Notes: generated by a model from the letters alone, not told the origin. Shown: positions 1-64,000, numbered from the stretch's first letter. The stretch is DNA of 64,000 bases from Waterburya sp. (GCA_965217895.1 CBDCJV010000002.1:1952001-2016000); one strand, 5' to 3'. A program made the numbers and translations.

Positions 1-1
1 C

Positions 2-361
2 GATCGCTATCGCTTCCGAATTCCTAAAAACAAACTGCCCAATGGAGTATCACAATTAAAGATTTCTTATCCTGATTATTTTGATGGTAAATTTGATACT
101 GACAAAATTGAAGTTAGACCTAATGGAGATAAGAAAAAGTCTTTACCTCTAAAATCTGTAGTTTGGGACGAAAAAAATAGATTTCTCCAAATAGATTTGG
201 CAACACCACTCCAAGAAGCAAAAAAACTGGAGATTGTTATGTCCAATACTAAAAATCCTGAAGTGGGTACTTATTATTTTTATGGTCAGGTTATTCCCGC
301 TCGTAATACCCCAGTTCCCGAAAAAATCGGTGCTTGGGTTGTGAACATTAATCCCCATTAA
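2..361 (+). CDS. DUF2808-family protein, 5'-truncated by window edge
   Basis: Frame +2 open to TAA 359-361: DRYRFRIPKNKL..ISYPDYFDGKFD..NPEVGTYYF..IGAWVVNINPH; usual position upstream of rpmH in cyanobacteria; not in ORF track. Confidence 0.75.
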   Translation, partial: DRYRFRIPKNKLPNGVSQLKISYPDYFDGKFDTDKIEVRPNGDKKKSLPLKSVVWDEKNRFLQIDLATPLQEAKKLEIVMSNTKNPEVGTYYFYGQVIPARNTPVPEKIGAWVVNINPH

Positions 362-515
362 AAATAAACTTTAAAAAAGCTTAGAGCTTGGAGCTACAGA
401 CCTTAAGCTCTATTAAGGCGGTCGCTTTTATCTAGATTACGGCTCGATGTAGTAAGATTAGAGATTGTGGCTTTTTATCAAGCATATTAAGACAAATTTA
501 TTGAGGAAATAATCA

Positions 516-653
516 GTGACTCAGCGTACATTAGGCGGAACTAACCGCAAACAGAAAAGAAAATCTGGTTTTCGCGCGCGGATGCGTACCACCAATGGTA
601 GAAGAGTAGTTCATGCTCGTCGCAAAAAAGGTCGTCATCGCCTAGCAGTTTAA
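516..653 (+). CDS. rpmH: 50S ribosomal protein L34
   Basis: GTG start, [52 protein letters not shown] upstream; precedes rnpA; missed by ORF track (45 aa). Confidence 0.97.
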
Positions 654-662
654 CTTGTTGGG

Positions 663-1037
663 GTGGGATTACCAAAAGCCTATAGGCTTAAAAATCGCCA
701 GGATTATAGGGCTGTTTATGAGCAGGGTATTCGTCGTTACAGTCCTCATCTAACCTTAATTGCGCTTTTAACAACGCCAAAGCAGTTAGGTGCGGTTTCT
801 ACCACCGCAACAATGTTCGGAATTTCTATCAGTAAGAAAGTTAGTAAAAAAGCTGTAGTTCGCAACCGCATAAAAAGACAGATAAAAGGGGTTGTTCGGA
901 GTAAGCTAAAGGCGATCGCTCCTGGATGGAAAGTAGTGATTGTAGTTAAGCCCCAAGCAATAGAATGCAAATATGAACATTTTTTGCGAGAATTAGAAGA
1001 GTTATTAAAACAAGCAAAAATTATTAATGGGCATTAA
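663..1037 (+). CDS. rnpA: Ribonuclease P protein component
   Basis: GISISKKVSKKAVVRNRIKR (RNR motif); operon position. Confidence 0.96.
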   Translation: MGLPKAYRLKNRQDYRAVYEQGIRRYSPHLTLIALLTTPKQLGAVSTTATMFGISISKKVSKKAVVRNRIKRQIKGVVRSKLKAIAPGWKVVIVVKPQAIECKYEHFLRELEELLKQAKIINGH

Positions 1038-1419
1038 AGAAGAAGTTTATTTTGAAAGCGGTCCCCACGTTGGCGACCTGATTTTCAATATACTATTAGC
1101 GTTTACAGTCATTTGTATTCCCTTGACAGTGGGCGCGATTGTCAGGGCTTTATGGTTACGCTATCGTATTACAGATCGTCGCATTTGCGTCACTGGTGGC
1201 TGGATGGGCAGAGAACGCACAGACATCATTTACTCTGAAGTTATTAAGATTGTCAAAGTTCCTAGAGGAATAGGTCTGTGGGGAGATTTGGTCATAACCC
1301 TAAGAGATAAAAGCCGCTTAGAAATGCGGGCAGTACCTCAATTTAGAGAAATATATGACTATATCTCTGAAAAGGCAGCAGCGAAAACAGGTAGACCATT
1401 AGAAGCAATTCAAAGCTAA
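1027..1419 (+). CDS. Bacterial PH-domain membrane protein
   Basis: TM hairpin then YRITDRRI..GG..G; conserved between rnpA and yidC in cyanobacteria. Confidence 0.8.
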   Translation: MGIKEEVYFESGPHVGDLIFNILLAFTVICIPLTVGAIVRALWLRYRITDRRICVTGGWMGRERTDIIYSEVIKIVKVPRGIGLWGDLVITLRDKSRLEMRAVPQFREIYDYISEKAAAKTGRPLEAIQS

Positions 1420-1519
1420 CTAAACTCCTGCAAACAGTTTTGATCGGTTTTCCTCATGGGCGATCGACTAAACTGAGTTAAAAATTACAATATTTCGTAA
1501 AGGCTGGATAGATTAAAAA

Positions 1520-2677
1520 ATGGATTTTGGTATCGGCTTTCTTTCAAACAACATCATGCTCCCAATCCTAGATTTTTTCTACGGGATTTTTCCGAGCTAT
1601 GGTTTTGCCATTATCGCCTTGACAATCGTAATTCGTCTGGCGGTTGTTCCTCTAAGTGCGGGACAAATTCGCAATATGCGCAAGATGAAAATTGTTCAAC
1701 CGCTGATGAAAGAGCGACAGGAACAAATTAAGCAAAAATATAAAAACGACCCAGAGAAACAAAGAGAAGAACAAGCCAAAGTAATGCAGGAGTTTGGAAA
1801 TCCTCTTGCAGGCTGTTTACCTCTATTGTTACAAATGCCAATTTTATTTGCCCTATTTGCTACTTTAAGAGGATCGCCATTTACCAACACTCCTTACGAT
1901 ATAAATGTGCAAATATTACCGAAGGAGCAAATAGAAAGAATTGTACCCCAGCCTTTTGCTACTAAACCCAAGAACATTTATATTGACGAAGGAACTCACC
2001 AACGAATCGCAGCAATGTTGCCTGGCGGAAACAAGCTAGCAGTGGGAGAAACTACAAAAGTAGAACTGCAAACCCCTGATGGTAAATCTCTAGATAATTT
2101 ATTAGCAGAATATCCCAGCAATAATGATCTCAAGCCTACTTTATCAATAACTAAGGGTTCTGAGCGGCTACAGATCGATCCAGATGGCACATTCAAAGCT
2201 TTAGAACCAGGAGATGCCACAATTCAAGTAACCGTTCCTGGCATTGCGGCTAATACAGGCTTTTTGTTTATTGAGAAACTGGGTCGAGTTGGGGTAACGG
2301 ATGAAAATGGTAATATCAACTTTGATATTTTGGCAATGGTCTTGATGTTTGGTGTAGGTATTTATGTTAACCAGCAAATGAGTGGTGCGCAAAATGCAAG
2401 TGCAGGAGCAGATCAACAGCAAGCAATAAATAAAATTACGCCTTTACTGTTTAGTGGGATGTTTTTATTCTTTCCCCTTCCTGCTGGCGTACTAATGTAT
2501 ATTGTAGTAGCCAACTTTTTCCAAACTGGTCAAACTTGGTTCTTGATGCGAGAACCTCTACCAGAAAATTTGCAGGAGATCTTGAAAGAGCAAGAAAAAG
2601 CAGAAGCAGCAGCCAAAAGAGATACTCTTCCTTTCGAGAAAAAGCGTTCTAAGAAAAAAGAAAAAACTTCAGGTTAA
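1520..2677 (+). CDS. yidC: Membrane protein insertase YidC
   Basis: [37 protein letters not shown] motifs. Confidence 0.96.
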
Positions 2678-2690
2678 ATTATCAACCATC

Positions 2691-3179
2691 GTGGAAAGTC
2701 AACTTCAGTCAGGAAAACAGTGGTTAGAGCAGCTTTTAGATTCTATGGGTCTGGCTGCTAGAGTAACCACTGAAGGGTTTGAGACGGTAACTACTGATTC
2801 AAACTCTAATTGGTTAAACATAGACGGCAGCAATCTAACCTCAGAGCAAAAAGAACAGCTAATTGGCAATAAAGGCCAAAGTATTGATGCAATTCAATAT
2901 CTTGCCAACACCATACTTAATTTAGAGGCAGACCCTGAAGCTCAAAGCTCCTTTACTTTAGAATTAGATGGCTATAGAGTTGAACGTTATAAAGAATTAG
3001 CAGTCTTGACTCAAGAGGCGATCGCCAAGGTAAGAGAAACAGGAGAAGATGTAGAAATACCTGGCTTATCGCCGGCTGAAAGAAAACAGATACATTCTTC
3101 CTTGGAAGAAATAGAAGATTTAAGCAGCGAAAGTCGAGGTCAAGAACCAGACAGAAGATTGATTTTGCGATCGCAATAA
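2691..3179 (+). CDS. Jag/KhpB-like KH-R3H RNA-binding protein
   Basis: LIGNKGQSIDAIQYL (KH) and LSPAERKQIH (R3H); follows yidC. Confidence 0.88.
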   Translation: MESQLQSGKQWLEQLLDSMGLAARVTTEGFETVTTDSNSNWLNIDGSNLTSEQKEQLIGNKGQSIDAIQYLANTILNLEADPEAQSSFTLELDGYRVERYKELAVLTQEAIAKVRETGEDVEIPGLSPAERKQIHSSLEEIEDLSSESRGQEPDRRLILRSQ

Positions 3180-3235
3180 TCGAAATTAACCTCGAAACAC
3201 GTTGCCAATACACAGCGTTAAATGAGAAGCACATA

Positions 3236-3748
3236 ATGGAAGCGGTATACATACCTCATCTGCTAAAAGCACCAAGAAGAACAGCAGAAATTATTGTCGA
3301 TGACAATATTAGTGAATTAGACACTTTAATACCCGTAAAAGGCAAAATTGTTATACGCCACGGGGGAAACTTTTTAGAAGTAGCATCTCAAGCAGAAACA
3401 ATTATCACTCTAGTTTGCGATCGCTGTCTACAACATTATAATCACCGTTTGAAAATCGATACATCAGAATTGATTTGGCTAGAATCTGAACTAGAAAATA
3501 TTGAAGATCTCCCAGCAGAAAGAGAAGTCTCAATGGAGGATTTATCAGAAACTCTGCCTCCCAACGGACATTTCAATCCCCAAATGTGGCTTTTTGAACA
3601 ATTGTCTCTGGCTTTACCTTTGAGGAAAGTATGCGGTGAGAACTGTCCAGGAGCAGCAAAAACACCTTTGAAAAAAGAATTTCAAGTAGATAGTCGCTGG
3701 TCTAGTTTAGCAGCCTTAAAAGAGCAATTAAACGGTAGTCAGGATTAA
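3236..3748 (+). CDS. YceD/DUF177 family protein
   Basis: CDRCL, EQLSLALP..C..CPG and DSRW motifs. Confidence 0.88.
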   Translation: MEAVYIPHLLKAPRRTAEIIVDDNISELDTLIPVKGKIVIRHGGNFLEVASQAETIITLVCDRCLQHYNHRLKIDTSELIWLESELENIEDLPAEREVSMEDLSETLPPNGHFNPQMWLFEQLSLALPLRKVCGENCPGAAKTPLKKEFQVDSRWSSLAALKEQLNGSQD

Positions 3749-3833
3749 TTAGTAATTATACTGAATACTTAAATCAAAGGTAAAATCATTTATCGGTAAA
3801 TAGTACTAAATAATTATTTAAAATCAACTAATC

Positions 3834-4823
3834 ATGTCTGATTCGCCGACAAATATAGAAAAAGCAGATAACTCAGGGGATTCTAAAGCTCGTCAATTGC
3901 TGGGTATGAAAGGCGCAGCGACCGGGGAAACTTCTCTTTGGAAAATAAGGCTGCAGTTAATGAAGCCGATTACCTGGATTCCTCTTATTTGGGGGGTGAT
4001 CTGCGGTGCAGCATCTTCAGGTAACTATAGTTGGACAGTGGAGAATGTTCTGCTAGCGGCTGCCTGTATGTTACTTTCAGGTCCATTAATGACTGGTTAT
4101 ACCCAGACCGTTAACGAACTGTATGACCGTGAAATTGATGCAATCAATGAACCCTATCGACCTATTCCTTCGGGGGCAATTTCTCTAACGCAAGCAAAAG
4201 TACAGATTTGGGTCTTGGTACTAACTGCTTGGGCATTAGCTTACGGCTTGGATGTAGCAGTAGGTCATGATTTTCCGACTATTCTCTGTCTTGCTTTAGG
4301 TGGTTCTATTATTGCCTATATTTATTCTGCACCACCATTAAAACTCAAGCAAAATGGCTGGTTAGGCACTTATGCACTTGGTTCTAGCTATATTGCCTTG
4401 CCTTGGTGGACTGGTCACGCTTTGTTTGGCGAATTGAGTTGGAAAATTGTAATTTTAACCCTGATCTACAGCTTTGCAGGGTTGGGTATTGCCATTGTCA
4501 ACGACTTCAAAAGTGTAGAAGGCGATCGCGCTTTGGGCTTAAAATCTCTGCCAGTAATGTTTGGAGTTACCACTGCTGCTTGGATTTGCGTCATTGCGAT
4601 CGACGTTTTTCAAATTGGTATTAGTGGTTACCTTGTTTCAATTCATGAGAATCTCTACGCCACCATTGTCTTTTTACTAGTGATTCCCCAGATTGTCTTT
4701 CAGGATATGTATTTTCTCCGCAATCCTTTAGAAAATGATGTCAAGTATCAAGCCAGCGCACAGCCTTTTCTAGTTTTTGGGATGCTATTTACAGGTATTG
4801 CTTTAGGACACGCAGGAATTTAA
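3834..4823 (+). CDS. chlG: Chlorophyll synthase
   Basis: RLQLMKPITWIPLIWG, YDREIDAINEPYRPIPSG, NDFKSVEGD, NDVKYQASAQPF. Confidence 0.97.
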   Translation: MSDSPTNIEKADNSGDSKARQLLGMKGAATGETSLWKIRLQLMKPITWIPLIWGVICGAASSGNYSWTVENVLLAAACMLLSGPLMTGYTQTVNELYDREIDAINEPYRPIPSGAISLTQAKVQIWVLVLTAWALAYGLDVAVGHDFPTILCLALGGSIIAYIYSAPPLKLKQNGWLGTYALGSSYIALPWWTGHALFGELSWKIVILTLIYSFAGLGIAIVNDFKSVEGDRALGLKSLPVMFGVTTAAWICVIAIDVFQIGISGYLVSIHENLYATIVFLLVIPQIVFQDMYFLRNPLENDVKYQASAQPFLVFGMLFTGIALGHAGI

Positions 4824-4840
4824 TCAGTGAACAATAACCA

Positions 4841-4870
4841 GAGTAAGAAGTAATTCACTACTTCTTACTC
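4841..4870. terminator. 12-bp perfect inverted repeat after chlG (possible terminator/stabilising hairpin)
   Basis: GAGTAAGAAGTA-attcac-TACTTCTTACTC; no strong U tract. Confidence 0.4.
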
Positions 4871-4902
4871 AAAGCGAAGCGTAACTATAGGTTAATTATT
4901 CA

Positions 4903-5430
4903 ATGAATCCCAACAATTGGTTGACAGCCTTGTCCTTTATAGCGATCGCTACTCTCTTAAGTACGATCTATGGCTGGCTGGTGAAAAAAGGAAAATTGCC
5001 ATTTAGGTCGGGCATTGATTATAGTAATGCTCAATTGCAATTTATGAAAGTTTGGGTCAAGGTTGCACTCCTACTTGGGGTAATCATTCCTGTAGTTTTG
5101 TGGTTAGTTTTTTGGAATAAACCAGTTATACGCCAGTTTTTTAGTTGCTACTTGTTAGTAGTCGTTGTTCAGTTAGCAAGCGAAAAAAGTTTTAAAAGTA
5201 TCTTTTGTCCGAGCGTTGTTGTAATTATTGGAACTCTTTACACTGGATTTCGGATTTGGCAATTATGGTCGGGGTTACACTTAACAACTTATCTGATGCC
5301 CTGGCTTAGTTTATTTTGGTTAGTTGTTCTCTTTTGGGTAGCAAATATGATTATGCTAATCACAATGCCAATTCCTAACATACTTCCCCAATCAAATAAT
5401 TACAGTTTAGGTAATGAAGAGTTAGATTAA
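4903..5430 (+). CDS. Hypothetical multi-pass membrane protein
   Basis: 175 aa, about 5 hydrophobic segments, YTGFRIWQLW. Confidence 0.7.
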   Translation: MNPNNWLTALSFIAIATLLSTIYGWLVKKGKLPFRSGIDYSNAQLQFMKVWVKVALLLGVIIPVVLWLVFWNKPVIRQFFSCYLLVVVVQLASEKSFKSIFCPSVVVIIGTLYTGFRIWQLWSGLHLTTYLMPWLSLFWLVVLFWVANMIMLITMPIPNILPQSNNYSLGNEELD

Positions 5431-5495
5431 GTTTAACTTACAAATAGTTGAATTTTTGATTTTGTTATTAGACAGCTTAAAAGAGTTAGAAATTC

Positions 5496-6035
5496 ATGAA
5501 AAACATTCAACTTCTTGCTATATCAGGTAGTTTAAGAGCTAATTCATCTAATACAGAGGTTCTAAAAGCAGCAAAAATACTAGCTCCAGCAACCGTAGAT
5601 ATTGTTCTTTATTCAGAATTATCTAGACTTCCTCACTTCAATCCCGATTTAGATCGAGAGCCTTTACCTGAATCTATAGTGTCTTGGCGAAAACATATTG
5701 AAAATAGTGATGGCATAATCATTTCAAGTCCTGAATATGCCCATGGTGTTCCAGGTTCACTAAAAAATGCTCTTGATTGGCTAGTTAGCAGCATAGAATT
5801 TCCTGGTAAGCCAGTAGCTTTAATTAATGCAAACCCCAGAGCGAGTATTGCCCTCGCCTCTCTCAAAGAAATACTTACTACCATGTCAGCCAGAACGTCT
5901 GAATCTAATAACGTAACTCTAGCAATTGCTGGAAAAGCCTTAAATGCTCAGGGAATTATATCTGATCCTCAATTGTCTGTAGCTTTAGAGAAAGCAATTG
6001 CAATATTTGCTCAAACTATTTTTGTTTCCAAATAA
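5496..6035 (+). CDS. NADPH-dependent FMN reductase
   Basis: ISGSLRANSSN, SPEYAHGVPGSLKNALDW. Confidence 0.92.
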   Translation: MKNIQLLAISGSLRANSSNTEVLKAAKILAPATVDIVLYSELSRLPHFNPDLDREPLPESIVSWRKHIENSDGIIISSPEYAHGVPGSLKNALDWLVSSIEFPGKPVALINANPRASIALASLKEILTTMSARTSESNNVTLAIAGKALNAQGIISDPQLSVALEKAIAIFAQTIFVSK

Positions 6036-6196
6036 GATTTTTTTCTTTCTGCAATGTTTAACTTTATAGAAAGTGTTCAATGCGGGTAACTAAATTTGTA
6101 TCTAAAACTTTGCGTATCTATGTAACTTCTTGTTCAAAAAAGAGCTTCCAATTAGGATTATGTTCAACAATGATGATCTCATCCATTGCCAATTTA

Positions 6197-6829
6197 TTAG
6201 CTATTAGTTATCCAGTCTAACCGCACAAAGTAACCAGAATTGCCCAATTTATCAGTAATTTTGGTGATTTTATTAAGCTTTAAATTAAAAGGAATGGCAG
6301 TAGTTATGTATTTCTGTACATATATACCAATATCGGGAGCAAGATAGTTAGCAGCAAGAGTGGCTAATCCCATACCCAGCAGTTGATGTACTGGTTCTTT
6401 CGGCAAGCTCAAGTGTGCCATCATTGCCATACTAGTAGTCAGCATCACTGCCACAGAAGAATTTGTACCACAGCGAGGATGAAGTGCTAGGTTCCATTCT
6501 CCTTGTTGTAAACGAATCAAAGCCAGATTTACAGCCTTTCTTAATCTAAAGGGATCGATATTGCCGTAAAGGTAAAATCCTTTCTCAGTAGACATTCCGC
6601 CGATATCTTCGTTGTCTGCGGATAAATAGCTAGCTGAGAATTTTGTCGTTGTACTGGAATTGCCTAAATTACTTAACACCCAGACAGTAGCGTGTTCTAA
6701 AGCGTGTACTTGACGAATGGCTAGAAAGTCTTTAAAACCAGGAATAAAGCCTAGTTGCTTAATTAACTCAGTATCCCCATAAGAATTAGGGAAGTCAAAA
6801 CCTGGATTGGTGTAAGTGGCATCGATCAT
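6197..6829 (-). CDS. DUF6391-like conserved protein
   Basis: RQVHALEHATVWVL, LALHPRCGTN motifs. Confidence 0.7.
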   Translation of the reverse strand: MIDATYTNPGFDFPNSYGDTELIKQLGFIPGFKDFLAIRQVHALEHATVWVLSNLGNSSTTTKFSASYLSADNEDIGGMSTEKGFYLYGNIDPFRLRKAVNLALIRLQQGEWNLALHPRCGTNSSVAVMLTTSMAMMAHLSLPKEPVHQLLGMGLATLAANYLAPDIGIYVQKYITTAIPFNLKLNKITKITDKLGNSGYFVRLDWITNS

Positions 6830-7175
6830 AATGAATTAAGGAGCGATCGCTTTTTGTCTACAGTTTGTGGTCAACAAAATTATTTTGAATCTACTACTGA
6901 TACTTTTTAAGTCTAATTATTTTATCGTCTATCTTCGGATTGTTTTAATAAAATTTAGTCACTCTGACTCCTACTTCGCAAGAATATAAGGCTCTTGTGT
7001 TCTCAAACACAATTTTTATGATTTGTTCATTATTCGTGAATTCAGTAGCTGGATGAAATCAAATATAAACATAAATTTCACAATCCCTGAAGCAGACTAG
7101 AAGATTTAGGCTGGGTATATTAAAGGGCAGAAGTCCGCTATTTTTATCACTAGTAAATTTAACCAAAAACTGTAT

Positions 7176-8240
7176 ATGCCTATTCCCTTCGATGTTGCAT
7201 TTGCCCAAAAACGGATTGATAAGTTTTGGTGTCTGCCTGCTAGTTTTGGTATGGAACGAAACGCTTATCATAATTATCTTAACGAAATTGTCAGCGATCG
7301 CTATGCTTTAGTCAATGGACTACAGGTATTAAGAGACGAACTACAGTTTGCTGCTTCTAGCAACAGTGATATACATATATGTGGAGCAGATTTGAGCTTA
7401 CCCAGCGTCGTGACAACTTTGGCATATACCAACTGTGGCGATCGCATTCACCAAGGAGAAGTCACCAAACGTTACCGAGATGTAGTAGCATCCCGTTTTG
7501 CAACCCTCTCAGAAATTGGCGAACTAAAGCTAGAAGCATTTTTTCCCGCAGGCGGAGGGACAGATAATGGGGCAACTCTTGCTCACGTTACCGTGGCACA
7601 TCAAATGGACGAACCATTACGCCGAAGACTATATGAGGGAAATTCCCAGTCAATGGTATTAGTGGCAGTAGATCTAAAAACTCATGTAGGGCGTTTGGAA
7701 GAAGGAGAAAAGCGCATCTACGGTAAAACCCGTGAATCTCCTTGGCGAGAACCTCGTAATGCCTGTGGTGCAATTGTTGGCGCGTTATCAAACTATCATC
7801 CCCACAATATGATTCACCGTCGTATAAGGGATGATTTAGGCGAAAAAAACTTTCAGTATCTTTCTAACCAAAAGATTGTTACTGAGAGTGGAATAGATAT
7901 CACTATGGCAGTAGCTTCGGCAATTGTAGCTATTCGTGGTATTCGCAACACCGCCATGGCAATGACTCAGGAAATAGATGAACGAGGATTAGCTCATCTC
8001 ACCGCTAGCACTACGGTAAATCGTCCATCAAGGGATGATCTGGTAATTTATTTAGCCAGAGCAACGGTATTTGGTGGCAAAGTACGAATACAAAGTTTGG
8101 GAACAAAAGCCGAGCTATACAGTGGCAAACTGATTGAGTATGCGGGAGAACGTAGGCTTCAATTAACCTATAACGATTTAGATGGAGAGCATTTGCCCGT
8201 GGAAGAAATTCCCTATCAGGTTAAACCTTCGGGATTATAA
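7176..8240 (+). CDS. Conserved hypothetical protein; candidate LCIB/theta-CA-like zinc fold
   Basis: 354-aa clean ORF; C87-x-D89, H170-V-G and A-C197-G-A motifs (see findings); CDS likely real, function uncertain. Confidence 0.6.
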   Translation: MPIPFDVAFAQKRIDKFWCLPASFGMERNAYHNYLNEIVSDRYALVNGLQVLRDELQFAASSNSDIHICGADLSLPSVVTTLAYTNCGDRIHQGEVTKRYRDVVASRFATLSEIGELKLEAFFPAGGGTDNGATLAHVTVAHQMDEPLRRRLYEGNSQSMVLVAVDLKTHVGRLEEGEKRIYGKTRESPWREPRNACGAIVGALSNYHPHNMIHRRIRDDLGEKNFQYLSNQKIVTESGIDITMAVASAIVAIRGIRNTAMAMTQEIDERGLAHLTASTTVNRPSRDDLVIYLARATVFGGKVRIQSLGTKAELYSGKLIEYAGERRLQLTYNDLDGEHLPVEEIPYQVKPSGL

Positions 8241-8299
8241 AAAGCTAAAATTATTTTTTTTAAGCTGTTGATATTGATAATATGCTCATCAGTAATGCT

Positions 8300-8385
8300 G
8301 TTGTCGTGCGTGGCGGGGTGATCTCTGACTAGCCGTTCCCAATTCCCAAGGCTAAAATCGGGGTGAACACAACCCCGTAAAAAAA
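8300..8385 (+). promoter_or_regulatory. GC-rich structured 5' leader of tandem-ComFB gene
   Basis: CGGGGTGA twice (8314, 8359), complement ACCCCG (8372), TAGCC/GGCTA stem (8330/8350). Confidence 0.35.
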
Positions 8386-8394
8386 GCAAATTTT

Positions 8395-9168
8395 ATGAGT
8401 AATTTTATACAAGAAACTCAAAGTGGCAAAATTGATTTAATAAATGTTTTGGTCGATATAAGATTAACTAACGTAACCGAAATCAAAGTTCTTCAGGAAG
8501 TAGTTAGCTTTATTGATACTCACTACCAAGAACACAAAGTACACATCAAAGCTGCCAGCGTTGCTGCTTTAATTTTAAATCGTCAAGATATCCCCAATCT
8601 ATATGCTACTTCTCCAAGAGGTTACAACAACCAAGTGCTAGAATTTCAAAATCAATTTGGAATTTCAGGCTTTAAAATTAGAGAAAAACTAATACCTTGG
8701 GCTATAGATAAAATAATTAGAACTAGATTGTCTCAAAATTTACATTTAGACTTGACAGAAGCTAAAGACAACCAAATCAGCCAAATTGCGGTAGATAATC
8801 AGAACTTTTTAGAAATTTTAGCCAACATCGATCTGGCTAATGTAACAGAGTTTCAAGTGATAGAAGAAGCCTTTAATCATATACAGCAGAAATTTTCTGG
8901 AGTGGCACAACAAATTAACTTATCTGATGTTTGTGCTTTAGTACTCAACCATAAATCTGTCTGTTCTTTATATGCTACTACTACTGAAGAGTACGATAAA
9001 TTAAAGCAAATCTATCTGTCCGAACATCAGTTTCAAGTAAATGAAATTGTTCATCAGATGGTAGAAAAAGTTCATTCAGAAGGTTCAGAACTTTCTTTAA
9101 ACCACGATTCTTTGATTGCAGTCAACTTCCAAAGACGAAAAAACGTAGCTCAGTCTTGGCATCTTTAA
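8395..9168 (+). CDS. Protein with two divergent ComFB-like domains
   Basis: Internal repeat LTNVTE..V...VAALILNR..PNLYATS / LANVTE..V...DVCALVLNH..SLYATT resembles ComFB N-V-x-E...ALNRLPPLYAT. Confidence 0.65.
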   Translation: MSNFIQETQSGKIDLINVLVDIRLTNVTEIKVLQEVVSFIDTHYQEHKVHIKAASVAALILNRQDIPNLYATSPRGYNNQVLEFQNQFGISGFKIREKLIPWAIDKIIRTRLSQNLHLDLTEAKDNQISQIAVDNQNFLEILANIDLANVTEFQVIEEAFNHIQQKFSGVAQQINLSDVCALVLNHKSVCSLYATTTEEYDKLKQIYLSEHQFQVNEIVHQMVEKVHSEGSELSLNHDSLIAVNFQRRKNVAQSWHL

Positions 9169-9242
9169 ATGCACGCCTGATGTGAATTAACGGTGAGACT
9201 CCTTAAAGGGTTTCGCCTTATCCTGAACTCAGGTTTATTAAG

Positions 9243-10034
9243 TTAAGTAAACATAATTTTACGCATTATAAAAGCCATCAGACTAACTGCACACACAACG
9301 GCTAATTGTCCTGGTAGAGGATGAATTGTATAAATGGCGATCGCTTGAGACAAAGAGATGCCTTCGCCTAAACCCCTTAAATAATAAATTATTGTTAAAT
9401 AAATCAGACCGACTAAATGAATGACCACTAATCCTGTAAAACAACTGGCAATCAAAGCAGAGAATCGCACCAAAGTTTGAAATGCTAGCCAGCCACAAAG
9501 CCAAGCACCAAGTATAAATCCCAGAAGATAGCCAAAATTAGGCTGCTGTAAATAACTCAATCCACCGCCTTGGTCAAATATAGGTAGTCCACTAATTCCC
9601 AACAGCACATATGCAGTTTGAGAGATTAAAGCAGCATTTTTTCCACCCACACAGGCAATAAATAATGCTGCTCCAATTTGATAGCTTACTCCTAAAGTAT
9701 GAACTCCAAAGGTATCACCAAACCAAGACCAAGGGGCAGCAATGGTATAGGCAGGAATAAAAGTTCCACCAATAGTCAAAATCAGACCAACTCCTGCCCA
9801 CAGGAGCATCTCAGGCACAGGAGGAACATAAGCTCGATTTGGCTTATCTAATCTAATGTCTAGCTGATCTCGTAACCACTTGTTTTCTTTTTGTAGGCTC
9901 TCTAAATTTTGCTGCTTTTGTTGAGTAAGTTGTTGTAATTGATCGATAACTTCTTTAACTGGACGGGGAGTAATTTCCCATTCGTAATCACTAATGTCGG
10001 TGTTGGGTTTAGACGATTCTTTCAGATTGGACAT
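9243..10034 (-). CDS. bioY: Biotin transporter BioY with N-terminal extension
   Basis: LLWAGVGLILTIGGTF, GLPIFDQGGG..Y...PNFGYLLGF. Confidence 0.88.
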   Translation of the reverse strand: MSNLKESSKPNTDISDYEWEITPRPVKEVIDQLQQLTQQKQQNLESLQKENKWLRDQLDIRLDKPNRAYVPPVPEMLLWAGVGLILTIGGTFIPAYTIAAPWSWFGDTFGVHTLGVSYQIGAALFIACVGGKNAALISQTAYVLLGISGLPIFDQGGGLSYLQQPNFGYLLGFILGAWLCGWLAFQTLVRFSALIASCFTGLVVIHLVGLIYLTIIYYLRGLGEGISLSQAIAIYTIHPLPGQLAVVCAVSLMAFIMRKIMFT

Positions 10035-10095
10035 AAACCGAGACTGTTGATGGCATTTTCCAGTTTAGCTTTTGATTAGCTATTTGTTGAGCAAA

Positions 10096-10144
10096 TTGAA
10101 CATTAAACATTAAGCATTGAGCATTGAGCATCGAGCATTAAATA
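10096..10144. repeat. Heptamer tandem repeat (TTRAGCA-like x7), STRR-type
   Basis: ttgaaca ttaaaca ttaagca ttgagca ttgagca tcgagca ttaaata. Confidence 0.8.
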
Positions 10145-10146
10145 TT

Positions 10147-10572
10147 CTAATCAAGCACAGCGTCGCCAGTCCACCAGCCTGATATTATGATAGTTCCTCT
10201 GTGGTGTTTGACTCTATTTACAGTCATAAAATAAGCATAAGCTTTGCCTAAAAATCGATCATCTAAGCTATAAATATTAACCAACTGGCGATCGTATTCA
10301 TTGAGACTTGAATCTCGCCCTGGTTGATAACCTTCTAACCTGTCCAAGCTATTTAAAACATTAAGGTCAATAAAAGAAAGTAAAATTCCCCTAACTTTAT
10401 TTTTTCCTTCAGTCATAGCGGGATAACCAACGGGCAAAGTATATAAATTTCCCCAGGTATAGGCAGAAATTTGTTGTTGAACTTTTCTACCGCAATAGTA
10501 AGAAAAATTGACTTCTCCTGGCTTGAGTGTACCGTAAACAAAAACATTAAGAGTTAACGGGTCAGATTTCAT
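10147..10572 (-). CDS. Gamma-glutamylcyclotransferase (AIG2-like)
   Basis: VFVYGTLKPG, GYPAM, LDRLEGY. Confidence 0.9.
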   Translation of the reverse strand: MKSDPLTLNVFVYGTLKPGEVNFSYYCGRKVQQQISAYTWGNLYTLPVGYPAMTEGKNKVRGILLSFIDLNVLNSLDRLEGYQPGRDSSLNEYDRQLVNIYSLDDRFLGKAYAYFMTVNRVKHHRGTIIISGWWTGDAVLD

Positions 10573-10614
10573 TGGATAATTAATATCTGATAATTAATAA
10601 TTAGGATTTAATCA

Positions 10615-11397
10615 TTGAGAGTAGCTACTTGGAACGTTAACTCAATTCGGACTCGCCAGCAGATCGTTGTTGATTGGTTACAGCAACATCGAGTAGACGT
10701 TCTTTGTCTGCAAGAAACCAAGGTGCAGGATCATGAGTTTCCGCGATCGCCTTTTGTAGATTTGGGCTACAACACCTACATCTCAGGTCAAAAATCTTAT
10801 AATGGCGTAGCTATTTTTAGTCTTCAGCCTCTAAGTGAAATTAGTTGTGGCTTTAGTCCGATTGTGGGAGATGAGGCGCAGGATTTCGATCTGCAAAAGC
10901 GGGTGATTACTGGTGTGGTAGATAATATACGAATTGTCAATCTCTATGTGCCTAACGGTTCGGCGATCGCTAGTGAAAAATATGAATATAAACTAAACTG
11001 GCTCAAGATTTTGCAGAAATACCTGCAAACACTACAGATTCAAGAACAAGAAATATGTGTCTGTGGCGATTTTAATATTGCCCTAGAAGATAAAGATATT
11101 TATACTTCCAAGGGTAGAGAAGAACATATTATGTCTTCTCCTGTTGAGCGAGAAGCCTTAAAGCAAGTATTACAACTTGGCTTTCAAGATGCCTTTCGTA
11201 AATTTACCTTAGATGAAGGTCATTATAGCTGGTGGGATTACCGCGCTGCTGGCTTTAATCGCAATCGAGGTTGGCGTATCGATCATCATTATCTAACCCC
11301 AAAGCTATATCAACAGGCAACTAAATCTTGGATTGATGCTGAACCCAGAAAGCTAGCCAAACCTAGCGATCATGCCCCTGCGATCGTCGAATTTTAA
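10615..11397 (+). CDS. xth: Exodeoxyribonuclease III
   Basis: ATWNVNSIR, LQETK, GDFN, YSWWDYR, GWRID, SDHAP. Confidence 0.96.
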   Translation: MRVATWNVNSIRTRQQIVVDWLQQHRVDVLCLQETKVQDHEFPRSPFVDLGYNTYISGQKSYNGVAIFSLQPLSEISCGFSPIVGDEAQDFDLQKRVITGVVDNIRIVNLYVPNGSAIASEKYEYKLNWLKILQKYLQTLQIQEQEICVCGDFNIALEDKDIYTSKGREEHIMSSPVEREALKQVLQLGFQDAFRKFTLDEGHYSWWDYRAAGFNRNRGWRIDHHYLTPKLYQQATKSWIDAEPRKLAKPSDHAPAIVEF

Positions 11398-11422
11398 TCT
11401 GCAACAGCATTACGAACCCAGG

Positions 11423-12343
11423 TTAGATTTGGGCGATCCGCAAACGTTCAATATCTTGAATTGGCGGCGCACCAAACATACGGGAATACTCGCGGCTAAA
11501 CTGTGAGGGGCTTTCATAACCCACCTGATAAGCAGTACTGGCTGCATCCGCATTTTCTGCCAGCATTAGGTGACGGGCGTTTAATAGTCTTATTTGTTTT
11601 TGATATTGCAGCGGACTCATGGATGTGACTGCTTTAAAATGGCGATGGAGTGAAGAAGAGGACAAATTAACCTGTTCGGCTAAATCTTCAATCCGCATTG
11701 GTTTAGCGAAGTTAGTTTTGATTATTTTAATCGCCCTAGCAATATTCTGCATATTGCTGCCAGATGTAGCGATTTGACGAACCGCTTCGCTTTGTTCGCT
11801 GACTAAAAGGCGGTAATAAATTTCACGTATAATTAACGGTGCTAAAAAAGGAATGTCTTGGGGTGTATCCAAAAGCCTTACCAGCTTGAGCGCACAGTCA
11901 ATCAAGGGTAAGGTAGCATCGCTAACAAACCAGCCTTTAACAGATTCTTTTTTGTTTGCAGTTGGAGTCTGAGAAATAATGTCACAAAGCTGAACGGGAT
12001 CTAAATCTAGCTTAAGTCCCAAATAAGGGCGATCTGGTGTTGCTTCTGTAACAAATCCACTAAGGGGTAAATCGACTGAGATAACTAAATACTGAGCAAC
12101 TCCATAACGATGGGTTTCTTCCCCTAGCAATGCTTCTTTTTTTCCTTGAACCACAATGGCGAGAATCGGCTCGCTAACATTGTGCATAGAGGTCAAAGTA
12201 TCAGACTCTCGCGTAAATTCTAAAGGTGCGATCGCTGTTCCATGGATGCCATGACCTTTGCCATCGGTACGCCTTGAAATTAATTGCGCTATCTCTTTAC
12301 ACTTGCTGATAGTCGTCTCATGCTCCAGTGCTTCAATGGTCAT
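11423..12343 (-). CDS. AraC-family transcriptional regulator
   Basis: AraC_N domain plus C-terminal SPLQYQKQIRL..VGYESPSQFSREY; divergent from SDR genes. Confidence 0.93.
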   Translation of the reverse strand: MTIEALEHETTISKCKEIAQLISRRTDGKGHGIHGTAIAPLEFTRESDTLTSMHNVSEPILAIVVQGKKEALLGEETHRYGVAQYLVISVDLPLSGFVTEATPDRPYLGLKLDLDPVQLCDIISQTPTANKKESVKGWFVSDATLPLIDCALKLVRLLDTPQDIPFLAPLIIREIYYRLLVSEQSEAVRQIATSGSNMQNIARAIKIIKTNFAKPMRIEDLAEQVNLSSSSLHRHFKAVTSMSPLQYQKQIRLLNARHLMLAENADAASTAYQVGYESPSQFSREYSRMFGAPPIQDIERLRIAQI

Positions 12344-12516
12344 GTTTAATTCCTAACGAGTTTGGCTATGTTTACCAGCTTATTATAAAAAAACCTACTC
12401 TCGTTAATCTTGTATTTGAGAGAATTAGGCAATTGTACGAGAGGATTAGGCATTCAGGAAGCTATTATTCAAGCCTATGATGAAACTGTCCAGAAAAAAT
12501 ATGGCAGGATAAAGCA

Positions 12517-13284
12517 ATGACTGAGAACAAAAGAAAAATCGCGCTGGTAACGGGAGCGAGCAGAGGACTAGGCAAAAATACGGCTTTGGCACTGGCGAAA
12601 AAAGGGATTGATGTCATCGTGACCTATCACAGCAACGAAGCAGAAGCTAATAACGTTGTCTCTGCAATTGAAGCAAATGGCGGACAGGCGATCGCGCTAC
12701 AGCTAGATACGTCTGACACAAAAACCTTTGATGGGTTTGCAGCACAAATCAAGCGATCGCTTCAGGAAACATGGCAGACAGAACAGTTTGATTTTCTGAT
12801 TAATAATGCGGGAATTGGAATTAACAAACCCTTTGCAGAAACAACCGAAGCAGACTTTGATCGCTTGATGAATATCCAGCTTAAGGGCGTTTTCTTCCTA
12901 ACGCAGAAACTTCTGACTGTGATAAAAAATGGCGGACGCATCATTAATATTTCATCAGGGCTAGCTCGATTTACACTACCAGGATATTCTGCATACGCAA
13001 CCATGAAGGGAGGAATAGAGGTATTAACCCGTTACATGGCAAAGGAACTGGGAGAAAGACAGATTACCGTCAATGTAGTTGCTCCAGGGGCAATTGAAAC
13101 AGATTTCGGTGGAGGCGCAGTGCGTGACAATTCAGAAATTAACGACTTTATTGCTTCACAAACAGCCTTGGGTCGCGTCGGTGTTCCCGATGATATCGGT
13201 GGTGCGATCGCCTCTTTACTTTCTGAAGATAACCGCTGGGTAAATGCCCAGAGAATTGAAATTTCTGGCGGTACGTTCCTTTAG
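12517..13284 (+). CDS. Short-chain dehydrogenase/reductase
   Basis: TGASRGLG, NNAG, YATMK. Confidence 0.93.
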   Translation: MTENKRKIALVTGASRGLGKNTALALAKKGIDVIVTYHSNEAEANNVVSAIEANGGQAIALQLDTSDTKTFDGFAAQIKRSLQETWQTEQFDFLINNAGIGINKPFAETTEADFDRLMNIQLKGVFFLTQKLLTVIKNGGRIINISSGLARFTLPGYSAYATMKGGIEVLTRYMAKELGERQITVNVVAPGAIETDFGGGAVRDNSEINDFIASQTALGRVGVPDDIGGAIASLLSEDNRWVNAQRIEISGGTFL

Positions 13285-13359
13285 ATCTCAGCCTTAGCTA
13301 AACAGAACAAGAAATAAATTTATAAGGTCACTGTCACTAAAAAATAAGAGGTCATTAAA

Positions 13360-14379
13360 ATGCCAAATCCTTCAAATACCGCAGCCTGGCAGCCAGAACC
13401 AGGCGTTGCACTAGAGATTAAACCAGCCCCATACACTTCACCAGGCGAGCATGAGATTGTTGTCAGGAATCTCGCGATCGCCGTCAATCCCGTCGATTGG
13501 ATTATCCAAGACCAGGCTATGTTCGACTGGCTTAAATATTCGCTCATTCTTGGCAGCGACGTGGCGGGTGAAGTCGTAGAGATCGGCAAGGGCGTATCCC
13601 GCTTCAAACCGGGCGATCGCGTACTCGCTCAAGCAACTGGCGGGTTGAGAAACGAGCCTGCCAGGAGCGCCTTTCAACAATACACAGTTATTGCTGAAAA
13701 TATGGCAGCGCATATCCCAGACCCCATTGACTACGCCAACGCTGCTGTTCTGCCACTGGGTCTTGGGACTGCATCATGCGGTCTGTTCGAGAAAGACCAG
13801 TTGGCACTTCAATATCCTTCGGTGCCGCCCAAACCAACAGGCAAGGCACTGCTCATTTGGGGAGGATCTTCGAGCGTTGGTTGCAATGGTATTCAGCTTG
13901 CCGTGGCAGCCGGGTACGAAGTTATTAGCACCGCCTCGCCGAAGAATTTTGATTTGCTCAAGCGATTGGGGGCTAGCCATGTATGCGACTACAATAGCGA
14001 GAATATTGTCGAAGAACTGGTTCAAGTATTGAAAGGTAAAACGATAGCTGGCGCACTTCATACTGTTGGAGATTTGGAAAAATGCTTTGCCGTCGTTGAC
14101 CGCTGTTCGGGACGAAAATTTGTCTCTATGACTTCGCCACTACCCGAAAGCAAACCTGCTAACGTCGATGCCAAGCAAATTTTTGGCGATACGCTCAAGG
14201 ACAACGAGGTCAGTCGAGCGGTCTATGTAGATTTCCTTGGCAACGCTCTCAGCGACGGTGTCTATGTTCTCGCGCCTGAGCCTTGGGTCGTCGGGACTGG
14301 TCTTGAGTCTCTTCAAAAGGGTCTGGAAGTTCAGAAGCAAGGTGTGTCGGCAAAGAAAGTGGTCATCACACTCGAATAA
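13360..14379 (+). CDS. MDR-family (zinc-binding ADH/enoyl-reductase-like) oxidoreductase
   Basis: AVNPVDW, ILGSDVAGEV, WGGSSSVG; visibly more GC-rich than flanks. Confidence 0.9.
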   Translation: MPNPSNTAAWQPEPGVALEIKPAPYTSPGEHEIVVRNLAIAVNPVDWIIQDQAMFDWLKYSLILGSDVAGEVVEIGKGVSRFKPGDRVLAQATGGLRNEPARSAFQQYTVIAENMAAHIPDPIDYANAAVLPLGLGTASCGLFEKDQLALQYPSVPPKPTGKALLIWGGSSSVGCNGIQLAVAAGYEVISTASPKNFDLLKRLGASHVCDYNSENIVEELVQVLKGKTIAGALHTVGDLEKCFAVVDRCSGRKFVSMTSPLPESKPANVDAKQIFGDTLKDNEVSRAVYVDFLGNALSDGVYVLAPEPWVVGTGLESLQKGLEVQKQGVSAKKVVITLE

Positions 14380-14399
14380 TCTCAAATATATGCGATCGC

Positions 14400-14572
14400 T
14401 TCTTAAACGGCGCGGATGCGCCAGCGTCCCTGAAAGGGACTTTGCACCCAAAGGGTGCTGTGTCGCTTCACCCTCGACAATAGCTTTAACGGGTCGCAGA
14501 CCCGCAACGCTTTGTCTGGCAAGTCGAGATGCGGACAAGTCCTTTGGTCGCATCTGACCCGCCCAACGCCCT
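14400..14572. repeat. GC-rich composite of small hairpin repeats
   Basis: GTCCCT-gaa-AGGGAC, GCACCC-aaa-GGGTGC, CGGGTC-gca-GACCCG, AGATGCG...CGCATCT; starts right after HIP1 14392-14399. Confidence 0.7.
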
Positions 14573-14652
14573 GCATCGCCTTTTTACTTTCTGAAGACAA
14601 CCTCTGGGTAAATGCCCAAAGAACTGAAATTTTTGGCGGTCAGTCTATTTAA
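14573..14652 (+). pseudogene. Orphan duplicate of the 3' end of SDR 12517..13284
   Basis: Aligns to 13204-13284 (IAFLLSEDNLWVNAQRTEIFGG vs IASLLSEDNRWVNAQRIEISGG). Confidence 0.9.
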
Positions 14653-14685
14653 TTCAAATCAATTAAAACAATAAGGAAAATTACT

Positions 14686-15420
14686 ATGTTAAACGTAGAA
14701 AACAAAGTGATTGCTATCACAGGAGCTAGCAGTGGTATTGGCGAAGCTACCGCCAAACTGCTCGCCCAAAATGGTGCCAAGGTAATTCTGGGCGCGCGGC
14801 GCACCGAAAAGCTAGCCAAGATTGTTGAGGCGATCGGTAGTCAAGGCGGTATAGCGGAATTTAAAGCAGTAGATGTCACCAATCGCCAAGATGTAACAGC
14901 GTTCGTTCACTTTGCCAAAGACAAGTTTGGTCGCGTCGATGTCATCTTTAACAATGCAGGGGTAATGCCTTTGTCGCCGATGAATGCCTTGAAAGTCGAA
15001 GAATGGGACAACACAGTCAACGTGAACATCAACGGCGTATTGAACGGGATTGCAGCGGGTTTGCCAATTATGGAGGCGCAAGGTGGCGGACACTTTATTA
15101 ATACCGCCTCAATTGGCGCACATTTAGTATCACCCACCGCTGCGGTCTATTGTGCAACCAAGTATGCCGTTTGGGCAATTTCTGAGGGTCTACGTCAGGA
15201 GTCAAAAAATATTCGCGTGACTACTATATCTCCTGGAGTGGTTGAAACCGAACTCGGCTCTGAAATTACGGACGATTCAGCCAAAGGCTTTTTGCAAGAG
15301 TTACGCAAAACTGCACTAACTCCAGACGCGATCGCCTGTGCTGTCTTATATGCCGTGTCTCAGTCAGATGATGTGGATGTTAATGAAGTGATTGTTCGTC
15401 CAACGGCGAGTGCATATTAA
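14686..15420 (+). CDS. Short-chain dehydrogenase/reductase (YdfG-like)
   Basis: TGASSGIG, NNAG, YCATK. Confidence 0.93.
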   Translation: MLNVENKVIAITGASSGIGEATAKLLAQNGAKVILGARRTEKLAKIVEAIGSQGGIAEFKAVDVTNRQDVTAFVHFAKDKFGRVDVIFNNAGVMPLSPMNALKVEEWDNTVNVNINGVLNGIAAGLPIMEAQGGGHFINTASIGAHLVSPTAAVYCATKYAVWAISEGLRQESKNIRVTTISPGVVETELGSEITDDSAKGFLQELRKTALTPDAIACAVLYAVSQSDDVDVNEVIVRPTASAY

Positions 15421-15581
15421 TTATTAGAAGAAAGTACTTGAGTTTGACGCTCATTCTAAAACAGAGACGATTCTATTACTATCGTCAATTTGATTGAAAG
15501 CAGAGATGTTTTTAAGCAGGTTTAAAGTTATTCATGGCTTGTATATCTGGACAAACAAAGCAAGGTTTAATCAAGAAAACA

Positions 15582-16397
15582 TTAACTTAAAGATAATTCC
15601 AGCGAAGGAAGTGCTTTAGCTGAAATAAAATTTTGCTCAATTAATATCTGATAAAGATCGATCTCGGTTTCCAGAAGGCACGCATGACCACTTTGAGGTA
15701 ATATTGCCATTTTTGCTTTGGGCATCATGTTAACTAGTTTTTTAGCTTCTGCCACCGAAGGCAACAAGCCATCGGCTGCACCAGCAAGAATCAGGCTAGG
15801 AATTTTTAAACTACCTAACTCCTCATCAGCGATTTTAAAATCTCTAAGCAGAGATAAACGCCAGCTAATTACCTGGGGTGGCAAAGATTTCATACTTTCT
15901 ACTAAGCTAAGGCGATCGCATTCATTAATTCGATTTAGTTGCGCTAAAAAAGGTAATAGTCCCGCAGCCGAGTAGCGATGTATCCAGGTAGGTAGCCAAG
16001 GAGCAATATCCGCGCCTAAACCTAAAATAGGTAGCTGGTTAGAAGAGGAAGCGGGGTTGACTAAAACTAGTTTTTTAATCAATGATGGTGCAGCCAAAGC
16101 TGTTTTTAGTGCTAAACAACCACCAAAAGATTCACCACACAGATATACTTCTTTATTTGTCTTACAGTCTAATTCAGATCTAATCAGCTTTACCGTATCC
16201 CTAGCTAAATCTTGCCAGTTACTGTAGTTATCGCTCCGAATCTTCAGACAACGCAAATCAAAACGAGCCGCTAATTTATCCGCCTGATTCTGAAATAGCT
16301 TACCTGTACCGTCCATTCCAGGCAAGTAAACAAACAAAGGAGCATCTCGGTTAACTTTTCTTGCCTCTATAAAATCTACGCTATATTCAAAACTCAT
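15582..16397 (-). CDS. Alpha/beta hydrolase resembling the hydrolase half of plant ELT/PES acyltransferases
   Basis: LPGMDGTG, GESFGG nucleophile elbow, NPASS, SGHACLLE. Confidence 0.85.
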   Translation of the reverse strand: MSFEYSVDFIEARKVNRDAPLFVYLPGMDGTGKLFQNQADKLAARFDLRCLKIRSDNYSNWQDLARDTVKLIRSELDCKTNKEVYLCGESFGGCLALKTALAAPSLIKKLVLVNPASSSNQLPILGLGADIAPWLPTWIHRYSAAGLLPFLAQLNRINECDRLSLVESMKSLPPQVISWRLSLLRDFKIADEELGSLKIPSLILAGAADGLLPSVAEAKKLVNMMPKAKMAILPQSGHACLLETEIDLYQILIEQNFISAKALPSLELSLS

Positions 16398-16573
16398 AAA
16401 TAATAAATAAAATAAATATGTAAATCGAAAAACTTAAAACTTAAAATTACTTCATATACACTATTGTACTATTGTTTTATATTCCTCTTCAAAGATAAAT
16501 TTATTTACACTTTTCTTTATATTGTGTTCACAGCAAATAATGAAGGGTTTACTTCTTACTCCTTACTTCTTAC

Positions 16574-17302
16574 TCACCCTTTATAAGTCCCTTCTTGTAA
16601 TAACTCTGTGATCTGATTCTGGCAATAGTTAGTTAAGTCTGTAGCGAGTATTTTTGCCTGTTTACCCTTATACTCCTGTTTTTGTGCCGTATTTATCAAG
16701 TAAGGACGACCGATCAATACTTTAACGCGGTGGTAAACCAACATTGGATGTAACCCCTGGTGTTCAAAAAATGGTTCTTGGCGATCGAATTGTTTAAGCC
16801 AACTAATAGGAATACTGGGATAATTTGTTTCTGATAAAGAAGCGATCGCCACTGGTAAAACAGCTAAATTATTAACAGGAACTCTCCAGGCTAGATGAGC
16901 AAAACCACGCTGAAATTCGCCCATTTCATAGGGTGCGGTAGGCTCGATCATTGGTTTAGTACCTTCAGGAAATAAACCAACCCACTGTCTAGAAGCAAGA
17001 AGATTGCTTGCTTGGGCAAAAAACTGCTTTTGTCTTTGATTAGCCTCAGCCAAGGGAAAGCAGCCTAAAGAATCAACAATTTCTTTGACTACTGGAATTT
17101 CTCCCATGTAATGATGACAGGCAATTCTTAAAGAATAAGGAATTGTTTTAATCAGAATTGGCGCATCTAAAAAACTACGGTGGTTGCTGATAACAATAGT
17201 CGGAATATCTTGGGGAATGCGATCGCCATAAGATAGAGTCAAATTTAGATTAACTGCCGATATCAAAGACTGAGCGATTAAACGAGGTGGAATAGATGGC
17301 AT
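16574..17302 (-). CDS. PlsC-like lysophospholipid acyltransferase
   Basis: SNHRSFLD (HX4D), LFPEG. Confidence 0.88.
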   Translation of the reverse strand: MPSIPPRLIAQSLISAVNLNLTLSYGDRIPQDIPTIVISNHRSFLDAPILIKTIPYSLRIACHHYMGEIPVVKEIVDSLGCFPLAEANQRQKQFFAQASNLLASRQWVGLFPEGTKPMIEPTAPYEMGEFQRGFAHLAWRVPVNNLAVLPVAIASLSETNYPSIPISWLKQFDRQEPFFEHQGLHPMLVYHRVKVLIGRPYLINTAQKQEYKGKQAKILATDLTNYCQNQITELLQEGTYKG

Positions 17303-17753
17303 TTAACGAGATTATTGGCTGATCTGAAACAAAATAAACAATACCTTGATGTTGTTGCCAGTTTAGGCTTATCTATAGTATGAAGCACTATTCAACAATT
17401 AACAAAGGTTTTGTGTTTTCTCGATTTATAGAAATTATATTGAAGCTGCAATGATTAATTGAAGGTTAATACAGTTTTTTAATCACTTTGCTAACGAAGT
17501 CGAAAAATTATTAAGTATTTTCTTCAACCCCAAGTTAACCAACATTTTGCAATTGATACTATTTATGTATAGTTCTTATAATTTATTTAAACCAAACTAA
17601 AGTCCTTCAATCTATTAAAATAATTGTTTTAGAGAAGTTTAAAAGTTAGATTAAGGCGTATTGAACATCAATTTTGGCTATATTGCTTTTAAACCTTAAG
17701 GGCTATTAAACATATATCCTTTTGGTTTGGGCAAAACGATCGCTCTTTTTTAA

Positions 17754-19346
17754 ATGAATAATACAGATCATCAATTTGCTTTAACTACTCCCCTTTATTA
17801 CGTTAACGGTGTACCGCATATTGGTAGTGCCTACACTACTATGGTGGCTGATGCTGCTGCTAGATTTCAGCGTTTGCAGGGAAAATCTGTTTTATTTATT
17901 ACTGGAACAGATGAACACGGACAAAAGATTCAGCGTACTGCTGTTGAACAAAACTTAGATCCTCAAGTTTTTTGCGATCGCAATGTTGAAAGCTTTAAAT
18001 CTTTGTGGTCACAATTAAACATCAAATACGATCGTTTTAGTCGTACTACTGCGCCTAATCATCAAGCAATTGTCAATGAGTTTTTTGAGCGTGTCTGGCA
18101 ACAGGGTGATATTTACCTCGATCGCCAACAGGGTTGGTACTGCGTCTCGTGTGAAGAGTTCAAGGAAGAACGAGAATTAATCGACGATCATCATTGCGCT
18201 ATTCATACCAATAAACAAGCAGAATGGCGAGATGAAGAAAATTATTTCTTTCGTCTTTCTAACTATCAGAAGTATTTAGAAAAACTATACGAGTCTCAAC
18301 CAGACTTTATCCAACCAGCTACTCGGCGTAATGAAGTTATCAACTTTGTCAAACAAGGTTTAAAAGATTTCTCTATTTCTCGCGTTAATTTAGACTGGGG
18401 TTTTCCTGTTCCTGTAGATGAAAAGCACACTATCTATGTTTGGTTTGATGCTCTTTTAGGCTATATTACCGCTCTGCTTGAAAGCGATCGAGAACCAACT
18501 TTAGATAATGCCTTGTCTCAATGGTGGCCGATTAATTTACATTTAATTGGTAAAGATATATTGCGTTTTCATGCGGTTTACTGGCCTGCTATGTTAGCTT
18601 CTGCTGGTTTGCCTATACCAAATAAAGTGTTTGGTCATGGTTTTTTGACCAAAGATGGACTCAAAATGGGAAAAACTTTGGGCAATACCGTCGATCCCTT
18701 TGAGTTAGTAAATAAGTATGGTGCAGACGCTGTACGCTATTACTTTCTCAAAGAAATTGAGTTAGGTAAAGACGGCGATTTTAATGAAACTCGTTTTATT
18801 GAAGTGCTTAATAATGATTTAGCTAATGTCTTGGGCAACTCGCTAAACCGAACTCTGGGGATGTTAACCAAATATTGCCAAAGTAAAGTTCCGCAGTTAA
18901 ACAGCGATGACTATGGTTCAAACCATCCACTTTTTAGTATTGGCGTGAATTTAGGCGATCGCGTGGCTTTAGCTTACGAAAATCTGCAATTTAGTCAGGC
19001 TTGCGAAGAAATATTAACTTTGGTGCGCTCTTGCAATAAATATATTGATGAGAGTGCGCCTTGGAGTTTATTTAAGCAGCAAAAGCAATCTGAGGTAGAA
19101 CATATTTTATCTGCCGTCTTAGAGTCTGTACGTTTGTCCGCTTACTTATTATCTCCTGTGATCCCCGACATCAGCACTAAAATTTATCAACAGTTAGGGT
19201 TTGACTGGGATTTTAACAGTAGCGATCGAGTACAGACTAAGGAAGATTTTCTGGTTCATTCAAAGTGGGGCAAACTGTCTATTAATAAAAAACTAGATAA
19301 GGCTAGCCCAGTCTTTTCTAAATTAGAATTACCGTCGAAAGATTAA
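17754..19346 (+). CDS. metG: Methionine-tRNA ligase
   Basis: PHIGSAY (HIGH), TGTDEHGQK, YVWFDAL, KMGKT. Confidence 0.97.
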   Translation: MNNTDHQFALTTPLYYVNGVPHIGSAYTTMVADAAARFQRLQGKSVLFITGTDEHGQKIQRTAVEQNLDPQVFCDRNVESFKSLWSQLNIKYDRFSRTTAPNHQAIVNEFFERVWQQGDIYLDRQQGWYCVSCEEFKEERELIDDHHCAIHTNKQAEWRDEENYFFRLSNYQKYLEKLYESQPDFIQPATRRNEVINFVKQGLKDFSISRVNLDWGFPVPVDEKHTIYVWFDALLGYITALLESDREPTLDNALSQWWPINLHLIGKDILRFHAVYWPAMLASAGLPIPNKVFGHGFLTKDGLKMGKTLGNTVDPFELVNKYGADAVRYYFLKEIELGKDGDFNETRFIEVLNNDLANVLGNSLNRTLGMLTKYCQSKVPQLNSDDYGSNHPLFSIGVNLGDRVALAYENLQFSQACEEILTLVRSCNKYIDESAPWSLFKQQKQSEVEHILSAVLESVRLSAYLLSPVIPDISTKIYQQLGFDWDFNSSDRVQTKEDFLVHSKWGKLSINKKLDKASPVFSKLELPSKD

Positions 19347-19652
19347 ATTAAGACGAGTAATTTAGCACAGTATTTTTTTACTGGTATAAGGTTACTTACA
19401 TAAACAACAAGCAACCGTGACACTATCGTTGATATTTAAGCCTATCTAGATTAACAAATACTATAGATAGAAAATTGATTATTTACTTTAACGCTCAACT
19501 GTAGACCGCACAAGGCGGTCAAAAATTTAAAAGCTCGATCTCAACTTATAAAACTAGAATACTCGGTTTGGCTGTTTTATACGGTCAGTAATTATAGGGT
19601 TAATCCACCCAAATAGAAAAACTTTTTTGTATAAAAAACGAGGCTTAATAAA

Positions 19653-20246
19653 ATGTTGGACAACTTCGGAAGTGACCCTATCTTTACATCTGAACAGATT
19701 TTAGAAAATAGAGGACGGGTGGGAATTTTTATTGATGGTTCAAATTTGTTTTACGCTGCACTACAGCTAGGTATTGAAATTGATTACAGTAAACTCTTGT
19801 ACCGTCTTACGGGAGGTTCAAGATTACTCAGATCGTTTTTCTACACGGGAGTAGATCGCACTAACGAAAAACAACAGGGCTTTTTATTGTGGATGCGCCG
19901 TAATGGTTATCGCGTCATTGCCAAAGACTTAGTACAGCTACCAGATGGCTCCAAAAAAGCTAATCTAGACGTAGAAATTGCCGTTGATATGATGGCTTTG
20001 GTATCTGCCTATGACACCGCCGTATTGGTCAGTGGCGACGGGGATCTTGCTTATGCAGTAGATGCAGTTAGTTATCGTGGTGCAAGAGTAGAAGTTGTCA
20101 GCTTGCGATCGATGACTAGCGATAGCTTAATTAATGTAGCCGATCGCTATATTGATTTGGATCAAATAAAAGAAGATATTCAAAAAAATACCAAACATGG
20201 CGATCCCTATCGCAGTTTTTCTGGATTTGGCATCTTGGATGAATAG
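19653..20246 (+). CDS. NYN/LabA-DUF88 domain protein
   Basis: IFIDGSNLFY, LVSGDGD. Confidence 0.92.
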   Translation: MLDNFGSDPIFTSEQILENRGRVGIFIDGSNLFYAALQLGIEIDYSKLLYRLTGGSRLLRSFFYTGVDRTNEKQQGFLLWMRRNGYRVIAKDLVQLPDGSKKANLDVEIAVDMMALVSAYDTAVLVSGDGDLAYAVDAVSYRGARVEVVSLRSMTSDSLINVADRYIDLDQIKEDIQKNTKHGDPYRSFSGFGILDE

Positions 20247-21402
20247 AAAATCTCTGAGGAGAAAGGCATTGCTTTTCTCCTACAGTTCATTGTTGGTATT
20301 ATTACTGGTTATTCTGGTAGGCTGTCAAACATCGCCTCCTAATCTCAAATCTAAACCTGAACCTGAAAGTACAGAGAAGACTAGATTAGATACTCAGTTA
20401 GTTTTAAACAACGCCATTTTAGAGCAGTCTAATAAGCAAGAAAATACAGTCTGGAAAATTAGGGCTGATACTATTACCTACAGTGAAGACAAAGAGATCG
20501 CTAACTTAAGTCAGGTTGTAGGCAATTTATTACAAGATGGCAAAATAATCTTGCAAATTAGTGCCAAGAGTGGAGAAGTTCAAGATCATGGCAACGTCAT
20601 AGTTTTAAAAGAAGATGTAATTGCCAGCGATCCCCGCAACCAAAGCACCATTGAAAGTAATATTGTAGAATGGCGACCTCAAGAAAATGTGTTATTGATC
20701 GAAGACAGTTTAAAAGGTATCGATTCTAATTTAGAAGTTACTGCTAAATCAGGCAAGTATTTTACTGACCGTGAAAGCTTAGAAATACAGGGTAATGTTG
20801 TCGCTACGACGAATAAACCTGCCTTGCAGTTAACCAGCGATCGCCTGACCTGGAATATTGCTCAAAACCAGCTCAAAAGTCCTGGCGCGGTCGAAATAGT
20901 AGGTTTCGACCAAGGTGAAACCGTTACCGATAAATTAGTGAGCGATCGCGCTGAAGTTAATTTAACTCAAAACATTGCTACTTTATACAACAATATTGAA
21001 TTTATATCGCTTCAGCCAAAATTACAGGCTGCTACCAATTTTTTAACCTGGGATTATCAAAAGCGTGTCGGCAAAACGGATAAACCAATTGAGATTTTAA
21101 ACCGCGATCGCCAAATTAGCCTTACAGGTAACACGGGCGAAATTGACCTTCAGCAGCAGATAGCTAAATTACAGGATGGAGTGCGGGGAATTAATCAGCA
21201 AAAGCAATCAGAATTGTATGCTCGTCAATTAACCTGGAAAATAGATACAGAAGAAATTACCGCGACCGATAATGTGATTTACGAGCAAACAGATCCAAAA
21301 GCCAGATTAGCGGGAGAAAAAGCAGTAGGTACTTTGAGCAACAACAACATCGTCGTCACCAGCGATGGCAAAAAACAAGTTACTTCAGTTATCGATAACT
21401 GA
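20239..21402 (+). CDS. lptC: LPS export periplasmic lipoprotein LptC (cyanobacterial, multi-repeat)
   Basis: Lipobox LVGC, repeated beta-jellyroll segments; metG-NYN-lptC synteny; ATG 20239 preferred over ORF-track start 20197. Confidence 0.85.
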   Translation: MNRKSLRRKALLFSYSSLLVLLLVILVGCQTSPPNLKSKPEPESTEKTRLDTQLVLNNAILEQSNKQENTVWKIRADTITYSEDKEIANLSQVVGNLLQDGKIILQISAKSGEVQDHGNVIVLKEDVIASDPRNQSTIESNIVEWRPQENVLLIEDSLKGIDSNLEVTAKSGKYFTDRESLEIQGNVVATTNKPALQLTSDRLTWNIAQNQLKSPGAVEIVGFDQGETVTDKLVSDRAEVNLTQNIATLYNNIEFISLQPKLQAATNFLTWDYQKRVGKTDKPIEILNRDRQISLTGNTGEIDLQQQIAKLQDGVRGINQQKQSELYARQLTWKIDTEEITATDNVIYEQTDPKARLAGEKAVGTLSNNNIVVTSDGKKQVTSVIDN

Positions 21403-21445
21403 GTCATTTTGAATTTATATTGAATTTTGTAATTTGAATTAATTA

Positions 21446-23737
21446 ATGGAATTGCCAGAAAAAAAGATTAGAAAGAAGACAAAGAACACTAATACTGTCA
21501 AAGGGATAGAGCATTCCTGGGCAATTACCGTAGTGTTTAGCCTATTTTTTATTTCGGGCTTTACGGCACTGCTTTATCAGGTGACTTGGCAGCGGATGTT
21601 GGGATTATTTTCTGGTTCGGATGTTCGCTCAGTGACGGTGGTAATTGCTTCATATTTACTCGGATTAGGATTGGGAAATCTAATCAGTAGTTATAATTGC
21701 GATCGCCTTAATAATCGACAGTGTGTTCAAGTTTATGGCTTGTGTAATTTGGGCATTGCTATTTTTGCTGTTTTAAGCCGTTTCTTATTTTATGACCTGC
21801 TATTTCTCAGGTTGCAATATTTAGCTCAATCTGGTCTATTGATGCTAGCGATCGTGTTTGTAAGCCTTTTGATACCCACTACCTTAATGGGTTTATCTCT
21901 GCCTTTGTTATCTAAAGCAATCAATAGTGGTGTAGAAAAGGCAGCTTCTCGGATTGGTTGGCTATACGGCGTAAATACTTTGGGTTCGGGATTAGGTACT
22001 TTAGTTTCTGGCTGGTATCTAGTTGGAACTTTTGGCTATGAAAAAACGGTGTATTTAGGGGCGATATTTAGTAGTTTAGTTTGTTTGACTGCCCTAATTA
22101 TTGCTCGACAATTTAAAAATACAAATCTTAGTCGGCAAAAAGATACGGCGGTTTCTACTTCTCAACAAAAGCAGCAAGAATCTATCCGAGAATGGTATTT
22201 ACTGGTTTTTCTTTCAGGTTTTACGGCGATCTCTTGGGAAATTATTTGGTTTCGGGTTTTAGATATTGCCTTACAGTCAAATGCCTATACTTACGGTCAT
22301 TTATTAGCTTTTATACTAGTTAGTAATGGTTTGGGAAGTATGCTGGGGTCAAAAACAATCCAGCATATTCGTCGCCCCAAAAAAGCGTTTTTATTAATTC
22401 AAGGAACGGTAGCGATTTACTCGGCGATCGCTATTTGGGCGACCGCTCTTGTTTGGCAAACTTATCCTAATTTACGCTCAGATGGTGGCTATATCAACCT
22501 CGATCGTATTGATTTTCCTTTAGTTTTCAAATATTTAATTGTACCTTCGGTGATGATGATAGTGCCTAATTTGCTGCTGGGCTTTTATTTTCCTTTGGTA
22601 CAAAAGGCAGTTCAAAGTCAAGAACAGTCTATCGGCAAACGAGTTGGTTCAATTTTGGTTGCCAATATTCTTGGTAACGTCACGGGAAGTCTATTAACGG
22701 GTTTGGTTTTATTAAATTTATTAGGAACTTCAGGATCGATTAAATTGCTTTGCTGTCTGGGGTTAGGTTTTCTTGTGGCAATTCGTCCTCGCTGGATTCA
22801 AGCTAAATTAACCACTATTTTGGCAGTTATTGCTCTGGCGGTAATTATTACTTTCCCTCAAAACAGCCAGTTTTGGGCAGCCTTACAAGGAATCAACAAA
22901 GATGCTTATTTTATTGTGGCAGAAGATTCTACCAGCGTCGCTGCCATCACCCAAGCAAACAAAAAAGGACGACTATTTGCCAGTGGACAGGTGCAGGCTA
23001 ATTTTCCCTATCTGCACATTCATGGGCTTTTAGGAAGCATTCCTGCTTTGCTTCATCCCCATCCCACCAACGTCATGATTATTGGACTGGGTTCGGGAGG
23101 AACACCTCATAGCATCGGTGCCAATCCTCTGACTAAGCAAATTAAAGTTGTTGAACTTTTGGGTGCAGAGTTAACCGTACTCAAAAAATATGCTCAAACC
23201 CCTGTAGGCAAACCTCTAAAAAACTTATTTGCCGATCCTCGTTACCAAATTGTTGTTGGTGATGGACGTAGAGAATTAGCCCTCTCAGACCAAAAGTTTG
23301 ACATTATTGAAGCCGACGCGATTCAGCCCTGGCGATCGCGTGCGGGAATGCTTTATTCCCAAGAATTTTTTCGAGAAGTACGGGCAAAACTCAAGCCAGG
23401 CGGTTTTTTCGTGGAGTGGAACGTTGGTTCGGGTACACAGAAAACTATGCTTAGTGTATTTCCTCACGTTACCAATGTTGGTCTTGGCAAAAGCAAAAAT
23501 CTTTGGATTTTGATTGGTAGCGATCGCCCTGTTGAATTTGACCGACAGAAGCTACTTAGCAAGCTAGATTTACCGCCAGTCATTAATTTTCTCTCAGAAA
23601 AAGTAGGTCTTGATGTGGCAAAAGTTCGTCAAGATGTCAAAACAGCCCAAGTACAAATGTATTCTCAGACATCAAAAGGTATACCCAAGAAGGTAAATAC
23701 AGATTTATTTCCTAGAGGCGAATATTATCTCAATTGA
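21446..23737 (+). CDS. Fused MFS-like membrane domain / spermidine-synthase-like protein
   Basis: SGFTALLYQVTW, PTTLMG, IIGLGSGG SAM motif, DGR, DIIEAD. Confidence 0.88.
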   Translation: MELPEKKIRKKTKNTNTVKGIEHSWAITVVFSLFFISGFTALLYQVTWQRMLGLFSGSDVRSVTVVIASYLLGLGLGNLISSYNCDRLNNRQCVQVYGLCNLGIAIFAVLSRFLFYDLLFLRLQYLAQSGLLMLAIVFVSLLIPTTLMGLSLPLLSKAINSGVEKAASRIGWLYGVNTLGSGLGTLVSGWYLVGTFGYEKTVYLGAIFSSLVCLTALIIARQFKNTNLSRQKDTAVSTSQQKQQESIREWYLLVFLSGFTAISWEIIWFRVLDIALQSNAYTYGHLLAFILVSNGLGSMLGSKTIQHIRRPKKAFLLIQGTVAIYSAIAIWATALVWQTYPNLRSDGGYINLDRIDFPLVFKYLIVPSVMMIVPNLLLGFYFPLVQKAVQSQEQSIGKRVGSILVANILGNVTGSLLTGLVLLNLLGTSGSIKLLCCLGLGFLVAIRPRWIQAKLTTILAVIALAVIITFPQNSQFWAALQGINKDAYFIVAEDSTSVAAITQANKKGRLFASGQVQANFPYLHIHGLLGSIPALLHPHPTNVMIIGLGSGGTPHSIGANPLTKQIKVVELLGAELTVLKKYAQTPVGKPLKNLFADPRYQIVVGDGRRELALSDQKFDIIEADAIQPWRSRAGMLYSQEFFREVRAKLKPGGFFVEWNVGSGTQKTMLSVFPHVTNVGLGKSKNLWILIGSDRPVEFDRQKLLSKLDLPPVINFLSEKVGLDVAKVRQDVKTAQVQMYSQTSKGIPKKVNTDLFPRGEYYLN

Positions 23738-23870
23738 TCTGGCTAAATTACGCTTACTGTGAATTAGCTTTGTTTTGATTTACTGGTTTTAAGCTATCAG
23801 CTATTAGCTTTTAGCTTTTTAAACATCTGTAATTTCTTGATTAATTCAGCCAGTACTCAAATTTCTTCGA

Positions 23871-24959
23871 TCATTGCCACTGGCTACGAATGCGATCGAC
23901 TGCTTCCATAATTTTGAGAGTTTCATTTAAAGGCATAACTTCACTTTCTAATTGCCCATTTTGAAGACAGTTCATGACTTCTAATGCTTCATAGTTATAA
24001 CCATTCCCTGTCATAGGTTCGACTGTTGTTTGGTCAGACACAAGCAGGCTGGAAATAAACATATACCCGCGCTTAATTAGTCTGTTTTGTTTGGCAGCAG
24101 CAACCAACCTCTGTTTAAAACTGAGAGGTGTCAAAGGAGAAGGATAAGATTGAGTCAATTGAGAAAACTTGCTGACAGATATTTTTTCAGGTTTAATAAA
24201 GAGTTCATGAATAACAATCTTGCCCTTTGTACCCATAATTACCGCTTGATTAGAACTATAGGTACAAAGGGATTGAGATAAGGTAGCTAGTTTCCCTTGA
24301 GGATAATTTAATAAAATTGTAGACTGTTCATCTACACCAGAAGGAGCGATCGCCCCCTGAGCAACTATTTGTGAAGGCTCTCCAAAAAGATAATAAGCTA
24401 AAGACAGTCCATAAACACCGCGATCTAATAATGCTCCACCCCCAACTTCTGGCTTAAAAAAGCGACTGTCAGAATCGTAGGCAAAAGGATAGCCAAAATC
24501 AGCACTTAGCAGCTTAAGATCGCCTATTTCCCCTGACTCAATTTTTCTTTTTACTGTTTGGATCAGAGGCATAAAACGCATCCACATTGCTTCCATGCAG
24601 AACAGCTTTTGGCTGCGCGCCACTTGAATTATCTCTTGTGTCTCTTGGGCATTAAGAGCAAAGGGCTTTTCACAAAGAACGGGCTTGCCAGCTTTTAAAG
24701 CTAAAATACACAAATCTTTGTGGGTATGATTTGGGGTAGCAACATAAACAACATCAAGATCGGGGTCATTGACTAATTGTTCATAGCTTTTATAAGCTCG
24801 TGGTAGAGCAAATATTTGCGCAAAAGCTTGAGCTTTTTTCTCTTTTCTCGAAGCTACACCCAATAATTGTGCATTTGGGACAGATTCTAATCCTTTGGCA
24901 AATTCTCCTGCTATAAAACCTGTACCTAATATTCCCCAGCGTATAAATTGTGATGACAT
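23871..24959 (-). CDS. Gfo/Idh/MocA oxidoreductase
   Basis: WGILGTGFIA, CEKP, EAMWMRF, GGALLD. Confidence 0.92.
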   Translation of the reverse strand: MSSQFIRWGILGTGFIAGEFAKGLESVPNAQLLGVASRKEKKAQAFAQIFALPRAYKSYEQLVNDPDLDVVYVATPNHTHKDLCILALKAGKPVLCEKPFALNAQETQEIIQVARSQKLFCMEAMWMRFMPLIQTVKRKIESGEIGDLKLLSADFGYPFAYDSDSRFFKPEVGGGALLDRGVYGLSLAYYLFGEPSQIVAQGAIAPSGVDEQSTILLNYPQGKLATLSQSLCTYSSNQAVIMGTKGKIVIHELFIKPEKISVSKFSQLTQSYPSPLTPLSFKQRLVAAAKQNRLIKRGYMFISSLLVSDQTTVEPMTGNGYNYEALEVMNCLQNGQLESEVMPLNETLKIMEAVDRIRSQWQ

Positions 24960-25013
24960 TACTCAGATTTAAATTGCTTTCTTGAAAAAACGGTTTCTTG
25001 AAAAAATGCTGGT

Positions 25014-26156
25014 TTATTTAGCCCAGGACATAGGTTCAATCGGTTCAAAAGAAGACTTGATTTGATAAGTGCCATTGGTTTGTCTAGCATTATGTATTGC
25101 CAAAGTTAACTCATTAACATGAAGAGAATATCGAGCCGAAAGGCGACAGGGACGATTCTCTCTAGCTGCATCGACCATTTCGACGATGCCTCTAGCGAAA
25201 TCCATTTGAAAAGCAGCGCGATAGTTGAATTTTTTGAATTGTTGATTTTTAAGCTTGTATTTCTGCTTAATAGGACTTATAAATCTTTTGCGTCGCAGAT
25301 TAAACATTCGTCTGATATGCACAGGAGAATTATAAAACCAGCAATCTTGAATGCTGATTATTCCGTCCTCGCCAAAAATTCGCAAACTATGGTCGTGAGG
25401 GGCAATAATACTACAGGTCAACCTAGCCACTACTCCTGAAGCAAATTTGATGCAGGCTACAGAGAAATCAGGGGAGTCTATCTCTAAAGCTATATCTGTT
25501 TCCTTATCTTTAATTTGAGTAGAACCAAAGGCGGTAACGCTTTCGGCTCTGCCAAAAAAGGCAGGCAACCAAGAAAGATAGTAACCAGCGTGTTCTAGGG
25601 TGCAGCCTACTTCAAATTCGTCTATGTATGGCCAAGGAATACCCGACTCACTAACCCAAGATTTGTAGGGCATCTTATGAATCAATCCATCATCCATTTC
25701 AGCATAAACCAAGTAAACTTTCCCTACTACTTCTTCTCGTAGTGCCTTCCACATTGTTTGTGCGGCTTGGCTTAAAAGATTGCACGGGGCTGAGGCTAAA
25801 TATAGTCCTTGTTGCTCGGCGAAATCAACTAATTTTTCTGCTTGCTCCATTTCCATTGCTAAAGGTTTTTCTGAGTAAACGTGCTTATTCGCCTTTAGAC
25901 AAGCAAGAGTTATTTCATAGTGACTTTTGGGGTTTGTCAAATTGACAACCAGCGTTACATCTTGGTCTTCAAGTAATTCTTCTAGTGAGGTATAAATGGG
26001 AACGCGATGGTATTGAGCAAAATTTTCCGCTCTTGTTTTCTTCCAATCATATACTCCCGCTATTTTTAATTCTGAATAGCTTTGCAAGGTTTTTAAGTAG
26101 TAATCAGCTACAAAACCGCATCCAATAATGGCAATTTTAGTATCAGGCATTTTCAA
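25014..26156 (-). CDS. Gfo/Idh/MocA oxidoreductase
   Basis: IIGCGFVA, SEKP. Confidence 0.9.
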   Translation of the reverse strand: MKMPDTKIAIIGCGFVADYYLKTLQSYSELKIAGVYDWKKTRAENFAQYHRVPIYTSLEELLEDQDVTLVVNLTNPKSHYEITLACLKANKHVYSEKPLAMEMEQAEKLVDFAEQQGLYLASAPCNLLSQAAQTMWKALREEVVGKVYLVYAEMDDGLIHKMPYKSWVSESGIPWPYIDEFEVGCTLEHAGYYLSWLPAFFGRAESVTAFGSTQIKDKETDIALEIDSPDFSVACIKFASGVVARLTCSIIAPHDHSLRIFGEDGIISIQDCWFYNSPVHIRRMFNLRRKRFISPIKQKYKLKNQQFKKFNYRAAFQMDFARGIVEMVDAARENRPCRLSARYSLHVNELTLAIHNARQTNGTYQIKSSFEPIEPMSWAK

Positions 26157-26429
26157 GTTAGTTTCAATCTTGAGCCTGATTTTAACTTACAATTGAGCTA
26201 ATTAGTTCACAATTATAAAAGCGATGCTAATGTCTCATACAATGCTCTTTTGATGCTAATTTTTAGAAATTACATTACTAAATTTAGGCGTATCAATCTT
26301 AGCTCAATTTTTAGTGGTGTATTATCTCGCTCTAATCTGCATAAAAACATATTTAACTCATAAGAGCTTTAGACAATCAGGTAAAATAATCAGTGATCGC
26401 AAATTTTAAAATTTTAAAGGAGATATTCA

Positions 26430-26525
26430 ATGGGTGGCGTAATTGCTTTTGTATTAATTATTGGTTTGTATACAGGAATTGCTTTAGGTCTATACTTTGG
26501 TTTACGCAAATTTAAAATTATTTAA
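26430..26525 (+). CDS. petL: Cytochrome b6f subunit 6
   Basis: AGGAG RBS; MGGVIAFVLIIGLYTGIALGLYFGLRKFKII, 31 aa single TM with typical LYFGL-x-x-x-K-x-I end; missed by ORF track. Confidence 0.88.
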   Translation: MGGVIAFVLIIGLYTGIALGLYFGLRKFKII

Positions 26526-26710
26526 TCTACTCATCAACTGATACAGTCAAAGCATTGCCAATCATGACGATGCTTTGAAATTTAGCTTTAATTCTCTGAT
26601 TATGACAATTTCTGTTATTTAAACGGCACAATAAACATATATGAGACTTAATGGTAATAACAGCAATGCTAGTTATTTAACCAAAACAATTGAATCAGAG
26701 GTAAGTTAGA

Positions 26711-27487
26711 TTGGACGAATCATATCAAGACTATATCAACCGAGTTGCTAGGTTAACTTTACCCAGTGCTTGTTCGATGCAATTACAAACTGTTCAACAC
26801 TCTCCCAAGTTTATCGACGGCAAGCCAGTATCATTTCCTGGGTATAGTGTAATTACTCCTCCTGCGAAAGAAGATACAGCCAACGAAGGTTTTTATAAGC
26901 AGGTAGAAAACCTACAGCAGCAATTATCTCAGCAATTAGAGCCTGGCTTTTTTATTCCCTTGCCGTCAACAAGTTTTCATTTTACTTTGGCAGACTTAGT
27001 TTGGGATGATAATTATCGGCAGATAGCAGCAGCAAATCCTAGTTTTGATCGAGAGTTACGCCATCAGGTTGCTATTAGTTTTGAGCAGTATAAAGATTCT
27101 ATATCGGCTCATCAATCTCTTTCATGGCAATTATGGGGAATTATTACCAGACCTAGAGCAATTATGGCTTGTCTAGTCCCTAAAGACCAAGAGAGCTATC
27201 AGTTGGTAGTTAAATTGCGTCGTTCTCTTTATCAGAATGCAGGGTTAATTGGTTTAGGAATTGAACAGCAGTACGACTTAACGGCTCATATTACTTTAGG
27301 GTACTTTGGTGATATACCTTCTAGTTTAAACCGCGATCGCCTTTGTATTGTTCTATCGCAAATTAACGATCGCCTAGTGGAAAGTGAACTACCCGAATTT
27401 GTGATTGAACAGGCGCAACTACGCAAGTTTGAAGACATGGTTCATTATCATCGTGAACCTGATTGGGCTGCCGTTCAATTCAATTAA
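26711..27487 (+). CDS. DUF1868 / 2H phosphoesterase-like protein
   Basis: FHFTL and AHITL 2H motifs; FPGYSVITPP. Confidence 0.8.
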   Translation: MDESYQDYINRVARLTLPSACSMQLQTVQHSPKFIDGKPVSFPGYSVITPPAKEDTANEGFYKQVENLQQQLSQQLEPGFFIPLPSTSFHFTLADLVWDDNYRQIAAANPSFDRELRHQVAISFEQYKDSISAHQSLSWQLWGIITRPRAIMACLVPKDQESYQLVVKLRRSLYQNAGLIGLGIEQQYDLTAHITLGYFGDIPSSLNRDRLCIVLSQINDRLVESELPEFVIEQAQLRKFEDMVHYHREPDWAAVQFN

Positions 27488-27542
27488 CAATGAACAATTA
27501 AGTGTATTAAATGATGTTTTTAATAGTTGAGCAATATCAGCT

Positions 27543-28178
27543 TTGAATCATAGTGAGTTAAATCATCCAATTGTTGAACAAAGTTTTGCCATCATAGACA
27601 AGGAGGTAGGAGAGCATAATCTTAGTCTAGAAGAATATGCGATCGCCCGTCGGGTAATTCATGCTACTGCGGACTTTGAATATTTGAACCTGTTGCAGTT
27701 TAGTCCCAAGGCGATCGCTTCTGGTATCTCAGCACTGAGGTCAGGTGTGCCAATTGTGACAGATGTGACGATGGTGCAGCGGGGAATTGCTAGTTTGGTG
27801 GCAAAAACTTTTAAAAACCCAGTTATTGCTGCTATAGAACAGGTGCAGATAGCCGAATCAGAAAAAACTCGCACCGAAACAGGCTTGCTTAAATGTTGGT
27901 CAAAATATCCCCAGGCTGTGTATGTTATCGGCAATGCGCCCACTGCTCTTTTTGCTCTTTGTCAACAGATTGCTAATTCTGCCTCAAAAACGAGACCAGC
28001 ATTAGTTATCGGTGTTCCTGTAGGCTTTGTCTCGGTAATTGAATCTAAACAAGCCCTAACAGAGATAAACGTACCGCAAATTTTAATAAAAGGTAGAAAA
28101 GGAGGCTCTCCCGCAGCAGCTTCTATTTTAAATGCGTTATTGATCTTAGCATCTGATCAAAAAAGATCTAGGCTTTAG
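27543..28178 (+). CDS. cobH: Precorrin-8X methylmutase
   Basis: RRVIHATAD, GNAPTAL, PVGFV, GRKGGS. Confidence 0.95.
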   Translation: MNHSELNHPIVEQSFAIIDKEVGEHNLSLEEYAIARRVIHATADFEYLNLLQFSPKAIASGISALRSGVPIVTDVTMVQRGIASLVAKTFKNPVIAAIEQVQIAESEKTRTETGLLKCWSKYPQAVYVIGNAPTALFALCQQIANSASKTRPALVIGVPVGFVSVIESKQALTEINVPQILIKGRKGGSPAAASILNALLILASDQKRSRL

Positions 28179-28342
28179 CGATCGCCCCAGACGATCTAAT
28201 TTCTAAATCACAATCATGTCATTTGGACGAGCATTCTTTAATATTTCATTTAGATTCAGACGACTCAGTGAAGCTACACTAAAAGTGTCGGCAAAAAATA
28301 TTTCGCATCCATGCGAATGTATAGTATCAAGCTGTAAATCTA

Positions 28343-28493
28343 ATACTAAATCCGATTGGAAAAAGCATCTTAAGTATTAAGTTAGTTGTTCGTAGTTTGT
28401 AGTTCGTATCCCAAAAAACTACAAACGACTAACTACCTACTACCTACTTCTTAATCCAACAGTTAAGTAACCTATACCAACAGGATTTAGTAT
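28343..28493. mobile_element. MITE-like element with internal heptamer repeats
   Basis: Terminal IR ATACTAAATCC(gattgg)/(ccaaca)GGATTTAGTAT; internal TCGTAGT/AACTAC-type repeats. Confidence 0.65.
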
Positions 28494-28532
28494 AATTATC
28501 CCATTTCTACTCAGGCACTCAGTAAAGACATA

Positions 28533-29576
28533 ATGACACTTCAAACAATAAAAAAATCAGACAATTCTAAAGTTCTCTTGGGCAAATCTTTGGCTGAGTT
28601 AACCGCTTGGGTAGAAGAACAGGGGCAACCTGCCTATAGGGGAAAGCAGCTATACCAATGGTTATACCAAAAAGAAGCGCGATCGCTTTCAGATATTTCT
28701 GTATTCCCTAAAAAATGGCGCGAAGAGATGGCAGACTATCCTCTGGGACGCTCTACAATTCACTATCGTAGTGTTGCTGCCGATGCTACCCGTAAATATC
28801 TCTTGCGTCTTGGAGATGGGTTAATTATCGAAGCAGTAGGAATACCCACTGCTAAACGTTTGACGGTGTGTGTTTCTTCTCAGGTTGGTTGTCCAATGGA
28901 CTGTGATTTTTGCGCCACAGGTAAAGGCGGTTTTACTCGCAATCTCAAGGCTTATGAAATCGTCGATCAGGTGCTGACGGTACAAGAAGATTTCCAACAA
29001 AGAGTAAGTAACGTAGTATTTATGGGTATGGGAGAACCTATGGCAAATATTGAGGAGGTTGTGGCTGCGGTTAGATCTCTTAACCAAGATGTAGGAATTG
29101 GAGCGCGATCGCTTACTGTGTCAACAGTGGGTATTCCTGGTAAAATCCAACAGTTAGCTCAACATCAACTACAGATTGTGCTGGCGGTCAGTCTTCATGC
29201 CTCAAATCAAGCTTTGCGAGAACAATTAATCCCTAGTGCTAAAAAATACACTCTAAATAACCTATTGGATGAATGTCGCGATTATGTTCAGGTTACAGGT
29301 AGAAGAGTAACCTTTGAATATGTTCTACTAGCGGGAGTTAATGACCTATCAGAAAATGCCAGGGAATTGGTTCAGTGTCTCAGAGGCTTCCAAGCCCACG
29401 TCAACCTGATTCCCTATAATCCCATTTCTGAAGTTGATTATCAAAGACCAGATAAACGCCGTATTCAAGCATTTACTGATATTCTAGAAGAGGCAAATAT
29501 AGCCGTCAGCGTTCGCTATTCTCGTGGCTTGGAAGCAGATGCAGCCTGCGGACAGCTAAGAGCCTCAAAAATTTAG
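28533..29576 (+). CDS. rlmN: 23S rRNA m2A2503 methyltransferase
   Basis: [27 protein letters not shown]. Confidence 0.97.
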
Positions 29577-29773
29577 GCTGAAACAGAAACAGAAGAATTG
29601 ACGCGGTGACATTTGACACCTGGAGCGTAAGCTTCAATCACTTTGCCAGTTTTAGCGCATTGAACTAGCAAATAGTCACAGCTACGACAAGAAATGCGCT
29701 TGATAGAATCGTTTATACTTTTTATAGCGCGATCGCCACAGTTAGAGCAAGGAATTATTTGTGTCTTAGTCAT
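29573..29773 (-). CDS. Small cyanobacterial zinc-ribbon protein
   Basis: [22 protein letters not shown]. Confidence 0.7.
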
Positions 29774-30061
29774 TTTTACTTCCCAGAACCTTGAGACTTA
29801 AATAATCAAGTCCTGAATTCTGTTTGCAGGTAAAGCTTTAATTTTAGTTTATATTGATAAGTATAATTACTTTTTAAGTATTTCTTTTCAGTCTTTAGAT
29901 ATATCTTATATCTTCCAACATCGATCCCTGATGACTCTAGGTCTAATTCAATCTGTATGTTCTGTCTAAAAAGTATTTTTAGCTAATTTTCAAATATTAA
30001 TTATAAAAACATAATTTATCTTCACTCTTTTCTAAGCCTTCATTTTTTTTCGCCATTATGC

Positions 30062-30325
30062 TATAGCGTTTCTCGTATTAACGAGGTACACCTTAGTTTT
30101 GACTGGAGACTAGTTCTTTCCTAATCCCCGATCCCTAATCCCTAAAAGCAATCAATTCTGTATCTTATTAGTGGCGTTGCTGAATGTGTAATGCTAAAAG
30201 TATATTTAGCTTATTTATTAAGTAGTGATGATTTATTCAAAGCTTAGAGCTTACAGCTACGAACAGTCATCTTTTGTATGACATTATTTAATCAGCAACG
30301 CCTTATTAGTTTGAGAACCGCTATA
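30062..30325. mobile_element. Outer MITE (TATAGCG.. ends) carrying a nested MITE
   Basis: Left end TATAGCGTTTCTC..GAGGTACA; right end TGTATC[TTATTAGT]TTGAGAACCGCTATA after removing the inner element. Confidence 0.75.
30173..30302. mobile_element. 130-bp MITE with 8-bp target duplication
   Basis: TIR GGCGTTGCTGA/TCAGCAACGCC flanked by TTATTAGT at 30165-30172 and 30303-30310. Confidence 0.88.
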
Positions 30326-30378
30326 AATAATGATTTAATTTTAGAAAACAATTCTTTTGCTTTATGTGGCAATAATCT

Positions 30379-31212
30379 ATGCAAGTTGAATGGCAGACAG
30401 TTAAAAGTTACGAAGATATTTTCTATCACAAGTGGAACGGTATTGCCAAAATCACTATTAATCGTCCTCACAAGCGCAATGCGTTTCGACCCAAAACTAT
30501 ATTTGAAATGTATGATGCTTTTATCGACGCTCGCGAAGACAATACTGTAGGGGTAGTTTTATTAACAGGTGCTGGACCTCATACAGACGGTAAATATGCT
30601 TTTTGTGCTGGTGGCGATCAAAGCATTAGGGGAAAAGCAGGATACATAGACGAACAAGGTACACCAAGATTAAATGTCTTAGACTTACAGCGTTTGATTC
30701 GCTCATTACCCAAAGTAACCATCGCTTTAGTAGCTGGTTATGCGATCGGTGGAGGTCATGTACTTCATGTATTATGCGACTTAACTATTGCAGCAGATAA
30801 TGCCATTTTTGGGCAAACTGGGCCAAAAGTAGGCAGTTTTGACGGTGGATTTGGCTCTAGCTATCTAGCCAGAATTGTCGGTCAAAAAAAAGCCAGAGAA
30901 ATTTGGTTTTTGTGTCGCCAATATAACGCTACAGAAGCTGAGGAAATGGGGTTAGTTAACTGCGTCGTGCCGATAGATCGTTTGGAAGCCGAGGGAATTA
31001 AGTGGTCACAAGAGATTTTAGCCAAAAGTCCTATCGCCATTCGCTGTCTTAAAGCTGCTTTTAATGCCGACTGTGACGGACAAGCAGGTTTACAAGAATT
31101 GGCTGGCAACGCTACTATGCTCTACTACATGACAGAAGAAGGAGCAGAAGGAAAACAAGCCTTCTTAGAAAAGCGATCGCCAAATTTTCAACAGTATCCT
31201 TGGCTACCTTAA
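30379..31212 (+). CDS. menB: 1,4-dihydroxy-2-naphthoyl-CoA synthase
   Basis: [22 protein letters not shown]. Confidence 0.97.
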
Positions 31213-31256
31213 AAAACAAAGATACAAAATTCTGGCATTTTCCAACTGTTATTGAT

Positions 31257-31297
31257 CAAAAAAAGCGCGTCCCTATAATCTTAGGGCGCACTTTTTA
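31257..31297. terminator. Bidirectional intrinsic terminator
   Basis: A-tract, GCGCGTCCCTA/TAGGGCGCAC imperfect stem, T-tract between convergent genes. Confidence 0.7.
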
Positions 31298-31340
31298 AAT
31301 AGGCAAAAAAATATGAATATACCAAATTGCCAAGTTCTAA

Positions 31341-31700
31341 TTAACTCAAAGCTTCATCTTTATTTTTTACAAATCGTGTCCTGCGCGTAGCTGCAATCTC
31401 GATTTCGGATATGTTCGAGGTCAATTGGCTGGTTAATTTTGGTTCTATAGAAGTAGAATACTGAAAAATATCTTCTAATTTTTTTAAAGTTGTTTCAAAA
31501 GGATGAGAGGCTAATGTACAAGCTTTCCAACTGCCTTGAACAGGTACTCCCAACCTCTGGCAAGAACCACCTCTACGACCTTCTGGTTTATAAGAGCGAC
31601 AGAAGCGACAGGCTGAAGTTGAAAAATTTATTTCTTCCATTAGGTTATGTAGGACTCGGTTTAATTCCATTCCGTTACTTCTATTTTGTGCTTTCTTCAT
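31341..31700 (-). CDS. Conserved cyanobacterial Cys-rich hypothetical protein
   Basis: SACRFCRSYKPEGRRGGSC..LGVPVQGSWKAC. Confidence 0.75.
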   Translation of the reverse strand: MKKAQNRSNGMELNRVLHNLMEEINFSTSACRFCRSYKPEGRRGGSCQRLGVPVQGSWKACTLASHPFETTLKKLEDIFQYSTSIEPKLTSQLTSNISEIEIAATRRTRFVKNKDEALS

Positions 31701-31927
31701 AAACCGCTAAATTCAATTGCAGCCATTATCTACTATGTCTTTGAGTGATCCCCAGGCACTATACAGGTTTAACAATCTCTTTATAATTGAGTAATGAATG
31801 GAAACAATAACTTTATAAAACGGTATCAAAAATAGTTTTGTTCTCGGTAATTTTAAGGAAATTGCTGCAAAACCTATAGGGATCGTGAATAAAAAACAGA
31901 TAAACCTTTATATTTTTTTTATTAAAA

Positions 31928-32530
31928 CTAGGAAGAAGTTGAGGGAATATATTCTGAACACCATTTTTGAGCAATGCAGTGATAACATGAATTCCACCGT
32001 TCAATCTCCTTCATTGGTGTAGGAGCATCACATTGAGGACAAGGAGATAAAGATGATGAATTTTTTTTGATAGTTTCTAACCAGCGTCTAGCTGCCAATT
32101 TTGCATCTGTAGAAGAAGATAGATGATCTTGCTTACTCTCGAAATTTAAGGCTTTATATTCAACAGAATTATGTTTAAATTTCTGCTGCTCACTCATACT
32201 AAATAAGTTGGTATTAATAGTATTTTGAGCAGTTGCTTGATGCCATTGGGAAGATGAGAAGCGAACATCTTTAAGTACAAAAGGCAGCTGCTTGTTAAGC
32301 TTTTTAAGTAGAGTGTAGCGTTGAAAAGAAAGCTCCTGCGCTCTTGCTGCGCTAGATGTTGCCACCCAAAGCACCTGCCGATTAATGTAAAGAGGACGAG
32401 TATGCTGAGCGGTATTTTGACTGACGGTATCGTGCCAGCATTTTAAGAGTTGACGATGTTCACGAAGTTTCTCCCAACCTGGCTGTTGCTCCAGTTGAGC
32501 TAGTATTTGTTCTACCGAATCAAAAAACAA
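31928..32530 (-). CDS. DUF721/DciA-family protein with C-terminal Zn ribbon
   Basis: HTRP...LWVATSS..AQEL; CPQC..CYHC. Confidence 0.8.
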   Translation of the reverse strand: MFFDSVEQILAQLEQQPGWEKLREHRQLLKCWHDTVSQNTAQHTRPLYINRQVLWVATSSAARAQELSFQRYTLLKKLNKQLPFVLKDVRFSSSQWHQATAQNTINTNLFSMSEQQKFKHNSVEYKALNFESKQDHLSSSTDAKLAARRWLETIKKNSSSLSPCPQCDAPTPMKEIERWNSCYHCIAQKWCSEYIPSTSS

Positions 32531-32623
32531 TGAAGCTAGGGATCTTTGAGATCATAAATTTACCATTATTATCAGCATAGCCTTTAAATTTGGCTAAACT
32601 AACCTAACCTGAACTGACATAAC

Positions 32624-32854
32624 TTAGTCAGAGTTTTTTTTGGGTGCAGGTACAGGATCGTATCCACCTGGATGAAAAGGATGACAGCGTAATATACGAT
32701 TAACCGCTAGCCAGCTACCTTTAATAGTTCCATGAAGAGCGATCGCCTCAATGGCATATTGTGAACAGGTGGGTTGAAAGCGACAGGTGGGAGGAAAAAG
32801 AGGAGAAATAAAGCGACGATAGCTTTTAATTAGCCACAGCAGTAAAGTTTTCAT
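32624..32854 (-). CDS. yidD: Membrane protein insertion efficiency factor
   Basis: [27 protein letters not shown]. Confidence 0.96.
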
Positions 32855-32925
32855 GATTTCTTACTCCACAAGTGTTCTAATCAACAGACAATAAAATAAA
32901 TTCAAGCACATATCTTATTTTATAT

Positions 32926-33639
32926 ATGGGTAATTTAGAACTGTCATCTTCTGCACAAGAGGCGATCGCCCTTTTTTTATATCCTCTAGGAACTGTTTTT
33001 GCTTACTTGGCAATGTTAGTTATTGTAGCTGACGTTCTTAGTCGCTTCGTTGTCGATGATCCCGAATTAACCCGCAAAGTTGTTCATATTGGCAGTGGCA
33101 ACGTCATCCTTATAGCTTGGTGGTTGGATATATCCTCGGCGGTAATTATTGGTGCTGCCATAATTGCTGCGGCGATCGCCATTATCTCTTATCTTATTCC
33201 TATTCTTCCTAGCATTGAAAGCGTTGGGCGCAAAAGTTTTGGTACGCTATTTTATGCCCTCAGCATTGGTATCTTAGCTGCCTGTTTCTGGCAAAATAGC
33301 CCTCAATATACGACAATTGGCATTTTAATTATGGCTTGGGGAGATGGCATGGCAGCCATTATTGGTCAGCGTTTTGGCAAACATCCTTATCATGTCGGCG
33401 GGATAACTAAAAGCTGGGAAGGCTCTTTTGCCATGCTAGGAGCAGCTTTTAGCGTTACTGGAGCAATTTTATTATTTGTAGAGGGGAATAATTGGCAAGT
33501 ATGGTCAATTTCTTTAGTGGTTGCTGTAGTTGCCACTATATTAGAAGCTTTCTCTAAGCTAGGTGTAGATAATTTAACTGTCCCTATAAGCAGTGGATTT
33601 TTGTGTTTTTTTTGTGTTCAGGTACTATCATTTAATTAA
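32926..33639 (+). CDS. Phytol kinase / cytidylyltransferase-family kinase
   Basis: RKVVHIG, GDGMAA, KSWEGS, DNLTVP. Confidence 0.88.
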   Translation: MGNLELSSSAQEAIALFLYPLGTVFAYLAMLVIVADVLSRFVVDDPELTRKVVHIGSGNVILIAWWLDISSAVIIGAAIIAAAIAIISYLIPILPSIESVGRKSFGTLFYALSIGILAACFWQNSPQYTTIGILIMAWGDGMAAIIGQRFGKHPYHVGGITKSWEGSFAMLGAAFSVTGAILLFVEGNNWQVWSISLVVAVVATILEAFSKLGVDNLTVPISSGFLCFFCVQVLSFN

Positions 33640-33686
33640 ATATTATTTAACCGTACAAATCCAAAATTAATTAATAACTCCAGATA

Positions 33687-33920
33687 ATGACTAATTCTGC
33701 GCCCAAACAAGCACCAGAAGCGACTATACCTCCTGAATCTACTTCAGAGGAGACTGAAGATAATAATATCTCAGAAATTTCCAAGCCCAAAGATAGCTAT
33801 GTTAAGTTAGCAATGCGGAACATGGTTCGCAAAGGAAGGCAATCTTTGTGGCACTTTTTTCTGACTACTGCTGGTTTAGTCGGGCTTTTAGTTGGTTTAG
33901 CTTACTTAACTAAACCATAA
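33687..33920 (+). CDS. DUF3285-family small membrane protein
   Basis: SYVKLAMRNMVRKG..SLWHF. Confidence 0.8.
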   Translation: MTNSAPKQAPEATIPPESTSEETEDNNISEISKPKDSYVKLAMRNMVRKGRQSLWHFFLTTAGLVGLLVGLAYLTKP

Positions 33921-34003
33921 ATTAAGTAAATCTATGGACATGACCTTTCATTGAACATTAAGCATTTAACATTTCATGAGAAGTAGGTAATTAGTAATCA
34001 AAA

Positions 34004-34034
34004 ACTACAAACTACGAACTACGAACTACGAACT
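34004..34034. repeat. Heptamer tandem repeat (AACTACR x4)
   Basis: aactaca aactacg aactacg aactacg; region flanked by direct repeat TTCATTGAACATT. Confidence 0.75.
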
Positions 34035-34065
34035 TCATTGAACATTCAAATATCTGATAAATGAA

Positions 34066-34692
34066 ATGACTGTTAAGCAACCTGTAAATGCTCTAATTTA
34101 CGTCGAAAACATATATGAGGGAGAATTATCTAAAAATAGTTTAAAAGCTGTTGAATCTATTCCCTGGGACGACTGGATTAAAGTTTGGCTTGACTTACTT
34201 GGGTCTATAAGTAATTTAAATCAAGACTGCGAAATAGGCTTGAGATTAACTGGCGATCGCCAAATTCAGGCTCTTAACCGTCAGTATCGCTCAATTGACC
34301 AACCTACAGATGTTTTGGCATTTGCAGCTACAGAAGCAAATGTTCCTCTACCACAGGATATTGCTGAACCTCTTTATTTAGGAGATGTTATTATTTCACT
34401 TGATACGGCTGAAAAACAAGCGCAGGAGCAAAACCATTTATTAACAACAGAGTTGGCTTGGTTGGCTAGTCATGGTGTGTTACACCTGCTAGGTTGGGAT
34501 CATCCTGATGAGGTTAGCCTAGAAAAAATGTTAAAGCAACAGTCTAAACTGGTTCAATTGTCAACGATACACCGCCGTAGAAGCGACGAGACCCCGCGTC
34601 GGCGTAAGACGCAAGGGAATGCTCGTCAAGACACGACGGTGCCTGCGTTGACCGCCTTGCGCGGTCAAAAGTTTCGCAAAGCTAGTGAGTAA
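34066..34692 (+). CDS. ybeY: rRNA maturation RNase YbeY with repeat-derived tail
   Basis: PTDVLAF, LGDVIIS, HGVLHLLGWDH. Confidence 0.95.
   Translation: MTVKQPVNALIYVENIYEGELSKNSLKAVESIPWDDWIKVWLDLLGSISNLNQDCEIGLRLTGDRQIQALNRQYRSIDQPTDVLAFAATEANVPLPQDIAEPLYLGDVIISLDTAEKQAQEQNHLLTTELAWLASHGVLHLLGWDHPDEVSLEKMLKQQSKLVQLSTIHRRRSDETPRRRKTQGNARQDTTVPALTALRGQKFRKASE
34570..34670. repeat. GC-rich palindromic repeat composite inside ybeY 3' end
   Basis: CACCGCCGT...ACGACGGTG stem; TTGACCGC-cttgc-GCGGTCAA hairpin also seen inverted at about 19505. Confidence 0.7.
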
Positions 34693-34795
34693 GATTACGT
34701 AGTTGTACTGTTTTATTTGAACATAACATTGTGTGATTGTTGAGTTATTATTGCATTATAAATAAGCAAATATACGGATCGAGTTTGATATCAAG

Positions 34796-35299
34796 ATGAT
34801 TGAAACAAACAAGAAAAGTAGTCCGACCTTATCTTTATTAGATAAAAATATGAAATCTTCTACTATTGCTTCTCAAGAAGCTTCTACAGCCAGTAATAAA
34901 ATAATCCGCAATTTAGCTTGGCAGGTAGCACCAAATTTATTTTTGAGCTTTAAATATGCTTGGGCGGGAGTGCGTTACGCTTTTGTTACCCAAAGAAATT
35001 TCCGTATTCATACTTTGATTGGTACCCTGGCGGTTAGCTTGGGTATTTTTTTAGAAGTTCAGGCTATGGAAATGGCAGTAATCGTCATGACTTGCGCTAT
35101 GGTAATGGTTCTAGAGTTAATCAATACGGCTCTTGAGGCGGTAGTCGATCTAACGGTAAAGCAAACATACCACGAGCTAGCTAAAATAGCTAAAGACTGT
35201 GCTGCTGGGGCAGTTTTAATCAGCGCGATCGCAGCGGTTATAGTGGCAGCTTTTATTCTGCTTCCCAATCTCTTAGAATTTATTATCCCAATGTTGTAA
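34796..35299 (+). CDS. dgkA: Diacylglycerol/undecaprenol kinase
   Basis: QRNFRIH, ELINTALEAVVD, AKDCAAGAV. Confidence 0.92.
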   Translation: MIETNKKSSPTLSLLDKNMKSSTIASQEASTASNKIIRNLAWQVAPNLFLSFKYAWAGVRYAFVTQRNFRIHTLIGTLAVSLGIFLEVQAMEMAVIVMTCAMVMVLELINTALEAVVDLTVKQTYHELAKIAKDCAAGAVLISAIAAVIVAAFILLPNLLEFIIPML

Positions 35300-35311
35300 T
35301 GGAGATTTGAC

Positions 35312-35908
35312 TTGATTTTAGTTATTGATAACTATGATAGTTTCACCTATAACTTGGTGCAGTATTTAGGAGAATTGGGTCAAGAATTGCCTATAGCATC
35401 AGACATTCGCGTCTACAGAAACGATGCAATCGATCTTGAGACTATAAATCAGCTTCAGCCAGACGGCATTTTAATCTCTCCTGGTCCAGGTCGCCCTGAA
35501 GATGCAGGAATATCACTACAGTTAATTGAAAAACTTGGTTCTCAAATCCCTATTTTGGGAGTTTGTTTAGGTCATCAAAGTATTGGACAAGTTTTTGGCG
35601 GTCAAGTTGTCTCTGCACCCGTTTTGATGCACGGCAAAACATCTCTGGTTCATCATCACAATACGGGAATATTCGCTGGGCTAGAATCTCCTTTTACCGC
35701 CACTAGATATCATAGCTTAGTGATTGAGCGTCAAACTATTCCTGATACTTTGGAAATAACGGCTTGGGTGGAAGACGGTACAATTATGGGAGTTCGTCAT
35801 CGCGATTATCATCATCTTCAAGGAGTGCAGTTTCATCCTGAAAGCATTTTGACGGATAATGGCAAATTATTGTTACGTAATTTTTTAAATTCTTTAGGTA
35901 GTAAGTAA
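35312..35908 (+). CDS. trpG: Anthranilate/aminodeoxychorismate synthase component II (TrpG/PabA)
   Basis: IDNYDSFTYNL, SPGPG, GVCLGHQ, QFHPES. Confidence 0.9.
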   Translation: MILVIDNYDSFTYNLVQYLGELGQELPIASDIRVYRNDAIDLETINQLQPDGILISPGPGRPEDAGISLQLIEKLGSQIPILGVCLGHQSIGQVFGGQVVSAPVLMHGKTSLVHHHNTGIFAGLESPFTATRYHSLVIERQTIPDTLEITAWVEDGTIMGVRHRDYHHLQGVQFHPESILTDNGKLLLRNFLNSLGSK

Positions 35909-35912
35909 ATAT

Positions 35913-36695
35913 ATGAAACGGCGACAGTTAATTCGCTACGGCGGAGTAGGTTTGACAACGGCGATCGCCAGCAGTTTGATTCCCCCTCAGTTTTCCTTGG
36001 CTAAAGAAGCCACCGATGGCGTGACTATTCAATATCTCGGACATACCTGCTTTTTGTTTACGGGTAATGGTATAAAAGTTCTGGTTAATCCCTATGATTC
36101 GGCTGGCTGTACCGCTGGCTTAACTCTACCTGACGTGCAGCCAGACGTAGTGCTAGTTAGTAGCTTTCTTTTAGATGAAGGAGCAGTAAATAAAGTACAG
36201 GGTAATCCGCAAATTATTACGCAGCCAGGTATTCATCAGTTTAAAAGTATTAAGTTCCAAGGATTTTCTATGCCCCACGATCTTCAAGGAGGAAAACGCT
36301 TTGGCAAGAATATTGCCTGGCGATGGACTCAAGGAGGAGTAAATATTCTCCATCTTGGCGGTGCTGCTGCGCCTCTAACTACAGAAGATAAAATATTGCT
36401 AGGTGGTGCAGATATACTGCTTGCTCCAGTTGGAGGTGGTCCAAAAGCCTATGATGCGTCCGAGGCGAATCAGGCAGTAAAGGTTCTTCATCCTAAAATG
36501 GTAATTCCTACTCAATATCGAGTTGCCACAGCCGATAAAGCAAGCTGCGATCTTGCTCCTGTGGATGACTTTTTGGCTTTGGTCAAGAGTGAAAACATGG
36601 AAGTAGCCGAAGTAGGTAGAGATCGCTTTCAAGTCAAAAAATCTTATTTGAATGGCGATCGCACTTTAGTCAGAGTTCTCGACTATACCTCATGA
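35913..36695 (+). CDS. Tat-exported MBL-fold protein with degenerate metal motif
   Basis: KRRQLI twin-arginine signal; YLGHTCF; HxHxDH replaced by SSFLLDE. Confidence 0.8.
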   Translation: MKRRQLIRYGGVGLTTAIASSLIPPQFSLAKEATDGVTIQYLGHTCFLFTGNGIKVLVNPYDSAGCTAGLTLPDVQPDVVLVSSFLLDEGAVNKVQGNPQIITQPGIHQFKSIKFQGFSMPHDLQGGKRFGKNIAWRWTQGGVNILHLGGAAAPLTTEDKILLGGADILLAPVGGGPKAYDASEANQAVKVLHPKMVIPTQYRVATADKASCDLAPVDDFLALVKSENMEVAEVGRDRFQVKKSYLNGDRTLVRVLDYTS

Positions 36696-36916
36696 GCTTT
36701 GTCGTTTTTCTCGGATTAGGATTAAGCGCGATTACGCTATCGCGTAGCCTTCGGATCGCCTGAGGTCTAAAAGCCACTGAAGAAGTTGTGCAACTGTCTA
36801 GGGCAATTATCGGCGCAATTCTTTTGGTTTGGGAGCTATGTTTAACCCCTAAGATGTTTTTGGCAGTTATTGCCGTGTTTCGCATTTGTATTCCTTGTTG
36901 CGAGTGCGATCAATAA
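36692..36916 (+). pseudogene. Small membrane protein pseudogene with in-frame insertion at HIP1 and internal TGA
   Basis: ATGA overlap with upstream stop; MSFVVFLGLGLSAI[TLSRSLRI]A*GLKATEEVVQL..AILLVW..CIPCCECDQ*. Confidence 0.6.
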
Positions 36917-36920
36917 AATT

Positions 36921-37003
36921 ATAGGGACGTTTCGTGAGGTAGTGTGGTCTTGGGGGTTTCTCTGATGAACAACTATCGAACCCGAAGGGCGAAACGCCCC
37001 TAC
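36921..37003. repeat. GTAG-type REP-like palindrome with a second repeat nested in its loop
   Basis: TAGGGACGTTTCG / CGAAACGCCCCTAC arms enclosing GTCTTGGGGGTTTC..AACCCGAAGGG. Confidence 0.7.
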
Positions 37004-37020
37004 AACGAAATATGATGCAA

Positions 37021-37641
37021 TTAATTTTTTTCGGCTTTTGGCTCAATGCCTTGGTCAAGCTGCCAGGCGATCGCATTAAGAACTAAACTACCATTGCCTG
37101 TACAACTCTCTTGGTATTCTTCCTGTGCTGCGACAACAGAGCCTAATTTCTCGATGGTTTTACCGTACTTCTTGTCTTTAGCTAGTTCTTTTTCTTCGGC
37201 GGTCAAAGGACGCGATCGCTCTAAAACAACTTTGATAATCGGTATATACTGCTCTGCCTGTTCTGATGCTTCTTGCACCTCTAATTGCAGCTTAGTAAGT
37301 TCAATAATTTCTTTTGCTCCCTGAACAATGGGCAATAATTCTTGACTATCTGACACGGTTTGAGTTGATTTTACTGGGGGACTAACCGATGGTACATAAA
37401 AAATGTGGTCTGGTGTTAAACCATCAGGAAAACGATTGACATCAATCTCTTCTTTTTCCCACATTTCTTGCACAATCTCCAAAGCTTTGGCACGATTTTT
37501 TTGGGTATCTCCTGTTGTACTAGACACCTCTACCAAAATTCCTTCTTGCTCTTCAACTGGTTTAGAAAGATCGCTAACTGCGACAAAATGAGAAACTGCT
37601 GCGGTTTTTGCCATCTTTAAGAAAGATTTAAATTTTTTCAA
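37021..37641 (-). CDS. Hypothetical protein
   Basis: 206-aa ORF with natural composition; likely start ATG 37614 (MAKTAA). Confidence 0.7.
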   Translation of the reverse strand: MKKFKSFLKMAKTAAVSHFVAVSDLSKPVEEQEGILVEVSSTTGDTQKNRAKALEIVQEMWEKEEIDVNRFPDGLTPDHIFYVPSVSPPVKSTQTVSDSQELLPIVQGAKEIIELTKLQLEVQEASEQAEQYIPIIKVVLERSRPLTAEEKELAKDKKYGKTIEKLGSVVAAQEEYQESCTGNGSLVLNAIAWQLDQGIEPKAEKN

Positions 37642-37649
37642 TATTATTG

Positions 37650-38385
37650 TAATATCATAATTATTATCGCCGTTAAGAGCAACAACTCAATAAAAGTTGC
37701 CTCTTGTATCAAATCTCATTCAACCCCAAATACAATTTTAATTCATGCCCAAAATGGTATTCCCTACTGTTGGTTTAATAGCGATAATTACCTCTCGATC
37801 CTTAACAAAAACCTGTTTGACAAATTAAGCTTCTATCGTTATTTAAATACTGTTGATAGTAATGGTGTTTTAGAGAAAAATTTGCGCGATCGCACTATAG
37901 TAGGATGTGTAGTTAAAGCTCCTTGTCAACAAACAAAAGAGGGAAAAATTCAAGTTAAAAAACCGCCTCGATTAATTTTGGGTTTGACCAAAAGCGATAG
38001 TCACAATTTAAAACAGCAGGCTGTAGTTCAACGCCTATGTGATTTATTTTCTCAACATGGTATAGCTGCTACCTACACTGATAAGATACGCGCTGCCGTG
38101 TGCGACAAGCTAGCCATTAATATAGCCACCAATGTTCTTTCAGCTTTGACTGGCAGAGTAATTGCCGATTTAACCGCAAACTACTATACCAACAGTCTAA
38201 TTAAAACTATTATTGCCGAGTTTAATCATGTTTTTTGCTGTTACGGCATCAAGCCAGAAGATTTGCCCACCGAACAAGCAATTTGTTCATATATCAAAGC
38301 CCCAAGCAGCCAAAGTCATCTACCTTCTCTCGCCCAAGATTTTTCTCAACACAAACCTGGAGAAATAAGTTCAATTACCGCTGAC
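37650..38385 (+). pseudogene. Ketopantoate reductase (ApbA/PanE) family fragment
   Basis: Open frame IIIAVKS..TILIHAQNGIPY..IVGCVV..KLAIN..PSLAQD..GE; no N-terminal GxGxxG, C-terminus cut; ends approximate. Confidence 0.7.
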
Positions 38386-38643
38386 GCTTGCTCCTTCTCT
38401 AAGAATTACACCACCACCCAAAAAACCAACTCCTGAAACTATTTGAGCAGGAATTCTCGTGGGGGTGGCATCTCCTGGAGTCATTATCGAAAGCATGACA
38501 AACATTGCTGATCCTAAAGTTACCAGCACATTTGTTTTTAAAATTGCTCTAGTTTTAAGCCATTGTCTTTCAATACCGATACCTACAGCTAGGAAAAATC
38601 CTACTAACAAACGAAGGGCAAAAGTCGTCCACGTAATGATCAT
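38371..38643 (-). pseudogene. Truncated MgtC/SapB family gene
   Basis: GIGIERQW, TRIPAQIVSGVGFLGGGVILREGASV then stop; lacks GLNTAA and C-terminal half. Confidence 0.85.
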
Positions 38644-38798
38644 ATTAATATTCTCTGTAGACTGAAGGTTTAAGTAATTTAGACAGAATTATTTCGTAAA
38701 AATAGCTTTGATAAACCAACACATAAAAACACGCTAAGTTTAATACAAGATTAAGGCTCAACTCTAACCGATGTTAATCAATAATTTGCACAAAAAGT

Positions 38799-40880
38799 CT
38801 ATTTTTTATGTTCATCTTGAATTGCCTGGAGTGCAGCCTTAATCAGTTGAAAATAAGGCGATTGAGTTACATTAACCTGTTTAGCGACCTCTCGACTTTT
38901 ACCTAGTAACCCCAGAGAATTTCCTTGACTGACGGCTAAAACATTACCGCGATCATTTCTAATACGTAGTTCGGTATTAGTTTTGCTGCACACATAAATT
39001 CTGCCACTGTGAGTAAACACAGCTTTTTGAACCTTATGGTTAATTCTTTTATTTAAAACAGCAATCTGATTACTAGATTGAGTTTGAGATAACCTGACTC
39101 CGACTATTTCTAGCTCAATGTTGGTGCTGCCTTGCCAATGGTTTTCTTTTAGTTTGTAAGCTATGTCCAAATATTCTGGCAGAGGACAATATTCTCCCCA
39201 TCGCCATGCCAGTGCCTTAATCTGTGTGGAGGTATCGGCTTCTTGAACAGTTAGCTTTAAATGAGCCTGGCTTTTGCCGATCGCTCTTTGTTTAATCACT
39301 CGCACATTAGGAGTCCAAAATACGGGGGTACTATTGCCAATTCCCCAAGGCTGTAAACCTTCTAGCTGTTCGTAGAGAGTAAAATCCACCTGTCCTAAGC
39401 TGGCTTGAGCATCTATTTTGACTAGGGGTTTGAGATGTTCTACTTCTAAACATTTATGGGAAAACTCGCTCAATCTTTGCTTTATTTGTTCTAGATTGAC
39501 TGCGGGGAAGCTAAACCCACCTGCTGCGCGATGTCCGCCAAATTTGCCTAATAAATCGCTGCAATAGTTGAGAGCGTCAAAGACATTAAATTCATCAATA
39601 CTTCTGGCAGAGCCACGAATCATTTCAGGTAAAGGGGCATCTGAAGATTCTGACTGCTCATCTTCATAAGTACCAATAAACACAGGTACACCATAGCGTT
39701 CGACTAAACGGGATGCCACAATGCCAATTACGCCATGATGCCAACCAGCAGAGACAACAATTAAAACGCGATCGCGTTGCCAGGGAATTGGCGTAGATTC
39801 TACTAAAGCGATCGCCTCTTTTTCTATTTGTTCGCATAGTAAGCGACGGTGCTGGTTGATCTGTTCACACTGCATCGCTCTTTCTAGAGCCACCCCAGGA
39901 TCGTCAGTGGTCAATAGTTCAATTACCATTTGCGGGTCGCCAATTCTGCCTACCGCATTGATGCGAGGCCCTAAGCGAAAGCCAATATCATCAGGCTTTA
40001 GCTGTTTTTGCGCCTCGTCAATTCCTGCCACCTGCATCAATGCCTGAATGCCCAACAACTGAGAATTGGGTAAGGCTCTTAACCCGCGCTTGAGCCAACG
40101 ACGATTCACGCCAATTAAAGGAGCGAGATCGGCAATTGTTCCCAGGGTAAATAATTCTAAAATAGGGTTGGTTAAACCTTTGAGTTGTCCCAGACTTTGT
40201 GCCGTGGCGATCGCCAATATATATGCTACTCCAACTCCTGCAAGCCCCTTATAGGGAGAACTATCTGCCAATAGTTTAGGATTCAAAATAGCGTCGGCAG
40301 GAGGAAGTTGGGCTGGCAAGTCGTGGTGGTCAGTAATAATCACGCTCAAGCCAAGTTCTACAGCCCTAGCAATGGGTTCATAAGCCGAAATACCGTTATC
40401 GACCGTCAGAATTAGACCGACCCCGTTTGCGGCAAATTCTTCAACGATGCGCGTATTAATACCATAGCCATCCTTTATACGGCTAGGAATAGCATAATCT
40501 ACCTTTGCTCCTAGATGTTTTAACGCCCTTAATAACAATGCCGTGCTAGTCATGCCGTCGGCATCATAATCGCCACAGATAGCAATTTGCTCTTCTTCGG
40601 CGATCGCTTTTTTGATTAGTTCGACACTGATCCACAAATCCTCAAATTCGTCTAAAGGCGAAGGCAAATCCTGAGATTCTGGTTCAATATAGGTATGAGC
40701 CTGTTGGGCAGTAGCAATATCACGATTAATAATTACTTGAGCTACTAAGGGTAATAAACCAGTAGAGATACTCAACTCCTGGACTGCCTTTGGCTGAGAC
40801 GGTGCAATGTGCCATCTTTGATTAGGCAATCGTTTGTGGTTAGGGAGATTACGCTGCACGAATCCTTGGCGATCGCTCAT
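38799..40880 (-). CDS. recJ: ssDNA exonuclease RecJ
   Basis: GDYDADG, TVDNG, TDHH, GPRINAVGR, GGHRAA. Confidence 0.96.
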   Translation of the reverse strand: MSDRQGFVQRNLPNHKRLPNQRWHIAPSQPKAVQELSISTGLLPLVAQVIINRDIATAQQAHTYIEPESQDLPSPLDEFEDLWISVELIKKAIAEEEQIAICGDYDADGMTSTALLLRALKHLGAKVDYAIPSRIKDGYGINTRIVEEFAANGVGLILTVDNGISAYEPIARAVELGLSVIITDHHDLPAQLPPADAILNPKLLADSSPYKGLAGVGVAYILAIATAQSLGQLKGLTNPILELFTLGTIADLAPLIGVNRRWLKRGLRALPNSQLLGIQALMQVAGIDEAQKQLKPDDIGFRLGPRINAVGRIGDPQMVIELLTTDDPGVALERAMQCEQINQHRRLLCEQIEKEAIALVESTPIPWQRDRVLIVVSAGWHHGVIGIVASRLVERYGVPVFIGTYEDEQSESSDAPLPEMIRGSARSIDEFNVFDALNYCSDLLGKFGGHRAAGGFSFPAVNLEQIKQRLSEFSHKCLEVEHLKPLVKIDAQASLGQVDFTLYEQLEGLQPWGIGNSTPVFWTPNVRVIKQRAIGKSQAHLKLTVQEADTSTQIKALAWRWGEYCPLPEYLDIAYKLKENHWQGSTNIELEIVGVRLSQTQSSNQIAVLNKRINHKVQKAVFTHSGRIYVCSKTNTELRIRNDRGNVLAVSQGNSLGLLGKSREVAKQVNVTQSPYFQLIKAALQAIQDEHKK

Positions 40881-40976
40881 ACTAGAATCAAATATCTATA
40901 ATGTAATGCGGGCAACCAAAAGTATAACAATCAGCACCCTCACTAAAATATCAATCACAAATAAGCATCTTATCTA

Positions 40977-42485
40977 TTACCTATTGCTTATCCCTGGGGA
41001 CTCCTGTGATTCAATTAATTTCCTAACTTGTTTTTCCCAGTCTCTACCAATTTGGATAGTAATGTCAGATCCTAAAACTCCAGTGCTTTCTACTACAACA
41101 TCCCCCACACCTAAAATCGAGCGTACTTCTTGAGCAGCATCATCATCTCCTGACTGAGCAATTACTCTAGTTTGCCCTAAGGGTTCTTGCCAATTCTTAC
41201 TGGCAGATACTCTTGTATAACCTGCTTCTCTAAGGGCATCTAAAGCAGACTGCAATGCCTTTTGGTTATCGATACTGTCCTGTACATAAATTCTGAGGCG
41301 AGGATTAAGGATGGTAGGAGTATTAGTATTGTTTAGACTAGCGTAGCGGTTATTAGAAAGTGCTTCTTCTTCATTCTTCGGCAGATTAAAATGCTGAGTC
41401 ATCAACTTGTGGATAGCTCGATCATTGGGCAACCAATAGCTAACGGGTTCATTTCCACTATTAAAATCTCCTGGTAACATCATCATCTTGATGTTGTGTC
41501 TGTCAATTTTGGAGGCAAAATTAGCCAACGCCATTAATTCTCTAACGCTGAGGTTAGTATCCAAATGAGATTGAATTACGGAAAGTAGTTTGGGTATCTT
41601 GATTACCGTAGCAGGCTTAAGAGTTTGCTCCACCGCAGCGCGCATCAGCATTTGCTGACGCTGTACCCTAGAAATATCGCCAAACTCATCATAGCGAAAA
41701 CGTAAAAATTGCATCGCCTTATCGCCGTCTAAATGCTGAATTCCTTTTTTTAAATTGATATAAAGATGCTGGCTAAAGTCTGTGTACTTCATGTCTTTAG
41801 GCACGTCAACCGTTACGCCACCCAAAGCATCAATTAATTTTTCTACTCCCTGAACATTGACCCTTACATAGCGATCAATTTTAACCCCGTCGAGTAAATT
41901 ACTGGCAACCTCAGCAGTTAAGGCAGGACCTCCATATGTATTGGCGTGGTTAATTTTTCTAACTCCATGACCATCAATATAAACGCGAGTATCTCTAGGA
42001 ATAGAAAGTACAGAAACTTTTTCTTTCTTAGGGTCAAACCTTACCAGCAACATACTGTCACTTAGACCGTCAAAAGAGTTAACCAGATGAAGATAGCCAA
42101 CATTTTTTTTATCATATTTTATGCCTTGATCGTCAAGATCAGAGGTAATTACCTTGATGCCCATAACTAAAATATTTACAGGGCGAGATAATTCTGGTAG
42201 GTTAAGATTTTCGGCGGTTACGGTTTCTCCTTTATTGAAAACCTTTTGCTCCTCGTTGCTCAATTGTGCTTGTTGTAGTGGAGAAGCAGTAGATAAAGCA
42301 ACGGCTAAAAACGCCCCTACGGCTGCTGAAACCATAGAAACACCAGCTAAACCAAGTCCAACTAAAATCGCTCTTCCTTTATTCAATTTTCTTTTATGGC
42401 TTTTAGAGTGGTGATTTGCAGAATGACCTTGAATAGGCTGCTGTCCTCCTGAAGGAGTAGACCGATAAGCTTTTCTAACTGACAC
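40977..42485 (-). CDS. LCP (LytR-CpsA-Psr) family protein with LytR C-terminal domain
   Basis: TM anchor, SDSMLL, SIPRDT, RFRYD..GD..RVQRQQ. Confidence 0.92.
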   Translation of the reverse strand: MSVRKAYRSTPSGGQQPIQGHSANHHSKSHKRKLNKGRAILVGLGLAGVSMVSAAVGAFLAVALSTASPLQQAQLSNEEQKVFNKGETVTAENLNLPELSRPVNILVMGIKVITSDLDDQGIKYDKKNVGYLHLVNSFDGLSDSMLLVRFDPKKEKVSVLSIPRDTRVYIDGHGVRKINHANTYGGPALTAEVASNLLDGVKIDRYVRVNVQGVEKLIDALGGVTVDVPKDMKYTDFSQHLYINLKKGIQHLDGDKAMQFLRFRYDEFGDISRVQRQQMLMRAAVEQTLKPATVIKIPKLLSVIQSHLDTNLSVRELMALANFASKIDRHNIKMMMLPGDFNSGNEPVSYWLPNDRAIHKLMTQHFNLPKNEEEALSNNRYASLNNTNTPTILNPRLRIYVQDSIDNQKALQSALDALREAGYTRVSASKNWQEPLGQTRVIAQSGDDDAAQEVRSILGVGDVVVESTGVLGSDITIQIGRDWEKQVRKLIESQESPGISNR

Positions 42486-42723
42486 TGAATACCCTCACGC
42501 TAAATAAAGAAATATAGAATACACTACTAAAAAATTCAAATATATATATACAAATATTAATCGATCAATGGTAACAGGTATTTGCTATAAAAAAAACTTG
42601 TTACAGGATTGCCTTTAATTAGTTACCCAATTTTATTTGACCCACTACTTATACTATTTTAGAAAACCTTTTTGGTTTCAGCTTCCTCATTAGGGTAACG
42701 ATAGTTTAGATAAGTGGCAATTT

Positions 42724-43119
42724 TCAGGATTTATTTTCTAAAAATAGGGCTGAATTCATTTTCTTGATTTCAGCCGTTGGGGACAAGCTTTTTTTACCAA
42801 GACTAGCCATTAACAAAGTACAGGTTACAAAATATCCCGTAGTCAGAATGGCGTTGGCATAAAGCAAGCGAAAGGACACGAGATCTACAGCATTAGCTGC
42901 ACCCAAAGAGAGTAAAGAATAAGAACCTAACCAAACTAAAATTAAAGAAATAGCTAAACGGCTAACTTTTTGTTGTTCACGATCTACTGTGCTTTGTATC
43001 TGGTTTTGAGGGTGGTACATAGTCCAAAGAGCAGGAATTACCCCCACAATAGGTAACAAATAAATCCACAGTTTGAGATGTCGCTCTATTTGTCCTGGGG
43101 AACGATGTGGATGATTCAT
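42724..43119 (-). CDS. Hypothetical membrane protein
   Basis: Start set at ATG 43119 to avoid overlapping mobA; YLLPIVGVIPALW, three TM segments. Confidence 0.7.
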   Translation of the reverse strand: MNHPHRSPGQIERHLKLWIYLLPIVGVIPALWTMYHPQNQIQSTVDREQQKVSRLAISLILVWLGSYSLLSLGAANAVDLVSFRLLYANAILTTGYFVTCTLLMASLGKKSLSPTAEIKKMNSALFLENKS

Positions 43120-43150
43120 AATTGTTTTTCCATATATAAATCTAAATCTG

Positions 43151-43762
43151 GTGAAAAGATCGATCAAAGACAAGATTACAGCACTTGTTTTGGCTGGAGG
43201 CGAAAGTTCTCGTATGGGACAAGATAAAGCCTTGTTAGCCATTAAAAACAAAACTTTGCTGTCTCAAATTTGTTTAACTGCTAGTGAATGCGTTGCTCAA
43301 GTTTATGTAGTCACACCCTGGATTGAAAAATACCAGGAAATTTTACCTCCAGACTGTCAGCTAATTGAGGAAAAGCTAGTTTTAAATGCTAAATCCAACA
43401 CGCCTTTGATTGGCTTTGCACAAGGATTAAAGATAGTTAATACAAAATGGGTATTGTTATTAGCTTGTGACCTGCCTCAGTTGTCTTCGTCTCAAGTAAA
43501 ACAGTGGTCGCAAATTTTGGCAACAGTATTACCCACAGAAATTGCTTTGTTACCCCGTCATCCTAAAGGTTGGGAGCCTTTGTGTGGTTTTTATCGTTCT
43601 AGTTGCTTGTCGTTGTTAGAATCTTATCTATACGATGGTGGTCAATCTTTTCAAGACTGGCTTAATAAGTACCCTGTCAGAGAATTATCGACTAGCGATC
43701 GCGCTTGTTTATTTAACTGTAACACTCCTGATGACTGGAAATTGTTCCAAGAAAAGAAATAA
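43151..43762 (+). CDS. mobA: Molybdenum cofactor guanylyltransferase
   Basis: VLAGGESSRMGQDKA, ACDLP, EPL, FNCNTPDD. Confidence 0.95.
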   Translation: MKRSIKDKITALVLAGGESSRMGQDKALLAIKNKTLLSQICLTASECVAQVYVVTPWIEKYQEILPPDCQLIEEKLVLNAKSNTPLIGFAQGLKIVNTKWVLLLACDLPQLSSSQVKQWSQILATVLPTEIALLPRHPKGWEPLCGFYRSSCLSLLESYLYDGGQSFQDWLNKYPVRELSTSDRACLFNCNTPDDWKLFQEKK

Positions 43763-43824
43763 AAGCAAATTTTTTTTGACACAGATTACTATGGGTTTCT
43801 AACTAGATGTGGTTTAGTATCACT

Positions 43825-44138
43825 CTAAAGCTGAACAAAATTGGTACACTTTTTATTGCTTTGGAGTGGTTCAGCGCAGGCTCGAATTTCGATATCTTTA
43901 CCTGAAGCCATGTCTGCATAATGTCTTTGCTACTGATCTACAGGAACAACAGCCGTACCATATTTCTTTCCTTGGCATTCTTCAATATAGTGACTTGAAC
44001 CAGGAGGAGCTTCAGTTCTTGCCCAAGTAGCCTGACAAATTGGCGAGTAACGAATTTCTAATCTATAAGCTTTAAGTAGATCTGGCTTAAGCTGATAGTT
44101 GCCAGTATCTGAGGTGATAGTTTGAGAAATGCGATCGC
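43825..44138 (-). pseudogene. DUF2690-like 3' fragment starting at a HIP1 site
   Basis: DRISQTITS..LEIRYSPICQATWART..VDQ*Q..RACA..KCTNFVQL*; internal stop, no 5' part. Confidence 0.7.
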
Positions 44139-44208
44139 CGATATTTTTCTTAACTGAAAGATGACCAAGGTAATCAAAGCTAGCAAGCAGACCAATTTAA
44201 AATCAATT

Positions 44209-44757
44209 TTAGTCGAATAATAAATACCAAGATTCTCTGGTAAGTTGCCACTCAATTTGATTCCAGCCGCGATCGCTCATCCAATCTGGACTAGGGCGTG
44301 TGCCAATTTTAATAAAACCATATCGCTTTGCCAAACGCGCAACCCGCAAATTTGCACTGACAGAAATACCTCTAATCTCTTTTAAACCCAGATCGTTAAA
44401 ACCAAACTCAATTAAAGCTTTGCCAACTTCAATTGCATAAGCGTAACGACTCCAAAACTGCGGTGCTAATTCAATTCCCATTTCCGCCTTATGCGAATCG
44501 TAATTCTCGCGACGTAGCCCACAACAACCGATTAAATTTAAGTTTCGGCGATCGATAATAGCAAGTTGATAATTGCAACGGGGACTTTCAGTTGCCCATT
44601 GAGTAAAAAGATTGAGTAATTCTCCTGTATGGCTAGGTGATACCTCTTCTGGCGCACAAAACTCAGCATATTTGGGATCGCCATGATAGGCAAAAAATGC
44701 TGATTCATCTTTTTGGATAAAGTCTCGTAGAAGAAATCTATTGGTAAAAATCTCCAT
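44209..44757 (-). CDS. GNAT (RimJ/RimL-type) acetyltransferase
   Basis: TNRFLLRDF, LIGCCGL, AEMGIELAPQFW. Confidence 0.88.
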   Translation of the reverse strand: MEIFTNRFLLRDFIQKDESAFFAYHGDPKYAEFCAPEEVSPSHTGELLNLFTQWATESPRCNYQLAIIDRRNLNLIGCCGLRRENYDSHKAEMGIELAPQFWSRYAYAIEVGKALIEFGFNDLGLKEIRGISVSANLRVARLAKRYGFIKIGTRPSPDWMSDRGWNQIEWQLTRESWYLLFD

Positions 44758-44776
44758 ATCATTTTCAAGTAAAAAC

Positions 44777-45268
44777 TTAAGCTAAACGGAAAGCGATCGC
44801 AAATGCTGTTGTTGCTCCAAATGCTGCTATTGTGCGAACATGATTCCAAAGTGTCCAGTTCGTTAGGTATTTAGCCCATAAACTTGCGCCTTCAGCACTA
44901 CTCGGATCGACTTTTGCTAAAGCATCGTTTAACGGTACATTAAAGGCGATCGTTACTCCAACAGTACCAACGATATAAAGTAAGCTGCCAACGAGTAAGT
45001 AGATTGAATTTGGTTGATGAAACTTTAACAGAGAAAAAACAGCTAGAAAAAGGCAAACTACAGCCGTACCAAACAATGCGGTCATAAACAAGGGATTAAT
45101 TACAGTAATGTTAATAGACTGCATGGCAACAATACCCTCTGAAGGTTTTAGTCGAGCAAGAGCTTTCATCACAAAAGACGAGAAAGCAAAAAAAACTCCA
45201 GCCACTAGTCCAGTTCCCAGTATGGCAAAAAGCTGTAATAACAAAAATGATTTATTATTTATCAGCAT
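44777..45268 (-). CDS. DUF1772 / anthrone-oxygenase-like membrane protein
   Basis: AGVFFAFS.FVM.AL, MQSIN, NVPLND, WNHVRT; start reassigned to ATG 45268. Confidence 0.88.
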   Translation of the reverse strand: MLINNKSFLLLQLFAILGTGLVAGVFFAFSSFVMKALARLKPSEGIVAMQSINITVINPLFMTALFGTAVVCLFLAVFSLLKFHQPNSIYLLVGSLLYIVGTVGVTIAFNVPLNDALAKVDPSSAEGASLWAKYLTNWTLWNHVRTIAAFGATTAFAIAFRLA

Positions 45269-45351
45269 ATAAATCTCCGATGATTGTGCTAATTCATTTT
45301 TAGATAATTTAGCAGTGAGAAAGGCAATCGGGTAAATTAAGAAATTAGAGG

Positions 45352-45470
45352 TTATTGGGTTGTTGCCTCGGATTCCATATAAATAATTTCCCAAATATGA
45401 CCATCTAAGTCTTGAAAACCATGAGCATACATAAAACTGTGGTCTTGCGGTTCATTGTAAGTTTTCATCT
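45352..45470 (-). pseudogene. C-terminal fragment of VOC/glyoxalase-family gene
   Basis: TYNEPQDHSFMYAHGFQDLDGHIWEIIYME..*. Confidence 0.75.
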
Positions 45471-45474
45471 ACTG

Positions 45475-45857
45475 ACCGTATTAAAGCCGTAGGAGATTGA
45501 TGCTTTTACTGCTTGGGTTGCAATTCCTCTTCCCCAATATGCTTTTGCTAAACTGTAAAGAACTTCAACTTCATCTAACTTATTTAAATAACGCAGACCA
45601 CAATAGCCAATCATTTGAAGTAAATCATCTTTTGTAATAGCCCAAATTCCATATTCTCGCTGTTGCCAATGCTCAACAAAAGATTGAAGCGATTTTTCGA
45701 CATTTTCTCTAGAAATTGGGACTCCTCAACTTGGAAGAAAACGAGTTACTTCAGGATTGCCCCAAATTGCTGTCAGAGCATCCAAATCTAATAGCTGAAT
45801 TGGTCGCATTATAAAACCGTCAATCTGCAAAACTGTTGGCTCGGCAAGATTTGTCAT
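45475..45857 (-). pseudogene. GNAT acetyltransferase pseudogene
   Basis: Frameshift and TGA near 5' end; IGYCGLRYL..EVEVLY.LAKAYWGRGIAT; truncated. Confidence 0.8.
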
Positions 45858-45964
45858 TACAATATTTTCAACTACTCTATTGTTTGTTTATAGGGCAAAT
45901 TAAACCAACATTATCGATTATTTTTCTGCATTTCTTAAGTACTTGTGGCAAAAAACCAGATTCT

Positions 45965-47347
45965 CTATTTAATTAATAAGGTAAACCAAAAAGTTGTTCC
46001 CGAACCTGGATTACTAATTACGCCGATTTCTCCACCATGAGCGTTAATAATTTGACGACAAAGATATAATCCCAATCCTAAATTTACATTACATCGCTTA
46101 CCGTATCCTTGAAAGTACCGTTTAAATAGCTGTTGGCATTGTTGGAAACTCATACCAACGCCGTCATCTTGAATTTGGCAACGGATGAATTTTTGCTCAC
46201 CTTTATTCTCGATCGCTTCAGCACTAATAGTTAAATTGACTCCTGGAGGATTATGATTTAAAGCATTAGCAATCAAGTTTTGTAAGACTCGCCATAGCTG
46301 ATGTGGATCGCCTTGAATTAGGGGTAGCTCGTCGCTAATATAGTTAGTAATCGCAGCTCGATTTTTGCTAATTAATGGTTCTAATTCGGTAATAAGATCG
46401 GCGACTAAATAACTTAGTTGCAGTGACTCAAGCTTGATCGCAAATCCCTGTACTTTATTTCCATAAATTTCTAGAAGAGAATCGATTAAGTTTAATTGGC
46501 GATCGCTTCCTTGAATCATTCTTTCAATCACACGGCGCGGTACGGGTACTAGATCGGATTCTGGTTGAGCATGGCGATGATTTTCCAATAAACTATTCAG
46601 CGTTAACACCATTCCCGTAACTGGATTGCGTAGATCGTGGGAAACGGCGTGTAAAAAAAGCTGAATTTCACGACGAGATTCTAATTCAGCAGATTTGAGA
46701 CGTTCGTATAAATATACTCCCAGATTACAAATCAGACAAATCCAAGCAATATAAATAGGAACTGTGGGTAAATAAGATAAGGTTCTGGCTTCAACCAAGC
46801 CCATTCCTATGTTAACTACAAAAAAGTAAATTAATACTCCTAATTGAGAGAGTAAATGTAGTCGCCAGCGCACGGGAATAAAAATTGCCTGAGTTAAAAA
46901 TACTAAAGTCCAAAACCAAACTTGTTCGTTAGCTGCGCCTACTAAAGTAAGTAAAATTTGGTCAACCAAAGTAATCGACCAAGAAGTGCCGATAAAAACT
47001 ACTCCTGGATGATTTTTGCCGAATTTACTGCGATGCAAAGCCAAACACCCGATTAAGCAAATGGCGATCGCAGCTTCGATAACTAAATTGTAGCTTTCGC
47101 AAAGTTCCGAACCATTAGTACATTCGCGAATACTTAAACTCAAAAGCGCGAAACTTGCCACACAAAACAAAGCAATCCCAATGACTAAGGGCAATCTTTG
47201 ATATAGAAAATAGTTACGCCAGGTTTGCTCGTCTAAACTAAGATCGTTTTCTATAATTAAATCAGACGAAAAAATCGTTGTATTCAAAAGAATCTGAATT
47301 TTTTTGGCAAACCTTTTTTTGGCTCTTAGTAAACTGACTATAGGCAT
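45965..47347 (-). CDS. Membrane sensor histidine kinase
   Basis: About 6 TM segments, SHDLRNP H-box, NLIANA, DDGVG, GLGL. Confidence 0.93.
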   Translation of the reverse strand: MPIVSLLRAKKRFAKKIQILLNTTIFSSDLIIENDLSLDEQTWRNYFLYQRLPLVIGIALFCVASFALLSLSIRECTNGSELCESYNLVIEAAIAICLIGCLALHRSKFGKNHPGVVFIGTSWSITLVDQILLTLVGAANEQVWFWTLVFLTQAIFIPVRWRLHLLSQLGVLIYFFVVNIGMGLVEARTLSYLPTVPIYIAWICLICNLGVYLYERLKSAELESRREIQLFLHAVSHDLRNPVTGMVLTLNSLLENHRHAQPESDLVPVPRRVIERMIQGSDRQLNLIDSLLEIYGNKVQGFAIKLESLQLSYLVADLITELEPLISKNRAAITNYISDELPLIQGDPHQLWRVLQNLIANALNHNPPGVNLTISAEAIENKGEQKFIRCQIQDDGVGMSFQQCQQLFKRYFQGYGKRCNVNLGLGLYLCRQIINAHGGEIGVISNPGSGTTFWFTLLIK

Positions 47348-47386
47348 AAAAAAGTTTTAATTCACATTGTTATGAGCGATCGCTTA

Positions 47387-47635
47387 TCACGCTACCATCA
47401 TGCCATTTTTCCAAAGCTCATACTCACTCAGATCGATATCTTCATTCCACACAATCCCGTAGCCCCCTTGCTCAACCTTAAAGTTTTTGAAAAATGCAGG
47501 TTGACGAAGTGGAGCAAATATGGGATTTTCTAAAAGATGGAAAATATCACATTTCTTGACTTCTTGATTGGTAAATTTAATCACTAAGGTGCGATCGTTA
47601 ATTGCTTCTGCCTTGCAAATTCGAGGGCATTTCAT
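47387..47635 (-). CDS. DUF2442-family protein (orphan antitoxin-like)
   Basis: LVIKFTN..FAPL..F..F.VE.GGYGIVWNEDIDLSEYELW; no DUF4160 partner adjacent. Confidence 0.85.
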   Translation of the reverse strand: MKCPRICKAEAINDRTLVIKFTNQEVKKCDIFHLLENPIFAPLRQPAFFKNFKVEQGGYGIVWNEDIDLSEYELWKNGMMVA

Positions 47636-47682
47636 ACTATTTTTAGTCTACTTTTCTGCATTGTAGTAAGAGATAGGGTTTG

Positions 47683-48237
47683 TCAAGTGCGATCGCCATT
47701 TTCAGGTATTTCAACTAAGACAGAAAGCACCAGCGCAGCCAACCCCATAATCTTAATAATGGCATTTGTGGCATGGGTATATTCCCATTGGTTACGATAT
47801 TTCATCCAATCCACTGGAAATGATGTTGGTGTCCATTTAGCTAGTTCGGCATTGACAGGTGCGATAAACGCGAACCAAAGCATGAGTGCCAGTACCACAC
47901 AAATTGCTCCTACTAAAGTCCAATAGAAAGTTACACCACGTCTAAATAAAAGTAAAACCAAAACAATCGCCGTGAGTACCGAGCCAACTTCAATAACTGC
48001 ACCAACAGTACCAAAAAGATAATATAAACCTTTAGTAGTTATTGTTATCCAAAGTTGCGCGTCAAAATAAAAAACTCTGGGTGGTAGCTCTAATAAATGG
48101 CAAAAAGACAATCCCGTACTGAGAGCAGTCAGCATAATAGAGACAAAACGCCATGCTTTTATCGGCATATTTACGCTCTTTTCTTTAAGATACATTTGAT
48201 TTCTCTCCAGCCGTCGAACTTTTAAAAAGCTTGACAC
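47683..48237 (-). CDS. DUF1772-like membrane protein
   Basis: HLLELP, PVN..W..P.DW..YRNQWEYTH; true start may be at MPIKAW. Confidence 0.75.
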   Translation of the reverse strand: MSSFLKVRRLERNQMYLKEKSVNMPIKAWRFVSIMLTALSTGLSFCHLLELPPRVFYFDAQLWITITTKGLYYLFGTVGAVIEVGSVLTAIVLVLLLFRRGVTFYWTLVGAICVVLALMLWFAFIAPVNAELAKWTPTSFPVDWMKYRNQWEYTHATNAIIKIMGLAALVLSVLVEIPENGDRT

Positions 48238-48245
48238 AAATCAAA

Positions 48246-48923
48246 TTATGGCTTAAATCCCCAACAGGCATAGCTAGTTGCCCTAGCTAATCCAAGCGGA
48301 AATTGCTGAAAGCGAATATCTTTTAAACCAGCATCAGTCATTATTTCAGCTAAATCTTTTTGAGTAAGACAATTATTGCCCCAGTGTAATTGGACACAGG
48401 AGCTTAATAACCCCCAACGGCTGACTGACAAAATTAGTGGAGCTTGAGGTTTAAGTATTCTGACCATTTCCTTTAGTCCGACTATTGGTTCTGGTAAATG
48501 CTCCAAAACATGAGCAGCAATGACAAGATCGAAGCTGTTATCTGCAACAGGAATTGCTATTAAATTAGCGCGAGTTATTCGAGCCTTGATTCGAGCCTGT
48601 TGCAGATTTTGTTGTGCCGTTAGCAGCATTTGCGGAGAAATATCGACCCCAGTAACATTTAACCGACTCTGAATTTGTGCTAAAGCCAAGCTAAAAGCTG
48701 CTGTGCCAATACCACAATCGCAGACAGTTGAATTTCCTCCCAGCTTTATTACGCCCGATGCTTGAAGCGACTCAAACAAGCTAAGATAAGCACGAAAATA
48801 TCCCAATCGTAGAATTTGATGATGCCAGTTGCGAGCAGCGTCATCGTACATAGATTTTATCTGGTCGTAAGTCGGATAAACTCGCTGAACCGAAATTTGC
48901 CACCAGCCAACTGTGAGTTTCAT
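48246..48923 (-). CDS. Class I SAM-dependent methyltransferase
   Basis: DCGIGT, GVDISPQML, FDLV..HVLEH, RILKP. Confidence 0.9.
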   Translation of the reverse strand: MKLTVGWWQISVQRVYPTYDQIKSMYDDAARNWHHQILRLGYFRAYLSLFESLQASGVIKLGGNSTVCDCGIGTAAFSLALAQIQSRLNVTGVDISPQMLLTAQQNLQQARIKARITRANLIAIPVADNSFDLVIAAHVLEHLPEPIVGLKEMVRILKPQAPLILSVSRWGLLSSCVQLHWGNNCLTQKDLAEIMTDAGLKDIRFQQFPLGLARATSYACWGFKP

Positions 48924-48998
48924 AAAATTAATCTGATGTAACCTCGAACTGTCTTAAAATTACACCAAGCAGCAAAGAGCGCACTTCCTGCGACTGGC

Positions 48999-49014
48999 TC
49001 ACTCGATTGGGTGA
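48999..49014. promoter_or_regulatory. Possible NarL/LuxR-type operator upstream of methyltransferase
   Basis: 16-bp imperfect palindrome TCACTCGA-TTGGGTGA between response regulator and methyltransferase. Confidence 0.3.
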
Positions 49015-49046
49015 TATTAATTAAATTGAGCTAGATGGAATAATAA

Positions 49047-49703
49047 CTATAGCAGCCCCGACCTCAGAGCGATTACAGCAGCTTGAACGCGATCGCTCAC
49101 AGCTAGTTTATTCATTACTCCCTTAACGTGAGTTTTCACGGTGTTAGTACTTAAATAAAGTTGAGCAGCAATTTCAGGGTTGCTACAGCCTTCGACAATC
49201 AGTTTTAATACTTCTAGTTCTCGCGAAGATAAGTTAGCACTGCTCGATGTCTGCGGTGATGGCGATTTAAGATTACCCATTACTTGTTGGGCAATTTGCG
49301 GATCGAGATAAACCCCTCCATCTTGGGCAATGGCGATCGCTGTTAATAATCGCTCTACTTTGACTCCTTTGATACAGTAAGCATCTGCACCACTAGCAAG
49401 AGCAGCGATTACTTCGGTTTTATTGGTATGAGAAGTTAGTATTACTACCCGAACCTTAGGCAAAGCTTTTTTAATCTCTTGGGTAACGGCTATGCCATCG
49501 AGGCGAGGTAAGCCAATATCGACGATCGCTAAATCGGGCTGAAACTTAATTGCATCTTCTACAGCTAAATAGCCGTCATCACTAAATCCTACTATCTCCC
49601 ACTCGGATTTTTTTGCTAGAATTTGTTCCAATCCCATTTGCATCATCGGATCGTCTTCAACAATTAAGACCCTTAGTTTGGAAGAATTAGATTGAAGATT
49701 CAT
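49047..49703 (-). CDS. NarL/LuxR-family response regulator
   Basis: REC (VEDD, D, T, K) plus LSSRELEVL..TVKTHV HTH. Confidence 0.95.
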   Translation of the reverse strand: MNLQSNSSKLRVLIVEDDPMMQMGLEQILAKKSEWEIVGFSDDGYLAVEDAIKFQPDLAIVDIGLPRLDGIAVTQEIKKALPKVRVVILTSHTNKTEVIAALASGADAYCIKGVKVERLLTAIAIAQDGGVYLDPQIAQQVMGNLKSPSPQTSSSANLSSRELEVLKLIVEGCSNPEIAAQLYLSTNTVKTHVKGVMNKLAVSDRVQAAVIALRSGLL

Positions 49704-49723
49704 CTTAATTTTGCCTCACCTAC

Positions 49724-49949
49724 CTACCGAGTTTGAAAGATATTCTTTCTGTATCATTGGCTTGTCTATTCGGGCTGCTGCACGATCTAATTCTGCTACT
49801 TCTCTTGCGTCTAGTTGCCAGTCTTTAGCAGCAATATTTTCTTGCGTTTGTTGAATATTCTTTGCTCCAGGAATGAGAATTGCACCTTTAGCGATGCACC
49901 AGTTGATAGCTACTTAAGACATAGTTTTCTGGCGGTATAAAGCGATCGC
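49724..49949 (-). pseudogene. Aldo/keto reductase 3' fragment starting at a HIP1 site
   Basis: AIA..QKTMS*VAINWCIAKGAILIPGAKN..ENI..WQLD..ELDRAAA..(fs)NIFQTR*. Confidence 0.85.
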
Positions 49950-50021
49950 CTGTATTCTCAAACTAGAGTAATGCGTAGCGTTGCCATGTCTTAAGTTTAT
50001 CGCTTTTTGCTGAGATGTAGC

Positions 50022-50089
50022 GCGATCGCGCTTGTTTATTTAACTGCAATACTCCTGATGACTGGCAAATGTTTAGACAAAAGGATTGA
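50022..50089 (+). pseudogene. Orphan duplicate of mobA 3' end starting at a HIP1 site
   Basis: 57/68 nt identical to 43695-43762; DRACLFNCNTPDDWQMFRQKD*. Confidence 0.92.
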
Positions 50090-50195
50090 GGTGTTTTATT
50101 TTAGTAAAGGTTGCAAAAGTTAAAATAGTCGATAGAATCGGGAATAATATTTTTCTGATGAGATCTTCTTTTTATTCTTAATTCTTACCAACAAA

Positions 50196-51500
50196 GTGAT
50201 TAAATCTCGCTCCCAACCCAGAACAACTAATTCCCCTAAATTTAAGCTCAAATATTTGGGACGGCAAATATTAGATTCGCTTTATTCTTGGCGACGGCTA
50301 GACTGGTTTTTACTTGTATCAGTAGTTGGTCTAACTATCTTTGGTGGTTTTACTATTTACAGTACAGAATCCTCTTCAACTCATAGCTATAGCTATCAAC
50401 ATTGGACAATTAGCCTCTTAGGTTTAGGATTAGTTTTGTTTTTGTCCCGTTGGCGTTATCAGTCTCTATTGCGCTGGCATTGGCTGATTTATGTTCTGAC
50501 TAATCTTTCTTTGATTGCGGTGATGATTACTGGGGTAACTGCAAAAGGAGCGCAGCGTTGGATTACGGTGGCGGGATTTAATGTTCAGCCCTCAGAGTTC
50601 GCCAAAATTGGCATGGTAATTACTCTTGCTGCCCTGTTACACAATCAAGATGGAGCAAATTTAAAAACGGTTTTACGCACTCTGGCAATTACAGCAATTC
50701 CCTGGGGACTAGTGTTTTTACAGCCCGATTTGGGTACTTCTTTAGTGTTTGGCGTAATTGTATTGACCATGCTGTACTGGGCTAACGTTAATACGGGTTG
50801 GTTAATTTTAATGACTTCTCCCTTAGTTTCAGCTATTCTTTATCACCTTTATCTGCCTGGATGGTTGATTTGGGTTCTAGCTGTAGGAGGAGTTGCCTGG
50901 CTGACTTTACCTGCAAAAATTGTTTCTACCCTCAGTGCGATCGCTATAAATTTGGGCGCGGTAGAATTGGGCAATGTTTTCTGGGGACTGCTTAAGGATT
51001 ATCAACAAGCTAGACTTACTATGTTTCTCGATCCCGAACAAGATCCTTTAGGTAACGGCTATCATTTGATTCAGTCTCGAATTGCGATCGGCGCAGGTAA
51101 ACTTTGGGGACAGGGATGGCATCAAGGAACACAAACAAACCTTAATTTTATTCCCGAACAGCACACTGATTTTATTTTTTCGGCTGTAGGAGAACAGTTT
51201 GGTTTTATTGGTAGTATTCTCTTGCTAGCAGTGTTTTGGTTTATTTGTATGCGTCTAATGTGGATTGCTTCTACCGCTAAAGATAATTTTGGCTCTTTGT
51301 TAGCCATAGGTATTCTCAGTATTATTGCTTTTCAAGCCGTAATTAATATTAGTATGACTATCGGACTTGCACCCATTACAGGAATTCCTCTACCCTGGAT
51401 GAGCTATGGACGATCCTCCTTGTTATCTAGTTTTATTAGTATTGGCTTGGCAGAGTCAGTAGCTAATCATCGAGAAAGCAAAACTAGAAAATCTTACTAA
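50196..51500 (+). CDS. rodA: Rod shape-determining protein RodA
   Basis: GAQRW, QPSEFAK, QPDLGT, PEQHTDFIF, TGIPLPWMSYG. Confidence 0.95.
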   Translation: MIKSRSQPRTTNSPKFKLKYLGRQILDSLYSWRRLDWFLLVSVVGLTIFGGFTIYSTESSSTHSYSYQHWTISLLGLGLVLFLSRWRYQSLLRWHWLIYVLTNLSLIAVMITGVTAKGAQRWITVAGFNVQPSEFAKIGMVITLAALLHNQDGANLKTVLRTLAITAIPWGLVFLQPDLGTSLVFGVIVLTMLYWANVNTGWLILMTSPLVSAILYHLYLPGWLIWVLAVGGVAWLTLPAKIVSTLSAIAINLGAVELGNVFWGLLKDYQQARLTMFLDPEQDPLGNGYHLIQSRIAIGAGKLWGQGWHQGTQTNLNFIPEQHTDFIFSAVGEQFGFIGSILLLAVFWFICMRLMWIASTAKDNFGSLLAIGILSIIAFQAVINISMTIGLAPITGIPLPWMSYGRSSLLSSFISIGLAESVANHRESKTRKSY

Positions 51501-51581
51501 TTGAAATTATTTATAACACCATCTATTAGTTTTTCTATAGAGAACATATGGTGTTTGGGTATGAACAATTAGTAAATCCAA

Positions 51582-54500
51582 TTAAAGTTTTTGTATCAAC
51601 ACTACTAATTGATTAAAAGATTGAGTTATGGTCATAGACTGTGCCGAAATTCGCTCGGCGATGCTTGCTACTTCCTGTACAGAATCTTTGGCAAAGGTTG
51701 AACTCTGGGTTTGATTTTCTACGGATCTAGAAATATTTTCAATTAGAGAATTCATCTTGTTGTGTAAAGTAACAACTCGATCTAACTTTTGACGAACTGC
51801 TTGAAACTCTCCCACGCCACTGATTAATTGCTCTGTTCCTGAGTCTAAAGTAATTGTTTTTTCTCTTATCTCGGTCTGAATATTGACAAACAATGGTTCG
51901 ACTTTAGCAGAGGCTTCATATAGCTGCTGCATTAAAGAGAAAATAGTATCAGACAAATCCATAACTGAGTTTTGACTACCTGCTTCAATCTGACTACGAT
52001 TTACTGCTCTAATTATGTTCATAGACTGTTGAACTATTTGCTTACTCAAATCTCTGAGCGTATTGACAGTTTCCGAAAGCTTTTGGGAAGAATAACTAAG
52101 ATTATCGAATCCAACTGCGACATTTTGAACCGTGCGCTGAATATTAGAAATGCTGTCTACAGCACGGTCTAAACTTGCCTGAGTATCTTGTATTACTAGG
52201 TCATTTTGCTGTTCTTGGAATTTAACCTGCTGCACATTTAAGGCTATGCCGTTGAATGAATCAGCAACCTTTTGGATTTGATGGAGAACGTTAATTGTTG
52301 TCTCCGATTGACGCATAGCCTCCTGAGAAAGAGTTTGATAAGCGTCTCCATTGTCGGCAAGGATCTCAACTACCTGATTTTTAAGAGTCTCTGTTTGCTC
52401 GTATTGTTGATGGGATATTTGGTTATTTGTTTGAGTTGATTCTTGAAGCTGTTCTAGGAGTTTGGCATTATCTAGAGCAAAACCAACCTGCGTGGCAACT
52501 TGAGCCATCCAGCGAATTTCAGCCTGCTGCCATTCACGGGTATCAGAACATTGATGGGCTACCAACAAGCCAAACAGCTTGCCTTCATTGATGATTGGCG
52601 TTACAAGATTAGCCTTAACCTCTAATTTTTCGAGCTGCTCAATGTAACATTTGGTCATGTCCGCTTCGTAAATATTGTTCCAGGCGCGGACGCGACCATT
52701 AAGATATTTGTCTCGATAAGTAGGTTCAAAGCAGGGATCGTCTATTTTTTGACCTAAAGCTCGTGTCCAACCAGGGGCAACAGATTCGGCAAGTACTGTG
52801 CCATAGCGAAAATCCTGGTTTAAACTGTAGACTACTGCGCGATCGCATTCTAAAACCCGCCTTACTTCTTTGACGCTAGCTTTGAGGATATCTTCGGTTT
52901 TAAGGGATTCTCTAAGATGCTGAATAGCATCGGTAAAGTGTTCTGTCCATTTGTTTTCGTCCTCTACCTGCTGCTGTAAATGTCTAGCTTTGACTAATAA
53001 TTTGGCATTATCTAGAGCAAAACCGACTTGTGTAGCAATTTGAGCTACCCAGCGAATCTCAGATTGCTGCCACTGACGAGGATTGGAACATTGATGGATA
53101 ATTAATAAACCAAACAGCTTATCTTTTTGAACAATTGGCGCAACTAAGTTTGCTTTGACCTCTAATTCTTCTAATTGTTCTAGATAACAAGGGGTAACAT
53201 TAACATCGTAAATATTATTTAAGGCGCGAACTCGACCATGACGATATTCTTCGATATATTTAACCGCTAAACAAGGGTCATCGATCATTCTCCCTTTGGC
53301 TTTAGTCCATCGAGGCGCAACTGATTCAGCTAGCACTAAACCACAATTGTTTTGATCCAAACTGTAAATCACGACGCGATCGCAGTTTAAAACTCGCCGT
53401 ACTTCTTCGACGCTGACTTCAAGCAGATCTTCTTCTCGCTCTAGTGATTCTCGGATGTAGTGAGTCGCATCGGTGAAATATTGGGTTAGTTTGGCTTCAT
53501 CTTCTAGCTGATGCTGCAATTGTTTGGCATCGGCTAGTAATTTGGCATTATCAAGGGCAAAACCAACTTGAGCGGCAATTTGAGCTACCCAGCGAACTTC
53601 AGGCTGCTGCCAATTACGAAAGTCCGAACACTGGTGAGCTACCAATAAGCCAAATAGTTTACCCTCATTGATAATCGGAGTTACGAGATTGGCTTTAACC
53701 TCTAACTCTTCTAACTGCTTGACATAACATTGAGTCATCCCCGCTTCATAAATGTTGTTCCAGGCGCGGACGCGACCATTAAGATACTTGTCTCGATAGG
53801 TAGGTTCAAAACAGGGGTCGTCTATTTCTTTGTTCAAAGCCTTTGTCCAACCAGGAGCAACGGATTCGGCAATTACTGCACCATAGCGGAGATCTCGGTT
53901 TAGACTATAGACTACCACGCGATCGCATTCTAAAACCCGCCGTACTTCTTTGACGCTGGCTTTTAAAATATCTTCTTGATTGATAGATTGACGAATATAC
54001 TGAATCGCATCGGTGAAATGTTGATTCCATTTGTTTTCACCTGCAGCTAATAATTTTTGTGATTCAGAGTCAGAAATTACTCCACCGTTAAACGAGGAGG
54101 TAATCTCTAAGCGTTGGTCAGTGTCGGCAAGTATTTCAGTATATTCGAGCATCAAACCTACTTGATTACCGATTTCAGTTATCCAGTTAATTTCTTCTTC
54201 TTGCCAATGGCGAGGGTTGGAACACTGATGGGCAATTAATAAACCAAATAATTGACCCTGACTGACAATTGGTGCAACTAAGTTTGCTTTTACCTCTAGC
54301 TCTTCTAGCTGTTCGAGATAACAAGGAGTAATACTCGCGCTGTGAATATCATCTATAGCGCGGACTCGACCATTTTTATATTCTTCGATATATCTAACCG
54401 CCAAACAGGGATCGTCGATCATTCTTCCTTTAGCTTTAGTCCATTGGGGCGCAACCGACTCAGCTACTACTATCCCATAATTATTTTCGTCTAAACTGTA

Positions 54501-55286
54501 AACCACCACGCGATCGCACTCAAGCAGATAACGTAGTTCATTAACTGTAGTGTTAAGGATATTTTCTTGTCCCAATTGATCGGCTATTCTGTCGTTGACA
54601 TCAGAGAACAATTTAGTTTTGTTCTTCTGAATCTTCGTCTGTTGTTCTAAACGTTGAGTATTTCCATTGCTATTACCGTTTTTTTCTAGACCCATCGTTA
54701 GAGAATTTTTGCTTTTTGCTGTTTGTTGTGCTGTTTCTAAAACTTCATGGTTAGAAGACCGACTAAGGGGTATATTTCCATTTCCAATTGACTCAGACTT
54801 TTGAGCTTTGACAATATTAGAGAGAGCAAACCCTGCTGTGTTGGCTTTTTGGGTTAAAAATGTGCTTGTTTCAGAATTCCAAGCGCGAAATTCAGAGCAT
54901 TGTTGAGCAACCAAAAAAGCTAATAATTCGTTATAGACAGAGATCGGCGCAATTAATAGACTCTTGATTTTCAGTTTTTCTAAGTCTTCTAATTTGCTTT
55001 TGCTTATATCTGTGTCATAAATATTATTTATAGCTACAGCTTGACCATAGCAATACAGTTCTAGATACTCTTCTGCTAAAAAAGGATCTACAATCGTCTT
55101 TCCTAAAATAGAAGCATATTGAGAATCTACAGACTCAGCCATTATTTCTGATTTGGGCAGTTCACTAGCATCATAAATAATGACGCGATCGCATTTAAGG
55201 GTTTTCCTCGTTGTCTCAACAGTAAGCCAGAATATTTCTTCAAAATGCTGATAACTATTTGTTTTTAGATTAGGAGATTGACTCAT
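51582..55286 (-). CDS. Soluble 5-GAF cyanobacteriochrome with degenerate MCP-like C-terminal coiled coil (PixJ-related)
   Basis: GAF1 lacks both Cys; GAF2-5 carry DPCL/DPCF plus CY; MCP-length helical tail without LALNAAIEAARAGE. Confidence 0.85.
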   Translation of the reverse strand: MSQSPNLKTNSYQHFEEIFWLTVETTRKTLKCDRVIIYDASELPKSEIMAESVDSQYASILGKTIVDPFLAEEYLELYCYGQAVAINNIYDTDISKSKLEDLEKLKIKSLLIAPISVYNELLAFLVAQQCSEFRAWNSETSTFLTQKANTAGFALSNIVKAQKSESIGNGNIPLSRSSNHEVLETAQQTAKSKNSLTMGLEKNGNSNGNTQRLEQQTKIQKNKTKLFSDVNDRIADQLGQENILNTTVNELRYLLECDRVVVYSLDENNYGIVVAESVAPQWTKAKGRMIDDPCLAVRYIEEYKNGRVRAIDDIHSASITPCYLEQLEELEVKANLVAPIVSQGQLFGLLIAHQCSNPRHWQEEEINWITEIGNQVGLMLEYTEILADTDQRLEITSSFNGGVISDSESQKLLAAGENKWNQHFTDAIQYIRQSINQEDILKASVKEVRRVLECDRVVVYSLNRDLRYGAVIAESVAPGWTKALNKEIDDPCFEPTYRDKYLNGRVRAWNNIYEAGMTQCYVKQLEELEVKANLVTPIINEGKLFGLLVAHQCSDFRNWQQPEVRWVAQIAAQVGFALDNAKLLADAKQLQHQLEDEAKLTQYFTDATHYIRESLEREEDLLEVSVEEVRRVLNCDRVVIYSLDQNNCGLVLAESVAPRWTKAKGRMIDDPCLAVKYIEEYRHGRVRALNNIYDVNVTPCYLEQLEELEVKANLVAPIVQKDKLFGLLIIHQCSNPRQWQQSEIRWVAQIATQVGFALDNAKLLVKARHLQQQVEDENKWTEHFTDAIQHLRESLKTEDILKASVKEVRRVLECDRAVVYSLNQDFRYGTVLAESVAPGWTRALGQKIDDPCFEPTYRDKYLNGRVRAWNNIYEADMTKCYIEQLEKLEVKANLVTPIINEGKLFGLLVAHQCSDTREWQQAEIRWMAQVATQVGFALDNAKLLEQLQESTQTNNQISHQQYEQTETLKNQVVEILADNGDAYQTLSQEAMRQSETTINVLHQIQKVADSFNGIALNVQQVKFQEQQNDLVIQDTQASLDRAVDSISNIQRTVQNVAVGFDNLSYSSQKLSETVNTLRDLSKQIVQQSMNIIRAVNRSQIEAGSQNSVMDLSDTIFSLMQQLYEASAKVEPLFVNIQTEIREKTITLDSGTEQLISGVGEFQAVRQKLDRVVTLHNKMNSLIENISRSVENQTQSSTFAKDSVQEVASIAERISAQSMTITQSFNQLVVLIQKL

Positions 55287-55367
55287 TGATTGCCTAGGTA
55301 GATAGTTTTTAAAATATTTGAATAAATCGACAATTGCAATTAAAAAACTCGTTTAGCCGTCCCTTCA

Positions 55368-55580
55368 CAAGTAGCAGATAGCAAGTAGCGCAGCCTGGAG
55401 GCTGCCGACGTTGCTCCGCGTCTGCAAGTTCAACCTCTGCCTGAACTCAGAGGATTTAAGAATTGAATTGTTTTTTCACCTTTTCCTCATGAATGAGGAG
55501 GCGCAATTACCAACTTCGGAGTTTTTCTTAATTGCTATCTGCTATTTACTACTTGCTACTTCAACTCCAAAGGAGTTGGT
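55368..55580. repeat. Multi-hairpin composite repeat in divergent promoter region
   Basis: TAGCAGATAGCAA/TTGCTATCTGCTA outer IR; GCAGCC-tgga-GGCTGC, CCTCTG..CAGAGG, CCTCAT-ga-ATGAGG, CAACTCC-aaa-GGAGTTG. Confidence 0.65.
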
Positions 55581-55796
55581 AAAATCAAATTCCAGGGGCA
55601 AAAATAACGTTTAAAAACAATTGTTTAGGTAAAATTACTTAATACTATCTAAATATAGCTTATCTAATATCGATAAAATAGCTTGAAAATTTTTTATGCA
55701 CAATTTTATTCGGCTTTTCCAGGCACAATGTTTGGTCAGCATTTTCACTTAGTATAAGTAGAAAGTAAACACATTACTGACTTTAAAATTAATTTT

Positions 55797-56837
55797 ATGG
55801 GCGATCCGTATGAGAAAAGTTATGAAAAGCTAACTTTTATTACTGTAGGTATAGCAGCCTTTGTTTGTCTAGCATGGTCAGTAGGATTAGTCAGCAAAGG
55901 AATTTGGCAATTGTCCAAATTCAGGATTGAAGTTGGGTCAAACAGCAAAAATATTCCTGATTTTTCTCGTGTGCCAAATGTAAATACTGGAATCTTCAAT
56001 TATGGCGGTAGCACCGCTTGGGCTTCGCTTCGTTTAGCCGTAGACTCAGTTATTCAGTCAGAACGACCTGAAATACAATTTCGCTATGTTCAACCTCAAG
56101 ATGAGCCGCCAGGCTCTAGCCCAGGAATTAGAATGCTGCTCGAAGGTCAAGTAGATTTTGTCCAATCTTCTCGTTCTCTACGTCCAGAAGAATATCAGCT
56201 AGCTAAACAAAAAGGCATAAAGCTTAAACAAGTGCCAGTGGCTGTTGATAGTATCGCTGTGGCAGTTAATCCTAAGCTTGACATTCCTGGTTTGACTCTT
56301 AGCCAACTCCAAGCAATCTACACGGGAAAAATAATCTCAAATTGGCAAGAAATAGGTGGACCCGATCTACCCATTACCCTTTATTCTCGTCCTGTCAGTG
56401 CGGGAGAAAAAGTCAATTTTATTAATTCTAAGATCTTTCAAAATAGGGAAATGGGTTCAAATGTTAAATTTGTGCCGACAGCTACTCAAGCTCTTCGTCA
56501 ATTAGCTAATAATCCAGGAGGCATTTACTATGATTCCACGGCAACAATTATGCCTCAATGTACTGTCAAACCTTTGCCTTTAGGGAAGCAAAAGAATGAT
56601 TTGGTTGCTCCTTATCAACAGCCTTTAGTACCTGCTTCTGAATGCCCTCAAAGGCGCAACCAACTAAATGTTAAAGCTCTACGTACCGCACAGTACCCTC
56701 TGACTCATTATTTATATGTGGTATTTCGGCAAAGTGAAGACGGTAAGTCACAAATTGGTCAGGCATATGCTAATTTCCTGCTTACTCCTCAAGGTCAAAA
56801 GCTGATAACCAAGGCTGGCTTTGTTCCTCTTAACTAG
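55797..56837 (+). CDS. Membrane-anchored PstS-like substrate-binding protein
   Basis: YGGST, GS..GI.ML, SSR, VAVD.IAVAVN, YPL..YLYV; no pstCAB nearby. Confidence 0.85.
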   Translation: MGDPYEKSYEKLTFITVGIAAFVCLAWSVGLVSKGIWQLSKFRIEVGSNSKNIPDFSRVPNVNTGIFNYGGSTAWASLRLAVDSVIQSERPEIQFRYVQPQDEPPGSSPGIRMLLEGQVDFVQSSRSLRPEEYQLAKQKGIKLKQVPVAVDSIAVAVNPKLDIPGLTLSQLQAIYTGKIISNWQEIGGPDLPITLYSRPVSAGEKVNFINSKIFQNREMGSNVKFVPTATQALRQLANNPGGIYYDSTATIMPQCTVKPLPLGKQKNDLVAPYQQPLVPASECPQRRNQLNVKALRTAQYPLTHYLYVVFRQSEDGKSQIGQAYANFLLTPQGQKLITKAGFVPLN

Positions 56838-56843
56838 TTGGTT

Positions 56844-59800
56844 TTAAAGTTCTTTACGTTCTGATAGCTGTTGAGCAAACTCAGCTAACTTGCGAAAAGA
56901 ATCAGTGACAATTAAAGATTGTTGGGAGATCTGATCTGACACCTCAGTAATATCGCCGATAAATTGATTTGTTAAAAGCAAGCGTGGTTCTGATTCTGAG
57001 CTTTTAGTTAAATCCCCTGTAATTACATCTAGATCGTAATCATAGCTATCCATTGGCTCCAAAGTTACTTCACTAGCTTCAAGAATAATTTCTCCCATTG
57101 GTAACTGGGCTGGTTGATTCGGTGCTGATGAACGATTGCTCTTTTCTTTTATGTCATTAATTAGTTTGACCATTTGATGCAGATTCTGGTGCGACTGATT
57201 TAGTATTTCAACTTTTTTTGCACCATCAACATCATTCTCTATTTGAGTATTGTTTGATATGCTAGGCATTTCTGGTGTTGCTGTTAACTGATGGCTAGTT
57301 TTTGCTCTAAGATCCTGCAATTCAGCTTGGTTTTCTGTTAGTAGCCTGGAGATCTTTTGATTAAGACTTTGTTGTTCTAGGTATTGTTTGTCAGTCTCAT
57401 TTCTTTGGGCATTCTTGGCTGCATCCAATGCTTCTCTTAACTGGACTCGATCTAAAGCTAATCCCAATTGCAGAGCCAGTTGAGCAAACAGATCTATTTC
57501 CGACTGTGACCACGGGCGAGGCTGTTGGCATTGATGTCCAATAAGTAAACCAAACAATTGCTCGTCCTGCAAAATTGGTACTATTATACTGGCTTTGACC
57601 GATAAAGATTCAAGCTGTTCTAAATGATATGCTGTTAAATTTGCCTGATGAATATTAGCGATCGCCTCTGTCTCACCCTGACGGTATTTTTCGCCATATT
57701 CTTTGGCAAAGCAAAAGTCTTTTATTTGAGAATTTAAAGCTTTAGGATAACCAGGGACAACCGATTCAGCGACAATATTTCCGTTTGGATTGTCATCAAA
57801 CTGATAGACGATTACGCGATCGAGCTTAATTACTTTACGAGCTTGTTCGACGGCTATTTTTAAGAGTTCGGATTTGTTAACTTTTTCGCTGATACCAAGA
57901 CTAAAGTTGTTTAATAGTTGCGTTGGCAGACCGTCATTTTTTGATTTTTTTAGCAGTTTTAGCAGTGTGGCATTGTCGAGGGCAAAACCTACTTGGGTGG
58001 CAATTTGTGTCATCCAGCGAATTTCATAATCCTGCCAGTTGCGAGTTTGACTACACTGATGAGCTACCAGTAAACCAAACAGCTTTCCTTCATTAATAAT
58101 TGGCGTAACTAAGTTGGCTTTTACCTTTAGGTTTTCTAGCTGTTCGATATAGCATTTGGTCATCCCTGCCTGATAAATATCATTAATGGCTCTAACCCTA
58201 CCATCACGGTACTTATCGAGATATCTAGCTTCAAAACAGGGGTCTTCAATGGTTTTATTTAATGCCCTGGGATATCCTGCTGATACAGATTCGGCGATTA
58301 CTACGCCGTACTTGTCTTGATTAAGACTATAAACCACTACGCGATCGCATTCTAAGACTCTTCTGACTTCTTCGACGCTGATATCTAGAACATCATCTTG
58401 TTTGATTGAGGCACGAATGTATTGAATACTATCGGTAAAGTAGTTAGTCCATCGGCGTTCTCTTTCTGCTTGAATCTGAGCGATCGCTGATGCTGCTAAT
58501 ACCTTAGCATTATCGAGGGCAAAACCTACTTGGGTGGCAATTTGTGTCATCCAGCGAATTTCATAATCCTGCCAGTTGCGAGTTTGACTACACTGATGAG
58601 CTACCAGTAAACCAAACAGCTTTCCTTCATTAATAATTGGCGTAACTAAGTTGGCTTTTACCTTTAGGTTTTCTAGCTGTTCGATATAGCATTTGGTCAT
58701 CCCTGCCTGATAAATATCATTAATGGCTCTAACCCTACCATCACGGTACTTATCGAGATATCTAGCTTCAAAACAGGGGTCTTCAATGGTTTTATTTAAT
58801 GCCCTGGGATATCCTGCTGATACAGATTCGGCGATTACTACGCCGTACTTGTCTTGATTAAGACTATAAACCACTACGCGATCGCATTCTAAGACTCTTC
58901 TGACTTCTTCGACGCTGATATCTAGGACATCATCTTGTTTGATTGAGGCGCGAATGTATTGAATACTATCGGTAAAGTAGTTAGTCCATCGGCGTTCTCT
59001 TTCTGCTTGAGTTTGGAGATCGACCAGATCGACTAACAACTTAGCGTTTTCCAAAGCCAAACCAGTTTTTTTGGCTAGCTGGTGTAAAAACTTAATTTCT
59101 CCTTGCTGCCACTGTCGTGGTTGATCGCACTGATGAGCTACAAGCAAGCCAAATAGCTTGCCTTCAATGATAATAGGCGTAACTAAATTGGCTTTTACCT
59201 CTAGTTTTTCTAGCTGTTCGATATAGCACTGAGTCATGCCTACTTGATAAATATCATTAATGGCTCTGACCCTGCCGTCGCGGTATTTATCCAGATATCG
59301 AGCCTCAAAACAAGGGTCTTTTATAGTTTTATCTAACGCTTGCGTGTAACCAAAGGCTACTGACTCTGCCACTATTACGCCGTACTGATCTTGGTTGAGG
59401 CTATAGACTACAGCGCGATCGCAATTCAAATAGTTGCGTGCCTCTTCTACAATGGCTTTAAGAGTATTTTTTTGTGAAACAGACTGGCTTGAATTATCAA
59501 TAAACTCTTCATATACTTGAGTGTTCGCTTCTTCAGCCATTGCCGATTTAGACGTTTTAGACATCGAATCGAAAAGCCGTTTTGTTCCCAAAGCCGCGAT
59601 CGCACCAGCCAGTAAAGCTGTTATTCCAGTACCAATTAATAGAGCAGCCAGTAGTTCTTGTTGTCTGGCTAACTCTGTTTCGGCCAGATCTATGTTATCA
59701 GATCGTTTTGCCAAGATTGTCTGTTTATCGACAGCTTGACTACCAAAATAGTAGGTTGCAGTTCCTACTGCGAGTATAGGTAACATTATTGCACTACCTA

Positions 59801-60122
59801 CCAATGCTGCTGCTGTTTCAGCTTTCAGCCTTTGAAAGATTGATTTGCCTAAGTTTTTACTCGGTGGTTTTGTCTCAACCCTAATTAGTTCACCTCTTTT
59901 GTCAGCATTTTCTGTATGCAAATTAGCTTGCTCTTCTGCTGGTTCAAAGACAGCTGATTTAGAGGCTTTAACTAATGTAAGTTTATCTTCTGCCTTATTC
60001 AATGAAACCGATCTCTGAGAAATATCAGTTAAATTAGTTTGGCGATTAATATCAGTTTTAAGTACCTGAGAACTAAATTTATCTTTGCCGTTGTTGGTTC
60101 TGTTGCTAGGCGTTTTAGTCAT
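56844..60122 (-). CDS. Membrane-anchored 4-GAF cyanobacteriochrome with MCP remnant (PixJ-related)
   Basis: Two TM helices; GAF1-3 DPCF+CY; GAF4 DFCF but AYH; tail QISQQS..DSFRKL resembles MCP terminal helix. Confidence 0.85.
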   Translation of the reverse strand: MTKTPSNRTNNGKDKFSSQVLKTDINRQTNLTDISQRSVSLNKAEDKLTLVKASKSAVFEPAEEQANLHTENADKRGELIRVETKPPSKNLGKSIFQRLKAETAAALVGSAIMLPILAVGTATYYFGSQAVDKQTILAKRSDNIDLAETELARQQELLAALLIGTGITALLAGAIAALGTKRLFDSMSKTSKSAMAEEANTQVYEEFIDNSSQSVSQKNTLKAIVEEARNYLNCDRAVVYSLNQDQYGVIVAESVAFGYTQALDKTIKDPCFEARYLDKYRDGRVRAINDIYQVGMTQCYIEQLEKLEVKANLVTPIIIEGKLFGLLVAHQCDQPRQWQQGEIKFLHQLAKKTGLALENAKLLVDLVDLQTQAERERRWTNYFTDSIQYIRASIKQDDVLDISVEEVRRVLECDRVVVYSLNQDKYGVVIAESVSAGYPRALNKTIEDPCFEARYLDKYRDGRVRAINDIYQAGMTKCYIEQLENLKVKANLVTPIINEGKLFGLLVAHQCSQTRNWQDYEIRWMTQIATQVGFALDNAKVLAASAIAQIQAERERRWTNYFTDSIQYIRASIKQDDVLDISVEEVRRVLECDRVVVYSLNQDKYGVVIAESVSAGYPRALNKTIEDPCFEARYLDKYRDGRVRAINDIYQAGMTKCYIEQLENLKVKANLVTPIINEGKLFGLLVAHQCSQTRNWQDYEIRWMTQIATQVGFALDNATLLKLLKKSKNDGLPTQLLNNFSLGISEKVNKSELLKIAVEQARKVIKLDRVIVYQFDDNPNGNIVAESVVPGYPKALNSQIKDFCFAKEYGEKYRQGETEAIANIHQANLTAYHLEQLESLSVKASIIVPILQDEQLFGLLIGHQCQQPRPWSQSEIDLFAQLALQLGLALDRVQLREALDAAKNAQRNETDKQYLEQQSLNQKISRLLTENQAELQDLRAKTSHQLTATPEMPSISNNTQIENDVDGAKKVEILNQSHQNLHQMVKLINDIKEKSNRSSAPNQPAQLPMGEIILEASEVTLEPMDSYDYDLDVITGDLTKSSESEPRLLLTNQFIGDITEVSDQISQQSLIVTDSFRKLAEFAQQLSERKEL
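57976..59010. repeat. Near-perfect tandem duplication of one GAF domain (period 537 bp)
   Basis: 57976-58473 vs 58513-59010, only 2 differences seen in 498 bp. Confidence 0.93.
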
Positions 60123-60446
60123 TATTAATCCAATAAAAAATGGAATAAATTCTTTTTAAATCGGGTGTTGAAAATAAAATATTCAGAAATAAGAGAATTT
60201 ATGACGAGCAAATAACTTTTGATAGAAGATACCAAAAATTTACGTATTTTTACTTAATTTATAATACTACATTAATTCAAGATAACTGTTGGCTTAGTTA
60301 TGTCATCTGGAAGGTTAAACTGGAAGATGCTGTTAGCAAAGCCACAAAGATAAAATTTGGAGATTTCATAGCCATAGATATTAAAACTTCACCGCAAAAT
60401 ATCAAGACTGAACGATTCTATTGTCTATTTTGCTGACGCTCTCTAA

Positions 60447-60635
60447 GAGACTGTTTGTAAAAAGAAAATTTAATTTTCCTGCTGTTAAGTAGGGTCGTGT
60501 TTGAGGTGTTTGAGGTGTTTGAGGTGTTTGAGGTGTTTGGGGTAATTGGGGGAGTAAAGTTTCTACTCCATCTTCACCACCTCACTATCTTCACCACTTC
60601 TCCACCCCCTTAACATTTACTTTACAAACAGTTTC
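60447..60635. mobile_element. 189-bp MITE with TAA target duplication and internal 9-mer tandem repeat
   Basis: TIR GAGACTGTTTGTAAA / TTTACAAACAGTTTC flanked by TAA; (GTGTTTGAG)x4 at about 60497-60532. Confidence 0.75.
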
Positions 60636-60957
60636 TAAGTATTGTCTAGCTACATAATCAACCTGAGTTTGACGAGAATAATCATGAGTCTCAAAACGAG
60701 CCAGGACGAGATTGGATTCGGGCGGTCAACATTCTAAGGTTTCTTTAGAATTGCGTTCTTAGAATATGCGCCTTGGAAAAAAGCATTTCCTCTCGTCAAT
60801 GTCTCACGTTTTTTCAGTATTTCTGACCTCTAACCTTCCGTAATTTAACGTCGATTGGTCTTTTTTCTCGACTTGATGCCACGTCTGTTGGCGCGAAATA
60901 GTTGTTTAAGGTCTTAACCTTTACTTCGACTGCTATATATCTAAAAATATCGCTAAT

Positions 60958-61740
60958 TCATCGAGAATTTGCAGATGCTTTAATCATTTTACTTTTGATA
61001 AAAGGTTTAGAAGCCAAATCCTCTAAACCAACCGTCCTTAATAATTCTGCCCATTTCTTTCTGACTACAGATTGTTGGGCATTAAAATCTTGCTCGTGAG
61101 CTAGTGTAGCGATCGCATCATACCAAAAACCTTGTTCACTATATAATTCAGCCTTTTCTATAGAAGTGGCAGATTGAAGTTTTTGTTCAACAGAGCGATC
61201 AATTTCTTCTTGACGCAGCCAGCCTTCGACAACTACATCACGTGAACGCTCTTGAGGATTACAAATCATTGATAGATACCAATGATAATTTTGATCGGTT
61301 TCCAATTGATTTGAATTAATTACAGCAGGAATTTTGACGCTCATAATTCCTTTTCCTGGAGTAGTCAAAAAAGCCTCATACATCAATTCGTCTTGTTCAT
61401 TGCGCAGCACAAACTCAATAGTTTTTTGTTGGCTAACTTCTGGGACGTAAAAGAAAAGTGTAGGAGAGGCAGAAGCATTAATTCCTAAAGTTTCATTGGG
61501 AATCAAGGCAACTAAATCACTATTATTAGCATTTGCTAAACAATTATCACCACCACCTCGACTTCCGCCATCTCGACGATTGGTAGGCAAACCATAATTA
61601 GAATTGACGGACTGACTTTTTTCTGATTTTTGTTCGGCTGTAGCTGGATTAACTAAACCTACCTGCAACAAATTTAAAATAATTAATAAGCCAAATAATC
61701 TATTTAGTTTACCTAGCACTAATTTAATATTTAACATCAT
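60958..61740 (-). CDS. DUF928-family exported protein
   Basis: Signal peptide, RRDGGSRG..C, PTLFFYVP, YHW, GFWYDA, W..LL..VGL. Confidence 0.9.
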   Translation of the reverse strand: MMLNIKLVLGKLNRLFGLLIILNLLQVGLVNPATAEQKSEKSQSVNSNYGLPTNRRDGGSRGGGDNCLANANNSDLVALIPNETLGINASASPTLFFYVPEVSQQKTIEFVLRNEQDELMYEAFLTTPGKGIMSVKIPAVINSNQLETDQNYHWYLSMICNPQERSRDVVVEGWLRQEEIDRSVEQKLQSATSIEKAELYSEQGFWYDAIATLAHEQDFNAQQSVVRKKWAELLRTVGLEDLASKPFIKSKMIKASANSR

Positions 61741-61976
61741 TTATTAACTAAATAAGTTAGTTGATAATATATAAATATATTAGTCTTATTCGCCAATTAA
61801 TGTCCATAGAGGTAAATCCCAACTATACTTGTTTAAACTAATATTTTATAAGCTGATAAATTAAATATTTTCACCGATCATTTTACTAAAATTGCCTTGC
61901 TACTAGTAGATTTACTTAATTAATAATATATTTTTTTGCTCTTTAAACTCTCGATTGTGTAGGAATTAACTAGTCG

Positions 61977-64000
61977 ATGAATAATAATAATGCCAAAACA
62001 GTTTATAAATACTTTAATTTTAAAAAGGCTAGGAATTGGATTGGCGCATATAGTTTATCCTTACTTTTGTTGACGGTTTTTGTTACCTTGATAGTATTAG
62101 GGGCTAGACAATTTGGTGGGTTACAGAGATTAGAATTATTGGCCTACGACTGGATGATTAATTTTAAAAGCAAAAACGAAATCGATCCAAGATTATTAGT
62201 AGTTGAAATTACGGATAAAGATATTGAGTCACAAAATAGCTGGCCAATTACTGATGAAACGATTGCTCAGTTGCTCAAAAATATACAGCAGTATCAGCCA
62301 AAGGTAATTGGCTTTGATCTTTATCGAGAAGTAGCTTATCCTCCAGGTACAAAATCCCTCAGACAAGAATTACAAAAAGATAATGTAGTCGCCATTCAAC
62401 TATTAGGAAATGGAGATAACAGTGTTTCTGCTCCTCCAGGGCTAAAGCCCGAGCAAATTGGTTTTAATGACATAGTTATCGACGAAAGCGATGATGTTCT
62501 GCGTCGGAATCTAATGTATGCTCGGTTGGGTAAAAAAGAAGAGGAAAAAATGTATGCTTTTTCTTTACGCTTAAGTCTCAAATATTTGGCAGAGCCTAAT
62601 CTTTTATTTCAAGTTCATGATGATTCTTTGCAAATCGGTAATGCAGTTTTTCCTGATTTAAAAGCAAATTCAGGTGGTTATCAGCTAAAGTCATCTGAGA
62701 CTGCGGGCTGGCAAACTTTAATTAATTATCGTTCTCCTAATATTGCCCAAAAAGTTACTTTATCGGCGGTATTAGCGGGAAAAGTTCCACCCGATCTAAT
62801 CAAAAATAAGATCGTTTTAATTGGTACTACCGCCCCTAGCATTAAAGATATTCATTCCACTCCTTACAAAGGTGCTAAGGGATATATGCCAGGAGTAATG
62901 GCTCATGCTCAAATGGTCAGTCAAATTCTAAACGTGGTTTTAGACGGCGGTTCTGTATTCTGGTTTTGGTCTGAATGGATTGAAGGGACATGGATTTGGG
63001 GGTGGGCATTGTTAGGAGCAGCGATCGCCTGGAAGCTAAAACATCCCCTAGCAATTATAACCGTAAGTATAATTAGCATTGGCGGTTTATGGGGAATTTG
63101 CTTTATTATCTTTACTTTTAACGGCTGGATTCCATTTGTTCCTCCTGCTGTTACTTTAGCGATAACTACCGCCAGCGTTTTAGGCTATAAATCTTTATAT
63201 AATCTGTTTTATGACTCTTTGACAGGACTACCCAACCGTACTTTATTTACCAAAAAACTTAAGGAACTAAAACAGAGAAATCGCTTTAAATCAAAAGGAT
63301 TAATTGCAATTCTCTGTCTAGATTTAGACCGTTTTAAATTAATTAATGACGGCTTAGGATATCAGGCGGGCGATCGCATTTTGATCGAGACGGCTCAACG
63401 TTTACAGGACAATTTGGATTCCAAGGCAATTCTAGCTAGGGTAGGGGCTGATGAATTTGCGATCGCTCTTAAAACCACCGCAGCAACTACAGAAGCGATC
63501 GAGATAGCTAATAAATTAAATAAAGTATTATCTATTCCTTTTAAACTTAGTCAGCAAGATATCTTTACCTCTGCCAGTATTGGTTTAGCTCTCAATCGTC
63601 TGGGGGAAGATTTTCAAGCAGAAGAACTCCTGCAAGCATCTCATACCGCCATGTATAAGGCTAAGGTATCAGGGAAAAGCCAACATGAAGTATTTGCCAC
63701 CAAGATGCACGAACAGGCATTACAGCGACTGCAACTAGAAGCAGATTTAAATCAGGCGATTATTAATCAAGAATTTGAGCTTTATTATCAGCCCATTATC
63801 TCTCTGGCTACGGGAATGCTCGGTGGTTTTGAGGCTTTGGTACGCTGGCAATCTCCCACTAGGGGTTTTATTTCTCCTGGAGCTTTTATTCCCGTCGCCG
63901 AAGAAACAGGTTTAATTGTGCCAATGGGAAAATGGATCTTAGAAACAGCCTGTAGTCAGATGCAGGAATGGCGCAGAGAGTTTGCTCAAGCACAATCAGT
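61977..64000 (+). CDS. CHASE2-GGDEF-EAL signalling protein, runs off window
   Basis: MNNNNAK..LELLAYD..DPRLLVVEIT..WP (CHASE2); DSLTGLPNR, DLDRFK..ND, RVGADEF; YQP..FEALVRW; not in ORF track. Confidence 0.92.
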   Translation, partial: MNNNNAKTVYKYFNFKKARNWIGAYSLSLLLLTVFVTLIVLGARQFGGLQRLELLAYDWMINFKSKNEIDPRLLVVEITDKDIESQNSWPITDETIAQLLKNIQQYQPKVIGFDLYREVAYPPGTKSLRQELQKDNVVAIQLLGNGDNSVSAPPGLKPEQIGFNDIVIDESDDVLRRNLMYARLGKKEEEKMYAFSLRLSLKYLAEPNLLFQVHDDSLQIGNAVFPDLKANSGGYQLKSSETAGWQTLINYRSPNIAQKVTLSAVLAGKVPPDLIKNKIVLIGTTAPSIKDIHSTPYKGAKGYMPGVMAHAQMVSQILNVVLDGGSVFWFWSEWIEGTWIWGWALLGAAIAWKLKHPLAIITVSIISIGGLWGICFIIFTFNGWIPFVPPAVTLAITTASVLGYKSLYNLFYDSLTGLPNRTLFTKKLKELKQRNRFKSKGLIAILCLDLDRFKLINDGLGYQAGDRILIETAQRLQDNLDSKAILARVGADEFAIALKTTAATTEAIEIANKLNKVLSIPFKLSQQDIFTSASIGLALNRLGEDFQAEELLQASHTAMYKAKVSGKSQHEVFATKMHEQALQRLQLEADLNQAIINQEFELYYQPIISLATGMLGGFEALVRWQSPTRGFISPGAFIPVAEETGLIVPMGKWILETACSQMQEWRREFAQAQS

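Follow-up and report, generated by a model that had tools for sequence, protein, structure and literature searches.

The function of HIP1 has been a question for thirty years. Some integrative elements, those of the attL/attR island type, restore the 3' end of their target gene. The earlier evidence for a role of HIP1 in recombination comes, in the available parts of the sources, from a handful of deletions and plasmid fusions made in the laboratory and from yields of transformation (PMC13756078, PMC4390886, PMC9239245; bioRxiv 2024.09.10.611283). HIP1-to-HIP1 joints are described there for the smtB deletion (Gupta 1993) and for an excision (Robinson 1997) in Synechococcus, and plasmid recombination at HIP1 for PCC 7002 (Akiyama 1998) (PMC13756078, PMC4390886, PMC9239245). 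In PCC 7002 a homologous HIP1 at the end of the homology arm raises integration 7- to ~100-fold (bioRxiv 2024.09.10.611283). SDR5 and other small repeats are cited as targeting HIP1 (Elhai 2008, via PMC4390886, PMC5861425). Homology-facilitated illegitimate recombination (HFIR) is listed for S. pneumoniae, A. baylyi and P. stutzeri, and in the same excerpt the 109-950 bp target duplications of E. coli are ascribed to recircularised donors and not to one-arm integration (PMC3240628).

The window, by which we mean the whole stretch of 64,000 bases that was analysed, contains 84 HIP1 sites, or one per 762 bases, in keeping with the spacing of about one per 750 bp claimed by the first-pass annotation; its contig, C2, contains 5,824 (one per 894). 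All five junctions which that annotation had placed at HIP1 are confirmed as real (Table 1). The 3' end of the mobA-like gene is indeed duplicated 6.3 kb downstream, starting at HIP1: the copies measure 62 nt, are 87% alike and lie 6,327 nt apart. Four relatives (G017, G045, G049 and G050, ~91% identical) have mobA immediately next to the rodA side and align with the right copy from exactly HIP1 50022 on. Against G017, 10 of 40 nt match before this position and 55 of 62 after it. The relatives show that the block was gained in a way that left the host gene whole. Run contigs, probably from the source sample, span 43601-44256 and 45729-48026 without difference; only 5-10% of the words were present in runs X1-X11. 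Within the block, the stretch 44200-45239 has a 92% copy at C2:795190-796229, four homologues of the 184-aa ORF were found, and no source of the 72-nt piece turned up in this genome or the loci collected for comparison.

Table 1. Features at the HIP1 junctions of the window (strand: +, -, or. where none applies)
Position	Strand	Feature	Remark
12517..13284	+	SDR gene	HIP1 13204 in tail
13360..14399	+	Zinc-type dehydrogenase (ADH), 13360-14379, then junction HIP1	junction HIP1 at 14392-14399
14400..14574	.	Small, partly multi-copy piece, HIP1 14392 to SDR tail	absent in G050
14575..14651	+	Stranded SDR tail	
43151..43762	+	mobA-like gene (PF12804)	intact host gene with new tail
43695..43756	+	Repeat copy 1, HIP1 and mobA 3' end	62 nt
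43757..50021	.	Lineage-gained block	absent at this site in G017, G045, G049, G050
43825..44138	-	DUF2690-family 3' remnant	homology from HIP1 44131-44138
44209..44757	-	GNAT acetyltransferase (PF13302)	
44777..45268	-	Anthrone-oxygenase family gene (PF08592)	
45470..45857 (approximate)	-	Broken GNAT-like gene, internal stop	family by eye; end not at HIP1
45965..47347	-	Histidine kinase	
47376..47696	-	HIP1 47689, module-native upstream DNA, DUF2442 gene (47387-47635), HIP1 47376	
47683..48237	-	184-aa ORF without Pfam match	last codons through HIP1 47689
48246..49703	-	Methyltransferase (48246-48923) and LuxR-type response regulator (49047-49703)	
49725..49949	-	Decayed tail of 325-aa gene	begins at HIP1 49942-49949
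49950..50021	.	72-nt piece flanked by HIP1 on either side	
50022..50083	+	Repeat copy 2, stranded mobA tail from HIP1	continuous with ancestral DNA before rodA
50196..51500	+	rodA/ftsW-family gene	mobA's ancestral neighbour

Two partial genes inside the block had been read as orphan tails starting at HIP1, and both match a full gene only from HIP1 on. For the tail near the right end, the full counterpart is a 325-aa gene at C2:1808084-1809061 (92%), and the match ends one base past HIP1; the first-pass annotation labels it an aldo-keto reductase, a family name that we take as putative. The homology of the DUF2690 remnant to a whole 196-aa DUF2690 gene of G008 stops at 44138, as it does in five of the seven genus genomes with a match, although with an identity of 72% the edge is not as sharp. 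Because the whole genes do not adjoin them, cut ends of donor pieces would be a more fitting reading of both tails than leftover resident tails.

The DUF2442 gene (PF10387) does lie between two HIP1 sites, at 47376 and 47689. These are 313 nt apart in the window, whereas G017 has one HIP1 at which the resident flanks join, as they also do in run X1, which may come from an organism already represented among the relatives; both cassette ends are HIP1 sites native to the module. None of 38 other genus genomes carries the HIP1-plus-upstream DNA of the piece; four distant genomes do, with three different outer flanks, none like the window's, and with a protein up to 93% identical. The piece is foreign.

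At the SDR gene, the duplication of the 3' end (13207-13283 / 14575-14651) and its HIP1 junction stand, but the junction is not the degenerate HIP1 at 14573 that had been named. G050 has the ADH end fused straight to the SDR tail where HIP1 14392 lies, its own octamer carrying one mismatch, which rules out the degenerate site; G049 and the window have a piece of ~180 nt in between, with ATCGC on both sides. The junction is therefore HIP1 14392, and GCATCGC at 14573 is the far edge of the piece, which resembles HIP1-targeting small repeats of the SDR5 class and shares their high copy number in part. None of the four relatives yielded an empty site for the ADH gene. Two window breakpoints noted at first as lying off HIP1 do so, near 38381 and 45462, at distances of 488 and 662 nt.

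The coincidence of breakpoints with HIP1 far exceeds chance across the genome. Both copies end at HIP1 in 19 of the 75 low-copy local repeats (1.1 expected, p 2e-18); by cluster the count is 16/44, or 13/44 when the first pair per cluster is counted (p 6e-14). As a control, 60 common octamers gave 0.36 per equal number of sites. All 19 have at most three copies even at a lenient threshold, 13 of them overlap a gene of at least 100 aa, and the repeats flank gene-sized cargo; the HIP1 joints are mostly paired with a homologous gene end of 40-170 nt. Among 35 hand-listed window junctions, which include the first-pass picks, six lie within 3 nt of HIP1, where 0.3 are expected. Diverged GAF repeats were also seen to end near HIP1.

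The joints fall within the octamer, between unrelated flanks. Inside the repeats identity is 24.75/30, and this ~83% drops to random at the octamer edge; outside it the copies match at 10.75/40, as compared with 10.5 for random HIP1 pairs, so that homology does not run on past HIP1. The bases shared beyond the octamer at 34 junctions number zero (n=23), one (n=10) or two (n=1). This is best fitted by random HIP1 pairs, a twofold gain per extra base being worse by 5.2 log-likelihood units, so longer pairing is not favoured. A 7/8 match to HIP1 in one or both copies is seen in two pairs only, and a comparison of any CGATCG with full HIP1 is confounded by later mutation. We find no elevated divergence around HIP1 in general beyond 5 nt.

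Some new genes were spliced in exactly at HIP1, a genuine route of gene gain but one taken in a minority of cases. Just 18 of 1,207 alignment-block ends against the relatives (1.5%) fall at HIP1, and among clean indels 4/7 of those with a repeat of at least 30 nt end at HIP1 but only 1/55 of those without a long repeat. The low shares of 18/1,207 and 1/55, and 13 of 24 stranded gene ends with no HIP1 in either copy, speak against HIP1 as the usual entry for accessory DNA, and the 1.5% share calls for caution in naming HIP1 joining as HIP1's function. In the distant cyanobacteria we took 160 loci around DUF2442 and mobA homologues, two of which were dropped as near-identical to the clade of the present genome. 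Among 152 HIP1-rich loci, 16/91 repeat pairs end at HIP1, in 11 loci, against ~5.9 one-copy ends expected and with copy number unfiltered; by set, these are 15/73 for DUF2442 and 1/22 for mobA. Locus L324, from a distant genus and the one case checked, was rejected as a replicate: its 'tail' proved to be a dispersed repeat bounded by HIP1, and in G118 the gene ends with no such tail. In tiles of the four relatives 5/29 pairs scored as HIP1-ended, three of them in one array; as the relatives are kin, these pairs are not independent.

Five of the 19 are insertions, with empty sites in relatives, at the tails of mobA and of genes of 464, 474 and 330 aa and at one gene head. The host gene is intact each time, the five hosts are different and the cargo unrelated. 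The homologous gene end measures 62-174 nt, and the resident end is duplicated with nothing lost, as seen by a repeat screen that is blind to deleting events. Four further repeat loci (C2:2375900, 3378100, 4100900 and 2764700) gave no clean empty site in relatives.

In the explanation that we tentatively favour, with a probability of roughly 45%, HIP1-to-HIP1 crossovers close donor DNA into circles that re-enter the chromosome at a HIP1, mostly a homologous one. Two HIP1 sites with unrelated flanks would recombine inside the octamer through host recombination or repair, without an element-borne integrase. The donor DNA would stem from other cyanobacteria and probably have been acquired through natural transformation; ComEC is present in 13/13 genus genomes, which indicates the capacity only. 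The circle would close between an in-gene HIP1 and a HIP1 past the neighbouring cargo and re-enter through a single crossover, at the resident gene's homologous HIP1 or just past it, leaving the gene whole, the cargo next to it and the old end stranded behind HIP1, as at mobA. A circle without a homologous arm would enter any HIP1 and end up between two, and it thereby accounts in one step for the DUF2442 cassette, which needs two HIP1 joints without an arm. Several observations count against the circle. In one event the HIP1 used is not the one nearest to the end of the homology. As many as 13/24 stranded gene ends have HIP1 in neither copy. Under a general preference for GC-rich octamers, 14-60% of joints would likewise fall at HIP1, and conjugal editing in Nostoc punctiforme is described, in the part of that report available, as gaining no help from HIP1 (bioRxiv 2026.07.31.742098). 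The donor order mobA-DUF2690 which the circle predicts occurs in 0/38 genus genomes. Neither a circle nor an intermediate was observed, and the X12/X13 contigs, which cannot show rare forms, contain no circle and no excised DNA.

The same end product would result from one-arm linear integration, the model of the first-pass annotation, in which homology lies in the host gene and the far end is joined from a donor HIP1 to a resident HIP1 within the arm, so that the tail is duplicated; we consider this unlikely, though not far-fetched. A circle should bring no donor DNA upstream of HIP1, so private changes there count weakly against it and for the linear route. Within 70 nt upstream of HIP1 they are somewhat concentrated in two to three of four testable events: mobA (6/18, p 0.04), the 464-aa gene (4/7, p 0.005) and, as a borderline case, the 330-aa gene (p 0.056), with no such concentration in the head event (p 0.42); 10 mismatches are reached by 8% of HIP1-flanking 60-mers anyway. 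At the 330-aa gene, the stranded copy resembles G050/G045 at 94-95% and the in-gene copy at 85-86%, which makes the in-gene tail look foreign; the two copies at mobA, and likewise those at two other events, do not clearly differ in their closeness to the relatives. HFIR employs microhomologies of 3-10 bp but, as excerpted, its general outcome is loss of resident DNA and not duplication (PMC3240628), and the linear route leaves the arm-less DUF2442 cassette and the 72-nt HIP1-to-HIP1 piece unexplained.

HIP1 may instead mark deletions: DNA would enter by ordinary homologous recombination and leave a long duplication, a later HIP1-to-HIP1 deletion would trim the second copy, and the tails would be scars. 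A HIP1-bounded smtB deletion of 352 bp is reported in the available text (PMC13756078), the instability of long repeats fits the single low-copy local repeat above 600 nt, and G010 holds a 113-nt DUF2442 3' piece between two HIP1 sites. This history takes two steps for each event, or three in the case of DUF2442, both of whose cassette-end HIP1 sites are module-native, and we rate it as rather improbable; still, judged from sequence, integration and deletion are not fully separable.

'Integrase-free' holds for the window, where no integrase or transposase was found in 58 scanned of 75 ORFs of at least 80 aa, but the genome elsewhere has 10 PF00589 (tyrosine-recombinase) matches. Toxin-antitoxin arrays with HIP1-rich spacers were listed as well, one holding a Y1_Tnp-like ORF. 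A tyrosine recombinase or an IS200-like/REP transposase encoded elsewhere could move HIP1-bounded cassettes in trans, for which these matches, that ORF and the HIP1-bounded dispersed repeats flanking such modules in Pseudanabaena might be quoted; with no conserved arm sequence past the octamer, unrelated hosts and cargo, and all 19 repeats at three copies or fewer, we find this quite improbable. That alignments merely stop at a conserved HIP1 (88% conserved in alignments, with the GAF repeats ending nearby) or that the repeats are assembly errors is very improbable and already largely refuted by the fall in identity at the octamer, copies that differ by 5-21%, run contigs that cross 43601-44256 and 45729-48026 unchanged and the empty sites in four relatives.

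Of the 'HIP1 integration system' first proposed, the coincidence, the sharp edges and the mobA gain with a whole host gene remain, but a dedicated system is not supported. A wider reading, which we find doubtful, is that cyanobacteria encode an activity of their own, possibly directed by CGATCG methylation, which cuts and rejoins DNA specifically at HIP1, so that thousands of sites would serve for attachment, cassettes would cross genera HIP1-to-HIP1 without an integrase, and HIP1 would be kept partly for this reason. A 435-aa C5 methylase (C2:276321-277625) has a match in 35/41 genomes of the order and, judging from this spread, may be the CGATCG methylase DmtC. A gene end duplicated from HIP1 on, with an empty site in relatives, is a countable natural footprint and a testable clue to HIP1's role. 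If the joining is sequence-specific, cyanobacterial engineering could use it for integration with one arm or none, and toxin-antitoxin and other small genes could pass between genera by this route.

Among known systems, HFIR shares the one-sided homology (absent for DUF2442), the short microhomology opposite, here the 8-bp HIP1 and thus within 3-10 bp, and the lack of an element enzyme; it differs, as excerpted, in deleting resident DNA with varied 3-10 bp joints, whereas here there is duplication without resident deletion, one dominant octamer and no gain from longer pairing. With attL/attR islands the events share an intact host gene, cargo and a stranded old gene end (the 62-nt mobA repeat), but the block carries no integrase, the target is not fixed and the cargo is unrelated from site to site. 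SDR5-type repeats, as far as described, are similar in their precise events at HIP1; unlike these and REP-like repeats, the 19 are low-copy, many copies being approached in part in the Pseudanabaena case. The PCC 7002 enhancer work of Kamoku and Nielsen likewise finds that HIP1 at a homology edge favours integration, but with two homology arms only and with non-homologous HIP1 joints unmapped (bioRxiv 2024.09.10.611283). We found no report in the literature of HIP1-to-HIP1 recombination at natural gene-gain junctions. Laboratory HIP1-to-HIP1 recombination, in the accounts available, has the crossover within the octamer, unrelated flanks and no integrase named, just as here; those cases are deletions and plasmid fusions, whereas the present ones are natural chromosomal gene gains, counted genome-wide.

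The 6,327-nt difference at mobA is a gain, because mobA is joined directly to the DNA preceding rodA in four relatives of the same genus used for comparison (G017, G045, G049 and G050; ~91% identity), as it also is in the more distant G009, G010 and G018. The first-pass annotation had claimed that the mobA 3' end is duplicated from HIP1, the very common 8-bp palindrome of cyanobacteria. The right-hand copy indeed starts exactly at such a site and continues into ancestral DNA, and the 40 nt preceding it match G017 at 10 of 40 positions. The HIP1 starts proposed for the aldo-keto reductase and DUF2690-like tails also held up, and on sequence grounds the block can be read as three pieces jointed at HIP1 44131, 49942 and 50022, with a DUF2442 cassette nested within. 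Since contigs of sequencing run X12 cross 43601-44256 and 45729-48026 with zero differences, joints within these intervals are not assembly errors. X12 is probably the source sample of the window genome (G000), and the X12/X13 sample apparently also contains a second, related strain.

The DUF2442 gene does lie between two HIP1, at 47376 and 47689 (313 nt apart); G017 has a single HIP1 instead, and a contig of run X1 likewise lacks this piece. HIP1 47689 and the DNA following it, present in four distant genomes and in none of 38 other genomes of the genus, are native to a DUF4160-DUF2442 module whose outer flank differs from context to context. In the DUF2442 family HIP1 stands at or near the 3' end, 5 nt beyond the matched part in eight of the 20 closest loci examined. 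Two Komarekiella genomes (L254, L255) have, at the same locus, the full pair in one and no DUF4160 in the other. In Pseudanabaena (L324, L420, L421, L428) a dispersed repeat of ~40-nt HIP1-bounded units adjoins such modules; in L324 it is the end of a monooxygenase gene. For the SDR tail the HIP1 junction is real but had been misplaced at 14573: in G050 the ADH end runs straight into this tail where the window has HIP1 14392, and in the window and G049 a later-arrived, partly multi-copy piece separates the two.

The suspicion that HIP1 coincides with breakpoints beyond chance was borne out across this HIP1-rich genome (39% GC; 84 HIP1 in the window and 5,824 on the 5.2-Mb contig C2). Self-BLAST yielded 196 direct local repeats (35-600 nt), or 75 once multi-copy ones were removed, and in 19 of the 75 both copies carry HIP1 at the same end, where 1.1 would be expected given how often HIP1 is conserved in alignments of orthologues (p 2e-18). 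HIP1-ended repeats make up 16 of 44 clusters, or 13 of 44 with the first pair per cluster, and 60 common octamers used as a control gave 0.36 per equal number of sites. Inside the repeats identity is 24.75/30, and outside it is 10.75/40, no different from random HIP1 pairs. None of the 19 exceeds three copies at a lenient threshold, and 13 overlap an ORF of at least 100 aa. Where a gene end is paired with a non-coding copy (n=24), eight pairs have HIP1 in both copies and 11 have it in at least one. For five events the site is empty in relatives; their cargo measures 635-6,327 nt, a gene tail is duplicated in four and a gene head in one, and the host gene is intact in all five. Among the cargo genes one is HicB-like, and by eye others resemble toxin-antitoxin parts. 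Taken over all HIP1 on C2, GC skew is +0.055 across the preceding 20 nt and -0.062 across the following 20 nt, and it fades to below 0.01 at more than 100 nt from the site.

The coincidence of junctions with HIP1 is confirmed and holds genome-wide in G000, as a minority route and not as a demonstrated integration system of the kind that had been proposed. Breakpoints are enriched at HIP1 at the exact edge of alignment blocks with relatives, where the peak is sharp (17 against 3.9 expected, p 9e-7), but just 18 of 1,207 distinct block ends (1.5%; 2.1 Mb of tiles from the relatives) show HIP1 on either side of the comparison. Clean indels of at least 250 nt number 62; four of the seven with a long repeat lie at HIP1, versus one of the 55 without. 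Smaller indels are mostly pieces of 60-300 nt whose overlaps are short and AT-rich. In a screen meant to replicate the finding in distant genera, the sole case checked was a dispersed repeat. The integrase-free status holds for the window only, because G000 has 10 tyrosine-recombinase matches.

Features in and around the window (window coordinates unless a contig is named)
Position	Feature	Observation
14400-14574	Small, partly multi-copy piece in HIP1 14392	ATCGC on each side; variant in G049, absent from G050
30064-30323, 33949-34062, 34565-34663, 36923-37048	Small intergenic pieces, several multi-copy	Missing from relatives; 2-5 nt overlaps, away from HIP1
37655-38790	Ketopantoate-reductase C-terminal fragment adjoining MgtC fragment at 38381	Looks like a deletion, because the matches lie ~4.4 kb apart on one strand in G008 and G010; nearest HIP1 488 nt away
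42800-43751	Runs X12 and X13	Other letters in about half of depth, many common to X1 and X2
44131	DUF2690-like remnant	Match to whole G008 gene ends at this HIP1
47636-47688	Cassette without DUF4160	Upstream DNA fused to DUF2442
49942	Aldo-keto reductase tail	Matches whole gene elsewhere in G000 as far as one base beyond HIP1
50022	Right-hand mobA-end copy	Starts at HIP1
57970-58806	Pair of GAF-domain repeats, 537 nt apart, in a 1,092-aa protein	100% identical over 300 nt, other copies 66-76% alike; recent duplication or conversion
60488-60550	Tandem array	9-nt unit
G010:C16:177447-177567	113-nt DUF2442 3' fragment (L165)	90% like window; two flanking HIP1, unrelated context
C2:1453200-1453745	337-aa tyrosine recombinase, 1.7 kb from insertion at C2:1450031	Looks resident, because a 339-aa match sits at the G017 empty site
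C2:2375900-2386800 (L171)	Small toxin-antitoxin gene array (BrnT, HicA, PemK and Gp49-like across L171 and L174), HIP1-dense spacers	29 HIP1 in ~10 kb; gene order different in relatives
C2:3516000-3526300 (L174)	Second array of this kind, HIP1-dense spacers; also Y1_Tnp-like ORF and partial second copy	21 HIP1 in ~10 kb; gene order different in relatives

The joint is the octamer and nothing longer: with ends called within 3 nt, which limits the range, shared bases beyond it number 0 in 23, 1 in 10 and 2 in 1 of 34 junctions, like random HIP1 pairs. Plain length-dependent annealing is disfavoured by this lack of extension, and a twofold gain per extra shared base fits 5.2 log-likelihood units less well. 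Of all identical octamer pairs 3.8% are HIP1, and among GC-rich ones its share is 14-60%, so the joints may also reflect a general preference for GC-rich octamers, such as homology-facilitated illegitimate recombination (HFIR) shows.

For the mobA anatomy we favour, with a probability of roughly 0.45, a donor circle closed at HIP1 that would enter the chromosome by one crossover. This one step would also explain the arm-less DUF2442 cassette, and, according to PMC3240628, E. coli duplications of this size came from recircularised donors and HFIR generally deletes resident DNA. In two or three of four events private changes lie upstream of HIP1, which points weakly to a linear donor with one homologous arm and a HIP1 joint; that route is less likely, as is a long duplication later trimmed by HIP1 deletion. 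Both ComEC and a C5 methylase are present; the methylase is widely conserved and may be DmtC.

In titles, abstracts and passages, with subscription literature thinly covered, we found no report counting HIP1 at natural gene-gain junctions and no description of the stranded-end anatomy, in which the old gene end is left beyond the cargo. The gained blocks are not members of the integrase islands, and one feature of HFIR failed here. HIP1 is known to raise two-arm integration (bioRxiv 2024.09.10.611283). The junctions behave as HIP1-to-HIP1 recombination combined with short homology would; in Synechococcus such recombination is known from deletion and from plasmids (Gupta 1993, Robinson 1997, Akiyama 1998, via PMC13756078, PMC4390886 and PMC9239245), whereas here the joints lie at natural gene gains.
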